The notes beneath the pieces are model-generated. The model did not search any database, was not told the DNA's origin, and worked only from the letters and a program-made list of their open reading frames with translations. A stretch of 64,000 bases of DNA. Source: Nemertoderma westbladi (Eukaryota > Animalia > Xenacoelomorpha). How positions within the stretch are numbered: the first letter of the stretch is position 1; each line of letters begins with the position of its first letter. The stretch spans positions 124,001 to 188,000 of the forward strand of contig JAUCBJ010009163.1 of assembly GCA_032718475.1 (NCBI GenBank), in the 5' to 3' direction. Shown here piece after piece: positions 1-64,000 of this stretch. Made by a program: the position numbers and the translations under genes.

Positions 1-2631
1 TTCATGAACATAATGAAGTATTAAATCCATGTCAAAATCCTTGGTATTTTTCTGCAATAATTTATCAAAATATCCTCTGATTTTTTTCAAAAACCATATC
101 AATTTTCATATTTATAACTTCTATCCCACTCCACGAGATAGAGAATCTTAAATGAACGTCAAAAGAACAGGTAACACTTACATTTATAGAAGTAATCAGC
201 TGTTATTTGCTACGTCTTTCCGCTGGAGATAGATGAATTTTGATTGCGTTGGAACACCCCCTATCTGTGGCTTTCTGAGTGGAGAGATAAGTATCATATC
301 TCCCTATTAATATTGTTGTGTTCTAGAATATTTATTATAGTTTTATCGTATTGCCAAAGTGACTAGAGCTGAAGTTGACTCATAATACAATAATTCACCT
401 CAAATATCTCAGCTATTTCATGAACATAATGAAGTATTAAATCAATGTCAAATTCCTTGGTATTTTTCTGCAATAATTTATCAAAATATCCTCTGATTTT
501 TTTCAAAAACCATATCAATTTTCATATTTATAACTTCTATCCCACTCCACGAGATAGAGAATCTTAAATGAACGTCAAAAGAACAGGTAACACTTACATT
601 TATAGCAGTAATCAGCTGTTATTTGCTGCGTCTTTCCGCTGGAGATGGATGAATTTTGATTGCGTTGGAACACCCCCTATATGTAGCTGTCTGAGTGGAG
701 AGATAAGTAGCCTATCTCCCTGTTAATATTGTTGTGTTCTAGAATATTTATTATAGTTTCATCGTATTGCCAAAGTGACTAGAGCTGAAGTTGACTCATA
801 ATACAATAATTCACCTCAAATATCTCATCTATTTCATGAACATAATGAAGTATTAAATCCATGTCAAAATCCTTGGTATTTTTCTGCAATAATTTATCAA
901 AATATCCTCTGATTTTTTTCAAAAACCATATCAATTTTCATATTTATAACTTCTATCCCACTCCACGAGATAGAGAATCTTAAATGAACGTCAAAAGAAC
1001 AGGTAACACTTACATTTATAGAAGTAATCAGCTGTTATTTGCTACGTCTTTCTGCTGGAGATAGATGAATTTTGATTGCGTTGGAACACCCCCTATCTGT
1101 GGCTTTCTGAGTGGAGAGATAAGTATCCTATCTCCCTATTAATATTGTTGTGTTCTAGAATATTTTTTATAGTTTCATCGTATTGCCAAAGTGACTAGAG
1201 CTGAAGTTAACTCATAATACAATAATTCACCTCAAATATCTCAGCTATTTCATGAACATAATGAAGTATTAAAGCCATGTCAAAATCATTGGTGTTTTTC
1301 TGCAATAATTTATCAAAATATCCTCTGATTTTTTTCAAAAACCACATCGATTTTCTTATTTATAACTTCTATCCCACTCCACGAGATAGAGAATCTTAAA
1401 TGAACGTCAAAAGAACAGGTAACACTTACATTTATAGCAGTAATCAGCTGTTATTTGCTACGTCTTTCCGCTGGAGATGGATGAATTTTGATTGCGTTGG
1501 AACACCCCCTATCTGTGGCTGTCTGAGTGGAGAGATAAGTAGCCTATCTCCCTATTAATATTGTTGTGTTCTAGAATATTTATTATAGTTTCATCGTATT
1601 GCTAAAGTGGCTGGAGCTAAAGTTATTATGTAATGCAATAATTCACCTCAAATATCACAGCTATTTCATGAACATAATGAAGTATTAAAGCCATATCAAA
1701 ATACTTGGTGTTTTTCTGCAATAATTTATCAAAATATCCTCTGTTTTTTTACAAAAAGCATATCGATTTTCATATTTATAACTTCTAACCCACTCCAAGA
1801 GATGGAGAATCTTAAATGAAAGTCACAAGAACAGGTAACACTTAGATTTATAGCAGTAATAAGCTGTTATATGCTACGTCTTTCCGCTGGAGATGGATGA
1901 ATTTTGATTGTGTCAGAACACCGCCTATCTGTGGCTGTCTAAGTGGAGAGATAAGTATCCTATTTCCGTGTTAATATTGTTGTGTTCTAGAATATTTATT
2001 ATAGTTTCATCGTATTGCTAAAGTGGCTGGAGCTAAAGTTATTATGTAATGCAATAATTCACCTCAAATATCTCAGCTATTTCATGAACATAATGAAGTA
2101 ATAAAGCCATGTCAAAATCCTTCATGTTTTTCTGCAATAATTGATCAAAATATCCTGTAATTTTTTACAAAAACCATGTCGATTTTCATATTTATAACTT
2201 CTATCCCACTCCACGAGATGGAGAATCTTAAATGAAAGTCAAAAGAACAGCTAACACTTATATTTATAGAAGTAATCAGCTGTTATTTGCTATGTCTTTC
2301 CGCTGAAGATGAATGAATTTTGATTGTGTCAGAACACCCCCTATCTATGGTTGTATGAGTGGAGAGATAAGTATCCTATCTCCCTATTAATATTGTTGTG
2401 TTCTAGAATATTTTTTATAGTTTCATCGTATTGCCAAAGTGACTGGAGCTGAAGTTAACTCATAATACAATAATTCACCTCCAATATCTCAGCTATTTCA
2501 TGAACATAATGAAGTATTAAAGCCATGTCAAAATCATTGGTGTTTTTCTGCAATAATTTATCAAAATATCCTCTGATTTTTTTCAAAAACCACATCGATT
2601 TTCTTATTTATATCTTCTAACCCACTCCACG
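1..2631. repeat. AT-rich tandem satellite, ~416-bp monomer (block 1)
   Basis: TTCATGAACATAATGAAG recurs at 1, 417, 833 and onward (period 416); monomers differ by scattered substitutions. Confidence 0.97.
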
Positions 2632-3788
2632 TGTTCGCGCTTTCAGACCTCTAGCCTCTGACAAGTATTTGATTCACTACACTAGTCGAAACCAATCTGT
2701 GCGCGATCATTCACCCGCTGGATATACCCGGGAGATTGGGTTCGACGGCTTAATCTTATTGCTATGTAAGCCTAATGTATTATTCGACTGACAGTATTAT
2801 ATAATCTCTGACAATATTATTCACCTTCGGGGAATATTAACAGTTCCTTTAGGACGTGGCGCTCTATCTATATAAACAGAGTTATGACTTAAACTACTCA
2901 CAACGATATGGCTTAGTTATAATTCACATATATGGCGCATTCTTTAGGAAATGCTTCGTTATCAGTCTCACTCATACGCAATGCTGCACAATACTGCACA
3001 CTAATCTGCCGATCTTCACTGATTTTAGTCACATATAAAAAGAACACAGGCCGACTCATGTAGGGTCTATCAAATAACATTAGATTCACTTCAAACCACT
3101 TTAACATAAGTCACAATCGTTATATGTAACCTTTCTCTCTTACCTTCAGTATATCAAGAATATTGGGTTTCGGGGTTATTTCTCGTTATTCCAAATATAA
3201 TAATTCATCAACCATATTATGAAGGACCGACAGTAAATAGCAGTATAACAATATAAAGTATGCACAGTGTTACACAGTATGCAGTGTCAGTAAGATATTA
3301 AGGTTTGTGTGTGATAACGGATATATGTCCTTATAATTAAGCCTACTAGTGTTAGGCTAAAACAGAAAAGCACAAAATATTCCCAAGCCGCTCTCTCCTG
3401 GCTCAGGACAGAATGTAAACACTGCCCATAACGCATTGCGTGATTTCTAGGAAATTTCTGTACAAGAGCCATAAAAATGCTCTGATTGGCTGACTGAACT
3501 GAGAGATGCCGTAGAACAAAGAAAATCGACACGTATGAATATCAGCTGTTAACCGTCGTCATAGTAACTACTGTTCAAGAGTAGCTATCACCTTTTGCGT
3601 CACGGAATTGCCATAGAATCATCAACTATGCCTTTCACAGTACACATACGGAGGAAATAGCTCTTAGATCCTCTAAAAAACACCGATACACCAATAATAC
3701 GGTCTCTTACACCTATTAAATCAACTACAGAGTATTTTAATGTAAAAGATAATTAAAATAACGGGGCAATTCAGCAAAGGCTTTTACA
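2632..3788 (-). repeat. 3' LTR of element A (1157 bp)
   Basis: Direct repeat of 14647-15854 with about 4 substitutions seen and a 52-bp-to-1-bp replacement near the U5 end. Confidence 0.95.
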
Positions 3789-3796
3789 CCGCTCCC
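3789..3796 (-). other. Short polypurine-tract-like site of element A
   Basis: Minus-strand GGGAGCGG immediately precedes TGTAAAAG at the start of the 3' LTR. Confidence 0.6.
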
Positions 3797-3866
3797 AGAA
3801 AATGGGATTTTCAGTCTATAAAATATAAAAATCACAGTTTCTAAAACCTAAAGATACTCTAAACAG

Positions 3867-5987
3867 TTAGTCTTTCTTACGCGGACGGCGTTTACGCAGT
3901 TTCTTGAGGCTAGCAAGAGTCCTTTTCTCTTTGGGGCGAGCCACTTTACGAGGAGGGCTGTAGCTCCTAGGCGAAGGGTGCAATACAATTGCATCAGAAG
4001 GTGTAGGGTTACGATCGGTATACCCGCCGGTCGAAGTGCCTGGTTGATTAATATCAACCTCTGGGGAGCGAGGTCTAATGGCCTTGAGAGCGCGTCTCAG
4101 GACAGCAGCTCCTACGGGTCCTTGCCGGGTCGTCTGGACACTAGCGGTGGGTGGACCGTGAGTGGTGAGGAACTTTCTCGGTTTAATGGCTCTCTCCAGC
4201 TCGCGTTCTCGGGTTCGATATTCATATGGTCGCCGAGATACTTCCTGTAGTTCAGGATGCGAGTTCACAAAGATGTCGCCATACTCAGGGTCCTGACGGA
4301 TAAAATTGATCAGGTGATATGTGGTTATATCATTAGGGTTAACGTTTCTAAGGTATTTTCTGACAAACTTGGTGGAAATACACTCACCAACACGCTTCAT
4401 TAACTCGTAACTTGGTACGCGTGTTTTCTGTTCAATCGACGCGAATAGATAAGGATGGAATGTGTAAACTCCCTCGTAAGCTCTTCCAGGGTAATAGCGA
4501 TGTCGGGATTCGCAATGTAAATCCGCGTTCGCTTCCCAAGCTCGGATGTATCGCAGGGTGATCATCTCGTCTACGCTCTCTAAATGGCGATTAAAGGGAC
4601 AATTGTAACTTTCATGTCCTTTAAGTTGACAGTAGTGACATTGAGTCATAAATTGTGGGCAGACGGCAAAAATATGAGAGTTATTAAGCCTGCAATAAGC
4701 ACAATATATTTCCATCATCGGTTGTTCGAGGAAATAGGAACAAGGTACGCTCGAGTCTAGAGGGGTGAAGTGGTCTCTCGATGCGCATAATCGACAACGT
4801 TTTCGAGAAACGTAGTTGGCGTGTCGATAATCGTACGCTGTGAGACGTTGTGGACCTTGATACCACTCTATGACATAATCATTGTCACTGCTCCGGGAAG
4901 CCGTGGGCTGAATCGCTTCTGATTCCAAGCATACTGGTTCATCCTCCAGCTGTATAGACGAAGTGGGTGCGTCTGTCTCAGTAAGTGGATCCACTGTCTG
5001 TATTTCCACAACGGAATAACCTGTAGGTATTCGGGGTCTTTGTATAACGGATGAATGTAAGTTCTGTATACAAACGTCTTGAAAAATGGCAAATCCAGCG
5101 CTACTCAGTTTCTCCGCAGCTGAGTCTCTCAGACTGAATTTGGTCAGCGCGCGGTCCTTGAACTGACTATCGACGTTACGGAACGGAGTCAGAAAGCGCC
5201 GGAAACATTCGAAACGTATGAACTTATTGTGTTCGTCTAACTTGGCGAGTTTAGTTCCAAGTATTAAGGGATGAGCGCGTATGGTACGACTGCACACATC
5301 GGCTAGCCAACCGGCAAGTGCTGCGTTTTCAAAGATCGTGTATATAGCCAAGGAAGGGCGAAGTGGAACACTCATAAAGCTATATACGGCACCAGGCGCA
5401 GTTAATGGTCCATCAAAGTATAAACGAGAATAATGATCTCCGTATACTTGTTGGTAATTTATAGGATTTCCAACCTTGAAATTCCATCCGTATTCTTGAA
5501 AGGCAAGATGTCCGATGGAGGTTCGTTGTACTCCAGTAATGCCGCTGGGTGTATTGGCATACATAGTGCGAAAGAAACCTCGGCCTTCGGCCCAAGGAGC
5601 TATCAGCTGAGTATCAACGAAAGGGTATGGAATGTTTTCCATATTCCGGAAGTCGTTTTGGAGATCTCCATAAACAGCTGAGCCAATTTTTAGGATTCTT
5701 TCGTTAAACAACATTTCGAGCACAGGTTGGGGTAACATTGATCCATCGATACCCATGGCCGGTTTGCGCTCGGTGTCGGTGACGTAACGCTGCGCGAGCT
5801 CGAATTGTCCATGTCGAAGTTTCTTTTGTGTCTCCGTAAGGGTTTCAAAAGAATAATCAATCACGTCGGAACACGCTCGAGTGAATACGTGGGTAGAACC
5901 AGCGAGTCCTCGTATATGTATCATTCGCATAGTTCCTAGTTCTCCCACCGGAACGCTTCCTTTCTTTGTGTTAAGTAACAACGCCAT
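3867..5987 (-). CDS. Extra ORF of element A: DEDDy-like 3'-5' exonuclease domain, CCHC zinc-knuckle array and basic tail (706 aa; N-terminus probably damaged)
   Basis: LPQPVLEMLFNERILKIGSAVYGD (ExoII-like), FVDTQLIA, SIGHLAFQEYG and PLRPSLAIYTIFE (ExoIII-like) resemble WRN-exo/EXD/mut-7 motifs. An in-frame VDTE (ExoI-like) at 6122-6111 lies upstream of a TGA at 6044-6042. Knuckles include CAYCRLNNSHIFAVC and CHYCQLKGHESYNC. Confidence 0.72.
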   Translation of the reverse strand: MALLLNTKKGSVPVGELGTMRMIHIRGLAGSTHVFTRACSDVIDYSFETLTETQKKLRHGQFELAQRYVTDTERKPAMGIDGSMLPQPVLEMLFNERILKIGSAVYGDLQNDFRNMENIPYPFVDTQLIAPWAEGRGFFRTMYANTPSGITGVQRTSIGHLAFQEYGWNFKVGNPINYQQVYGDHYSRLYFDGPLTAPGAVYSFMSVPLRPSLAIYTIFENAALAGWLADVCSRTIRAHPLILGTKLAKLDEHNKFIRFECFRRFLTPFRNVDSQFKDRALTKFSLRDSAAEKLSSAGFAIFQDVCIQNLHSSVIQRPRIPTGYSVVEIQTVDPLTETDAPTSSIQLEDEPVCLESEAIQPTASRSSDNDYVIEWYQGPQRLTAYDYRHANYVSRKRCRLCASRDHFTPLDSSVPCSYFLEQPMMEIYCAYCRLNNSHIFAVCPQFMTQCHYCQLKGHESYNCPFNRHLESVDEMITLRYIRAWEANADLHCESRHRYYPGRAYEGVYTFHPYLFASIEQKTRVPSYELMKRVGECISTKFVRKYLRNVNPNDITTYHLINFIRQDPEYGDIFVNSHPELQEVSRRPYEYRTRERELERAIKPRKFLTTHGPPTASVQTTRQGPVGAAVLRRALKAIRPRSPEVDINQPGTSTGGYTDRNPTPSDAIVLHPSPRSYSPPRKVARPKEKRTLASLKKLRKRRPRKKD

Positions 5988-6022
5988 ACATCTCGATAAC
6001 GTTAAGAGTCTCGTTCCATTCT

Positions 6023-9000
6023 TTAGTGGCGTTTTCGAGAGTCATTCCCACTGGATGCCACAAAGTAGCTCATTCCGTTGGGTATGATATTTAAATAAAA
6101 CCATTTCCCTTTCGGTGTCGACCATTCGGGAGTATTTACCAATTCCTTTGGAGTCGCTCCTCGGGAAGCGATGTCTGCTGGATTAATCGTTCCGGGGCAA
6201 TGTCTCCATTGGTCCATCGTCGTGCGACTAAGTATGATGGCTACTCTGTTGGTAACGAAGACGCTGAACTGACAGACTTCATTGGTTATATACTCTAACA
6301 CGAGTAAAGCGTCGGTCCAATAGACAGTTTTCTCTAATGGATAGTCAATCTGTTCTGTTACATTCCGGCCGATGGCTGTAGCGTATAGAGCCGCTTTTAA
6401 CTCCGCTCGAGGAACTTTCAACTTGTTGTTGATTAATGCCTTAGAAGTAACCAAGGCGACTTTGATTCCATCCGGAGTTTCCACTCTTAGATAGGCTACT
6501 ATACCTATTCCCATATCGCTGGCGTCTCGAAACACATGGAGTTGATAGGAATACGTAGGGAGAACATGACCAAAATATGAACGGGAAATTATAAAATCCT
6601 CGATAGCCGGCAGAGAATCTTCCCATTTCATCCACTTCTTTAATAATTCTCCCTTAAGTGGATCGTCCCATGAGTGGTTTTCAAGCCACATTTGTTGTAC
6701 CAAACTACGAGCAATCAATATAACTGGGCTAATAAATCCCAATGGATCGAAATAAGTGCTCAGTATACTTAAGCAAATCCGTTTGGTTCGAACTGGATTA
6801 TCTCGCTGTTTTAGCTGGAAAAACAGGATATCTCGCTCTGTGTCCCATTTCAAGCCGAGTGTCTTGGTTTCTGGCAGATTATCTTTGATCAAATCTAGAT
6901 CTTTCGCCCCTCGATCTTCCGCAGGGATCGACTCCAGAAACTCACGGGAGTTGCTGGTGAATTTCTTTAATCGAAACCCACCTCTTTTTAAGCACTCTAC
7001 CGTTCCTTTAGCGACCTCAATGGCTTCCTCAACTGATGGAAGGGACTTCAGATTGTCGTCCATGTATATGTCTCGCTTGATGTTGTCGATCACTTCCTTA
7101 GAGAATGCCTCTCGGTTGTCCTCTGCAGTGGTACGCACTACCGAACAGGCGTTGGAAGGGCTTGAGATTATCCCAAAGGCCTGGATGGTCATCCAGTACT
7201 CCACCGGTTTCTGGTTGAGGTCTCCTTCGGGCCACCACAGAAATCGTAGACTATCTCGATCCCTATCTAACACTTTGACTTGTAAGAACATGCCTTCTAT
7301 ATCGGAGGCGAAAGCAATCGAATATTGTCTCAATCTTAAAAGAATTCCCAACAAAGATTGAAGTAAGTTGGGTCCGGGTAACAATTCAGAGTTAAGGGAT
7401 TGACCCATGTAAAGAGCGGAGCCATCAAACACTACTCTCACTTCATGTGGTTTACCGGGTTTAGGAACGTAATGGTGAGTTAAGTAATACGTTCTTTCAG
7501 TCACAGGTGTTTCTTCCGGTACTCTCTCCGCGTATCCCTTACTAATAAATTTCTCCAGCTGTGTTTGATACATTTCTTTAGCTGAAGAATTAGCCGTAAG
7601 GCGTCGATGGAGTTGCGCGATTCTTTTTTCCGCCAAGGGTCTGTTATTGATGAACTTCGGTTCTCTCTTGCGGAAAGGTAGACCGACTTCATACCTACCT
7701 TGATCTTTGAGGAAACGTGTAGTTGTCTCTTGGATCTGCTTGGCCCTTTCCTCTTCTACCGATAAGGCTTTATCGTAGGAATTGGGCTCTACCGCCTCTT
7801 GCGTAAAGAATCGTACGGCATGTTCATCTCGAGTCTTGGCATTACAACGCTCAATGACGTCATTTAGCTCGTCGTTATAAGCTTCTCGTTCAGATGGATA
7901 AAGAAGTTGACATAAGTTCACTTGGTTTTGCCAAGCCTCGTTTCCCTTAAGGAGATCGATGGTATTCTCCTCATCAAAAAGCTGGTGAACGTCGTCGTTA
8001 TCTGAGGAGTATGGAGTTCCCTCAGTTAAATCGTCTCCCTCACTGGTATCATCTTCCCATTCACTCACCTGGCAGACGTGCTCTTGCGGTAGTCTTTCTC
8101 TGAGTGTTCTACGGGAAGGGCCAGTAAAGTACCAACCTACTCTAGTTCTTACCGCATAGGTCTGCAGTGGCTGCGGTTGAGCAGGCCGTTTCTCTAATGT
8201 CTCCAGCGCCTCATGCGCGTTTTGGCCGATGAGTATTTGCACTCCAGGATAATCAGTCTGGAATCGAGGTATCTTAAGATGTTGGATGCTCTCATCCTCG
8301 TCCCAATTATAAAGGTCTGCTTGAGTAGTAGCGAAGTTCTTTATAGCCACCATTTTCACTGACCTTATGCTATGTTCTCCTAGTTCGTCCTGGGGGGTGG
8401 ACAACGCTCCTACATAGTAATCCGCTATTACTGTAGATTTCCAAACTTGTATAATTCCTGACATATTTAGCTTGGTTCGGAACTTGGGTTGTCCAGCAAA
8501 GATGTCTTCGGCTAGTTCTTTATCAATGAATGTTCCTGTGCTGCCGGAGTCCAGGAGGTCGTTCACTATATAGCTCTTCTGAGGTCCATGGACCCGTAAC
8601 TGGACTACAGGAAATTCTCGGATTCCTACATCGGAAGTTGGTGCTTTCCACGATGGTTGTCGATCAGAAGTAGTTAGAGTGAAGTCGCTGTCTGTATCTT
8701 TTTCATATGTGAGTGCTCGATACACTGCGGTATTTATCATGTAACAGGATTCGTTTTCGTCGGAGAACTCGTCCGTATAGAATCCTTCCACCTCAGATTG
8801 ATCAGTGTCGTTCACATCACTGAATTGGACATGTAGTTCGGAATCACTTACCTGATTAGGACTATTTCGATCGAATTCAGCGTGCAACAAGATATGATGT
8901 TTCGCACCACACTTTGCACACCTTATGTCAGAGTAACAGGTTCGCCGTTGGTGTCCTTGTCTGAGGCAATTATAACATAACCGCTTATCCCACATGACTT

Positions 9001-11209
9001 CTCGTCTCTCCGTTAATGATTTCTTCAGGAATTCCTCACACATATTCAAACGGTGGGTCCCGTCACATAGCGCACATTTCGGTTTGATGTTACTCACCTT
9101 AATCTGAGTCACATTGTGTACACTTGCTTTTTCTTTGGGCTTTCTCACCTGAATTCTCTTGGAAGACGTAGGAGGAGTTTTTCTGACCTGTTCTCTCCTG
9201 TCATTTGTTCGAGACTTGAATTTACTTACCTGATCTTTAGGCATTTTATTTACGTAATAAGATCTATCAGTGTCCTTCCCGCTATCTTCTCCTTGAGAAG
9301 TCTGGCTTTCGCCGTCGTCTGTATAACACACTGGTGTTACCTTTCTCCTAGAGACGGGTTTTTCACTTACCTTGTTTTCCGGTGTCTTCTCTCTGGACAG
9401 TTTCAGGAGCTGTAATTTCACTTCTCCATCTAGGAATGACATGAGATCAGCCATGGTAGGGTCTCGTCGTTGTTGTTCCATCATATATAACACTTTCTTA
9501 TCCCAGCGTGTACCTACTCCACCCTTCGGTAAAGTAGAAGCCACTGCTCTAATAACCATAGCATTCTGATACTCATGAGACTTACCTAGCCAATCTAATT
9601 GTCTACAGATCTCCTGAATCTCATCGGAAAACTCTATAATTCCGCTGCTAATAAACTTTCGGGGCACTACCAACTTTGCATACAAATACCCAGCTATGTT
9701 ATTCCTATTACCATACCTGATGTTTAGTGTATCCCAAACTTGTCTTAATCCGTCTGGATGTCCAATAAACTTTAACGCCATTAACTTGGGAGATCCTTCC
9801 AAGCACTCGATGAGGAATCTAAGTTTCTCTCCATTAGATAGTACAGAGTTCTGTATGTTATCTTTGTAATATTCATTAAAAGGTAACCATTTCATCTCAT
9901 CTCCATTGAACTTGACGATCTCTCCCACCTTCACCGCTTGCCGGGCTTCGGTTCTAGCCATTTGACGCGTAAAACTTTCTTGGGCCATCGTGTTATTTAA
10001 TATCGAGTTATCGGTATATAAATTTCTTGGATTATGATCAGGTCTATAGGGAATGTCATTATCAACAGGTCTATAATTACCCTTAATAGGGTTCACTATA
10101 GGAGTTTCTACTTCGCTAGCAGTATATATGCGTGTAGGCTCCACACCTTGCGCATGAGATACTTCAGACCTAACAGGTTGACACATTGTTACCGAGGGTG
10201 GTGGTATACCCCTTTGAGTATTTACTAATTTATCGCGTTCTAGCGCGATACTTTGCTGCACTTCTTGCAACTCTAGCCTACTTTCCCTTACTGTGCCCTT
10301 GAATTGCTGAACAGTCTCCTGCATCTGCCCGAGCAGGAGATCCATCCCCCGCCGTCTCTCGTCCACCCATTCGACCGCCGAAGCGGGAGTCGCCAACGTT
10401 GTAGCGGGCGGACGAGGGACAACGGGCGACAAATCATGAATATTTCGCTCGGGGTCCAGGACCTGAACTGTCTCCTGGGCAGTTCTACTGGGCACAGGTA
10501 GCTTAGTGCTATGCAGAGGGAATTTAGAGGTAACTTCAGTGAGCACAGGTGTGTCTATCACCGAAGGGGTGATTTCAAGAACAGGCCTAATTATTTCAGG
10601 CTCATCTACTATAGTAGGGAGTCTTTCTATTTTAATTATTTGGTCTGTGGGCTCTGTACTACCTAAGTTGGTGTTATTTAGTTGCCTTCTAACAGCTGGA
10701 GGCAAATCAGGCAATTTCTGACGGTGGAATGTTCTTTTACGTCTGCTTAGACGAGATCTATTTCCTTTGCCTTCAGTATCGGTGGTATCGCCTTCCTCAG
10801 ATGATGTATATCCCTGCCTTTTGGGAGTAGATCGATTCATCATCTGCATATTACTAGCTGTTAACTGTTTATTTATGCAGTCTTGATTCTCCTGAATATT
10901 TTCCAATTCTAATTGGGTGGTTTCTTCAGTCGCTTTCCGTTCGGCATCTGCCACTGCCTCTGCGGCCTTTCTTTCAGCCTCGGCCGCCTTTCTTTCAGCT
11001 TCGGCCGCTTTTGCTTCTGCCGCTGCCGCTGCCTCTACGGCCTTTCTTTCAGCCTCGGCCGCCTTTCTTTCAGCTTCGGCCGCTTTTGCTTCTGCCGCTG
11101 CCGCTGCCGCTGCCGCTGCCGCTGCCGCTTTTCTTTCAGCTTCGGCTGCTTTTGCCTCTGCCGCTGCCTCTGCCGCTGCCGCTTTTCTTTCTGCTTCTGC
11201 AGCTACCAC
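6023..11209 (-). CDS. BEL/Pao Gag-Pol polyprotein (Gag, 3 zinc knuckles, aspartic protease, RT, RNase H); integrase absent
   Basis: KFNGDEMKWLPF Gag core; CALCDGTHRLNMC, CYNCLRQGHQRRTC, CAKCGAKHHILLH; LLDSGS; RVVFDGS, DIEGMFLQV, YMDD; FRDAS, ELKAA, WTDA, CPGTINPADIASRG; ORF ends about 40 aa later with no HHCC or DDE motifs. Confidence 0.93.
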   Translation of the reverse strand: MVAAEAERKAAAAEAAAEAKAAEAERKAAAAAAAAAAAAEAKAAEAERKAAEAERKAVEAAAAAEAKAAEAERKAAEAERKAAEAVADAERKATEETTQLELENIQENQDCINKQLTASNMQMMNRSTPKRQGYTSSEEGDTTDTEGKGNRSRLSRRKRTFHRQKLPDLPPAVRRQLNNTNLGSTEPTDQIIKIERLPTIVDEPEIIRPVLEITPSVIDTPVLTEVTSKFPLHSTKLPVPSRTAQETVQVLDPERNIHDLSPVVPRPPATTLATPASAVEWVDERRRGMDLLLGQMQETVQQFKGTVRESRLELQEVQQSIALERDKLVNTQRGIPPPSVTMCQPVRSEVSHAQGVEPTRIYTASEVETPIVNPIKGNYRPVDNDIPYRPDHNPRNLYTDNSILNNTMAQESFTRQMARTEARQAVKVGEIVKFNGDEMKWLPFNEYYKDNIQNSVLSNGEKLRFLIECLEGSPKLMALKFIGHPDGLRQVWDTLNIRYGNRNNIAGYLYAKLVVPRKFISSGIIEFSDEIQEICRQLDWLGKSHEYQNAMVIRAVASTLPKGGVGTRWDKKVLYMMEQQRRDPTMADLMSFLDGEVKLQLLKLSREKTPENKVSEKPVSRRKVTPVCYTDDGESQTSQGEDSGKDTDRSYYVNKMPKDQVSKFKSRTNDRREQVRKTPPTSSKRIQVRKPKEKASVHNVTQIKVSNIKPKCALCDGTHRLNMCEEFLKKSLTERREVMWDKRLCYNCLRQGHQRRTCYSDIRCAKCGAKHHILLHAEFDRNSPNQVSDSELHVQFSDVNDTDQSEVEGFYTDEFSDENESCYMINTAVYRALTYEKDTDSDFTLTTSDRQPSWKAPTSDVGIREFPVVQLRVHGPQKSYIVNDLLDSGSTGTFIDKELAEDIFAGQPKFRTKLNMSGIIQVWKSTVIADYYVGALSTPQDELGEHSIRSVKMVAIKNFATTQADLYNWDEDESIQHLKIPRFQTDYPGVQILIGQNAHEALETLEKRPAQPQPLQTYAVRTRVGWYFTGPSRRTLRERLPQEHVCQVSEWEDDTSEGDDLTEGTPYSSDNDDVHQLFDEENTIDLLKGNEAWQNQVNLCQLLYPSEREAYNDELNDVIERCNAKTRDEHAVRFFTQEAVEPNSYDKALSVEEERAKQIQETTTRFLKDQGRYEVGLPFRKREPKFINNRPLAEKRIAQLHRRLTANSSAKEMYQTQLEKFISKGYAERVPEETPVTERTYYLTHHYVPKPGKPHEVRVVFDGSALYMGQSLNSELLPGPNLLQSLLGILLRLRQYSIAFASDIEGMFLQVKVLDRDRDSLRFLWWPEGDLNQKPVEYWMTIQAFGIISSPSNACSVVRTTAEDNREAFSKEVIDNIKRDIYMDDNLKSLPSVEEAIEVAKGTVECLKRGGFRLKKFTSNSREFLESIPAEDRGAKDLDLIKDNLPETKTLGLKWDTERDILFFQLKQRDNPVRTKRICLSILSTYFDPLGFISPVILIARSLVQQMWLENHSWDDPLKGELLKKWMKWEDSLPAIEDFIISRSYFGHVLPTYSYQLHVFRDASDMGIGIVAYLRVETPDGIKVALVTSKALINNKLKVPRAELKAALYATAIGRNVTEQIDYPLEKTVYWTDALLVLEYITNEVCQFSVFVTNRVAIILSRTTMDQWRHCPGTINPADIASRGATPKELVNTPEWSTPKGKWFYLNIIPNGMSYFVASSGNDSRKRH

Positions 11210-11215
11210 TGCTGC
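10930..11215 (-). repeat. Coding tandem repeat (AAEAERK/AAEAKA)n in the Gag N-terminal extension
   Basis: Repeated GCCGCT and CTTTCTTTCAGC units translate to an Ala/Glu/Lys/Arg helical repeat. Confidence 0.9.
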
Positions 11216-11268
11216 TTTCTTTCTGTCTTCTATACGTTTTCTCTTTACTTGTTCTTCTTGGACTCGTG

Positions 11269-12279
11269 TCAGGCGGAGTTGTTCATCAAATGATTCGCAG
11301 CCCTCATTTCCACATCGATGGCATCCAACACACGCTGAGTTCCTTCGCTATTACGGCTAAGTCCATCTAACCTTCTCCTCAACTCGTCATCACCTAAAAA
11401 ACGTTGATAGTCTGACAGATAGATGTCAATGGCATCCCTCTTATGCGGTTTCTCTGCCGTCGCTTCACTTTCCACTTGGGAAAAAGTAGCGTCTGTTGAT
11501 TCTCCATGGGTTGAGCGCTCCTCCAGCTGAGCTTTCCACTGAGCTGTTCCTTGAACCTGGCGACTCACCCATTGAAACCAAGTCTTTACGGCAACTTGCA
11601 ACGACGTGTCTTGTCTTCTTTTAGAAGCCTCCTCAAAGGCTGATAAGATTAGCCTGATTCGTAGAATTCTTTCTCTAACTTGATAAAGCAGTTGTCCCTG
11701 CTCTTGAGGTCCTTGAGGTTGTTGTAACAGTTGTTTTTCTACTCGCTCCATAGAGCTGAAGAATCCCTGTGCGTATCCGGCTGCGGACCTCTTCCACACA
11801 GCTGGATCGATGGTTTCCTTGGCTACTCCCATCCGGTGTATGTCTTCCCAGGCAGCTTCTGATAAATCAAACGGGAGTCCGGGTCCGGGGAAGTTCCATT
11901 GCGACTCGACCATGGACTTCAGTTCTTCCCTGGTGTATCCCGCATAACTATCTTTAGTTGAGCGCTTACTTCTCGCCCAATCGATCTGGTGTTCTTCCAC
12001 AGCGATCAATAACCTAGTGAGTACTGCTGCAGGAAGGATGAGAAGGGGATCCGAATAAACCGCATCCGTCATCTTTGCTCCGCGCTCGGGTGTCAGTTCT
12101 ACAGTATCTTCACTACTGGAGCTGTCGGGCCGCTGAGAAATGATTTCTTGGCTCACGGGTTGTTGCTGTTCCGCTGCTTCTTGGTCCCGCTTGACCTGAG
12201 CTCGAGTGCCTATGATAGACCTACGATGTTGGACCAGCCTAGGTTCTGTTATTACTACAGGAGGGATGACCTTCCTCAC
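11269..12279 (-). CDS. N-terminal part of element A Gag, separated from the polyprotein by an apparent 1-nt frameshift
   Basis: Overlaps the open polyprotein frame (...ESFDEQLRLTRVQEEQ...); one added base near 11298 would fuse EMRAA with ESFDEQ. Confidence 0.65.
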   Translation of the reverse strand: MRKVIPPVVITEPRLVQHRRSIIGTRAQVKRDQEAAEQQQPVSQEIISQRPDSSSSEDTVELTPERGAKMTDAVYSDPLLILPAAVLTRLLIAVEEHQIDWARSKRSTKDSYAGYTREELKSMVESQWNFPGPGLPFDLSEAAWEDIHRMGVAKETIDPAVWKRSAAGYAQGFFSSMERVEKQLLQQPQGPQEQGQLLYQVRERILRIRLILSAFEEASKRRQDTSLQVAVKTWFQWVSRQVQGTAQWKAQLEERSTHGESTDATFSQVESEATAEKPHKRDAIDIYLSDYQRFLGDDELRRRLDGLSRNSEGTQRVLDAIDVEMRAANHLMNNSA

Positions 12280-13699
12280 AGTGGGAGGTGAACTGAACTT
12301 ACGACTAGACGGTTCTACACCTCTATCTGAGTCGCAGATAGTTACATCTAATAAATTGTCCGACAGGTTCTGCTTAGTATCAGATATGTTTATGTGTACA
12401 GTTGAATACCTACTGCTATATTACAGTCTAAGCAAGTCTAGTAACTCAGTATTAACTGCTAGCCTAGTAATTAATTACCGATACTGCTACTCAGTGTAGC
12501 GTGATATATATAATATATTAGAATACCGGTATGCTTATAGTATATATAACTATATAAGTATTATTACAGACTAGGTTTATCACAGAATACCGGTATAATT
12601 TTAGCACAAATATATATAAATATATAATAGGCCTATCGGGAATACCGGTATACAGCTTACAGTTTATAGTATATATAATTCTGGACTAGAATTAATTACA
12701 AGTACCGGTATAATTTCAGCCGAAATTTATAGAAATAAAGATAATAGGCCTATCGTAAATACCGGTATATCAATTATTTTAAATAGTTGAATTTCTGAAT
12801 TTTAGGGTTACTTGGTTACTTTACTTACTTTATTACCGCTATTTTGAGCAGTAGTCCAACTGATATTGAGACCTAATGGTTGTATGGCAGGCCTACTATT
12901 TATAAATCGTTAGATTTGATTTATAATATATACATATACCCGTTTTAATGGGTTTTGTCAATGTTTGAAATAAATGTTATTATTTCTGGGGAGTAATCAC
13001 TACACAAAGCGGTGCGCTTTCAGTGAAGTGTTACTTATAGGACACTAAAACAAATAATGCTAATTTACCTAAGTTACTTAATACTACAAATTACGTACAA
13101 TTCGGGTGAGATTACAATCTCTAAATAAACACAAAAATTTACAAAAACACAAAATACGAATTTTCAGGGTAATTTTACAAGAAGTCTACAAACCAGCCTA
13201 ACAAAGGGTTAGAATCTGGTTATTACAACGGACAGGGTACTGCGGTATTTGAAAATAATACGTAGTAGTAAATACACTGCGTTGTCCAGATAGGAAAATA
13301 CCACCGCCTGACGACCTATAGCCGTATCGCTATAGGTACTACGTTATGTATCACGGAGTGTTCCTACCTAGAAGTTAATAGAGCTAATCGAACGTGCCTA
13401 TCAACCACTTTACAACACAAATATAATGCCTACACTAATTACTTTCGGAAAGCACTGTACACTAAACCCTAAATTAGGTACGAATACTTGTACAACATAT
13501 AATCAGTAGTTAAATATACTTGAACAGCTAAAAGAACCACGGCATCTGCTGGAGTGACCGGTCCACAAAATCACCAGTCTTTACCTACGCCAAACAGCCC
13601 GTGTAGTACCGGGGTTAATTTAACTATAGCGGTATGTATAACAAACACAATTATTGTAGGAACAAACTTGGGGAATGAATGTTGCGAATAATCGCATAA

Positions 13700-14277
13700 A
13701 CTCTGAATAATAAATATTACGCTACGCGTACAAACCACTCAAACAAAATGCAGACCAAATACTGACAGACTACTATCAAGCCTAAATAAACTACAGGACA
13801 TGCAGACTCCGAAATGATTAGGTAGTATGCGTTCTAACCCAGTAGCACGACTTATTCTTTAGTTGGGGGTTTACCTTACAGCTTTGGCTGCCCCTACTTC
13901 CTAACCGTTCTTTATCGGACAGAGGCTCTACACACACTGCAATCCGTTCAGACCTAACAACAGCCAGACAACTATCCAGCCTACAAATTATCTAAATAAA
14001 TATTATACGCTACATGTACAGACTACACAAACAAAGTACAGACTAAACGATGGCAGACTACTCTCAAGCCTAAATAAACTACAGGACATGCAGACTCCGA
14101 AATGATTAGGTAGTATGCGTTCTAACCCAGTAGTACGACTTATTCTTTAGTTGGGGGTTTACCTTACAGCTTTGGCTGCCCCTACTTCCTAACCGTTCTT
14201 TATCGGACAGGTGATCTACACACACTGCAATCCGTTCAGACTTAACAGCAATCAGACAACAGCCCAGCCTACAAATT
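13700..14277. repeat. Two-copy ~288-bp tandem duplication in the 2.2-kb 5' leader of element A
   Basis: The block TCAAGCCTAAATAAACTACAGGACATGCAG...CCAGCCTACAAATT occurs twice, offset by 288 bp. Confidence 0.88.
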
Positions 14278-14634
14278 GTCTGTACAATATGATCAGGCTT
14301 ACACGCCTTCTGTTCAATACTGGCCTACAAATAAATAAAACTGACAGAAATAAGTAAGCTCCAAAAGAAACAAGGGGTGTACAGTCCCTAATCTCTTAAA
14401 CAGCCTACCGGTATACAATAATCAAATCGAATAATACTAATGTACTTATACGGGAAGTACCGGTTAGGACAGTTGGGCCTGCGGACCTACAGAAGTACCG
14501 GTTCTGGCAGTTGGACCTACGGGCCTACAGCAGTACCGGTTCTGGCAGTTGGGCCTACTGACCTACAGATGCACCGTTCAGGTTTACCGGTTGACCGGTA
14601 CTTTCAACTTTATTGCTTACTGCAATAAAGAAGC

Positions 14635-14646
14635 TATATCCGTTAT
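14635..14646 (-). other. Non-tRNA primer-binding site of element A, complementary to its own LTR
   Basis: Minus-strand ATAACGGATATA abuts the 5' LTR with no TGG; it is the exact complement of minus-strand TATATCCGTTAT at 15391-15380. Confidence 0.75.
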
Positions 14647-15854
14647 TGTTCGCGCTTTCAGACCTTTGGCAGTTTAACCCGCCAAATTAGGATGTCTTTT
14701 AGATAATAAATCACTTTTAGCCTCTGACAAGTATTTGATTCACTACACTAGTCGAAACCAATCTGTGCGCGATCATTCACCCGCTGGATATACCCGGGAG
14801 ATTGGGTTCGACGGCTTAATCTTATTGCTATGTAAGCCTAATGTATTATTCGACTGACAGTATTATATAATCTCTGACAATATTATTCACCTTCGGGGAA
14901 TATTAACAGTTCCTTTAGGACGTGGCGCTCTATCTATATAAACAGAGTTATGACTTAAACTACTCACAACGATATGGCTTAGTTATAATTCACATATATG
15001 GCGCATTCTTTAGGAAATGCTTCGTTATCAGTCTCACTCATACGCAATGCTGCACAATACTGCACACTAATCTGCCGATCTTCACTGATTTTAGTCACAT
15101 ATAAAAAGAACACAGGCCGACTCATGTAGGGTCTATCAAATAACATTAGATTCACTTCAAACCACTTTAACATAAGTCACAATCGTTATATGTAACCTTT
15201 CTCTCTTACCTTCGGTATATCAAGAATATTGGGTTTCGGGGTTATTTCTCGTTATTCCAAATATAATAATTCATCAACCATATTATGAAGGACCGACAGT
15301 AAATAGCAGTATAACAATATAAAGTATGCACAGTGTTACACAGTATGCAGTGTCAGTAAGATATTAAGGTTTGTGTGTGATAACGGATATATGTCCTTAT
15401 AATTAAGCCTACTAGTGTTAGGCTAAAACAGAAAAGCACAAAATATTCCCAAGCCGCTCTCTCCTGGCTCAGGACAGAATGTAAACACTGCCCATAACGC
15501 ATTGCGTGATTTCTAGGAAATTTCTGTACAAGAGCCATAAAAATGCTCTGATTGGCTGACTGAACTGAGAGATGCCGTAGAACAAAGAAAATCGACACGT
15601 ATGAATATCAGCTGTTAACCGTCGTCATAGTAACTACTGTTCAAGAGTAGCTATCACCTTTTGCGTCACGGAATTGCCATAGAATCATCAACTATGCCTT
15701 TCACAGTACACATACGGAGGAAATAGCTCTTAGATCCTCTAAAAAACACCGATACAGCAATAATACGGTCTCTTACACCTTTTAAATCAACTACAGAGTA
15801 TTTTAATGTAAAAGATAATAAAAATAACGGGGCAATTCAGCAAAGGCTTTTACA
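14647..15854 (-). repeat. 5' LTR of element A (1208 bp)
   Basis: Minus strand reads TGTAAAAG...GCGAACA; CCAAT motif near 15551-15555. Confidence 0.95.
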
Positions 15855-17970
15855 CCACGAGATAGAGAATCTTAAATGAAAGTCAAAAGAACAGGTAACA
15901 CTTACATTTATAGAAGTAATCAGCTGTTATTTGCTACGTCTTTCCGCTGAAAATGAATGAATTATTTCATATTTATAACTTCTATCCCACTCCACGAGAT
16001 AGAGAATCTTAAATGAACGTCAAAAGAACAGGTAACACTTACATTTATAGCAGTAAACAGCTGTTATTTGCTACGTCTTTCCGCTGGAGATGGATGAATT
16101 TTGATTGCATTGGAACACCCCCTATCTGTGGCTGTATGAGTGGAGAGATAAGTAGCCTATCTCCCTGTTAATATAATATCTAGAATATTTATTATAGTTT
16201 CATCCTATTGCTAAAGTGACTAGAGCTGAAGTTAACTCATAATACAATAATTCACCTCAAATATCTCAGCTATTTCATGAACATAATGAAGTATTAAAGC
16301 CATGTCAAAATCCTTGGTGTTTTTCTGCAATAATTTATCAAAATATCCTCTGTTTTTTTACAAAAAGCATATCGATTTTCATATTTATAACTTCTAACCC
16401 ACTCCAAGAGATAGAGAATCTTAAATGAAAGTCACAAGAACAGGTAACACTTACATTTATAGCAGTAATAAGCTGTTATATGCTACGTCTTTCCGCTGGA
16501 GTTGGATGAATTTTGATTGTGTCAGAACACCGCCTTATCTGTGGCTGTCTAAGTGGAGAGATAAGTATCCTATTTCCGTGTTAATATTGTTGTGTTCTAG
16601 AATATTTATTATAGTTTCATCGTATTGCTAAAGTGGCTGGAGCTAAAGTTATTATGTAATGCAATAATTCACCTCAAATATCACAGCTATTTCATGAACA
16701 TAATGAAGTATTAAAGCCATGTCAAAATACTTGGTGTTTTTCTGTAATAATTTATCAAAATATCCTCATTTTTTTTTTAAAAACCATTTCGATTTTCTTA
16801 TTTATATCTTCTAACCCACTCCACGAGATAGAGAATCTTAAATGAAAGTCAAAAGAACAGGTAACACTTACATTTATAGAAGTAATCAGCTGTTATTTGC
16901 TACGTCTTTCCGCTGAAGATGAATGAATTTTGATTGTGTCAGAACACCCCCTATCTGCGTCTTTCAGAGTGGAGAGATAAGTATCCTATCTCCCTATTAA
17001 TATTGTTGTGTTCTAGAAAATTTTTTATAGTTTCATCGTATTGCCAAAGTTACTAGAGCTGAAGTTAACTCATAATACAATAATTCACCTCAAATATCTC
17101 AGCTATTTCATGAACATAATGAAGTATTAAAGCCATGTCAAAATACTTGGTATTTTTCTGCAATAATTTATCAAAATATCCTCTGATTCTTTACTATAAC
17201 CATATCGATTTTCATATTTATAACTTCTAACCCACTCCACGAGATAGCGAATCTTAAATGAAAGTCAAAAGAACAGGTAACACTTACATTAATAGAAGTA
17301 ATCAGCTGTTATTTGCTACATCTTTCTGCCAGAGATGGATGAATTTTGATTGTGTCAGAACACCCTCTATCTGTGGTTGTAGGAGTGGAGAGATAAGTAG
17401 CCTATCTCGCTATTAATATTGTTGTATTCTATAATATTTATTATAGTTTCATCGTATTGCTAAAGTGGCTGGAGCTAAAGTTATTATGTAATGCAATAAT
17501 TCACCTCAAATATCTCAGCTATTTCATGAACATAATGAAGTATTAAAGCCATGTCAAAATCCTTCGTGTTTTTCTGCAATAATTGATCAAAATATCCTGT
17601 AATTTTTTACAAAAACCATATCGATTTTCATATTTATAACTTCTATCCCACTCCACGAGATAGAGAATCTTAAATGAACGTCAAAAGAACAGGTAACACT
17701 TACATTTATAGAAGTAATCAGCTGTTATTTGCTACGTCTTTCCGCTGGAGATGGATGAATTTTGATTGTGTCAGAACACCCCCTATCTGTGGCTTTCTGA
17801 GTGGAGAGATAAGTAGCCTATCTCCCTATTAATATTGTTGTGTTCTAGAATATTTTTTATTGTTTCATCGTATTGCCAAAGTGACTGGAGCTGAAGTTAA
17901 CTTATAATACTATAATTCACCTCAAATATCTCAGCTATTTCATGAACATAATGAAGTATTAAAGCCATGT
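15855..17970. repeat. 416-bp satellite (block 2), including one 137-bp truncated monomer
   Basis: The satellite resumes in register after the TSD; deletion junction at ~15960. Confidence 0.96.
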
Positions 17971-18519
17971 TGTGACGGGATCTACGGATCCCGGTTTATC
18001 CGTTGGGTTTTCTATCTACGCGTCCCCGCCGTGTGTGAAAGGTAAAAGAGTTCTGATGTTCGGTAATATGTATAAAGGTATAATAGTCTGATATAGCACA
18101 GTATAGTATGACACGGTTACCGGTAGATAAGTATGATGGCGGTAGCGGACGGTGACAGAAGTCCCCATTCCACCCTACTGATCTGACTGAGTAAACTAAA
18201 CTGAATAGGGAAGCACCAACAGGTAATATATGTACTGCACAGTTGGCCATATTACTGTACCTAGTCGATGCTGTCCCCCCATTGGCTAATATCCCACTTC
18301 TCGCCCTTTCACCTTCCCTGGTGTGTTTCCCGTTGCCCCTGTTGTTCTCTCTCTGTTAGGGGTTTGGCCCCTGACCCTTATTGTGTGTGTCTCCTTTGGG
18401 GCCTATTGTCCCCGTTTACTGGGCTGACACGAGGTTGATTGGTAATCAACCTCGTGCTCCCAATATTGCTCAACGGCTTACTTTGTGGGTTCATGTTAGC
18501 GGAATTGGATAAGCTAACA
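17971..18519 (-). repeat. 3' LTR of element B
   Basis: Repeat of 25002-25550 (offset 7031); TGTGAC...TAACA. Confidence 0.96.
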
Positions 18520-18557
18520 CTCCCCCCCATGCTATCTTCCCGGTGAGAAGATAGCAT
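18520..18557 (-). other. Polypurine tract of element B with adjacent 11-bp hairpin
   Basis: Minus-strand G-run plus AG abuts the LTR; ATGCTATCTTC/GAAGATAGCAT inverted repeat at 18529-18557; the same arrangement occurs in C at 27218-27255. Confidence 0.85.
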
Positions 18558-19189
18558 CCACCAAAAAGTGCGCTACAATTCCGCTGGATCCCGATCTAGT
18601 ATCGGGTGTGGGGTGGGTTATTTTCTTTCGGAGTCGGCTTTCCAGGCCGCTCCCTATGGGTATGATGTCACTACCCTCTGGCGTCTCGTGTCGGGCCGAT
18701 CATGCGCTTCTCTCACACAACTTTTGTTTCCCCAACACTTTCGCCCTGACTCTACTCTTCCTCTCCTCTCTTGCTCTAACTCTTGGACTTCCCTGTCCCT
18801 CACTCTTCCTCTCACTTCTCCCCCCCCCCCACGTTTGAATTGCGCCCACACTCTCTCCACACTATCTCCATACCACCTCTCGCTATCTCTCTTGCCCTCC
18901 CTAAGGCCCTAATCTCTAATGCTACCCTTGTGCTATCATACCATCTACCTACTGCTTACTAACTCTAACTATCTAACTCTACTAACTACTAACTCTACTC
19001 TCCGCTAACTCTCACTACTTCTGGTTCTAAATAAAGCCTCTAACTTTCTACTAACTCTAACTAGAACTACTAAGTCTAGCTAACTCCTACTAACTCTCTA
19101 CTTCTACTAACTCTACTTGACTCATCTAAGTCTACCAACTCTCTAGCCCTTTAACTAGAACTCCCTAACTCTACCCACTCTTCTAACTA

Positions 19190-20910
19190 CGTGGCGCTTG
19201 CGGTGCCCACAACCACTCTACTATCTGGCACCCTATGTGCCCTTCTACTACTCAACTACCTCTCTAGCTCTACTACCTGGCACCCTATGTGCCCTCTCTG
19301 CTCTACTCTACTACCTGGCACCCTATGTGCCCTCTCTACTACACTACTACCTCTCTAACTCTACTACCTGGCACCCTATGTGCCCTCTCTACTACTCTAC
19401 TCTATCTCTAACTCTCTAACTCTACTACCTGGCACCCTATGTGCCCTCTCTGCTCTACTCTACTACCTGGCACCCTATGTGCCCATCTCTACTACACTAC
19501 TACCTCTCTAACTCTACTACCTGGCACCCTATGTGCCCTCTCTACTGCTCTACTCTATCTCTAACTCTACTACCTGGCACCCTATGTGCCCGTCTCTACT
19601 ACTCTACTCTATCTCTAACTCTCTAACTCTACTACCTGGCACCCTATGTGCCCGTCTCTACTATTCTACTATCTGGCACCCTATGTGCCCTCTCTGCTAC
19701 CTCTAACACTCTAACTCTACTACCTGGCACCCTATGTGCCCTCTCTACTCTACTCTACTATCTGGCACCCTATGTGCCCTGTCTACCACTCTACTCTATC
19801 TCTAACTTACTTCCTTTACATCTGCTCCCTTTACGTCTACTCGCCTACACGTGACGCTCTGAATGCCGGCAGAGCGGGTACGTTAATTATGTGAACTACT
19901 ACTAACTCTTACTAACTCTCTACGTGGCGCTAACGGTGCCCACAACCACAACCGGTACTACGTACCCTCTTACTAACTCTACCTCTATCTACGTGGCGCT
20001 AACGGTGCCCACAACCACAACCGGTACTACGTACCCTCTTACTAACCTCTAACTCCCACTAACTCTAATTAACATACCCTGCTCTTACATCAAACACGTC
20101 ATCACGCCCGTGCCCCACTAAGTTCAGCGCATCCCCTACTAACTCTATCTAATGAGACTAACTACGTGGCGCTTACGGTGCCCACAACCCTCTACTGCTA
20201 CTACTTTCTATGTGGCGCTTACGGTGCCCACAACCATTCTACTACTAACTCTACTCTGCTAACTCTCTACTAACGGTACTACGTACCCTCTCACTAACTT
20301 CCTAACTCTCCTAACTACGTACCCCCTAACTCTTACTCTAACTAGCGGTACTACGTACCCTCTCACTACTCTAACTCCACTAACTAACGGTACTACGTAC
20401 CCTTTAACTCTTACTCTAACTAGCGGTACTACGTACCCTCTAACTCTAACTAACTAGCGGTACTTACGTACCCTCTAACTCTCTAACTAACTAGCGGTAC
20501 TTACGTACCCTCTAACTCTCTAACTAACTAACGGTACTTACGTACCCTCTAACTCTCTAACTAACTAGCGGTACTTACGTACCCTCTAACTCTCTAACTA
20601 ACTAGCGGTACTTACGTACCCTCTAACTCTAACTAACTAGCGGTACTTACGTACCCTCTAACTCTAACTACCTAGCGGTACTTACGTACCCTCTAACTCT
20701 CTAACTAACTAGCGGTACTTACGTACCCTCTAACTCTAACTAACTAGCGGTACTTACGTACCGTACCCTCTAACTCTCTAACTAACTAGCGGTACTTACG
20801 TACCCTCTAACTCTCTAACTAACTAGCGGTACTTACGTACCCCTTAACTCCTACTCTCTAACGGTACTGCGTACCCTCTAACTCTTACTCTCTAACGGTA
20901 CTACGTACCA
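19190..20910 (-). repeat. 3'-UTR array of short palindromic stem-loops in element B
   Basis: 12 copies of GGCACCCTATGTGCC (19227-19778), several GTGGCGCT...GTGCCCAC and about 20 GGTAC(T)TACGTACC, separated by CTA/CT-rich spacers. Confidence 0.9.
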
Positions 20911-20992
20911 CCCTTTAACTAACTAACTAACTAACTAACTCTTACTACCTAACTTCTACCTACTCTATTATTTAATTATTTTCTTATTTTAA

Positions 20993-23900
20993 TTAAATAA
21001 TTATTTTATATTTTGTGCGTGGGAAGGGCGTCTCGCCCTCATTCCCACCCCCCTCAGTCCAAAACTTTGGACGACTAAAAACTTTCTGGTGCCCCTTCTT
21101 CCAGTAGGCACTCTCCCGCTGCCCTCCTATACGCCCTCTAACTCTTCGCCACACTCTCTTCGGTACTACCTCTGCTGGCCTCCCCCTCCGTATGTGCGCT
21201 GGCATTAAAGGCCTCGACGACCCCCGCTTGTCCCTCGGTATACACGGCGTCTGCCCATGTAATGCCCCCTCGCACTGTGTCAATCCTGCGCGTGTATGCA
21301 ACACGCCTCCTTCTACTTTCCCGACTCCTTTATGTTTGCTCATGGGCTTCTCTGCCCCTGGTTTAGTCCTTTCACATCCTCTCCCTTTCCAATACTCTCC
21401 GGATCTGTGTCCTTTTACCACACATCGATGACATAGTCCGTTTGCGTCTGTGTAGGCTACACGATCTCTTTTGGGCAACGCTTGCCAGTACTTACAACTC
21501 CTGGTCTTATGGGTTCCATTCCGATGTAATTGACATTGGAATCCTGGATTATAGCGTTTCCTGTATAGTCCTTCACGTATCGCGCTTAGGTTTATATGTA
21601 TCGATTTAATGTTTCGATTGTCTAGACTCCGCCTACTGGGTATATTGGGATTGTGTTTATTTTTGGTGTTATTTTCTTCCTGTCCCCGCCACGGTCTGGC
21701 CCTGCTACCAGCTAACTGTGGACTAGCAGTCCCCTGTACGGCCGCGTGTGGTAGTGACTGTCCGCACGACCTGTTCTCGTCCAGGGAGTTCGATATTCTT
21801 GCTCCTATCGGGGTATATTGTCGATATTGTGATGGGGGAATGTCACCCTGTCCCCCCCCCGGCCGGTATGTTTGGTACTGGGGTTGATGTTAATACATTG
21901 GGGCCCATACGTCTATCTCCAATAACTCCCCCCTCCCCTGGATATATGTTATGTCCCTGTGTATTATAGTCATGCTGCTGTACCGATATAGGCCTACCTA
22001 CCTCTCGCCTACCTACCGGTATGTACTCCGCGACTTCCGGGTTTAATCCCGTCGTTCGCGCTACCCCATCGCCTACTCTATCTCTCCCAGCATGGCCTAT
22101 AATAGTATGTGCAGTAAGGCCTACAGTATGTCCTGCAGTCTGCATGTGCCCTTCCGAACCGAAGTTTATTCTTCGCGAATCTCGAATCTCCCCGCGACTA
22201 CCGTACTCTCGATCGGCAGCTATATCACGTCGGGAAGTTTCCCTTCGATCCCCTATCCTGTTCTCGTCTTCGTATTTGTACGTCCTGTACCCCTCTCTTG
22301 GCGTGCGGTGCGTTTCTCCGGGGCGACGGCAATCTCCCGAAGTTCGACCCCACTGACTCCCTAACTCCATCTCTACTATCGACGGTCCGCTATCCGTCCT
22401 CGCACTCCTATCGTTCGTGGCGACACCTTTTCTACTATCTCCTCTTCTTCTCTTTTCAGTGCAGTATTCCGGCTCATGAGATCTCTCGTCGACCTCCCGG
22501 TTAAACTCCACTGTTCTTCTTCTCTCTTCTGATCGGGCTCGACGCTTCGTCTGCCCTCTCGCGACGTCAACCTGCCTCTCTCTGCTCGATCGCACGCCGC
22601 TGGGGGTACTCGCAACCCCCCCATTACTCTCCGTCGCCGGGTGTTGCGGTTTACCTGATTCGGCCCGCGCATTATCCGCTGACGGCTGTGGGACACTCTC
22701 TGCCCCCCCTCTCTCTCTACTAACTTCTCGCGGTGGGGTGCCCGTAGCCCCCCCCCCCCCACCCGCCACTTCTAACTCCACTATCTCTTACTACACTTCT
22801 GCGTCCCTCTTGTCGGACATTCTCTACCCCCCTTCTCTCGCCACTAATCTTTCGTGGTGGGGCTCCTGTAGCCCCCCCCCCCCACCCGCTACTTCTAACT
22901 TCACTACCTCCTACTACACCTCTACACCCCTCTTGTGGGGCATTCTCTGCCCCCCCTCTCTCGCCACTAGTCTTACGTGGTGGGGCGCCGGTAGCCCCCC
23001 CCCCCCCCACTCGCCACATCTAACTTCACTATCTCTTACTTCGTCTCTACACCCCTCTCTAGTCGACACGCTGTCTCTACTACGGCTGGGTCTATTCACC
23101 CCCGCCTCTCTCTCTACTACTGCGTGGCCCATCAGGCCCACCTCGGGTTGGCTCAACCCCGCTACCTCCTGCCTACCAACTACGTGGCCTACCAGGCCGC
23201 CGTCGGGTTGGCTCAGCCCCGCCACCTCCTGCCTACTAACTGCGTGGCCTACCAGGCCGCCGCCTGCCGGGCTATACACGTCTGACACGCTCATATTAAT
23301 AGCACCATTCCCAATATTATTTGTTAAATCAATTAAATTATTAGAATTTGAAACGGGACTGTTATTTAAATTATTTAAATTAGGATTATTATTATTTTCA
23401 AAATTTAAATTATTGTTCGAATTATTTGAATTATTCTGAATATTTGAATTAACGTTATTATTTGAGTTTAAACTTAAATTACTACTACCGGGTAAGATAT
23501 TACCTGTAATAAAGGGATTAGGGTTATTTACTACGGTACTATTAATACCAATATTTCCTAACGCACTACTACTACCCCCCCCCCCCCGCCCGTACGGCTA
23601 CACCAGTTCTGGTTTTCTCGCTCGGTGTCTGTAAGTGGGGTCTCACTCTGTGATAGTTCCAACCGCACCAGTTCTAGTCGGCGCTGGTTTAGTTTGGCTT
23701 GATATTGTGTAAGCCTCTCTAGCTGGGCACGCAAATCATCCCGCACGCGCTTATCCTCTATTTCTCTCTCTCGTGTACTCTGCTCGGCCAACTCTACCCT
23801 TCTCGCAACCATCTCAAACCGCCTCGCCGGCTCGCTCATCTCCCGCTCTCTACACTCCTTGGCTCTCTTTCTACACTCCTCGGCGCTCTCTCTATACTCC

Positions 23901-24832
23901 CTCGCCAACTCTCCTGACCTCTCTGAAAATGTGGTTTCCTCTCTCAATTGTCTCTCTAACTCATTCTGCTCATTCGCCACCATCGATAATTCATACGTCA
24001 GATTTATTTTCAGCACCCTTCTTTCTTTCGCGGAGGATGTAGCAGACTTATCGGTTGCGACGGACTCCCGCCGCCCCTCCGTCCTATCAACTTTCCCCCG
24101 CCTCTCGGAACTTCCTCCAACCGACGAGACCGAATCCTCGGAGTTAACCTCGGATTCGCCCTCCTCAGGTCTCTTCCAACCCACTAATTTTACTCCCCGG
24201 GCATCGACTAAGTATGGCCCTATGTACACTACACTAGGCTGCATACCCCTACACTCCCATAGTTCAATCAGTTCGTTGATAACTCCCCTCGCCCTCTCCT
24301 CGGCTAGTTCTCCCTGCCCAGAACGCACTAGGTAATAAAAGTATCTGTTCGACTCACCTAGTCGTCTCCTCAGTCTCACCTCATCTATCTTCGCCCCTCC
24401 TTTGGCTTCCTTCAGTTGCTCCCGGGTCGCGGCGTAGGCCCGTCGAAGTCGATCAGAAACCCCGACGTCCTCGTCGCCGACCTCTCCTCCATCTCTCCGG
24501 GTCCGACGTCGTACCGGCGGCCCCACCGTCGCCGTTCCGGTGGACCGTTTGTCGTCCTCGGCCTGTGGCTGGCCGGTGACATCGGTACGTCGACCCTCGC
24601 TCCGCGTCGACTCGTCTTCCTCTTCTCCTCCCGACTCGATTTCTCTTTGTATACGACCCCCCACATCTTGGTTCGCCGGGTCGCTCGTTATCGACGTGGC
24701 GTCAACGTGCGTCGACGTGGTCGGCGTAGCATCGACCGGCGTCGTGGGTTCGTATCGTCTCGCCGTGGCCTCGCGGATCATTAGATCGTCGTCCGGGGTC
24801 CGCGGCGGTGTCATTCCTTTCTCTCGACTCAT
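20993..24832 (-). pseudogene. Fragmented gag of element B (N-terminal extension plus zinc-knuckle region; capsid-like core deleted)
   Basis: ORFs 23558-24832, 22914-23294, 22720-23019, 21843-22781 and 20993-21478 are colinear with C gag; breaks fall at G-runs; ~0.8-kb deletion at ~21762. Confidence 0.82.
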
Positions 24833-24862
24833 CTTCGTCTTTGGTGGCTGACCGCCAGAGTC

Positions 24863-25001
24863 TGTCAGGCCAGTTGGTTGGATCTAGCTCTGTCACTGTC
24901 AGACTGTTAGGGCAGCTGCTAGGATTCTATCACTGTCAGGGCAGCTGGGCGGATCTGATTCTGTCACTGTCAGGGCAGCTGGGCGGATCTGATTCTGTCA
25001 C
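24863..25001 (-). repeat. 34-37-bp tandem repeats in the B leader, each starting with the PBS motif; 24993-25001 is the LTR-complementary PBS
   Basis: Minus-strand GTGACAGAA at 25001 and 24967, GTGATAGAA at 24933 and GTGACAGAG at 24896; complement lies in the LTR at 25183-25191. Confidence 0.85.
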
Positions 25002-25550
25002 TGTGACGGGATCTACGGATCCCGGTTTATCCGTTGGGTTTTCTATCTACGCGTCCCCGCCGTGTGTGAAAGGTAAAAGAGTTCTGATGTTCGGTAATAT
25101 GTATAAAGGTATAATAGTCTGATATAGCACAGTATAGTATGACACGGTTACCGGTAGATAAGTATGATGGCGGTAGCGGACGGTGACAGAAGTCCCCGTT
25201 CCACCCTACTGATCTGACTGAGTAAACTAAACTGAATAGGGAAGCACCAACAGGTAATATATGTACTGCACAGTTGGCCATATTACTGTACCTAGTCGAT
25301 GCTGTCCCCCCATTGGCTAATATCCCACTTCTCGCCCTTTCACCTTCCCTGGTGTGTTTCCCGTTGCCCCTGTTGTTCTCTCTCTGTTAGGGGTTTGGCC
25401 CCTGACCCTTATTGTGTGTGTCTCCTTTGGGGCCTATTGTCCCCGTTTACTGGGCTGACACGAGGTTGATTGGTAATCAACCTCGTGCTCCCAATATTGC
25501 TCAACGGCTTACTTTGTGGGTTCATGTTAGCGGAATTGGATAAGCTAACA
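25002..25550 (-). repeat. 5' LTR of element B
   Basis: Repeat of 17971-18519; CCAAT (~25312), a TA-rich box and TCAGT Inr-like motifs on the minus strand. Confidence 0.96.
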
Positions 25551-26673
25551 CATGTCAAAATCCTTGGTGTTTTTCTGCAAGAATTTATCAAAATATCCTC
25601 TGTTTTTTTAAAAACCATATCGATTTTCATATTTATAACTTCTAACCCACTCCAAGAGATAGATAATCTTAAATGAAAGTCAAAAGAACAGGTAACACTT
25701 ACATTTATAGCAGTAATCAGCTGTTATATGCTACGTATTTCCGCTGGAGATGAATGAATTTTGATTGGTCAGAACACCCCCTATCTGTGGTTGTATGAGT
25801 GGAGAGATAAGTAGCTTATCTCCCTATTAATATTGTTGTGTTCTAGAATATTTATTATTGTTTCATCGTATTGCCAAAGTGACGGGAGCTGAAGTTAACT
25901 TACAATACTATAATTCACCTCAAATATCTCAGCTATTTCATGAACATAATGAAGTATTAAAGCCATGTCAAAATCCTTAGTGTTTTTCTGCAATAATTTA
26001 TCAAAATATACTCTGTTTTTTTCAAAACCATATCGATTTTCATATTTATAACTTCTAACCCACTCCAAGAGATAGAGAATCTTAAATGAAAGTCACAAGA
26101 ACAGGTAACACTTACATTAATAGCAGTAATCAGCTGTTATATGCTACGTCTTTCCGCTGGAGATGGATGAATTTTGATTGTGTCAGAACACCCCCTATCT
26201 GTGGCTGTCTTAGTGGAGAGATAAGTATCCTGTTTCCGTGTTAATATTGTTGTGTTCTAGAATATTTATTACAGTTTCATCGTATTGCCAAAGTGACTGG
26301 AGCTGAAGTTAACTAATGCAATAATTCACCTCAAATATCTCAGCTATTTTATGAACATAATGAAGTATTAAATCCATGTCAAAATCCTCTGATTTTTTTC
26401 AAAAACCATATCGATTTTCTTATTTATATCTTCTAAACCTCTCCACGAGATAGAGAATCTTAAATGAAAGTCAAAAGAACAGGTAACACTTACATTTATA
26501 GAAGTAATCAGCTGTTATTTGCTACGTCTTTCCGCTGGAGATGGATGAATTTTGTTTGTGTCAGAACACCCCTTATCTGTGGCTGTCTGAGTTAAGAGAT
26601 AAGTAGCCTATATCCCTATTAATATTGTTGTGTTCTAGAATATTTATTATAGTTTCATCGTATTGCTAAAGTG
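25551..26673. repeat. 416-bp satellite (block 3)
   Basis: Same monomer, in register across the TSDs. Confidence 0.96.
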
Positions 26674-27217
26674 TGTGACGGGATCCACGAAGGATCCCGA
26701 TTTATCCGTTTGTCAATCTACGCGTCCCCGCCGTGTGTGAAAGGTAAAAGAGTTTGCGTTGTTCGTCGTATATAATTTCCGGGTATAATAGATAGATATA
26801 AATAGTATGTTGTAATGTAGAGACTGAATGTTGATATATGGAAGGCGGGATACGGTGATTGAAGTCCCGGTACTTCCCTAGCTAAACTAACCTAACTAAC
26901 ACCAATAACACACTGAGATAACTGAATAACTGATTGCTGGTACCTAATAATATATTGCACGGTTTGGCCTTGCTACAGTACCTAGCCGATGCTTCCCCCC
27001 CCTGATTGGCTAATATCCCTGTTGGTGCCCTTTGGAGTGTTCCCGTTCACTCCAGCTATTCTCTCTCGGTTAGGGGTTTGGCCCCTGACCCTCATTGTGC
27101 GTTTCTCCTTCCCTCTTTGTTGGGGTGACACGAGTTATTGGTTACCCAATCTCGTGGCCCCCAATATTGCTTAACGGTCAACTTTGTGGGGTGTTAGCGG
27201 AATTGAATAAGCTAACA
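26674..27217 (-). repeat. 3' LTR of element C (544 bp)
   Basis: Repeat of 37581-38123, with PPT immediately internal. Confidence 0.95.
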
Positions 27218-28149
27218 CTCCCCCCCATGCTATCTTCCCGGTGAGAAGATAGCATCCACCTAAAGTGCGCCACAATTCCGTTGGATCCCGATCTAGTATC
27301 GTGTGTGGGGTGGGCCTATTTTCTCTCGGAGCCGGCTTTCCAGGCCGCTCCCTCTGGGTATGATAATGATACCCTTTTCGCCTGGCGTCCCATGTCGGGC
27401 CGATCGTGCGCTCCTCTCACACGATTTTTGTTTCCCCAACACTTTCGCTTTGACTCTCCTCCGCTCTCACCCTAACTCTCGCATACTCTCGGACCTCCTC
27501 GTCCCTCACTCCGCCTCTTACTTCTCCCCCCCCACATTTGAATTGCGCCCACGCTCTCTCCACACTCCGCACTCCACGCTCTATTACTCATATCTCGCCC
27601 TATCTCACCCTCTCGTTTCTGACGAGCCTCACCCCCCTTTCGTGCCGTCGCACTCAAGAAGTATGATGTCGTCAGCGTCTCGTCCGTGACTTACAGTACC
27701 ATGGTCGATTAGTCCCCAGTCCCAGTAGCTAATTGGAATAGGTCGTGCTTGACCACGGTACGTACTTTATAATATACATACGTGATTTACTTATATAATT
27801 ATTATAAAGTTATTACTATCATATGTTATATTATATGCTCGTCTACATAACGCGCCTCATTCCCTCTCGGCCTTTCTCCCCTGGCGACTTCTTCCAGTCG
27901 CTTCTCCCCTAATCTATTCACTTCCAACTTCCCCCATGTGATGTCTATCCAGACCTCCGAAGGCCATCTTGAAGGCTCTTCTGTAGTTCGGAGGTGATTC
28001 TAATATCCTTAATTTTTTCTTTTTTATTTTAGATTTTGTGCTACTAACCCTACCTGCCTTTCTGGCTACTATTTCTATGATATGTTGTGCTCTCTTATCT
28101 CTTACTAAATACTATTTATACCCCCCTATCACTGATTCTTACTACTAAC

Positions 28150-28750
28150 GGTGCTCTATGCACCCTCTTACTAACTAGTTCTATAACTAACTACTACTCA
28201 TACTAGCCGGCACTACGTACCCTCTTACTAACTCCCAACTCTACTCTTACTAACCGGTACTACGTACCCTCTTACTAACTCCTCTAACTCTACTCTTACT
28301 AACCGGTACTACGTACCCTCTTACTAACTTCCAACTCTACTCCTACTAACCGGTACTACATACCCTCTTACTAACTTCTCTGACTCTCTTACTAACTCCC
28401 AACTCTACTCTTACTAACCGGTACTACGTACCCTCTTACTAACTCCTCTAACTCTACTCTTACTAACGGTACTACGTACCCTCTTACTACTTCCAACTCT
28501 CTTACTAATGGTACTACGTACCTTCTTACTACTTCTAACTCTCCTACTAACGGTACTACGTACCCTCTTACTACTTCTAACTCTCTTACTAATGGTACTA
28601 CGTACCCTCTTACTGACTTCTGACTTAACTATCTAACTAGTGGTACTACGTACCCTCTTACTACTTCTAACTCTCTTACTAATGGTACTATGTACCCTCT
28701 TACTGACTTCTGACTTAACTATCTAACTAGTGGTACTACGTACCCTCTTA
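28150..28750 (-). repeat. 3'-UTR stem-loop array of element C
   Basis: More than 10 copies of GGTACTACGTACC in CTCTTACTAAC-type spacers, plus the variant GGTGCTCTATGCACC. Confidence 0.9.
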
Positions 28751-28924
28751 CTACTAATTTCCTACTATCTAACTTCTATCTGCTTACTGCGTACCTATTA
28801 TGTACTATAATCACTTTCTCTTTATTTATTATTATTTTTTTTCTATTTTATGTGTGGCGTCTCGCCCTAAATCCCACCCCCTCAGATCAAAACTTGGACG
28901 ACTAAACTACATTCCAACTCCACC

Positions 28925-30330
28925 CTAAGGTGCCCCTTCTAATAGACAGCATTTCCCTACAGCTCTCCTGTAGGTTTTTCTGTCTTTCGCGCCTATCTTG
29001 CCACCTATCCGCACTTCTACCGATCGGACTCTTCCGTCCTCATCGGAGTAAGTGCCCAAAACTCTCGCCAACCGCCACTGGTTGTTGATGATAGTATCAT
29101 CCGTAACGATCACGAGATCTCCCACTCTTAACTCCCTATTCGTCTTCCTCCACTTGCTTCTTTTGTGAAGCGTGGGTAGGTATTCCTCAACCCACCTCCT
29201 CCAATACTCTGCGCTTATCGCTTTAGCGACTTTCCAACTCTGGCGGGAGTGTATGTCATCTGGGTCAACACCCCACATGTCGATGGTCACTGGCCTTTCC
29301 ATTAGAAAATGGCTGGGCGTCAGCACATCTAATGACTCAGGGTCATCATTCTCCGGATATAGCGGTCTGCTATTAATGATACCCTCACACTTCGCAAGTA
29401 CTGTTCTCAAGATGTCCGCCGTGACCATGTGGGTGTTCATTAATTTCGTCATGAGACGCTTCGAACTGCCCACCAGTCTCTCGACGCATCCTAGTGTATG
29501 TGGTGCATACGGCATCCTTCTCTCCCACTTTACTTGTCGTCGTCTCATGGCTGTCCTGACTTCCTCCCCTTCCAAGATGTCCAAGGCCTCTGCCATCTCG
29601 TTCTCCGCTCCCACAAAGTTGGTTCGGTGGCGGAGTATATTACTGCGATTGTCCCACCTTTGCGGTCTCTGAACCTTTCTAAAGCATTAATAAATGCTGA
29701 TGCAGTTGCATCTTGGGCGAGTTCTATCCCTACCGCCCTCGTGTTGCTACATACGAAGATGATACCGTAGCGTTTCTCCGTGTGCCGCATCACCTTGATC
29801 TTTATCGGCCCGAACATGTCCACACCGCAATGTGTAAATGGCGGATCGTGCTGTCTTACCCTACTTGATGGTAGTGGTGCCATCTCCTGTATGGCTCGCT
29901 CCTTCTTCGCTCATCGGCAGGTCTGGCACTGCCCCACTACCGCTTTTACTTTCTTCCTCAACTGCTTGACCCAAAATGTTCTCCGTATCTCCGTGAGGGT
30001 TCGGTTGGTGCCCCCGTGCAATATCGACTTGTGGGAGTCCCAGATAATCTGGTGGACTATTGGCGATCCTGTAGGGATGATGATGGGTTTCGGTGGTACG
30101 ACTATACTGTTGTTGTACCCCACCCTAGAGTTCATCACTAGAGTTCATCACTCGCTGTACCATCGAAGATGCTGTTGTTTACCGACGCGTTCCACCTCGT
30201 CGCCATAGTTCTTCCGTTGTTCATAGCGGATGACTGCTTTGGCCGCTCCTTCCAGATCTATGGTTGTCCTGATCTTCTTGCCTTTGCCAACTCTCGCGAG
30301 GAAATTCTCGAAGGCTCTCCAGTACGCCAC
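28925..30330 (-). pseudogene. Integrase of element C, frameshifted
   Basis: HKSILHGG...CQTCR zinc finger (29911-30138); CGVDMFGP (29545-29883); GCVERLVG, INSRPL, LTPSHFL, WRRWVEEYLPTL and WRLARV C-terminal motifs (28925-29614), split across frames. Confidence 0.9.
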
Positions 30331-30388
30331 TAATTTCTTGGTCTTATACCAACTAGAGCTGTAGCTGAGGAGTTTATCCGTCGGGTTA

Positions 30389-32917
30389 TCACACAGTTCT
30401 TCTGGTTGGTTGCACGTCCCTTATCTCCCTCACCATCTGGGAGTATATCTCTTCTCCCTCTGAATCTCCTTCTTCTCCCTCTGATACTGCCTCTCCTGAG
30501 CCCGGGTCCACCTTTCTCATCGGCGGCCAGGCCTCCTTGTCGCTCAGAAACTGTGGCCTGTGTTGCCACAATACCTCCTTTTTTAAGAAAGTGTGGCGTG
30601 CCACGCCCCTCGATAACAAGTCCGCTGGGTTCTCGTCCAAAGGGCAGTAGTGCCACCTTCCTAGTTCTGTCGTCGCCCTTATTTCGTCCACTCTATTTGC
30701 CTCGAATATAGGGTACCGCGTTTTCTCGTTATGTAGCCAGCCAAGCACTACCATGGAATCCGTCCAGTAGTGTGTCTCCACTATGTTGGGAATAGCCTCC
30801 ATTATGTAGGCTGTGGCCCTAACTCCTAGCCTCGCCGCTGTCAACTCTAGTTTGAGAACCGATGCCGAATCTGGTGGCGTTGACTTCGCCTTGCTGAAGC
30901 CAAGTCTGGGCTTATGAAGCCCATCTCGTTGTACTAAATAGAGCGCCGCTCCATATGCCTCTAGTGACGCATCGGAGAACATGTGCAGATCCAGGTTCGT
31001 CATGTCCCCATCCGGGAAATACACTCGTGGCATGCTGTATGTTCCCATCTTCTCCAAACCTTCTGTCCACTTACACCACTCTTTCTTGATCTCTTCTGGT
31101 ACCTCTACGTCCCACTCATCCTTCAGTTTGTATACTCTCTTGAGTATCTGTTTCCCCGTGACTAATAGTGGGGATGCTAGACCTAGGGGATCGTATATCC
31201 TTGCTATATACGACACATAGCCCCTCTTCGTGTGGATGTCTGCGCCCTCCTGGCTCAACTGATACTTCAGTTCATCTGTCTCTCTGTTCCACACGATTCC
31301 CAGTGCCTTCTGTTGAGACTCTGTCCTCTTGTTCGCCATGTCCTGCCCTTTGGCCGTTGTGGGATTATCCATGGTCGATTCTGGTCTCTTGTCCTCTATC
31401 GCCTTGATAAATTCCTCCAAACTGGATTGGAATTTGGTCAGGTTAAAGCCGGATCCTTTTAGGATGTCGCGAACCTTGCGCCCTGTGTCCAGTATCTCCT
31501 TAACCGTATTTCCAGACTCCATCCCGTCGTCTACGTAGAAGCCGCGTCGAATCATATCGACGGCCCTAGCACTGTATCTATCCTCCTTCCCTTTCACTGT
31601 ATCTCTTACTGCCATAGTCGTCGTAAATGAAGACGACTTAGCTCCCATGTTCTGTACGACCATCTTGTACGTCGGTATTATCGACGGTTCTTCGTCGCCG
31701 TCATACCATAAGAAGCGTTGACTGTCGCTATCTTCCTCCGTTACACGGACTTGGTTGGACATGCCTTCTATGTCACACGTGAAGGCGTGTTTCCCATTTC
31801 TAAATCTAAGTAGGACCTCTATCCCTGAGTTGTATATGTTCCGACCTTCTAGCAGATAGTCGTTTAAGCATTTTCCGTTGGTCATTGCCGATGCGTCAAC
31901 TACCATCCGCAGTTTACCTTTCTTTGGGTCTAAAGCCACGTGGAGTGGCAGGTAATATGTTCTGTCCATGTTTGGTTCGTCGACCGGTAACTCCACGGCC
32001 CATCCTTTCTCGACGTACTTCTTAACCGTTTTGTGGATGTACTCATTCTTCTCGGGGCTCCGTTTTAGTGTCTGCTTCTGCTTGCGGAGCCTCGTGAGTA
32101 CCATTCCTCTATTATCGGGCAGTGGTAGCTTCGGTAGCTTCCATACCATTCCTATGGTGTACCGCCCCTCATCGCATTTCATAGACTCCTCTACGCTCTG
32201 CTGAGCCTGTTTGTCTTCCACCGAGGTCCCGACCCCGGTCTCCTTTAGTCCTTCAAAATCCTGCCTCAGCAGTCTTTTAAGCTGCTCCTCTGCTCTCTCA
32301 TCACTCATTTCCTGCATAGTTCCCGCGAACATGCATCCTGATGTCTCCGACATCCTAAATGGTATCTTGCTCTTGATTGGGCCACTCAGCGTCCACCCGA
32401 ATGGTATCAGTATCGCCACCGGGTCACACTGCTTGTCTTCGCCGAAGACTGTTTGCATTCTTTCGTGGGCCGTTGGGCAGTCCATTCCTACTATGATGGA
32501 TACCTTCCTAACGTCCACCTCTGGGATTGAGAAGTCGATATCATCCAGAAATTTATATTGTTCGACCTCAATGTTGGTTGGTCGCCTGGCATTGATGTTT
32601 ATTGACTCTATCACTTGGATGGGGTCGATGCTCGCCCCATATTCGCATCCTGGTGCTATTGCTGCGATGGTGCACCGTCCGGTTCTCATCTCCAGGACCT
32701 CATCTTTGCTGGAGATGGTTGTTACTGCCATTCTACTTGGCCTCGTTCTCAATCCTATTTCTTCGGCCACACAATCTTTGACTAATGGGAAGGCAGCTCC
32801 ACTATCAACCAGCATTAGTGTTGTTACTGATCGATTGCCTTCTCCAATCACTCGCACAGGTACTACCCCAAGCAGCACCGTTCCTCTCTTTTTCACCGCT
32901 ACTGTGCTCATTGCCAT
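30389..32917 (-). CDS. Protease-RT-RNase H segment of element C pol
   Basis: LVDSGA; RMVVDAS, DIEGM, FYVDDG; YDPLG; FSDAS, LELTAA, WTDS, ENPADLLSRG. Confidence 0.93.
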   Translation of the reverse strand: MAMSTVAVKKRGTVLLGVVPVRVIGEGNRSVTTLMLVDSGAAFPLVKDCVAEEIGLRTRPSRMAVTTISSKDEVLEMRTGRCTIAAIAPGCEYGASIDPIQVIESININARRPTNIEVEQYKFLDDIDFSIPEVDVRKVSIIVGMDCPTAHERMQTVFGEDKQCDPVAILIPFGWTLSGPIKSKIPFRMSETSGCMFAGTMQEMSDERAEEQLKRLLRQDFEGLKETGVGTSVEDKQAQQSVEESMKCDEGRYTIGMVWKLPKLPLPDNRGMVLTRLRKQKQTLKRSPEKNEYIHKTVKKYVEKGWAVELPVDEPNMDRTYYLPLHVALDPKKGKLRMVVDASAMTNGKCLNDYLLEGRNIYNSGIEVLLRFRNGKHAFTCDIEGMSNQVRVTEEDSDSQRFLWYDGDEEPSIIPTYKMVVQNMGAKSSSFTTTMAVRDTVKGKEDRYSARAVDMIRRGFYVDDGMESGNTVKEILDTGRKVRDILKGSGFNLTKFQSSLEEFIKAIEDKRPESTMDNPTTAKGQDMANKRTESQQKALGIVWNRETDELKYQLSQEGADIHTKRGYVSYIARIYDPLGLASPLLVTGKQILKRVYKLKDEWDVEVPEEIKKEWCKWTEGLEKMGTYSMPRVYFPDGDMTNLDLHMFSDASLEAYGAALYLVQRDGLHKPRLGFSKAKSTPPDSASVLKLELTAARLGVRATAYIMEAIPNIVETHYWTDSMVVLGWLHNEKTRYPIFEANRVDEIRATTELGRWHYCPLDENPADLLSRGVARHTFLKKEVLWQHRPQFLSDKEAWPPMRKVDPGSGEAVSEGEEGDSEGEEIYSQMVREIRDVQPTRRTV

Positions 32918-35900
32918 CGTTTGGCCTTTACTTTGACCGAACTTAATCGGCGTCTCCTCGCATTGTCTAGCTCTATGTCCACCCGTTACACATCGCGAGC
33001 AGATCTCTTTTCTCCGTGTACTCTACCTGATCTTCCCTGGGTAGCGCTTGCCAGTAGCTACAGTTCATGGTTCGATGATGCGCATTTGTATGTAGTTAGC
33101 ATTTTCTCTTCGGGTCGTAGCCGTCCTTGTACAGTGCATCGTGTATCGCAGCCGCACCTGTACCAAAGTCCCTACTATTCTTATTGTTTGGGTTTGGCCT
33201 ACTGGGCGTACTGGGGTTATGTTTATTTGTGTTGTTATCCCTCCCCTGTCCGCTCCATGATGTGGTCTTACTCCCGGCTACCTGTGGACTCGCAGTACCC
33301 TGCGTCGCTGCGTATGGCAATGATTGCCTGAGCTTTGGTAATGCGTTTGACGTGTTGTGTTCTGGTTTCGGTCTGTTGTACTCGGTTCTTGGTCCCTTTC
33401 CCAGGCTGTCCTCACTATAGACTGGGTCGGTTATTAATTCGGCTTCGTAGTTTAAGAAGCTCGACATTTCTTCTAAACCCGGTTCCTTACCCTTCCTATC
33501 TCGAGTGGAGAAAGCGATCTTCCTCCACTTGTTGCGTAACCACATCGGTAGTGCCTGCGTTATCGTGGTGATGTTGTTGGACGCGTTGAGCTCGTATGGC
33601 GCGTCTAGCATCTTTAACACGATTAGTGCCTTCTCGACCTTGTTCGCGAATGTCTTAATGCTAACGGGATTATCCTGTAGGCCACCCGATGTTATGCCTC
33701 TCAGGGTCTGCCTGATGATCTTGGCTGGGTGCTCGTATTCCATGTCTAGTGCCCGCCATGCCGTCGTGAAGCCGCCCTCTATGCCCTGATACTGCCTCAC
33801 GATGTCGTATGCTGGGCCTCCTGTGTATACTTGCAGATACTTTAGGCACTCCGCCTGCGTCAAGTTCTTTGTTAGTATTTCGTTACTATACATGCGCCGA
33901 AACTGGAGATATTCTTCCGGCCTACTCCCATCGAATTTGAATGGTTCCACGGGTGGTAATTCGATCCTTGTTTTTAATGCATCGATCAACGTGGCCATCC
34001 CCATCGCCTGCGCTTCCAATGGATTCGATGGATGTTGTATAGTTTCTCCTGTTGGGTGTGGTCCGCCCATCCTATTTTCTGCCTTCCTCTGGCTTGGGTA
34101 TATCATTGGGGGTAGCGGCCCCCTCCATATTTCTGTGTCGCATGACCTATTTCCATCCAAGGGGTTCGTTGTTCTTGCTCCTATTGGGTTATATTGTTGA
34201 TATTGTGATGGGGGAATGTCACCCTGTCGCCCCCCCCCCCCCACCGGTATGTTTGGTACTGGGTTTGATGTTAATATATTGGGGCCCATGCATCTATCCG
34301 CAATAATTCCCCCCTCCCCTGGGTATATGTTATATCCTTTCGTGCTGTAGTCATGCTGCTGCACTGGTACCGGTATAGGCCTATTAGCTTCTGGCCTACC
34401 TGCCAGTATGTACTCCGGACTTCCGGGTTTAGTTCCATCGTCCGCGCTATCCTATCGCCTACATTATTCCTGTCAGCATGGCCTATGGTATGTGCAGTAA
34501 GGCCTACAGTATGTCCTACAGCCTGTATGTGTTGCTTTATTCTTCTCGAATAATCCTCCCCGCGGCTACCGTACTCACGATCTGTAGGTATATCCCGTCG
34601 GAAAGTTTCTCTTCGACCCTCACTACTACTCTCGTCTTCGTGCCGGTACATCGTGTACCCCTCCCTCGACGCGTAACGCGTCTCGTTAGGTCGCGTCTCT
34701 CCGGGACGAAGGCAATCTCCCGGAGTTCGACCCCACCGACTCTCCCTTTCCATCTCCACCACCGACGGCTCGCTATCCGTCCTCACTCTCCTGTCGTTCG
34801 CGGCGATACTTCTTTTGCTGTCTTCTCTTCTTCTCCTCTCAGTGCAGTATTCCCGCTCGTGAGATCTCTCGTCGACCTCCCGGTTAAACTCCACTGTTCT
34901 TCTTCCCTCTTCTGATCGGGCTCGACGCTTCGTCCGCCCTCTCGCGACGTCAACCTGCTTCTCTCTGCTCGATCGCACGCCGCTGGGGAAACTCGCAATC
35001 CCCCTATTACTCTCCGTCGCCGGGTGTTGCGGTTTACCTGATTCGGCCCGCGCATTATCCGCTGACGCCTGTGGGACACTCTCTGCCCCCCCCCCCTCTC
35101 ACCACTAACTTCTCGTTGCGGGGCTCGGCTCCTCCCCCACCCCCCCCCCCCCCACTCGCCACATATCACACAGCTATCTCTAACTTCTCTTCTACACCCC
35201 TCTCCAGTCGACACAATATTTCTACTGCGGCTGGGTTCGCTTACCCCTGCCTCTCTCTCCACTACTACTTGGCCTATCAGGCCTACTCCGGGTTGGCTCA
35301 ACCCCGCCATCCCCTGCCTACTAACTACGTGGCCTACCAGGCCGCCGTCGGCTCGACTCAGCCCCGCCACCTCCTGCCTACCAACTACGTGGCCTACCAG
35401 GCCACCGTCGGGTCAACTCAACCCCGCCACCTCCTGCCTACTAACTACGTGGCCTACCAGGCCGCCGTCTGTCGGGTCATACACGTCCGACGCGTTCGCG
35501 TTAATAGCACCTGTATTAGAAACGGAATTATTTTGTTTGTTCGAAATAGAATCATTTGGATTATTTTGCGCGACTACGCTATTTGAATTATTTTGTAAAT
35601 TCGGGCTTGGATCATTATTTAAATTATTTGAGTTATTATTATTTTCTAAATTTAAATTATTATTCGAGTTATTTTGCAGGTTTAAATTGAAATTATTATT
35701 TAGGCTATTTGTATTTAAATTCAAATTACTACTACCAGGCAAAGTATTTCCTGCAATATAAGCTTGGTTAGGATTATCCGATACGGTACCATTAATATTA
35801 ACGTCGTCTACGGTAGTATTATTATTACCCCCCCCCCCCCCCCCCCGCCCGTACGGTCACACCAGTTTCGTGTCTGTCGTGCGGTCCCTGTAAGTGGGGT

Positions 35901-37515
35901 ATTAATAAATGTATCCACGGCCCTTGGCTCCTCGAAAATATTCGAGCCGGTCCCGCTCTCAGACGCCCCTATCCGCGCCAGTTCTAGTTCGCGCGTGCGT
36001 CTAGCTTTGTACTCTATAAGCTCGCTTTGCTGTCTTTCCAACTCTTTTCGCTCACGCTCCTCTCTTGCCATTCTCTCCCGTTCCTCCCGTGCGTTTTGGT
36101 CGGCCAATTCCGCCTCTCTCTGAGCTCCCTCCCTTCGCCTCGCCTCACGCTCTCTACGCTCACTTTCCTCTCTCGCCTCACGTTCCTTGCGTTCATTTTC
36201 CTCTCTCGCCTCACGTTCCTTGCGTTCCTTTTCCTCTCTTGCCTCACGTTCCTTGCGTTCCGCCTCACGCTCTTTGCATTCACTTTTCTCTCTCGCCACA
36301 CGTTCCTTGCGTTCATTTTCTTCTCTCGCCTCACGTTCCTTGCGTTCCGCCTCACGCTCTTTGCGTTCACTTTTCTCTCTCGCCACACGCTCCTCTTGTT
36401 CCTTCCTCCCTATTTCCTCACACTCTCTAAGGCTTCTCGCGGCCCTTTCGGCCTTCTCTCTGGTTTCTCTAATCAGTACCGCTTCCCTCTCTAATTGTAT
36501 TCTCCCCTCCTCTAACCGTCTATTTAACTCTCTCTGACCTTGCTCTATCAGGTCGAGATGGTACGTGGCATTTATCTCTCTCACCCGTCTTTATTTTATG
36601 GAGGATCTAGCAGACTTATCGGTTACGACGGATTCCCTCCGCCTTCCCGACCTACTAACTCTCCCCCCCCCTCCCAGAACTTCCCCCGACCGACGAGATC
36701 GAATCCTCGGCCTCAACCTCGGATTCGCCCTCCTCAGGTCTCCTCCAACCCACAAATTTTACACCCTGGGCATCGACTAAGTATGGCCCTACGTACACTG
36801 TACTAGGTTGCATACCCCTACACCGCCATAAATCACACAGTTCCTCTGCAACCCCTCTCGCTCTCTCCTTGGCCAGTTCTCTCTGCCCGAAACGCATTAG
36901 ATAGCTAAAATGTCTATCCGACTCACCTAGTCCTGTTGTCAACTTCACCTCATCTATCTTCGCCCCCTCCTTGGCCTCCATAAGTAGCTTCCGGGTCGCG
37001 TTGTAGGCCCGTCGAAGTCGATCAGAAACCCCGACGTCCTCGTCGCCGACCTCTCCTCCATCTCTCCGGGTCCGACGTCGTACCGGCGGCCCCACCGTCG
37101 CCGTTCCGGTGGGCCGTCCGTCGCCCTCGGCCTGTGGCTGGCCGGCGACATCGGTATCGACATCTCCCTCATCTCTCCGGGTCCGGCGTTGTACCGTCGG
37201 TCCCACCGTCGCCGTTTCGGTGGGCCGTTTGTCGCCCTCGGCCTGTGGCTGGCCGGCGACATCGGCACGTCGACCCTCGTTCCGTGTCGACTCGTCTTCT
37301 TCTCCGTCCCTCTTGCCCTCTCCTTCTCCCAACTCGGCTCCCAGTTCTCTCGGCTCGATCTCTGACTCCAGACGGTCCCCTCCATCCTGATCTGCTGGAT
37401 GACCCGTTACCGATGGGTCTGGCGTCGTGGGCCTATACTGTCTGGTCGCGGCCTCGCGGATCATTAGTTCTTCGTCCGGGGCCCGCGTCGGTGTTGTCTC
37501 TCCTGACTGACTCAT
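32918..37515 (-). pseudogene. gag of element C, interrupted by frameshifts and a premature TAA
   Basis: ORFs 36655-37515, 35808-36584 (E/R/K repeat), 35413-35742 (Asn-rich), 34783-35370, 34271-34978 and 33096-34364 (FDGSRPEEYLQF Gag core); TAA at 33098-33096 falls inside the first zinc knuckle, followed by CSRCVTGGHRARQC. Confidence 0.88.
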
Positions 37516-37571
37516 ACTTTAGATTGGTGGCTGGTAGTCACTGTTTAGCTAACTAGGGGTGGCAGCTTGGT

Positions 37572-37580
37572 TTCAATCAC
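37572..37580 (-). other. Non-tRNA primer-binding site of element C, complementary to its own LTR
   Basis: Minus-strand GTGATTGAA abuts the LTR; complement TTCAATCAC at 37770-37762. Confidence 0.78.
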
Positions 37581-38123
37581 TGTGACGGGATCCACGAAGG
37601 ATCCCGATTTATCCGTTTGTCAATCTACGCGTCCCCGCCGTGTGTGAAAGGTAAAAGAGTTTGCGTTGTTCGTCGTATATAATTTCCGGGTATAATAGAT
37701 AGATATAAATAGTATGTTGTAATGTAGAGACTGAATGTTGATATATGGAAGGCGGGATACGGTGATTGAAGTCCCGGTACTTCCCTAGCTAAACTAACCT
37801 AACTAACACCAATAACACACTGAGATAACTGAATAACTGATTGCTGGTACCTAATAATATATTGCACGGTTTGGCCTTGCTACAGTACCTAGCCGATTCT
37901 TCCCCCCCTGATTGGCTAATATCCCTGTTGGCGCCCTTTGGAGTGTTCCCGTTCACTCCAGCTATTCTCTCTCTGTTAGGGGTTTGGCCCCTGACCCTCA
38001 TTGTGCCGTTTCTCCTTCCCACTTTGTTGGGGTGACACGAGTTATTGGTTACCCAATCTCGTGGCCCCCAATATTGTTTAACGGTCTACTTTATGGGTGT
38101 TAGCGGAATTGAATAAGCTAACA
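37581..38123 (-). repeat. 5' LTR of element C (543 bp)
   Basis: TG...CA ends; repeat of 26674-27217. Confidence 0.95.
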
Positions 38124-41100
38124 AAGTGGCAGGAGCTAAAGTTATTATGTAATGCAATAATTCACCTCCAATATCTCAGCTATTTCATGAACATAATGAA
38201 GTATTAAAGCCATGTCAAAATCTTTGGTGTTTTTCTGCAATAATTTATCAAAATATCCTCTGATTTTTTACGAAAACCATATCGATTTTCATATTTATAA
38301 CTTCTAACCCACTCCACGAGATAGCGAATCTTAAATGAAAGTCAAAAGAACAGGTAACACTTACATTAATAGAAGTAATCAGCTGTTATTTGCTACATCT
38401 TTCTGCCAGAGATGGATGAATTTTGATTGTGTCAGAACACCCCCTATCTGTGGATGTCTGAGTGGAGAGATAAGTATCCTATCTCCCTGTTACTATTGTT
38501 GTGTTCTACAGTATAATATTTATTATAGTTTCATCGTATTGCCAAAGTGACTGGAGCTGAAGTTTACTCATAATACAATAATTCACCTCAAATTTCTCAG
38601 CAATTTCATGAACATAATGAAGTATTAAAGCCATGTCAAAATCCTTGGTGTTTTTCTGCAATAATTTATCAAAATATCCTCTGATTTTTTACGAAAACCT
38701 TATCGATTTTCATATTTATAACTTCTAACCCACTCCACGAGATAGCGAATCTTAAATGAAAGTCAAAATAACAGGTAACACTTACATTAATAGAAGTAAT
38801 CAGCTGTTATTTGCCTCATCTTTCTGCCAGAGATGGATGAATTTTGATTGTGTCAGAACACCCCCTATCTGTGGTTGTATGAGTGGAGATATAAGTAGCC
38901 TATCTCCCTATTAATATTGTTGTGTTCTAGAATATTTTTTATAGTTTCATCGTATTGCCAAAGTTACTAGAGCTGAAGTTAACTCATAATACAATAATTC
39001 ACCTCAAATATCTCAGCTATTTCATGAACATAATGAAGTATTAAAGCCATGTCAAAATCCTTGGTATTTTTCTACAATAATTTATCAAAATATCCTCTGA
39101 TTCTTTACTATATCCATATCGATTTTAATATTTATAACTTTTAACCCATTCGACGAGATAGATAATCTGAAATGAAAATCAAAAGAACAGGAAAAACATA
39201 CATTTATAGATGTAATCAGTTGTTATTTGCTACGTCTTTCCGCTGGAGATGGATGAATTTTGATTGTGTCACAACACCCCCTATCTGTGGCTTTCTGAGT
39301 GGAGATATACCTCAAATATCACAGCTATTTCATGAACATAATGAAGTATTAAAGCCATATCAAAATACTTGGTGTTTTTCTGTAATAATTTATCAAAATA
39401 TCCTCTGGTTTTTTTCAAAAACCACATCGATTTTCTTATTTATATCTTCTAACCCACTCCACGAGATAGAGAATCTTAAATGAAAGTCAAAAGAACAGGT
39501 AACACTTACATTTATAGAAGTAATCAGCTGTTATTTGCTACGTCTTTCCGCTGAAGATGAATGAATTTTGATTGTGTCAGAACACCCCCTATCTGTGGCT
39601 TTCTGAGTGGAGATATAAGTAGCCTATCTCCAAATTAATATTGTTGTGTTCTAGAATATTTTTTATAGTTTCATCGTATTGCCAAAGTGACTAGAGCTGA
39701 AGGTAACTCATAATACAATAATTCACCTCAAATATCTCAGCTATTTCATGAACATAATGAAGTATTAAAGCCATGTCAAAATCATTGGTGTTTTTCTGCA
39801 ATAATTTATCAAAATATCCTCTGATTTTTTTCAAAAACCACATCGATTTTCTTATTTATATCCTCTAACCCACTTCACGAGATAGAGAATCTTAAATGAA
39901 AGTCAAAAGAACAGGTAACACTTACATTTATAGAAGTAATCAGCTGTTATTTGCTACGTCTTTCCGCTGAAAATGAATGAAATATTTCATATTTATAACT
40001 TCTATCCCACTCCACGAGATAGAGAATCTTAAATGAACGTCAAAAGAACAGGTAACACTTACATTTATAGCAGTAATCAGCTGTTATTTGCTACATCTTT
40101 CCGCTGGAGATGGATGAATTTTGATTGCATTGGAACACCCCCTATCTGTGGCTGTATGAGTGGAGAGATAAGTAGCCTATCTCCCTGTTAATATTGTTGT
40201 GTTCTAGAATATTTATTATAGTTTCATCGTATTGCTAAAGTGACTAGAGCTGAAGTTAACTCATAATACAATAATTCACCTCAAATATCTCAGCTATTTC
40301 ATGAACATAATGAAGTATTAAAGCCATGTCAAAATCCGTGGTGTTTTTCTGCAATAATTTATCAAAATATCCTCTGTTTTTTTACAAAAAGCATATCGAT
40401 TTTCATATTTATAACTTCTAACCCACTCCAAGAGATAGAGAATCTTAAATGAAAGTCACAAGAACAGGTAACACTTACATTTATAGCAGTAATAAGCTGT
40501 TATATGCTACGTCTTTCCGCTGGAGATGGATGAATTTTGATTGTGTCAGAACTCCGCCTATCTGTGGCTGTCTAAGTGGAGAGATAAGTATCCTATTTCC
40601 GTGTTAATATTGTTGTGTTCTAGAATATTTATTATAGTTTCATCGTATTGCTAAAGTGGCTGGAGCTAAAGTTATTATGTAATGCAATAATTCACCTCAA
40701 ATATCTCAGCTATTTCATGAACATAATGAAGTATTAAAGCCATGTCAAAATCCTTCATGTTTTTCTGCAATAATTTATCTAAATATCCTCTGATTTTTTT
40801 CAAAAACCTTATCGATTTTCATATTTATAACTTCTATCCCACTCCACGAGATAGAGAATCTTAAATGAACGTCAAAAGAACAGGTAACACTTACATTTAT
40901 AGAAGTAATCAGCTATTATTTGCTACGTCTTTCCGCTGGAGATGTATGAATTTTGACTGTGCCAGAACACCCCCTATCTGTGGTTGTATGAGTGGAGAGA
41001 TAAGTAGCTTATCTCCCTATTAATATTGTTGTGTTCTAGAATATTTATTATTGTTTCATCGTATTGCCAAAGTGACTGGAGCTGAAGTTAACTTACAATA

Positions 41101-44100
41101 CTATAATTCACCTCAAATATCTCAGCTATTTCATGAACATAATGAAGTATTAAAGCCATGTCAAAATCCTTGGTGTTTTTCTGCAATAATTTATCAAAAT
41201 ATCCTCTGTTTTTTTCAAAACCATATCGATTTTATATTTATAACTTCTAACCCACTCCACGAGATAGAGAATCTTAAATGAACGTCAAAAGAACAGGTAA
41301 CACTTACATTTATAGAAGTAATCAGCTGTTATTTGCTACGTCTTTCCGCTGAAGATGAATGAATTTTGATTGTGTCAGAACACCCCCTATCTGTGGTTGT
41401 ATGAGTGGAGAGATAAGAAGCTTATCTCCCTATTAATATTGTTGTGTTCTAGAATATTTATTATAGTTTCATCGTATTGCTAAAGTGGCTGGAGCTAAAG
41501 TTATTATGTAATGCAATAATTCACCTCAAATATCTCAGCTATTTCATGAACATAATGAAGTATTAAAGCCAAGTCAAAATCATCGGTGTTTTTCTGCAAT
41601 AATTTATCAAAATATCCTCTGATTTTTTTCAAAAACCATATCGATTTTCTTATTTATATCTTCTAACCCACTCCACGAGATAGAGAACCTTAAATGAAAG
41701 ACAAAAGAACAGGTAACACTTATATTTATAGAAGTAATGAGCTGTTAATTGCTACGTCTCTCCGCTGAAGATGAATGAATTTTGATTGTGTCAGAACACC
41801 CCCTATCTATGGTTGTATGAGTGGAGAGATAAGTAGCCTATCTCCCTATTAATATTGTTGTGTTCTAGAATATTTTTTATAGTTTCATCGTATTGCCAAA
41901 GTGACTGGAGCTAAAGTTATTATGTAATGCAATAATTCACCTCAAATATCTCAGCTATTTCATGAACATAATGAAGTATTAAAGCCATGTCAAAATCCTT
42001 GGTGTTTTTCTGCAATAATTTATCAAAATATCCTCTGATTTTTTACAAAAACCATATCGATTTTCATATTTATAACTTCTATCCCACTCCACGAGATAGA
42101 GAATCTTAAATGAACGTCAAAAGAACTGGTAACACTTACATTTATAGAAGTAATCACCTGTTATTTGCTACGTCTTTCCGCTGGAGATGGATGAATTTTG
42201 ATTGCGTTGGAACACCCCCTATCTGCGGCTTTCAGAGTGGAGAGATAAGTATCCTATCTCCCTATTAATATTGTTGTGTTCTAGAATATTTTTTATAGTT
42301 TCATCGTATTGCCAAAGTTACTAGAGCTGAAGTTAACTCATAATACAATAATTCACCTCAAATATCTCAGCTATTTCATGAACATAATGAAGTATTAAAG
42401 CCATGTCAAAGTCCTTGGTATTTTTCTGCAATAATTTATCAAAATATCCTCTGATTCTTTACTATAACCATATCGATTTTAATATTTATAACTTTTAACC
42501 CACTCCACGAGTTAGATAATCTGAAATGAAAATCAAAAGAACAGGTAAAACTTACATTTATAGATGTAATCAGTTGTTATTTGCTACGTCTTTCCGCTGG
42601 AGATGGATGAATTTTGATTGTGTCAGAACACCCCCTATCTGTGGCTTTCTGAGTGGAGATATAAGTAGCCTATCTCCCTATTAATATTGTTGTGTTCTAG
42701 AATATTTATTATAGTTTCATCGTATTGCTAAAGTGGCTGGAGCTAAAGTTATTATGTAATGCAATAATTCACCTCAAATATCACAGCTATTTCATGAACA
42801 TAATGAAGTATTAAAGCCATATCAAAATACTTGGTGTTTTTCTGTAATAATTTATCAAAATATCCTCTGATTTTTTTAAAAAACCATATCGATTTTCTTA
42901 TTTATATCTTCTAACCCACTCCACGAGATAGAGAATCTTAAATGAAAGTCAAAAGAACGAGTAACACTTACATTTAAAGAAGTAATCAGCTGTTATTTGC
43001 TACATCTTTCCGCTGAAGATGAATGAATTTTGATTGTGTCAGAACACCCCCTATCTGTGGTTGTATGAGTGGAGAGATAAGAAGCCTATCTCCCTATTAA
43101 TATTGCTTTGTTCTAGAATATTTATAATTGTTTCATCGTATTGCCAAAGTGACTGGAGCTGAAGTTAACTTACAATACCTCCAATACTTACAATTCACCT
43201 CAAATATCTCAGCTATTTCATGAACATAATGAAGTATTAAAGCCATGTCAAAATACTTGGTGTTTTTCTGCAATAATTTATCAAAATATCCTCTGTTTTT
43301 TTCAAAACCATATCGATTTTATATTTATAACTTCTAACCCACTCCACGAGATAGAGAATCTTAAATGAACGTCAAAAGAACAGGTAACACTTACATTTAT
43401 AGAAGTAATCAGCTGTTATTTGCTACGTCTTTCCGCTGGAGATGGATGAATTTTGATTGTGTCAGAACACCCCCTATCTGTGGCTTTCTGAGTGGAGAGA
43501 TAAGTAGCCTATCTCCCTATTAATATTGTTGTCTTCAAGAATATTTTTTATTGTTTAATCGTATTGCCAAAGTGAATGGAGCTGAAGTTAACTTATAATA
43601 CTATAATTCACCTCAAATATCTCAGCTATTTCATGAACATAATGAAGTTTTAAAGCCATGTCAAAATCATTGGTGTTTTTTCTGCAATAATTTATCAAAA
43701 TATCCTCTGATTTTTTTAAAAAACCATATCGATTTTCTTATTTATATCTTCTAACCCACTCCACGAGATAGAGAATCTTAAATGAAAGTCAAAAGAACGA
43801 GTAACACTTACATTTAAAGAAGTAATCAGCTGTTATTTGCTACATCTTTCCGCTGAAGATGAATGAATTTTGATTGTGTCAGAACACCCCCTATCTGTGG
43901 TTGTATGAGTGGAGAGATAAGAAGCCTATCTCCCTATTAATATTGCTTTGTTCTAGAATAATTATTATTGTTTCATCGTATTGCTAAAGTAGCTGGAGCT
44001 AAAGTTATTATGTAATGCAATAATTCACCTCAAATATCTCAGCTATTTCATGAACATAATGAAGTAGTAAAGCCAAGTCAAAATCATTGGTGTTTTTCTG

Positions 44101-46552
44101 CAATAATTTATCAAAATATCCTCTGATTTTTTTCAAAAACCATATCGATTTTCTTATTTATATCTTCTAACCCACTCCACGAGATAGAGAATCTTAAATT
44201 AAAGACAAAAGAACAGGTAACACTTACATTTATAGAAGTAATCAGGTGTTATTTGCTACGTCTTTCCGCTGAAAATGAATGAAATATTTCATATTTATAA
44301 CTTCTATCCCACTCCACGAGATAGAGAATCTTAAATGAACGTCAAAAGAACAGGTAACACTTACATTTATAGCAGTAATCAGCTGTTATTTGCTACATCT
44401 TTCCGCTGAAGATGAATGAATTTTGATTGTGTCAGAACACCCCCTATCTGTGGTTGTATGAGTGGAGAGATAAGAAGCTTATCTCCCTATTAATATTGCT
44501 TTGTTCTAGAATATTTATTATAGTTTCATCGTATTGCTAAAGTAGCTGGAGCTAAAGTTATTATGTAATGCAATAATTCACCTCAAATATCTCAGCTATT
44601 TCATGAACATAATGAAGTATTAAAGCCAAGTCAAAATCATTGGTGTTTTTCTGCAATAATTTATCAAAATATCCTCTGATTTTTTTCAAAAACCATATCG
44701 ATTTTCTTATTTATATCTTCTAACCCACTCCACGAGATAGAGAATCTTAAATGAAAGACAAAAGAACAGGAAACACTTATATTTATAGAAGTAATCAGCT
44801 GTTATTTGCTACGTCTTTCCGCTGAAGATGAATGAATTTTGATTGTGTCAGAACACCCCCTATCTATGGTTGTATGAGTGGAGAGATAAGTAGCCTATCT
44901 CCCTATTAATATTGTTGTGTTCTAGAATATTTTTTATAGTTTCATCGTATTGCCAAAGTGACTAGAGCTGAAGGTAACTCATAATACAATAATTCACCTC
45001 AAATATCTCAGCTATTTCATGAACATAATGAAGTATTAAAGCCATGTCAAAATCATTGGTGTTTTTCTGCAATAATTTATCAAAATATCCTCTGATTTTT
45101 TTCAAAAACCACATCGATTTTCTTATTTATATCCTCTAACCCACTCCACGAGATAGAGAATCTTAAATGAAAGTCAAAAGAACAGGTAACACTTACATTT
45201 ATAGAAGTAATCAGGTGTTATTTGCTACGTCTTTCCGCTGAAAATGAATGAAATATTTCATATTTATAACTTCTATCCCACTCCACGAGATAGAGAATCT
45301 TAAATGAACGTCAAAAGAACAGGTAACACTTACATTTATAGCAGTAATCAGCTGTTATTTGCTACATCTTTCCGCTGAAGATGAATGAATTTTGATTGTG
45401 TCAGAACACCCCCTATCTGTGGTTGTATGAGTGGAGAGATAAGAAGCTTATCTCCCTATTAATATTGCTTTGTTCTAGAATATTTATTATAGTTTCATCG
45501 TATTGCTAAAGTAGCTGGAGCTAAAGTTATTATGTAATGCAATAATTCACCTCAAATATCTCAGCTATTTCATGAACATAATGAAGTATTAAAGCCAAGT
45601 CAAAATCATTGGTGTTTTTCTGCAATAATTTATCAAAATATCCTCTGATTTTTTTCAAAAACCATATCGATTTTCTTATTTATATCTTCTAACCCACTCC
45701 ACGAGATAGAGAATCTTAAATGAAAGACAAAAGAACAGGTAACACTTATATTTATAGAAGTAATCAGCTGTTATTTGCTACGTCTTTCCGCTGAAGATGA
45801 ATGAATTTTGATTGTGTCAGAACACCCCCTATCTATGGTTGTATGAGTGGAGAGATAAGTAGCCTATCTCCCTATTAATATTGTTGTGTTCTAGAATATT
45901 TTTTATAGTTTCATCGTATTGCCAAAGTGACTGGAGCTAAAGTTATTATGTAATGCAATAATTCACCTCAAATATCTCAGCTATTTCATGAACATAATGA
46001 AGTATTAAAGCCATGTCAAAATCCTTGGTTTTTTTCTGCAATAATTTATCAAAATATCCTCTGATTTTTTTACAAAAACCATATCGATTTTCATATTTAT
46101 AACTTCTATCCCACTCCACGAGATAGAGAATCTTAAATGAACGTCAAAAGAACTGGTAACACTTACATTTATAGAAGTAATCACCTGTTATTTGCTACGT
46201 CTTTCCGCTGGAGATGGATGAATTTTGATTGCGTTGGAACACCCCCTATCTGCGGCTTTCAGAGTGGAGAGATAAGTATCCTATCTCCCTATTAATATTG
46301 TTGTGTTCTAGAATATTTTTTATAGTTTCATCGTATTGCCAAAGTTACTAGAGCTGAAGTTAACTCATAATACAATAATTCACCTCAAATATCTCAGCTA
46401 TTTCATGAACATAATGAAGTATTAAAGCCATGTCAAAGTCCTTGGTATTTTTCTGCAATAATTTATCAAAATATCCTCTGATTCTTTACTATAACCATAT
46501 CGATTTTCATATTTATAACTTCTATCCCACTCCACGAGATAGAGAATCTTAA
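38124..46552. repeat. 416-bp satellite (block 4) with truncated monomers
   Basis: Continuous monomers; 137-bp variants at ~39970, ~44270 and ~45240. Confidence 0.96.
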
Positions 46553-47804
46553 CCCTATTACCACTGGGGTGTTTTGACCATTAGCACCACTGGGGGGGGC
46601 CGATTCGGCCCGCCCTCTATATTTTTGTAGTCGTCCAATGAAATCCTACAAAATTTGGGCTGTTGGTGAAACAACTATAGATGAACACTACCAAACCTTA
46701 AAAAATTAAAATTTCATAAGCAGGGACTCATAATTTTGATGAAAAATAAAAGTAGTCCCAGGACAAAATTACAAAATTTTTCGTTTTCTAAAAACTAATA
46801 GTGTGGCAGTGTTGGCTAGATTTAGTAGGTTTTTCATGACGCTGAATCGAATGTGATTATATTCCACTTCCAAAAATTGAAGTGGATGCTATTTTTCGTG
46901 CACCTTAGAAGTGGGCGTGGCACTTCAAATTTTGAAAAATTTGATATTCAGAAAATGCCCCTAATTTTTTTATTTCAACGCATCTTTATAGGTTTTCTGG
47001 GCCGCTGAATCGATTGAACGTAATATAGAAGCCTGAAGACTGAGTGGTTCGCCATTTTTGGTGCACCAAAATTAGGGCGTGGCACTTCAAATTTTGAAAA
47101 ATACGAGATTCGGAAAATAAACCAAAATTGAAATTTTATCGCATTTATATAGGTTTTCCAGACCGCTGAATCGATTGAAACTAATATAGAAGCCTGAAGA
47201 CTTAGAAGTTAGCCATTTTTTGAAATCAAAACTTTAGTGTTTTTTCCGAATAAAGTAATTTTGAAAATTTGAAGTGCCACGCCCTAATTTTGGTGCACCA
47301 AAAATGGCGAACCACTAAGTCTTCAGGCTTCTATATTACTTTCAATCGATTCAGCGCTCCAGAAAACCTATAAAAATGCTTTGCAAATCAAAACTTTAGT
47401 GTATTTTCCGAATCTCGTATTTTTCAAAATTTGAAGTGCCACGCCCTAATTTTGGTGCACCAAAAATGGCGAACCACTACACTTACATACTTGTATAGAG
47501 CATTAGAGTGATCCAAACCAATAAAAATAAATAAAAATAGCCCAACCATAAATAATTACTAGATCACGAATGACTTTGTAAAATTCGAAAATTTCAAAAA
47601 ATTTGGTGCTCGAGACCAAATTTTGAGGTGGCACCCACATCGAAAAGTAGAAATCCAATTGCAACGGCGTTTTTTGCAAAAGATGCGGCATTAAATTTGG
47701 CTAATTCTCACAAAAAATTGGGCCGGTACGTAATGTGGTTGCATAGTTACAGCAACTAAAAACTAGGAAGGGGCCGATTCGCCCCCCCCCCAGTGTTAAT
47801 AGGG
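46553..47804. mobile_element. Non-autonomous piggyBac-like DNA transposon (MITE-like, 1252 bp)
   Basis: TIRs CCCTATTACCACTGGGGG and CCCCCAGTGTTAATAGGG (1 mismatch); inserted at a satellite TTAA (46549-46552; right copy reads TTTA); no transposase ORF. Confidence 0.85.
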
Positions 47805-50800
47805 TTTAATGAACGTAAAAAGAACAGGTAACACTTACATTTATAGAAGTAATCAGCTGTTATTTGCTACGTCTTTCCGCTGGAGATGGATGAATTTTGA
47901 TTGTGTCAGAACACCCCCTATCTGTGGCTTTCTGAGTGGAGAGAAAAGTAGCCTATCTCCCTATTAATATTGTTGTGTTCTAGAATATTTATTATAGTTT
48001 CATCGTATTGCTAAAGTGGCTGGAGCTAAAGTTATTATGTAATGTAATAATTCACCTCAAATATCTCAGCTATTTCATGAACATAATGAAGTATTAAAGC
48101 CATGTCAAAATCGTTGGTATTTTTCTGCAATAATTTATCAAAATATCCTCTGATTCTTTACTATAACCATATCGATTTTAATATTTATAACTTTTAACCC
48201 ACTCCACGAGATAGATAATCTTAAATGAAAATCAAAAGAACAGGTAAAACTTACATTTATAGATGTAATCAGTTGTTATTTGCTACGTCTTTCCGCTGGA
48301 GATGGATGAATTTTGATTGTGTCAGAACACCCCCTATCTGTGGCTTTGTGAGTGGAGATATAAGTAGCCTATCTCCCTATTAATATTGTTGTGTTCCAGA
48401 ATATTTATTATAGTTTCATCGTATTGCTAAAGTGGCTGGAGCTAAAGTTATTATGTAATGCAATAATTCACCTCAAATATCACAGCTATTTCATGAACAT
48501 AATGAAGTATTAAAGCCATATCAAAATACTTGGTGTTTTCTGTAATAATTATCAAAATATCCTTTGATTTTTTTCAAAAACCACATCGATTTTCTTATTT
48601 ATATCTTCTAACCCACTCCACGAGATAGAGAATCTTAAATGAAAGTCAAAAGAACAGGTAACACTTACATTTATAGAAGTAATCAGCTGTTATTTGCTAC
48701 GTCTTTCCGCTGAAGATGAATTAATTTTGATTGTGTCAGAACACCCCCTATCTGTGGCTTTCTGAGTGGAGATATAAGTAGCCTATCTCCCAATTAATAT
48801 TGTTGTGTTCTAGAATATTTTTTATAGTTTCATCGTATTGCCAAAGTGACTAGAGCTGAAGTTAACTCATAATACAATAATTCACCTCAAATATCTCAGC
48901 TATTTCATGAACATAATGAAGTATTAAAGCCATGTCAAAATCATTGGTGTTTTTCTGCAATAATTTATCAAAACATCCTCTGATTTTTTTCAAAAACCAC
49001 ATCGATTTTCTTATTTATATCCTCTAACCCACTCCACGAGATAGAGAATCTTAAATGAAAGTCAAAAGAACAGGTAACACTTACATTTATAGAAGTAATC
49101 AGCTGTTATTTGCTACGTCTTTCCGCTGAAAATGAATGAATTATTTCATATTTATAACTTCTATCCCACTCCACGAGATAGAGAATCTTAAATGAACGTC
49201 AAAAGAACAGGTAACACTTACATTTATAGCAGTAATCAGCTGTTATTTGCTACGTCTTTCCGCTGGAGATGGATGAATTTTGATTGCATTGGAACACCCC
49301 CTATCTGTGGCTGTATGAGTGGAGAGATAAGTAGCCTATCTCCCTGTTAATATTGTTGTGTTCTAGAATATTTATTATAGTTTCATCGTATTGCTAAAGT
49401 GACTAGAGCTGAAGTTAACTCATAATACAATAATTCACCTCAAATATCTCAGCTATTTCATGAACATAATGAAGTATTAAAGCCATGTCAAAATCCTTGG
49501 TGTTTTTCTGCAATAATTTATCAAAATATCCTCTGTTTTTTTACAAAAAGCATATCGATTTTCATATTTATAACTTCTAACCCACTCCAAGAGATAGAGA
49601 ATCTTAAATGAAAGTCACAAGAACAGGTAACACTTACAATTATAGCAGTAATAAGCTGTTATATGCTACGTCTTTCCGCTGGAGATGGATGAATTTTGAT
49701 TGTGTCAGAACACCGCCTATATCTGTGGCTGTCTAAGTGGAGAGATAAGTATCCTATTTCCGTGTTAATATTGTTGTGTTCTAGAATATTTATTATAGTT
49801 TCATCGTATTGCTAAAGTGGCTGGAGCTAAAGTTATTATGTAATGCAATAATTCACCTCAAATATCACAGCTATTTCATGAACATAATGAAGTATTAAAG
49901 CCATGTCAAAATACTTGGTGTTTTTCTGTAATAATTTATCAAAATATCCTCATATTTTTTTTAAAAACCATTTCGATTTTCTTATTTATATCTTCTAACC
50001 CACTCCACGAGATAGAGAATCTTAAATGAAAGTCAAAAGAACAGGTAACACTTACATTTATAGAAGTAATCAGCTGTTATTTGCTACGTCTTTCCGCTGA
50101 AGATGAATGAATTTTGATTGTGTCAGAACACCCCCTATCTGCGGCTTTCAGAGTGGAGAGATAAGTATCCTATCTCCCTATTAATATTGTTGTGTTCTAG
50201 AATATTTTTTATAGTTTCATCATATTGCCAAAGTTACTAGAGCTGAAGTTAACTCATAATACAATAATTCACCTCAAATATCTCAGCTATTTCATGAACA
50301 TAATGAAGTATTAAAGCCATGTCAAAATCCTTGGTATTTTTCTGCAATAATTTATCAAAATATCCTCTGATCCTTTACTATAACCATATCGATTTTCATA
50401 TTTATAACTTCTAACCCACTCCACGAGATAGCGAATCTTAAATGAATGTCAAAAGAACAGGTAACACTTACATTAATAGAAGTAATCAGCTGTTATTTGC
50501 TACATCTTTCTGCCAGAGATGGATGAATTTTGATTGTGTCAGAACACCCTCTATCTGTGGTTGTATTAGTGGAGAGATAAGTAGCCTATCTCGCTATTAA
50601 TATTGTTGTATTCTATAATATTTATTATAGTTTCATCGTATTGCTAAAGTGGCTGGAGCTAAAGTTATTATGTAATGCAATAATTCACCTCAAATATCTC
50701 AGCTATTTCATGAACATAATGAAGTATTAAAGCCATGTCAAAATCCTTCGTGTTTTTCTGCAATAATTGATCAAAATATCCTGTAATTTTTTACAAAAAC

Positions 50801-53800
50801 CATATCGATTTTCATATTTATAACTTCTATCCCACTCCACGAGATAGAGAATCTTAAATGAACGTCAAAAGAACAGGTAACACTTACATTAATAGAAGTA
50901 ATCAGCTGTTATTTGCTACATCTTTCTGCCAGAGATGGATGAATTTTGATTGTGTCAGAACACCCTCTATCTGTGGTTGTAGGAGTGGAGAGATAAGTAT
51001 CCTATCTCCCTATTAATATTGTTGTGTTCTAGAATATTTTTTATAGTTTCATCGTATTGCCAAAGTGACTGGAGCTGAAGTTAACTTATAATACTATAAT
51101 TCACCTCAAATATCTCAGCTATTTCATGAACATAATGAAGTATTAAAGCCATGTCAAAATCATTGGTGTTTTTCTGCAATAATTTATCAAAACATCCTCT
51201 GATTTTTTTCAAAAACCACATCGATTTTCTTATTTATATCTTCTAACCCACTCCACGAGATAGAGAATCTTAAATGAAGTCAAAAGAACAGGTAACACTT
51301 ACATTTAAAAGTAAAGTAAAAAAAAAAGACTTTATAGAAGTAATCAGCTGTTATTTGCTACGTCTTTCCGCTGGAGATGGATGAATTTTGATTGTGTCAG
51401 AACACCCCCTATCTGTGGCTTTCTGAGTGGAGAGAAAAGTAGCCTATCTCCCTATTAATATTGTTGTGTTCTAGAATATTTATTATAGTTTCATCGTATT
51501 GCTAAAGTGGCTGGAGCTAAAGTTATTATGTAATGTAATAATTCACCTCAAATATCTCAGCTATTTCATGAACATAATGAAGTATTAAAGCCATGTCAAA
51601 ATCCTTCGTGTTTTTCTGCAATAATTGATCAAAATATCCTGTAATTTTTTACAAAAACCATATCGATTTTCATATTTATAACTTCTATCCCACTCCACGA
51701 GATAGAGAATCTTAAATGAACGTCAAAAGAACAGGTAACACTTACATTTATAGAAGTAATCAGCTGTTATTTGCTACGTCTTTCCGCTGGAGATGGATGA
51801 ATTTTGATTGTGTCAGAACACCCCCTATCTGTGGCTTTCTGAGTGGAGAGATAAGTAGCCTATCTCCCTATTAATATTGTTGTGTTCTAGAATATTTTTT
51901 ATTGTTTCATCGTATTGCCAAAGTGACTGGAGCTGAAGTTAACTTATAATACTATAATTCACCTCAAATATCTCAGCTATTTCATGAACATGATGAAGTA
52001 TTAAATCCATGTCAAAATCCTTGGTGTTTTTCTGCAAGAATTTATCAAAATATCCTCTGTTTTTTTCAAAACCATATCGATTTTCATATTTATAACTTCT
52101 AACCCACTCCAAGAGATAGAGAATCTTAAATGAAAGTCAAAAGAACAGGTAACACTTACATTTATAGCAGTAATCAGCTGTTATATGCTACGTATTTCCG
52201 CTGGAGATGAATGAATTTTGATTGGTCAGAACACCCCCTATCTGTGGATGTCTGAGTGGAGAGATAAGTATCCTATCTCCCTGTTACTATTGTTGTGTTC
52301 TACAGTATAATATTTATTATAGTTTCATCGTATTGCCAAAGTGACTGGAGCTGAAGTTAACTCATAATACAATAACTCACCTCAAATTTTTCAGCAATTT
52401 CATGAACATAATGAAGTATTAAAGCCATGTCAAAATCCTTGGTGTTTTTCTGCAATAATTTATCAAAATATCCTCTGATTTTTTAGGAAAACCATATCGA
52501 TTTTCATATTTATAACTTCTAACCCACTCCACGAGATAGCGAATCTTAAATGAAAGTCAAAAGAACAGGTAACACTTACATTAATAGAAGTAATCAGCTG
52601 TTATTTGCTACATCTTTCTGCCAGAGATGGATGAATTTTGATTGTGTCAGAACACCCCCTATCTGTGGTTGTATGAGTGGAGAGATAAGTAGCCTATCTC
52701 GCTATTAATATTGTTGTATTCTATAATATTTATTATAGTTTCATCGTATTGCTAAAGTGGCTGGAGCTAAAGTAATGCAATAATTCACCTCAAATATCTC
52801 AGCTATTTCATGAACATAATGAAGTATTAAAGCCATGTCAAAATCCTTGGTATTTTTCTGCAATAATTTATCAAAATATCCTCTGATTCTTTACTATAAC
52901 CATATCGATTTTAATATTTATAACTTTTAACCCACTCCACGAGATAGATAATCTTAAATGAAAATCAAAAGAACAGGTAAAACTTACATTTATAGATGTA
53001 ATCAGTTGTTATTTGCTACGTCTTTCCGCTGGAGATGGATGAATTTTGATTGTGTCAGAACACCCCCTATCTGTGGCTTTGTGAGTGGAGATATAAGTAG
53101 CCTATCTTCCTATTAATATTGTTGTGTTCCAGAATATTTATTATAGTTTCATCGTATTGCTAAAGTGGCTGGAGCTAAAGTTATTATGTAATGCAATAAT
53201 TCACCTCAAATATCACAGCTATTTCATGAACATAATGAAGTATTAAAGCCATATCAAAATACTTGGTGTTTTCTGTAATAATTTATCAAAATATCCTTTG
53301 ATTTTTTTCAAAAACCACATCGATTTTCTTATTTATATCTTCTAACCCACTCCACGAGATAGAGAATCTTAAATGAAAGTCAAAAGAACAGGTAACACTT
53401 ACATTTATAGAAGTAATCAGCTGTTATTTGCTACGTCTTTCCGCTGAAGATGAATGAATTTTGATTGTGTCAGAACACCCCCTATCTGTGGCTTTCTGAG
53501 TGGAGATATAAGTAGCCTATCTCCCAATTAATATTGTTGTGTTCTAGAATATTTTTTATAGTTTCATCGTATTGCCAAAGTGACTAGAGCTGAAGTTAAC
53601 TCATAATACAATAATTCACCTCAAATATCTCAGCTATTTCATGAACATAATGAAGTATTAAAGCCATGTCAAAATCATTGGTGTTTTTCTGCAATAATTT
53701 ATCAAAACATCCTCTGATTTTTTACAAAAAGTATATCGATTTTCATATTTATAACTTCTAACCCACTCCAAGAGATAGAGAATCTTAAATGAAAGTCACA

Positions 53801-56800
53801 AGAACAGGTAACACTTACAATTATAGCAGTAATAAGCTGTTATTTGCTACGTCTTTCCGCTGAAAATGAATGAATTATTTCATATTTATAACTTCTATCC
53901 CACTCCACGAGATAGAGAATCTTAAATGAACGTCAAAAGAACAGGTAACACTTACATTTATAGCAGTAATCAGCTGTTATTTGCTACGTCTTTCCGCTGG
54001 AGATGGATGAATTTTGATTGCATTGGAACACCCCCTATCTGTGGCTGTATGAGTGGAGAGATAAGTAGCCTATCTCCCTGTTAATATTGTTGTGTTCTAG
54101 AATATTTATTATAGTTTCATCGTATTGCTAAAGTGACTAGAGCTGAATTTAACTCATAATACAATAATTCACCTCAAATATCTCAGCTATTTCATGAACA
54201 TAATGAAGTATTAAAGCCATGTCAAAATCCTTGGTGTTTTTCTGCAATAATTTATCAAAATATCCTCTGTTTTTTTACAAAAAGCATATCGATTTTCATA
54301 TTTATAACTTCTAACCCACTCCAAGAGATAGAGAATCTTAAATGAAAGTCACAAGAACAGGTAACACTTACAATTATAGCAGTAATAAGCTGTTATATGC
54401 TACGTCTTTCCGCTGGAGATGGATGAATTTTGATTGTGTCAGAACACCGCCTATATCTGTGGCTGTCTAAGTGGAGAGATAAGTATCCTATTTCCGTGTT
54501 AATATTGTTGTGTTCTAGAATATTTATTATAGTTTCATCGTATTGCTAAAGTGGCTGGAGCTAAAGTTATTATGTAATGCAATAATTCACCTCAAATATC
54601 ACAGCTATTTCATGAACATAATGAAGTATTAAAGCCATGTCAAAATACTTGGTGTTTTTCTGTAATAATTTATCAAAATATCCTCATATTTTTTTTAAAA
54701 ACCATTTCGATTTTCTTATTTATATCTTCTAACCCACTCCACGAGATAGAGAATCTTAAATGAAAGTCAAAAGAACAGGTAACACTTACATTTATAGAAG
54801 TAATCAGCTGTTATTTGCTACGTCTTTCCGCTGAAGATGAATGAATTTTGATTGTGTCAGAACACCCCCTATCTGCGGCTTTCAGAGTGGAGAGATAAGT
54901 ATCCTATCTCCCTATTAATATTGTTGTGTTCTAGAGTATTTTTTATAGTTTCATCATATTGCCAAAGTTACTAGAGCTGAAGTTAACTCATAATACAATA
55001 ATTCACCTCAAATATCTCAGCTATTTCATGAACATAATGAAGTATTAAAGCCATGTCAAAATCCTTGGTATTTTTCTGCAATAATTTATCAAAATATCCT
55101 CTGATCCTTTACTATAACCATATCGATTTTCATATTTATAACTTCTAACCCAATCCACGAGATAGCGAATCTTAAATGAATGTCAAAAGAACAGGTAACA
55201 CTTACATTAATAGAAGTAATCAGCTGTTATTTGCTACATCTTTCTGCCAGAGATGGATGAATTTTGATTGTGTCAGAACACCCTCTATCTGTGGTTGTAT
55301 TAGTGGAGAGATAAGTAGCCTATCTCGCTATTAATATTGTTGTATTCTATAATATTTATTATAGTTTCATCGTATTGCTAAAGTGGCTGGAGCTAAAGTT
55401 ATTATGTAATGCAATAATTCACCTCAAATATCTCAGCTATTTCATGAACATAATGAAGTATTAAAGCCATGTCAAAATCCTTCGTGTTTTTCTGCAATAA
55501 TTGATCAAAATATCCTGTAATTTTTTACAAAAACCATATCGATTTTCATATCCCACTCCACGAGATAGAGAATCTTAAATGAACGTCAAAAGAACAGGTA
55601 ACACTTACATTAATAGAAGTAATCAGCTGTTATTTGCTACATCTTTCTGCCAGAGATGGATGAATTTTGATTGTGTCAGAACACCCTCTATCTGTGGTTG
55701 TAGGAGTGGAGAGATAAGTATCCTATCTCCCTATTAATATTGTTGTGTTCTAGAATATTTTTTATAGTTTCATCGTATTGCCAAAGTGACTGGAGCTGAA
55801 GTTAACTTATAATACTATAATTCACCTCAAATATCTCAGCTATTTCATGAACATAATGAAGTATTAAAGCCATGTCAAAATCATTGGTGTTTTTCTGCAA
55901 TAATTTATCAAAACATCCTCTGATTTTTTTCAAAAACCACATCGATTTTCTTATTTATATCTTCTAACCCACTCCACGAGATAGAGAATCTTAAATGAAA
56001 GTCAAAAGAACAGGTAACACTTACATTTAAAAGTAAAGTAAAAAAAAAAGACTTTATAGAAGTAATCAGCTGTTATTTGCTACGTCTTTCCGCTGAAAAT
56101 GAATGAATTATTTCATATTTATAACTTCTATCCCACTCCACGAGATAGAGAATCTTAAATGAACGTCAAAAGAACAGGTAACACTTACATTTATAGCAGT
56201 AATCAGCTGTTATTTGCTACGTTTTTCCGCTGGAGATGGATGAATTTTGATTGCATTGGAACACCCCCTATCTGTGGCTGTATGAGTGGAGAGATAAGTA
56301 GCCTATCTCCCTGTTAATATTGTTGTGTTCTAGAATATTTATTATAGTTTCATCGTATTGCTAAAGTGACTAGAGCTGAAGTTAACTCATAATACAATAA
56401 ATCACCTCAAATATCTCAGCTATTTCATGAACATAATGAAGTATTAAAGCCATGTCAAAATCCTTGGTGTTTTTCTGCAATAATTTATCAAAATATCCTC
56501 TGTTTTTTTACAAAAAGCATATCGATTTTCATATTTATAACTTCTAACCCACTCCAAGAGATAGAGAATCTTAAATGAAAGTCACAAGAACAGGTAACAC
56601 TTACATTTATAGCAGTAATAAGCTGTTATATGCTATGTCTTTCCGCTGGAGATGGATGAATTTTGATTGTGTCAGAACACCGCCTTATCTGTGTGGCTGT
56701 CTAAGTGGAGAGATAAGTATCCTATTTCCGTGTTAATATTGTTGTGTTCTAGAATATTTATTATAGTTTCATCGTATTGCTAAAGTGGCTGGAGCTAAAG

Positions 56801-59800
56801 TTATTATGTAATGCAATAATTCACCTCAAATATCACAGCTATTTCATGAACATAATGAAGTATTAAAGCCATGTCAAAATACTTGGTGTTTTTCTGTAAT
56901 AATTTATCAAAATATCCTCATATTTTTTTTTAAAAACCATTTCGATTTTCTTATTTATATCTTCTAACCCACTCCACGAGATAGAGAATCTTAAATGAAA
57001 GTCAAAAGAACAGGTAACACTTACATTTATAGAAGTAATCAGCTGTTATTTGCTACGTCTTTCCGCTGGAGATGGATGAATTTTGATTGTGTCAGAACAC
57101 CCCCTATCTGCGGCTTTCAGAGTGGAGAGATAAGTATCCTATCTCCCTATTAATATTGTTGTGTTCTAGAATATTTTTTATAGTTTCATCGTATTGCCAA
57201 AGTTACTAGAGCTGAAGTTAACTCATAATACAATAATTCACCTCAAATATCTCAGCTATTTCATGAACATAATGAAGTATTAAAGCCATGTCAAAATCCT
57301 TGGTATTTTTCTGCAATAATTTATCAAAATATCCTCTGATTCTTTACTATAACCATATCGATTTTCATATTTATAACTTCTAACCCACTCCACGAGATAG
57401 CGAATCTTAAATGAAAGTCAAAAGAACAGGTAACACTTACATTAATAGAAGTAATCAGCTGTTATTTGCTACATCTTTCTGCCAGAGATGGATGAATTTT
57501 GATTGTGTCAGAACACCCCCTATCTGTGGTTGTATGAGTGGAGAGATAAGTAGCCTATCTCCCTATTAATATTGTTGTGTTCTAGAATATTTATTATAGT
57601 TTCATCGTATTGCCAAAGTGACTGGAGCTGAAGTTAACTTATAATGCAATAATTCACCTCAAATATCTCAGCTATTTCATGAACATAATGAAGTATTAAA
57701 GCCATGTCAAAATCCTTGGTGTTTTTCTGCAATAATTTATCAAAATATCCTCTGATTCTTTACTATAACCATATCGATTTTAATATTTATAACTTTTAAC
57801 CCACTCCACGAGATAGATAATCTTAAATGAAAATCAAAAGAACAGGTAAAACTTACATTTATAGATGTAATCAGTTGTTATTTGCTACGTCTTTCCGCTG
57901 GAGATGGATGAATTTTGATTGTGTCAGAACACCCCCTATCTGTGGCTTTGTGAGTGGAGATATAAGTAGCCTATCTCCCTATTAATATTGTTGTGTTCTA
58001 GAATATTTATTATAGTTTCATCGTATTGCTAAAGTGGCTGGAGCTAAAGTTATTATGTAATGCAATAATTCACCTCAAATATCACAGCTATTTCATGAAC
58101 ATAATGAAGTATTAAAGCCATATCAAAATACTTGGTGTTTTTCTGTAATAATTTATCAAAATATCCTCTGATTTTTTTCAAAAACCACATCGATTTTCTT
58201 ATTTATATCTTCTAACCCACTCCACGAGATAGAGAATCTTAAATGAAAGTCAAAAGAACAGGTAACACTTACATTTATAGAAGTAATCAGCTGTTATTTG
58301 CTACGTCTTTCCGCTGAAGATGAATGAATTTTGATTGTGTCAGAACACCCCCTATCTGTGGCTTTCTGAGTGGAGATATAAGTAGCCTATCTCCCAATTA
58401 ATATTGTTGTGTTCTAGAATATTTTTTATAGTTTCATCGTATTGCCAAAGTGACTAGAGCTGAAGTTAACTCATAATACAATAATTCACCTCAAATATCT
58501 CAGCTATTTCATGAACATAATGAAGTATTAAAGCCATGTCAAAATCATTGGTGTTTTTCTGCAATAATTTATCAAAACATCCTCTGATTTTTTTCAAAAA
58601 CCACATCGATTTTCTTATTTATATCTTCTAACCCACTCCACGAGATAGAGAATCTTAAATGAAAGTCAAAAGAACAGGTAACACTTACATTTATAGAAGT
58701 AATCAGCTGTTATTTGCTACGTCTTTCCGCTGAAAATGAATGAATTATTTCATATTTATAACTTCTATCCCACTCCACGAGATAGAGAATCTTAAATGAA
58801 CGTCAAAAGAACAGGTAACACTTACATTTATAGCAGTAATCAGCTGTTATTTGCTACGTCTTTCCGCTGGAGATGGATGAATTTTGATTGCATTGGAACA
58901 CCCCCTATCTGTGGCTGTATGAGTGGAGAGATAAGTAGCCTATCTCCCTGTTAATATTGTTGTGTTCTAGAATATTTATTATAGTTTCATCGTATTGCTA
59001 AAGTGACTAGAGCTGAAGTTAACTCATAATACAATAATTCACCTCAAATATCTCAGCTATTTCATGAACATAATGAAGTATTAAAGCCATGTCAAAATCC
59101 TTGGTGTTTTTCTGCAATAATTTATCAAAATATCCTCTGTTTTTTTACAAAAAGCATATCGATTTTCATATTTATAACTTCTAACCCACTCCAAGAGATA
59201 GAGAATCTTAAATGAAAGTCACAAGAACAGGTAACACTTACATTTATAGCAGTAATAAGCTGTTATATGCTACGTCTTTCCGCTGGAGATGGATGAATTT
59301 TGATTGTGTCAGAACACCGCCTTATCTGTGGCTGTCTAGAGTGGAGAGATAAGTATCCTATTTCCGTGTTAATATTGTTGTGTTCTAGAATATTTATTAT
59401 AGTTTCATCGTATTGCTAAAGTGGCTGGAGCTAAAGTTATTATGTAATGCAATAATTCACCTCAAATATCACAGCTATTTCATGAACATAATGAAGTATT
59501 AAAGCCATGTCAAAATACTTGGTGTTTTTCTGTAATAATTTATCAAAATATCCTCATATTTTTTTTAAAAACCATTTCGATTTTCTTATTTATATCTTCT
59601 AACCCACTCCACGAGATAGAGAATCTTAAATGAAAGTCAAAAGAACAGGTAACACTTACATTAATAGAAGTAATCAGCTGTTATTTGCTACATCTTTCTG
59701 CCAGAGATGGATGAATTTTGATTGTGTCAGAACACCCTCTATCTGTGGTTGTAGGAGTGGAGAGATAAGTAGCCTATCTCCCTATTAATATTGTTGTGTT

Positions 59801-59967
59801 CTAGAATATTTATTATAGTTTCATCGTATTGCTAAAGTGACTGGAGCTGAAGTTAACTTATAATACAATAATTCACCTCAAATATCTCAGCTATTTCATG
59901 AACATAATGAAGTATTAAAGCCATGTCAAAATCCTTGGTGTTTTTCTGCAATAATTTATCAAAATAT
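47805..59967. repeat. 416-bp satellite (block 5) with higher-order and segmental duplications
   Basis: Continuous monomers; diagnostic variants repeat at an offset of ~4.73 kb. Confidence 0.96.
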
Positions 59968-60467
59968 GTGAGGTTTGATCAAGAAATCGACCTACCGTTG
60001 CAAAATATTATTTCACATAATTAGAGGTTGAAGTCAAAATAGTTCATTTGGTATTAAAATATCGAATTTTATTTTTTGACTTTTTCTAGATCAGAATTTT
60101 TTGCTAATTCTGAAACTGTAAACGAAATTTTCATATCTATTTTAGTTTTGGAGTTATTTGATTTTTTGTAGACCTCACTCATTTTGAAATTATTATAAAT
60201 AAGTGGCCAAATATTTGTAAGATTCAGTAACAGTATTACTCAAAATACTATAATTGTATTTGTCCTACAGAATAATTTTTGCTATGAGTTTTCCTGTTCA
60301 GTGATTTAATTTCAATTGTTACTTTCCACGGCTGACGGATCATAGACTGTCGATCAGTCTGTTTGTCTGTCTGTCTGTGTGTCCGTTTGTCTGTCAAAAA
60401 TTAAGGAAACATGATATCTAACAAAATGTTTTGCTTTGGGGGTTTTCTCGGAAGGCGATTCCATTTC
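59968..60467. other. AT-rich non-satellite segment with a (GTCT)n-type microsatellite; possible fragment of an interspersed repeat
   Basis: Abrupt mid-monomer break at 59968; GTCTGTTTGTCTGTCTGTCTGTGTGTCCG tract at ~60357-60395. Confidence 0.45.
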
Positions 60468-63400
60468 CAACGAGTCGACACACGACGGCGGTCGACATGC
60501 CAGTGTCGCCGGCCAGCCACAGGCCGAGGGCGACGGACGGCCCACTGGAACGGCGACGGTGGGGCCGCCGGCACGACGCCGGACCCAGAGAGATGTAGGA
60601 GATGTCGGCAATGAGGACGTCGGGGTCCGCGATCGACTTCAACGGGCCTACAACGCCACCCGGAAATCACTTAAGGAGGCCAAGGAGGGGGCCCAGATAG
60701 ACGAGGTAAACCTAAATAAAAAACTAGGTGAGTCGAACGAACATTTTGACTATCTAAAACGTTTTGGGCAGGGAGAACTAGCCAGCGAGAGAGCGAGAGG
60801 GGTTGCCACCGAACTGTTCGAACTATGGGAATGCAGGGGTATGGAACCTAGCGTAGTGTACATAGGGCCATACTTAGTCGATGCCCGGGGAATAAAATTA
60901 GTGGGTTGGAGGAAACCGCAGGAGGGCGAATCCGAGGTTAACCCCGAGGATTCAGTCTCATCGGTCGGAAAAGGTTCCGAAAAAAGGGGGGGGGGGGGTT
61001 AGTAGGACGGGAAGGCGGAGGGAATCCGTCGCAACCGATAAGTCTGCTACATCCTCCGTAAAAGAAAGACGGGTGAGAGAAATAAATGCGGCGTGTTATC
61101 TCGATCTAATAGCGCAAGACCAGAGAGAAGTAGAGAGACAGTTAGAGGAGGGGAGAGTGCTATTAGAGAAAGAAATGGAACTGGCTAGAGAGACCGGAGA
61201 GAGGGCCGAGAAAGCCGCAAGAAGCTTTAGGGAGTGTGAGGAAATAGGGAGGAAGGAACGAGAAGAGCGCGAGGCGAGAGAGGAGTGTGAACGCAAAGAG
61301 CGCGAGGCTGAACGAAAGGAGCGCGAGGCAGAACTTAAAGAGCGTGAGGTGGCAAGGGAAGCGAAACGAATGGAGAGAGTTGAGAGAGCGAGGGATTTGG
61401 CCGAGCAGAGCGCGCGGGAGAGTCGGGAGAGAGCAGCGGAGGGGAAGCGTGTGCGGGATGGTTTACATGCCCGCCTAGGGGGGCTCATTCAATACCAAAC
61501 CAAACAAAAGCGCAGACTAAAAATGGCCCAGCTGGGGCTATCAGAAAGTGACGCTGGCTCGAGCATTTTCGAGGAGCCAAGGGTCGAAGAAACATTTATT
61601 AATACCCCACTTACAGGGACCGCACGACAGACCCGAGACTGGTGTAACCGTACGGGCGGGGGGGGGGGGGGGGTAATAATAATAATACAGTAGATAACGT
61701 TGATATTAATAGTACCGTACTAGATAATTCTAATCAAACTTTCATTGCAGGAAATAATATTTTGCCCGACAGTAGTAATTTAAATCCTAGTGATTCTAAT
61801 ATTAATGTAGGAAATAATTCAAATAATTTAAATCTAGGTCCGAATTTACAAAATAATCCAAATAATTTAAATATAAATCTGAATTTACAAAATAATTCAA
61901 ATAATCTTATTTCGAACGAGCAAAATAATTCCGTTTCTAATTTGGGCGCACAAGGTAACTTAATCGAGTTAGAGGATTTAATTGATCTAACCGATGACAA
62001 TATTAGTGGTGCTATTAACGTGAACGTGTCGGATGTGTATAACCCGGCAGACGAGGGCCTGGTAGGCCTACAGCTAGTAGGCAGAAAGTTGCGGGGTTGA
62101 GCCAACCCGAAGAGGGCCTGGTAGGCCACTTAGTTAGTGGGCTGGAAGTGGCGGGGTTGAGCCAACCCGGAGAGGGCCTGGTAGGCCACGTAGTTAGTAG
62201 GCAGGGAGTGGCTGGGTTGGGTAAACCCAGCGAGGGCCTGGTAGGCCACGTAGTTAGTAGGCAGAAAGTAGAGGGCCTGGTAGGCCACACAATAGCAGAG
62301 GGAGAGGCGGGGGTGAATAGACCCAGCCGCAGTAGGGTTGACGTGTCGGCTAGAGAGGGATATAGTAGCGGGGTGAGAGATAGTGAAGTTAGATGTGGCG
62401 AGTGGGGGGGGGGGGGGGGGGGGCTACAGGAGCCCCACAACAGCGAGTTAGCGGCGAAAGGGGGGGGGGGGCAGAGAGTGCCCCACAGGCGTCGACGGAT
62501 AATGCGCGGGCCGAGACAGGTAAACCGCAACACCCGGCGACGGAGAGTGATAGGGGGATTGCGAGTATCCCCAGCGGCGTGCAATCGAGCAGAGAGAGAC
62601 AGGTTGACGTCGCGAGAGGGCGGACGAAGCGTCGAGCCCGATCAGAAGAGGGAAGAAGAACAGTGGAGTTTAACCGGGAGGTCGACGAGAGATCTCACGA
62701 GCGGGAATACTGCACTACAGAGAGAAGAAGGGAAGAGAGTAGAAGAAGTGTCGCCGCGAACGACAGGAGAGCGAGGACGGATAGCGAGCCGTCGGTAGTA
62801 GAGGTGGAGACGGAGAGTCAGCAGGGTCGAACTTCGGGAGATTGCCGTCGCCCCGGAGGAGCGCGACCTGACGAGGCGTATTGCGCGCAGAGAGAGGGGT
62901 ACGGGATGTACCGGCACGAGAGCGAGAGCAGTAGAGGGGGTCGAAGAGAAGCTTCCCGACGGGATATACCTACCGATCGAGAATGCGGTGGCCGCGGGGA
63001 GGATTATTCGAGAAGGATAAACTTCGATCCCGAGCGACACATACAGACTGCAGGACATACTGTAGGCCTTACTGCACATACCATAGGCTATGCTGAGAGA
63101 GATAATATAGGCGATAGGATAGCGCGAACAGCGGGATTAAACCCGGAAGTCGCGGAGTATATACCGGCAAGGAGGCCAGAAGTAGATAGGCCTATACCGG
63201 TACCAGCACAGCAGTATGACTACAGCATGCAAGGACATAACATATACCCAGGGGAAGGGGGGATTATTGCGGATAGATGCATGGGCTCCAATATATTAAC
63301 ATCAACCCCAGTACCAAATATACCAGTGGGGGGGGGGGGGGGGGGACAGGGTGACATTCCCCCATCACAATATCAACAATATACCCCAGTAGGAGTAAGA

Positions 63401-64000
63401 ACATCGAACCCCTTGGACGAGAATAGATCATGCGACACAGAAATATGGAGGGGGCCGCTACCCCCTATGATATATCCAAGTCAGAGGAAAGCGGCAAACA
63501 GGACGAACGGACCGCACCCAACGGGAGAACCTATGCAGCACCCATCGAACCCATTGGAAGCGCAAGCGGTGGGGATGGCCACGTTAATCGATGCACTAAA
63601 AACAAGGATCGAGTTACCACCCGTGGAACCATTCAAATTCGATGGGAGTAGGCCGGAAGAATACCTACAGTTTCGGCGCATGTATAGTAACGAAATATTA
63701 ACGAAAAATTTGACGCAGGCGGAGTGCCTAAAGTATCTGCAAGTATATACAGGGGGCCCAGCATACGACATCGTGAGGCAATACCAGGGTATCGAGGGTG
63801 GCTTCACGACGGCATGGCGGGCGTTAGACAGGGAATACGGCACCCGGCCAAGATCATCCGGCAGACCCTGAGAGGTATAACATCGGGTGGCCTACAGGAT
63901 AACCCCGTTAGCATAAAGACATTCGCTAACAAAGTCGAGAAGGCGCTAATCGTGCTAAAGACATTGGATGCGCCATACGAACTCAACGCGTCCAACAACA
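60468..64000 (+). mobile_element. 5'-truncated BEL/Pao element D (B/C family), gag region, running off the window
   Basis: ORFs 60436-61002, 61073-61693, 61762-62100, 62097-62798 and 62393-63871 are colinear with C gag, sharing RIELPPVEPFKFDGSRPEEYLQF; no 5' LTR. Confidence 0.9.

Follow-up and report, generated by a model that had tools for sequence, protein, structure and literature searches.

Three BEL/Pao elements of Nemertoderma westbladi pair with their own LTRs and may be self-primed

The window analyzed here is a stretch of 64,000 nucleotides from the Nemertoderma westbladi assembly GCA_032718475.1 (contig JAUCBJ010009163.1, positions 124,001 to 188,000 of the forward strand), and all coordinates are given within it. 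Three LTR retrotransposons, referred to as A (2632..15854), B (17971..25550) and C (26674..38123), lie on its minus strand. Their LTRs have TG...CA termini, and the LTR ends were set by 5-bp target-site duplications (TSDs): CGTGG for A (15859-15855 and 2631-2627), ACATG for B and CACTT for C. All three belong to BEL/Pao by their Pol/Gag proteins, TG...CA LTRs and short TSDs; all were inserted recently, and each of the copies is defective. The window yielded neither a tRNA gene nor an Rfam match and thus contains no self-encoded tRNA primer.

Element A was recognized by its TSD and by Pfam and tblastn matches. Its 5′ LTR (1208 nt; 14647..15854) and 3′ LTR (2632..3788, with a 51-nt deletion near the U5 end) differ by just five substitutions and one 51-nt gap, in a comparison that left out one base at the U3 end, which points to recent movement of A. 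A frame of 1774 aa, stop to stop (6023..11347), encodes Gag, PR, RT and RNase H as judged from ORFs, Pfam (PF05380 and PF03564) and tblastn, and the best protein matches of A are BEL/Pao polyproteins, at 38–44% plus one at 31%. Its domain series ends after RNase H, with no integrase match found by Pfam or tblastn; the place expected for integrase is occupied by an additional 724-aa frame containing CCHC-like motifs (3867..6041), which had no Pfam match and for which Atlas gave a weak lead only.

Element C, identified by its TSD, Pfam and tblastn, carries Gag, PR-RT-RNase H and integrase, with a coding region broken across several frames. Its domain order is PR-RT-RNase H-integrase, and an 877-aa frame (30389..33022; ORFs, Pfam and protein alignment) contains the first three of these; the Pfam matches are PF05380, PF03564 and PF18701, and the best protein matches are BEL/Pao polyproteins at ~30%. 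The 5′ LTR (543 nt; 37581..38123) differs from the 3′ LTR (26674-27217) by seven substitutions and three one-base gaps. Element B is non-autonomous: tblastn found Gag fragments and no pol, and the 5′ LTR (549 nt; 25002..25550) is one substitution from the 3′ LTR (17971-18519). We place B in BEL/Pao because its Gag and LTRs resemble those of C, the LTRs of the two being ~71% alike. Pfam and homologue searches of A and C returned BEL/Pao only and no Ty3/gypsy chromovirus Pol. Of the Belpaoviridae traits given by the ICTV, the Pao peptidase, DUF1759, DUF5641, PR-RT-RH-IN order and LTRs are also seen here. The ICTV profile further describes replication as tRNA-primed throughout the family and gives an 18-nt primer-binding site (PBS) for tRNA-Arg or tRNA-Gly (PMC8742986), whereas such a site is absent from A, B and C; we treat this PBS trait as descriptive and judge family membership by proteins.

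The bases directly after the 5′ LTR, taken as the PBS, are 12 nt in A (14635..14646) and 9 nt in both B (24993..25001) and C (37572..37580), and none is of the TGG type, TGG being absent from the 40 nt after each 5′ LTR and from its last 10 nt. Each PBS has a perfect complement in its own 5′ LTR, which we call the partner: 12 bp in A (15380..15391; copied at 3325-3314 in the 3′ LTR), 9 bp in B (25183..25191) and 9 bp in C (37762..37770). Complementarity of this kind within 0–5 nt of the LTR is present in all three elements, and in each the longest perfect complement begins at offset 0, so that the 3′ end of the pairing sits at the U5 edge. The distance from partner to U5 end is 181 nt in both B and C, and a CCAAT motif starts 164, 125 and 145 nt upstream of the partner in A, B and C, respectively. 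B and C differ by a double change, CA/TT at one site and TG/AA at the other, giving two co-varying pairs in a conserved context; because B and C are homologous, they amount to one independent case and one covariation event. A first-pass annotation had proposed these features from the letters, and its coordinates for every PBS and partner, the lack of a TGG site, the register at the U5 edge, the CA-to-TT covariation, the 181-nt spacing and a CCAAT box some 120–160 nt upstream were all borne out.

Dinucleotide-shuffled LTRs attained the observed length at offset 0 in 2 (A), 4 (B) and 30 (C) of 5000 cases, and in 7, 9 and 78 per 5000 when offsets 0–4 were allowed. Over the first 1450 internal positions, offset 0 counted, matches attaining this length numbered 1, 6 and 3. 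The three PBSs pair over 12, 9 and 9 bp with their cognate LTRs and over at most 6 with 20 other LTRs; non-cognate matches of at least 11 numbered 12 of 420, all within four families having common PBS letters. Measured against the at least 10 contiguous pairs used in PMC6317226, A reaches 12, and B and C stop at 9, the pairing of B extending to 11 when a one-base bulge is allowed. Three more PBS-like copies occur in B, starting at 24967, 24933 and 24896. The matches of A, B and C are contiguous and exceed their spliced alternatives (6 bp at most at offset 0), and a spliced primer was rejected for these elements. In C, looping out 37 nt of the form GT...AC (37807-37771) would by inspection give 14 bp, an option set aside as non-canonical, very short and lacking a counterpart in B.

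Upstream of the partner, a predicted promoter and 5′ extension was located in B (25192..25261; TATA-like motif at 25261, TCAGT initiator-like motif with predicted +1 at 25233) and in C (37771..37861; TATA-like motif at 37861, predicted +1 at 37830), the initiator-like motif of C aligning with that of B. By these motifs transcription is predicted to start 42 nt upstream of the partner in B and 60 nt in C, and a primer in these elements is likely to be internal, not 5′-terminal. In A a motif scan predicted a strong splice-acceptor-like site (exon start 15422) and a TATA-like motif at 15401 (together 15395..15442) just upstream of the partner, the TATA-like motif 10 nt before it; the loop between PBS and partner is 733 nt.

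In B, pairing is predicted between the segment 25192..25261 and the leader at 24992-24958. Such flanking extension of the pairing beats shuffled sequences in B (3 and 13 of 1000), is marginal in C (30 and 50) and is not significant in A (146 and 101); the 3′-flank helix alone does no better than shuffles in any of them (359, 134 and 548 of 1000 in B, C and A). Cognate extensions paired better than swapped ones. Folding of B and C predicts accessory helices and a U5 stem-loop beside the PBS duplex, the U5-terminal hairpin lying at 25008..25023 in B and 37587..37605 in C. It also predicts that a U5 segment (25041..25061 in B; 37619..37639 in C) pairs with the bases following the partner (25182-25169; 37761-37751), the paired bases of the segment being followed by a PBS-like decoy (25050-25041; 37628-37619). 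At equilibrium the partner:PBS helix has a probability of 0.01–0.13 in B and C, because the U5 decoy competes with it, and forcing it costs 0.5–3.7 kcal/mol. In A this helix is dominant only when the RNA starts at the partner, its probability being ~0.01 for two upstream starts.

Relatives were compared across 12 unrelated BEL/Pao families, defined as those in which an LTR pair fixes the U5 end. Two are of the TGG/tRNA type, with self-matches of at most 4 bp, and six pair over 11–12 bp with their own LTR at offset 0, so that the complementarity seen in A, B and C recurs in these families. The pairing is contiguous in one of the six (L026) and arises in the other five (L002, L014, L032, L069 and L073) only across a GT-AG junction, with an LTR intron removed. 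The remaining self-matches lie at +4 (L059) and +1 (L074 and L090), and L065 has no perfect self-match. Several spliced matches are individually weak (377, 244 and 311 of 500 shuffles for L073, L074 and L090, respectively); when 41 families were scanned, spliced matches at least 11 long occurred at 8 of 1243 ACA sites vs 9 of 21022 other sites. The PBS sequences of the relatives are diverse, each following its own LTR. For the "cAG-TT" that precedes the partners of the relatives, a transcription initiator was considered, but a splice acceptor fits better, given the pyrimidine tracts and the upstream donors that extend the pairing. Of 12 additional stretches, taken from MAG contaminant contigs, only two contained an LTR pair, and scans of viral contigs yielded no relative. 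The self-pairing pattern is common in BEL/Pao elements of other animals, beyond one lineage of this genome, and many relatives are predicted to gain their primer only through splicing of the LTR intron, i.e. in RNA.

The pairing, its U5-edge register, the compensatory changes and the lack of a TGG site are demonstrated. By analogy with Tf1, A, B and C are probably BEL/Pao elements in which a self-pairing segment of the element's own RNA primes reverse transcription without a tRNA, a reading that the related elements support far more strongly than the window alone. Transcription would start upstream of the partner, which would fold onto the PBS, assisted in B and C by the flanking helices and the U5-terminal hairpin. 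The element's RNase H would then cleave at the partner's 3′ end, and RT would extend the cleaved end directly into U5, placing the DNA end at the terminal CA. Plus-strand synthesis would copy the primer back into the PBS, and changes in the partner would thereby be carried to the PBS, which would keep the pairs perfect and co-varying. A and B would depend on their missing enzymes being supplied in trans, and in many relatives an equivalent primer would be made only once the LTR intron is spliced out. We give about even chances to a broader proposal, that a large BEL/Pao branch of aquatic animals lacks tRNA priming, that most of its members splice an LTR intron to create an 11-nt self-primer, with host splicing licensing reverse transcription, and that A, B and C represent an intron-free form whose internal primer is part of a two-state RNA switch between U5 decoy and PBS. 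Points against the self-priming reading itself are the 9 pairs of B and C, fewer than the 10 asked for in PMC6317226 and the 11 of most relatives, the decoy that outcompetes the partner:PBS helix in their predicted folds, the low helix probability for upstream starts, long loop and non-significant extension of A, the missing or displaced matches of L065, L059, L074 and L090, the weakness of several single spliced matches, and trees that do not place A and C within the self-pairing clade.

The pairing could instead belong to a structural or regulatory RNA switch, acting in translation, dimerization or packaging, while something else serves as primer. The partner in B and C indeed has two predicted mates, the U5 decoy and the PBS, of which the decoy prevails in the ensemble, and long flanking helices form with either; yet we regard this as unlikely, for a switch gives no reason for a helix that ends at the first base past the terminal CA in A, B and C and in 6 of the 10 non-TGG pair-defined relatives, and it accounts neither for the absence of the pairing from the two TGG-type elements nor for the missing tRNA site. 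That the primer is a host tRNA fragment or other small host RNA, the LTR match being secondary, is very unlikely. PMC6317226 reports half-tRNA priming in some Ty1/copia lineages, and with bacterial tRNAs the first seven PBS bases of B pair with the anticodon loop of tRNA-Asp(GUC) and bases 2–7 of the A PBS with that of tRNA-Asn(GUU). Such pairing, however, halts at the loop, reaching at most 7 bp (B) and 6 bp (A) in non-host and incomplete tRNA sets, and the changed letters of C break it. Among 46 + 28 distinct non-host tRNA sequences, covering part of the anticodons, no match exceeded 10 nt, and the best one includes four G-U pairs; the same test gave 17 bp for the TGG-type L081 as positive control, and a 9-bp pairing of B with a bacterial tRNA-Met at offset 2 shows that matches of this length also occur by chance. 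The varied PBSs of the relatives, each tracking its own LTR, also argue against a host RNA.

Self-priming might hold for B, C and the relatives with A as an exception, its 12-mer lying upstream of the start site and being given in trans or a relic. The TATA-like motif 10 nt before the partner, the 733-nt loop and the non-significant extension favor this highly improbable variant, against which stand the 12-mer itself, stronger than any other single match (2 of 5000 shuffles; only 1 in 1450 internal positions), the initiator-like motifs and strong acceptor-like site upstream, which fit an earlier start, and the recent movement of A evident from its LTRs. Chance complementarity could be argued from the homology of B and C, the shortness of 9-mers and the post hoc discovery of the pattern, but is extremely unlikely in view of the shuffles, the covariation, the cognate specificity and the recurrence in unrelated families. 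Self-priming, as the first-pass annotation had suggested, remains the best reading: no other LTR pairs with a PBS as well as its own does, TGG-type relatives lack a self-match, and many relatives match only across a spliced junction. Its proposal of a tRNA-independent lineage is refined in two ways: the pattern extends beyond one lineage of this genome, being common in BEL/Pao elements of other animals, and the primer of B and C is predicted 42–60 nt inside the RNA, in contrast to the 5′-terminal one of Tf1.

Tf1 and Tf2 of Schizosaccharomyces pombe, Tj1, and the Tf1/sushi and Tcn1 groups are Ty3/gypsy chromoviruses; they too lack a tRNA site, have a PBS complementary to their own LTR over ~11 nt, and have a U5 stem-loop near the PBS, and Tf1 reportedly requires its U5-IR. 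To our knowledge, descriptions of self-priming are limited to some Ty3/gypsy lineages and, as predictions, to certain plant copia lineages, and our literature search found no report of a self-primed BEL/Pao element. A, B and C are not Tf1/sushi members, their proteins being BEL/Pao and not Ty3/gypsy; the claim is of a similar mode of working. In Tf1, according to PMC7175516, 11 bases pair and RNase H cuts between bases 11 and 12; Tj1 of S. japonicus offers a further self-priming comparison (PMC4600332). In contrast to the first 11 bases of Tf1, the primer of B and C is predicted to be internal, with 9 contiguous pairs that are imperfectly extended and a U5 decoy that competes with them, and many BEL/Pao relatives are predicted, here from sequence alone, to require splicing for theirs. 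Outside Tf1/sushi, PMC6317226 predicts self-priming from sequence for the TAR lineage of plant Ty1/copia (Houba, Osr-1), which gives independent origins a precedent; A, B and C belong to another superfamily and host kingdom. Skipper elements of dictyostelids have lost the TGG primer site as well, but, according to PMC5006619, have a polypyrimidine stretch without a complement in the LTR. If true, self-priming in a BEL/Pao branch would mean that the mechanism arose independently once more or was kept from an ancient state. It would also account for the failure of tRNA-based annotation to find a PBS in such elements and would put them beyond silencing by tRNA 3′ fragments, which, according to PMC7472051, act by targeting tRNA-type sites.

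Phylogenetic trees leave A and C, both long branches, unplaced relative to the self-pairing clade; SH-aLRT support for their grouping with self-pairing relatives was 93 in one tree and 45 in another, and the grouping was open in a third. The acidic, catalytic-type residues of RT and RNase H are unchanged across 59 aligned proteins, those of A and C among them.

Within the window, a 416-bp satellite array broken up by LTR elements, three BEL/Pao LTR retrotransposons on the minus strand, A (15854-2632), B (25550-17971) and C (38123-26674), are each complete from one LTR to the other. All have LTRs of the TG...CA form, and a 5-bp target-site duplication at each element fixes the LTR ends without reference to any finding on the primer-binding site (PBS; the first bases after the 5′ LTR). 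The paired LTRs differ by 5 (A), 1 (B) and 7 (C) substitutions plus a few gaps, a near-identity that points to recent insertion of all three. Pfam identified the Pao peptidase and DUF1759 in both A and C, and in C additionally DUF5641. Element C contains all domains, spread across several frames; in B, Gag is fragmentary and pol is missing; A contains Gag to RNase H, with no integrase match found. The Pol proteins are distant from all database proteins, with about 30% identity for C and up to 44% for A, the named matches of A being mostly from fish, echinoderm and coral.

The first-pass annotation had proposed that each PBS has a perfect complement within its own LTR and that none begins with TGG, and both proposals held. 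The longest match starts at the first base in every case, comprising 12 bp in A (PBS 14646-14635, LTR partner 15391-15380), 9 bp in B (25001-24993, 25191-25183) and 9 bp in C (37580-37572, 37770-37762), and every LTR end lacks a nearby TGG. All three pairings are contiguous and need no splicing. When the LTRs were dinucleotide-shuffled, the observed length was matched in 2 (A), 4 (B) and 30 (C) of 5000 shuffles. The covariation noted between B and C was also recovered, with two adjacent pairs differing on both sides within a conserved context; two matching changes would arise by chance with a probability of ~0.01 (a hand estimate, the LTRs being about 29% diverged). Because B and C are homologous, they count together as one independent case, with A as the second, and the covariation is a single event. 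The PBS-LTR pairing is a real, non-random feature.

Self-priming like that of Tf1 in S. pombe is the most likely explanation for A, B and C and probably the correct one. One alternative is that a host tRNA serves as primer in place of the element's own LTR. Full-length tRNA priming requires TGG and is excluded for all three. A, B and C reached no more than 8 bp in a comparison with 46 tRNAs of 10 anticodon types, an incomplete set that is not the host's and comes from small contigs, likely of animal origin, in one genome bin; the positive control, 17 bp between the related locus L081 and tRNA-Lys, was recovered. Against 28 bacterial tRNAs, likewise incomplete and not the host's, B pairs over 7 bp with an Asp anticodon loop and over 9 bp with a Met tRNA at offset 2 (counted from the first base after the 5′ LTR); in the same set C reaches 10 bp including four G-U pairs, and A 7 bp including two.

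Related BEL/Pao elements were collected from an alignment of 27 homologues, which led to 59 metagenome loci and 21 genome-bin loci, most of them truncated, and 12 further stretches were added from two of those bins. The U5 end was fixed by an LTR pair in 12 families (for the diverged pair L032, it was shifted to a shared CCACA). PBS-LTR complementarity in relatives, the check that the annotation had called for, was found in 6 of these 12 as pairing of 11-12 bp at offset 0, five of the six across a predicted splice junction. Two families (L079 and L081) begin with TGG and have self-matches of at most 4 bp. L026 pairs with itself contiguously over 11 bp at offset 0, L059 has a 10-bp self-match at +4, and no perfect self-match was found for L065 at its pair-defined U5 end. 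Seven of the 10 non-TGG families show 5-9 bp of self-pairing directly after a pyrimidine tract and AG. A splice acceptor fits this tract better than an initiator: with an upstream GT donor joined on, L002, L014, L032, L069 and L073 pair over 11-12 bp at offset 0, and L074 and L090 over 11 bp at +1.

The single matches differ in strength: shuffled PBS tails gave equal length with any donor in 6 (L069), 29, 51, 66, 244, 311 and 377 (L073) of 500 trials, and with a consensus-like donor in 1-26 of 500 for the five offset-0 cases. The pattern is also present in L005, L011, L027, L030, L039, L040 and L076, six of them with 11-14 bp spliced; these seven are not independent tests, because the LTR end was chosen from the pattern itself. 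In a scan without assumed LTR ends, spliced matches of at least 11 bp occurred at 8 of 1243 ACA sites versus 9 of 21,022 other sites (every third sampled; donor list drawn up after the spliced-pairing result had been seen), with a match in 9 of 41 families and truncated flanks in many of the 32 misses. When 21 PBSs were crossed with 21 LTRs, 11 PBSs, those of A, B and C among them, had their own LTR as the strictly best match, and the 12 non-cognate matches of at least 11 bp (among 420) all fell within four families of identical PBS letters; L069 was lost under a stricter acceptor filter. A match that forms only once splicing has occurred speaks for pairing at the RNA level, and it ends at the U5 edge, the place where the primer has to end.

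The self-pairing relatives form one supported group, separate from TGG-type and insect elements, with A and C as long branches close to its base. Their placement inside the group received an SH-aLRT of 93 in one tree and 45 in another and was open in a third; a single origin of self-pairing may be compatible with these trees, which included no named Suzu or Sinbad reference, and we gave the group no clade name. The non-TGG primer sites of L074 (1771-1782) and L065 (6170-6185) have a CAACGTG core in common with the tRNA-Lys(CUU) site of L081, and L074 pairs over 11 nt (2 G-U) with the acceptor stem of that tRNA; the core is possibly a tRNA-Lys-primed ancestor's relic, or chance. In L069, a second LTR element (3428-8147) is nested within the leader of the BEL/Pao copy. 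In several prokaryote genome bins (L060-L079, G001-G005), small contigs carry tRNA arrays and animal BEL/Pao elements, likely as host DNA contamination.

ICTV describes Belpaoviridae (BEL/Pao) as tRNA-primed, with an 18-nt site for tRNA-Arg or tRNA-Gly (PMC8742986). Passages of the self-priming literature (PMC6317226, PMC4600332, PMC5341516, PMC7175516, PMC5006619, PMC2864245) name Tf1/Tf2/Tj1 and the groups Tf1/sushi and Tcn1, with plant TAR elements as predicted cases. Term searches of the accessible text of three BEL/Pao surveys (PMC3118150, PMC554778, PMC6238403) returned neither PBS nor self-priming, and the accessible parts of PMC3601003, PMC7472051, PMC12451622, PMC3286476 and PMC13524379 add nothing on BEL/Pao priming. 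Searches of the open-access literature gave no report of BEL/Pao self-priming or a splice-built primer; an earlier mention in subscription journals, Repbase entries or GyDB pages is possible. Self-priming, the most likely reading of these sequences, would be a new variation on a known mechanism in a family described as tRNA-primed.

In such a mechanism, the partner would fold back onto the PBS, RNase H would cut at the partner's 3′ end, the cut end would be extended into U5, and the PBS would be regenerated from the primer. Regeneration of this kind follows the general scheme of LTR reverse transcription, from which the step is taken, and would explain the perfect, co-varying PBS/partner pairs. 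We speculate that copying of RNA spliced in the 3′ LTR would lose the intron and could produce contiguous elements like A, B, C and L026.

A further pairing in B joins the 35 nt on the 5′ side of the partner to the 35 nt on the 3′ side of the PBS (3 and 13 of 1000 shuffles); the extension is marginal in C (30 and 50) and absent in A (146 and 101), and non-cognate extensions pair less well than cognate ones. In both B and C, a TCAGT initiator-like motif, aligned between the two, follows a TATA-like motif at 28-31 nt; from these motifs, transcription is predicted to start at 25233 (B) and 37830 (C), upstream of the partners by 42 and 60 nt. In the predicted fold of B and C, bases 3′ of the partner form a stem with a U5 segment that is invariant, U5 ends in a hairpin, and U5 also carries a PBS-like decoy, which varies along with the partner. 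In the predicted ensemble the decoy beats the PBS, the partner:PBS helix having a probability of 0.01-0.13 and costing 0.5-3.7 kcal/mol when forced; in these models, this advantage counts against a simple self-priming reading and suggests a switch. In A, the sequence upstream of the partner has initiator-like motifs at about 175 nt, a strong acceptor-like site at 31 nt and a TATA-like motif at just 10 nt; this last motif could place the start site beyond the partner. The partner:PBS helix of A dominates the predicted fold solely when the RNA begins at the partner.

The LTR-end/PBS junction motif occurs in four tandem copies in the B leader (24896-25001, minus strand); in C a single additional, degenerate copy lies at 37541. 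The ~3.3-kb leader of A (11348-14634, minus strand) holds a 287-nt internal duplication, and a 383-aa frame in this region (11269-12420) has no Pfam match. In the place expected for the integrase of A is a 724-aa frame with CCHC-like motifs (3867-6041, minus strand), without a Pfam match and with a sub-threshold Atlas lead (0.84) to a CCHC/exonuclease cluster. A, B and C, with their near-identical LTRs, share one orientation and occupy three different sites in the satellite array (1-59967), possibly by targeting of, or accumulation in, satellite DNA. A fourth element on the opposite, plus strand (59968-64000) is related to C (Gag 86% identical), has no LTR on its 5′ side and is separated from the satellite by ~480 nt of unrelated sequence. 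A non-coding, MITE-like insertion in the satellite (46553-47804) has terminal inverted repeats and internal repeats.
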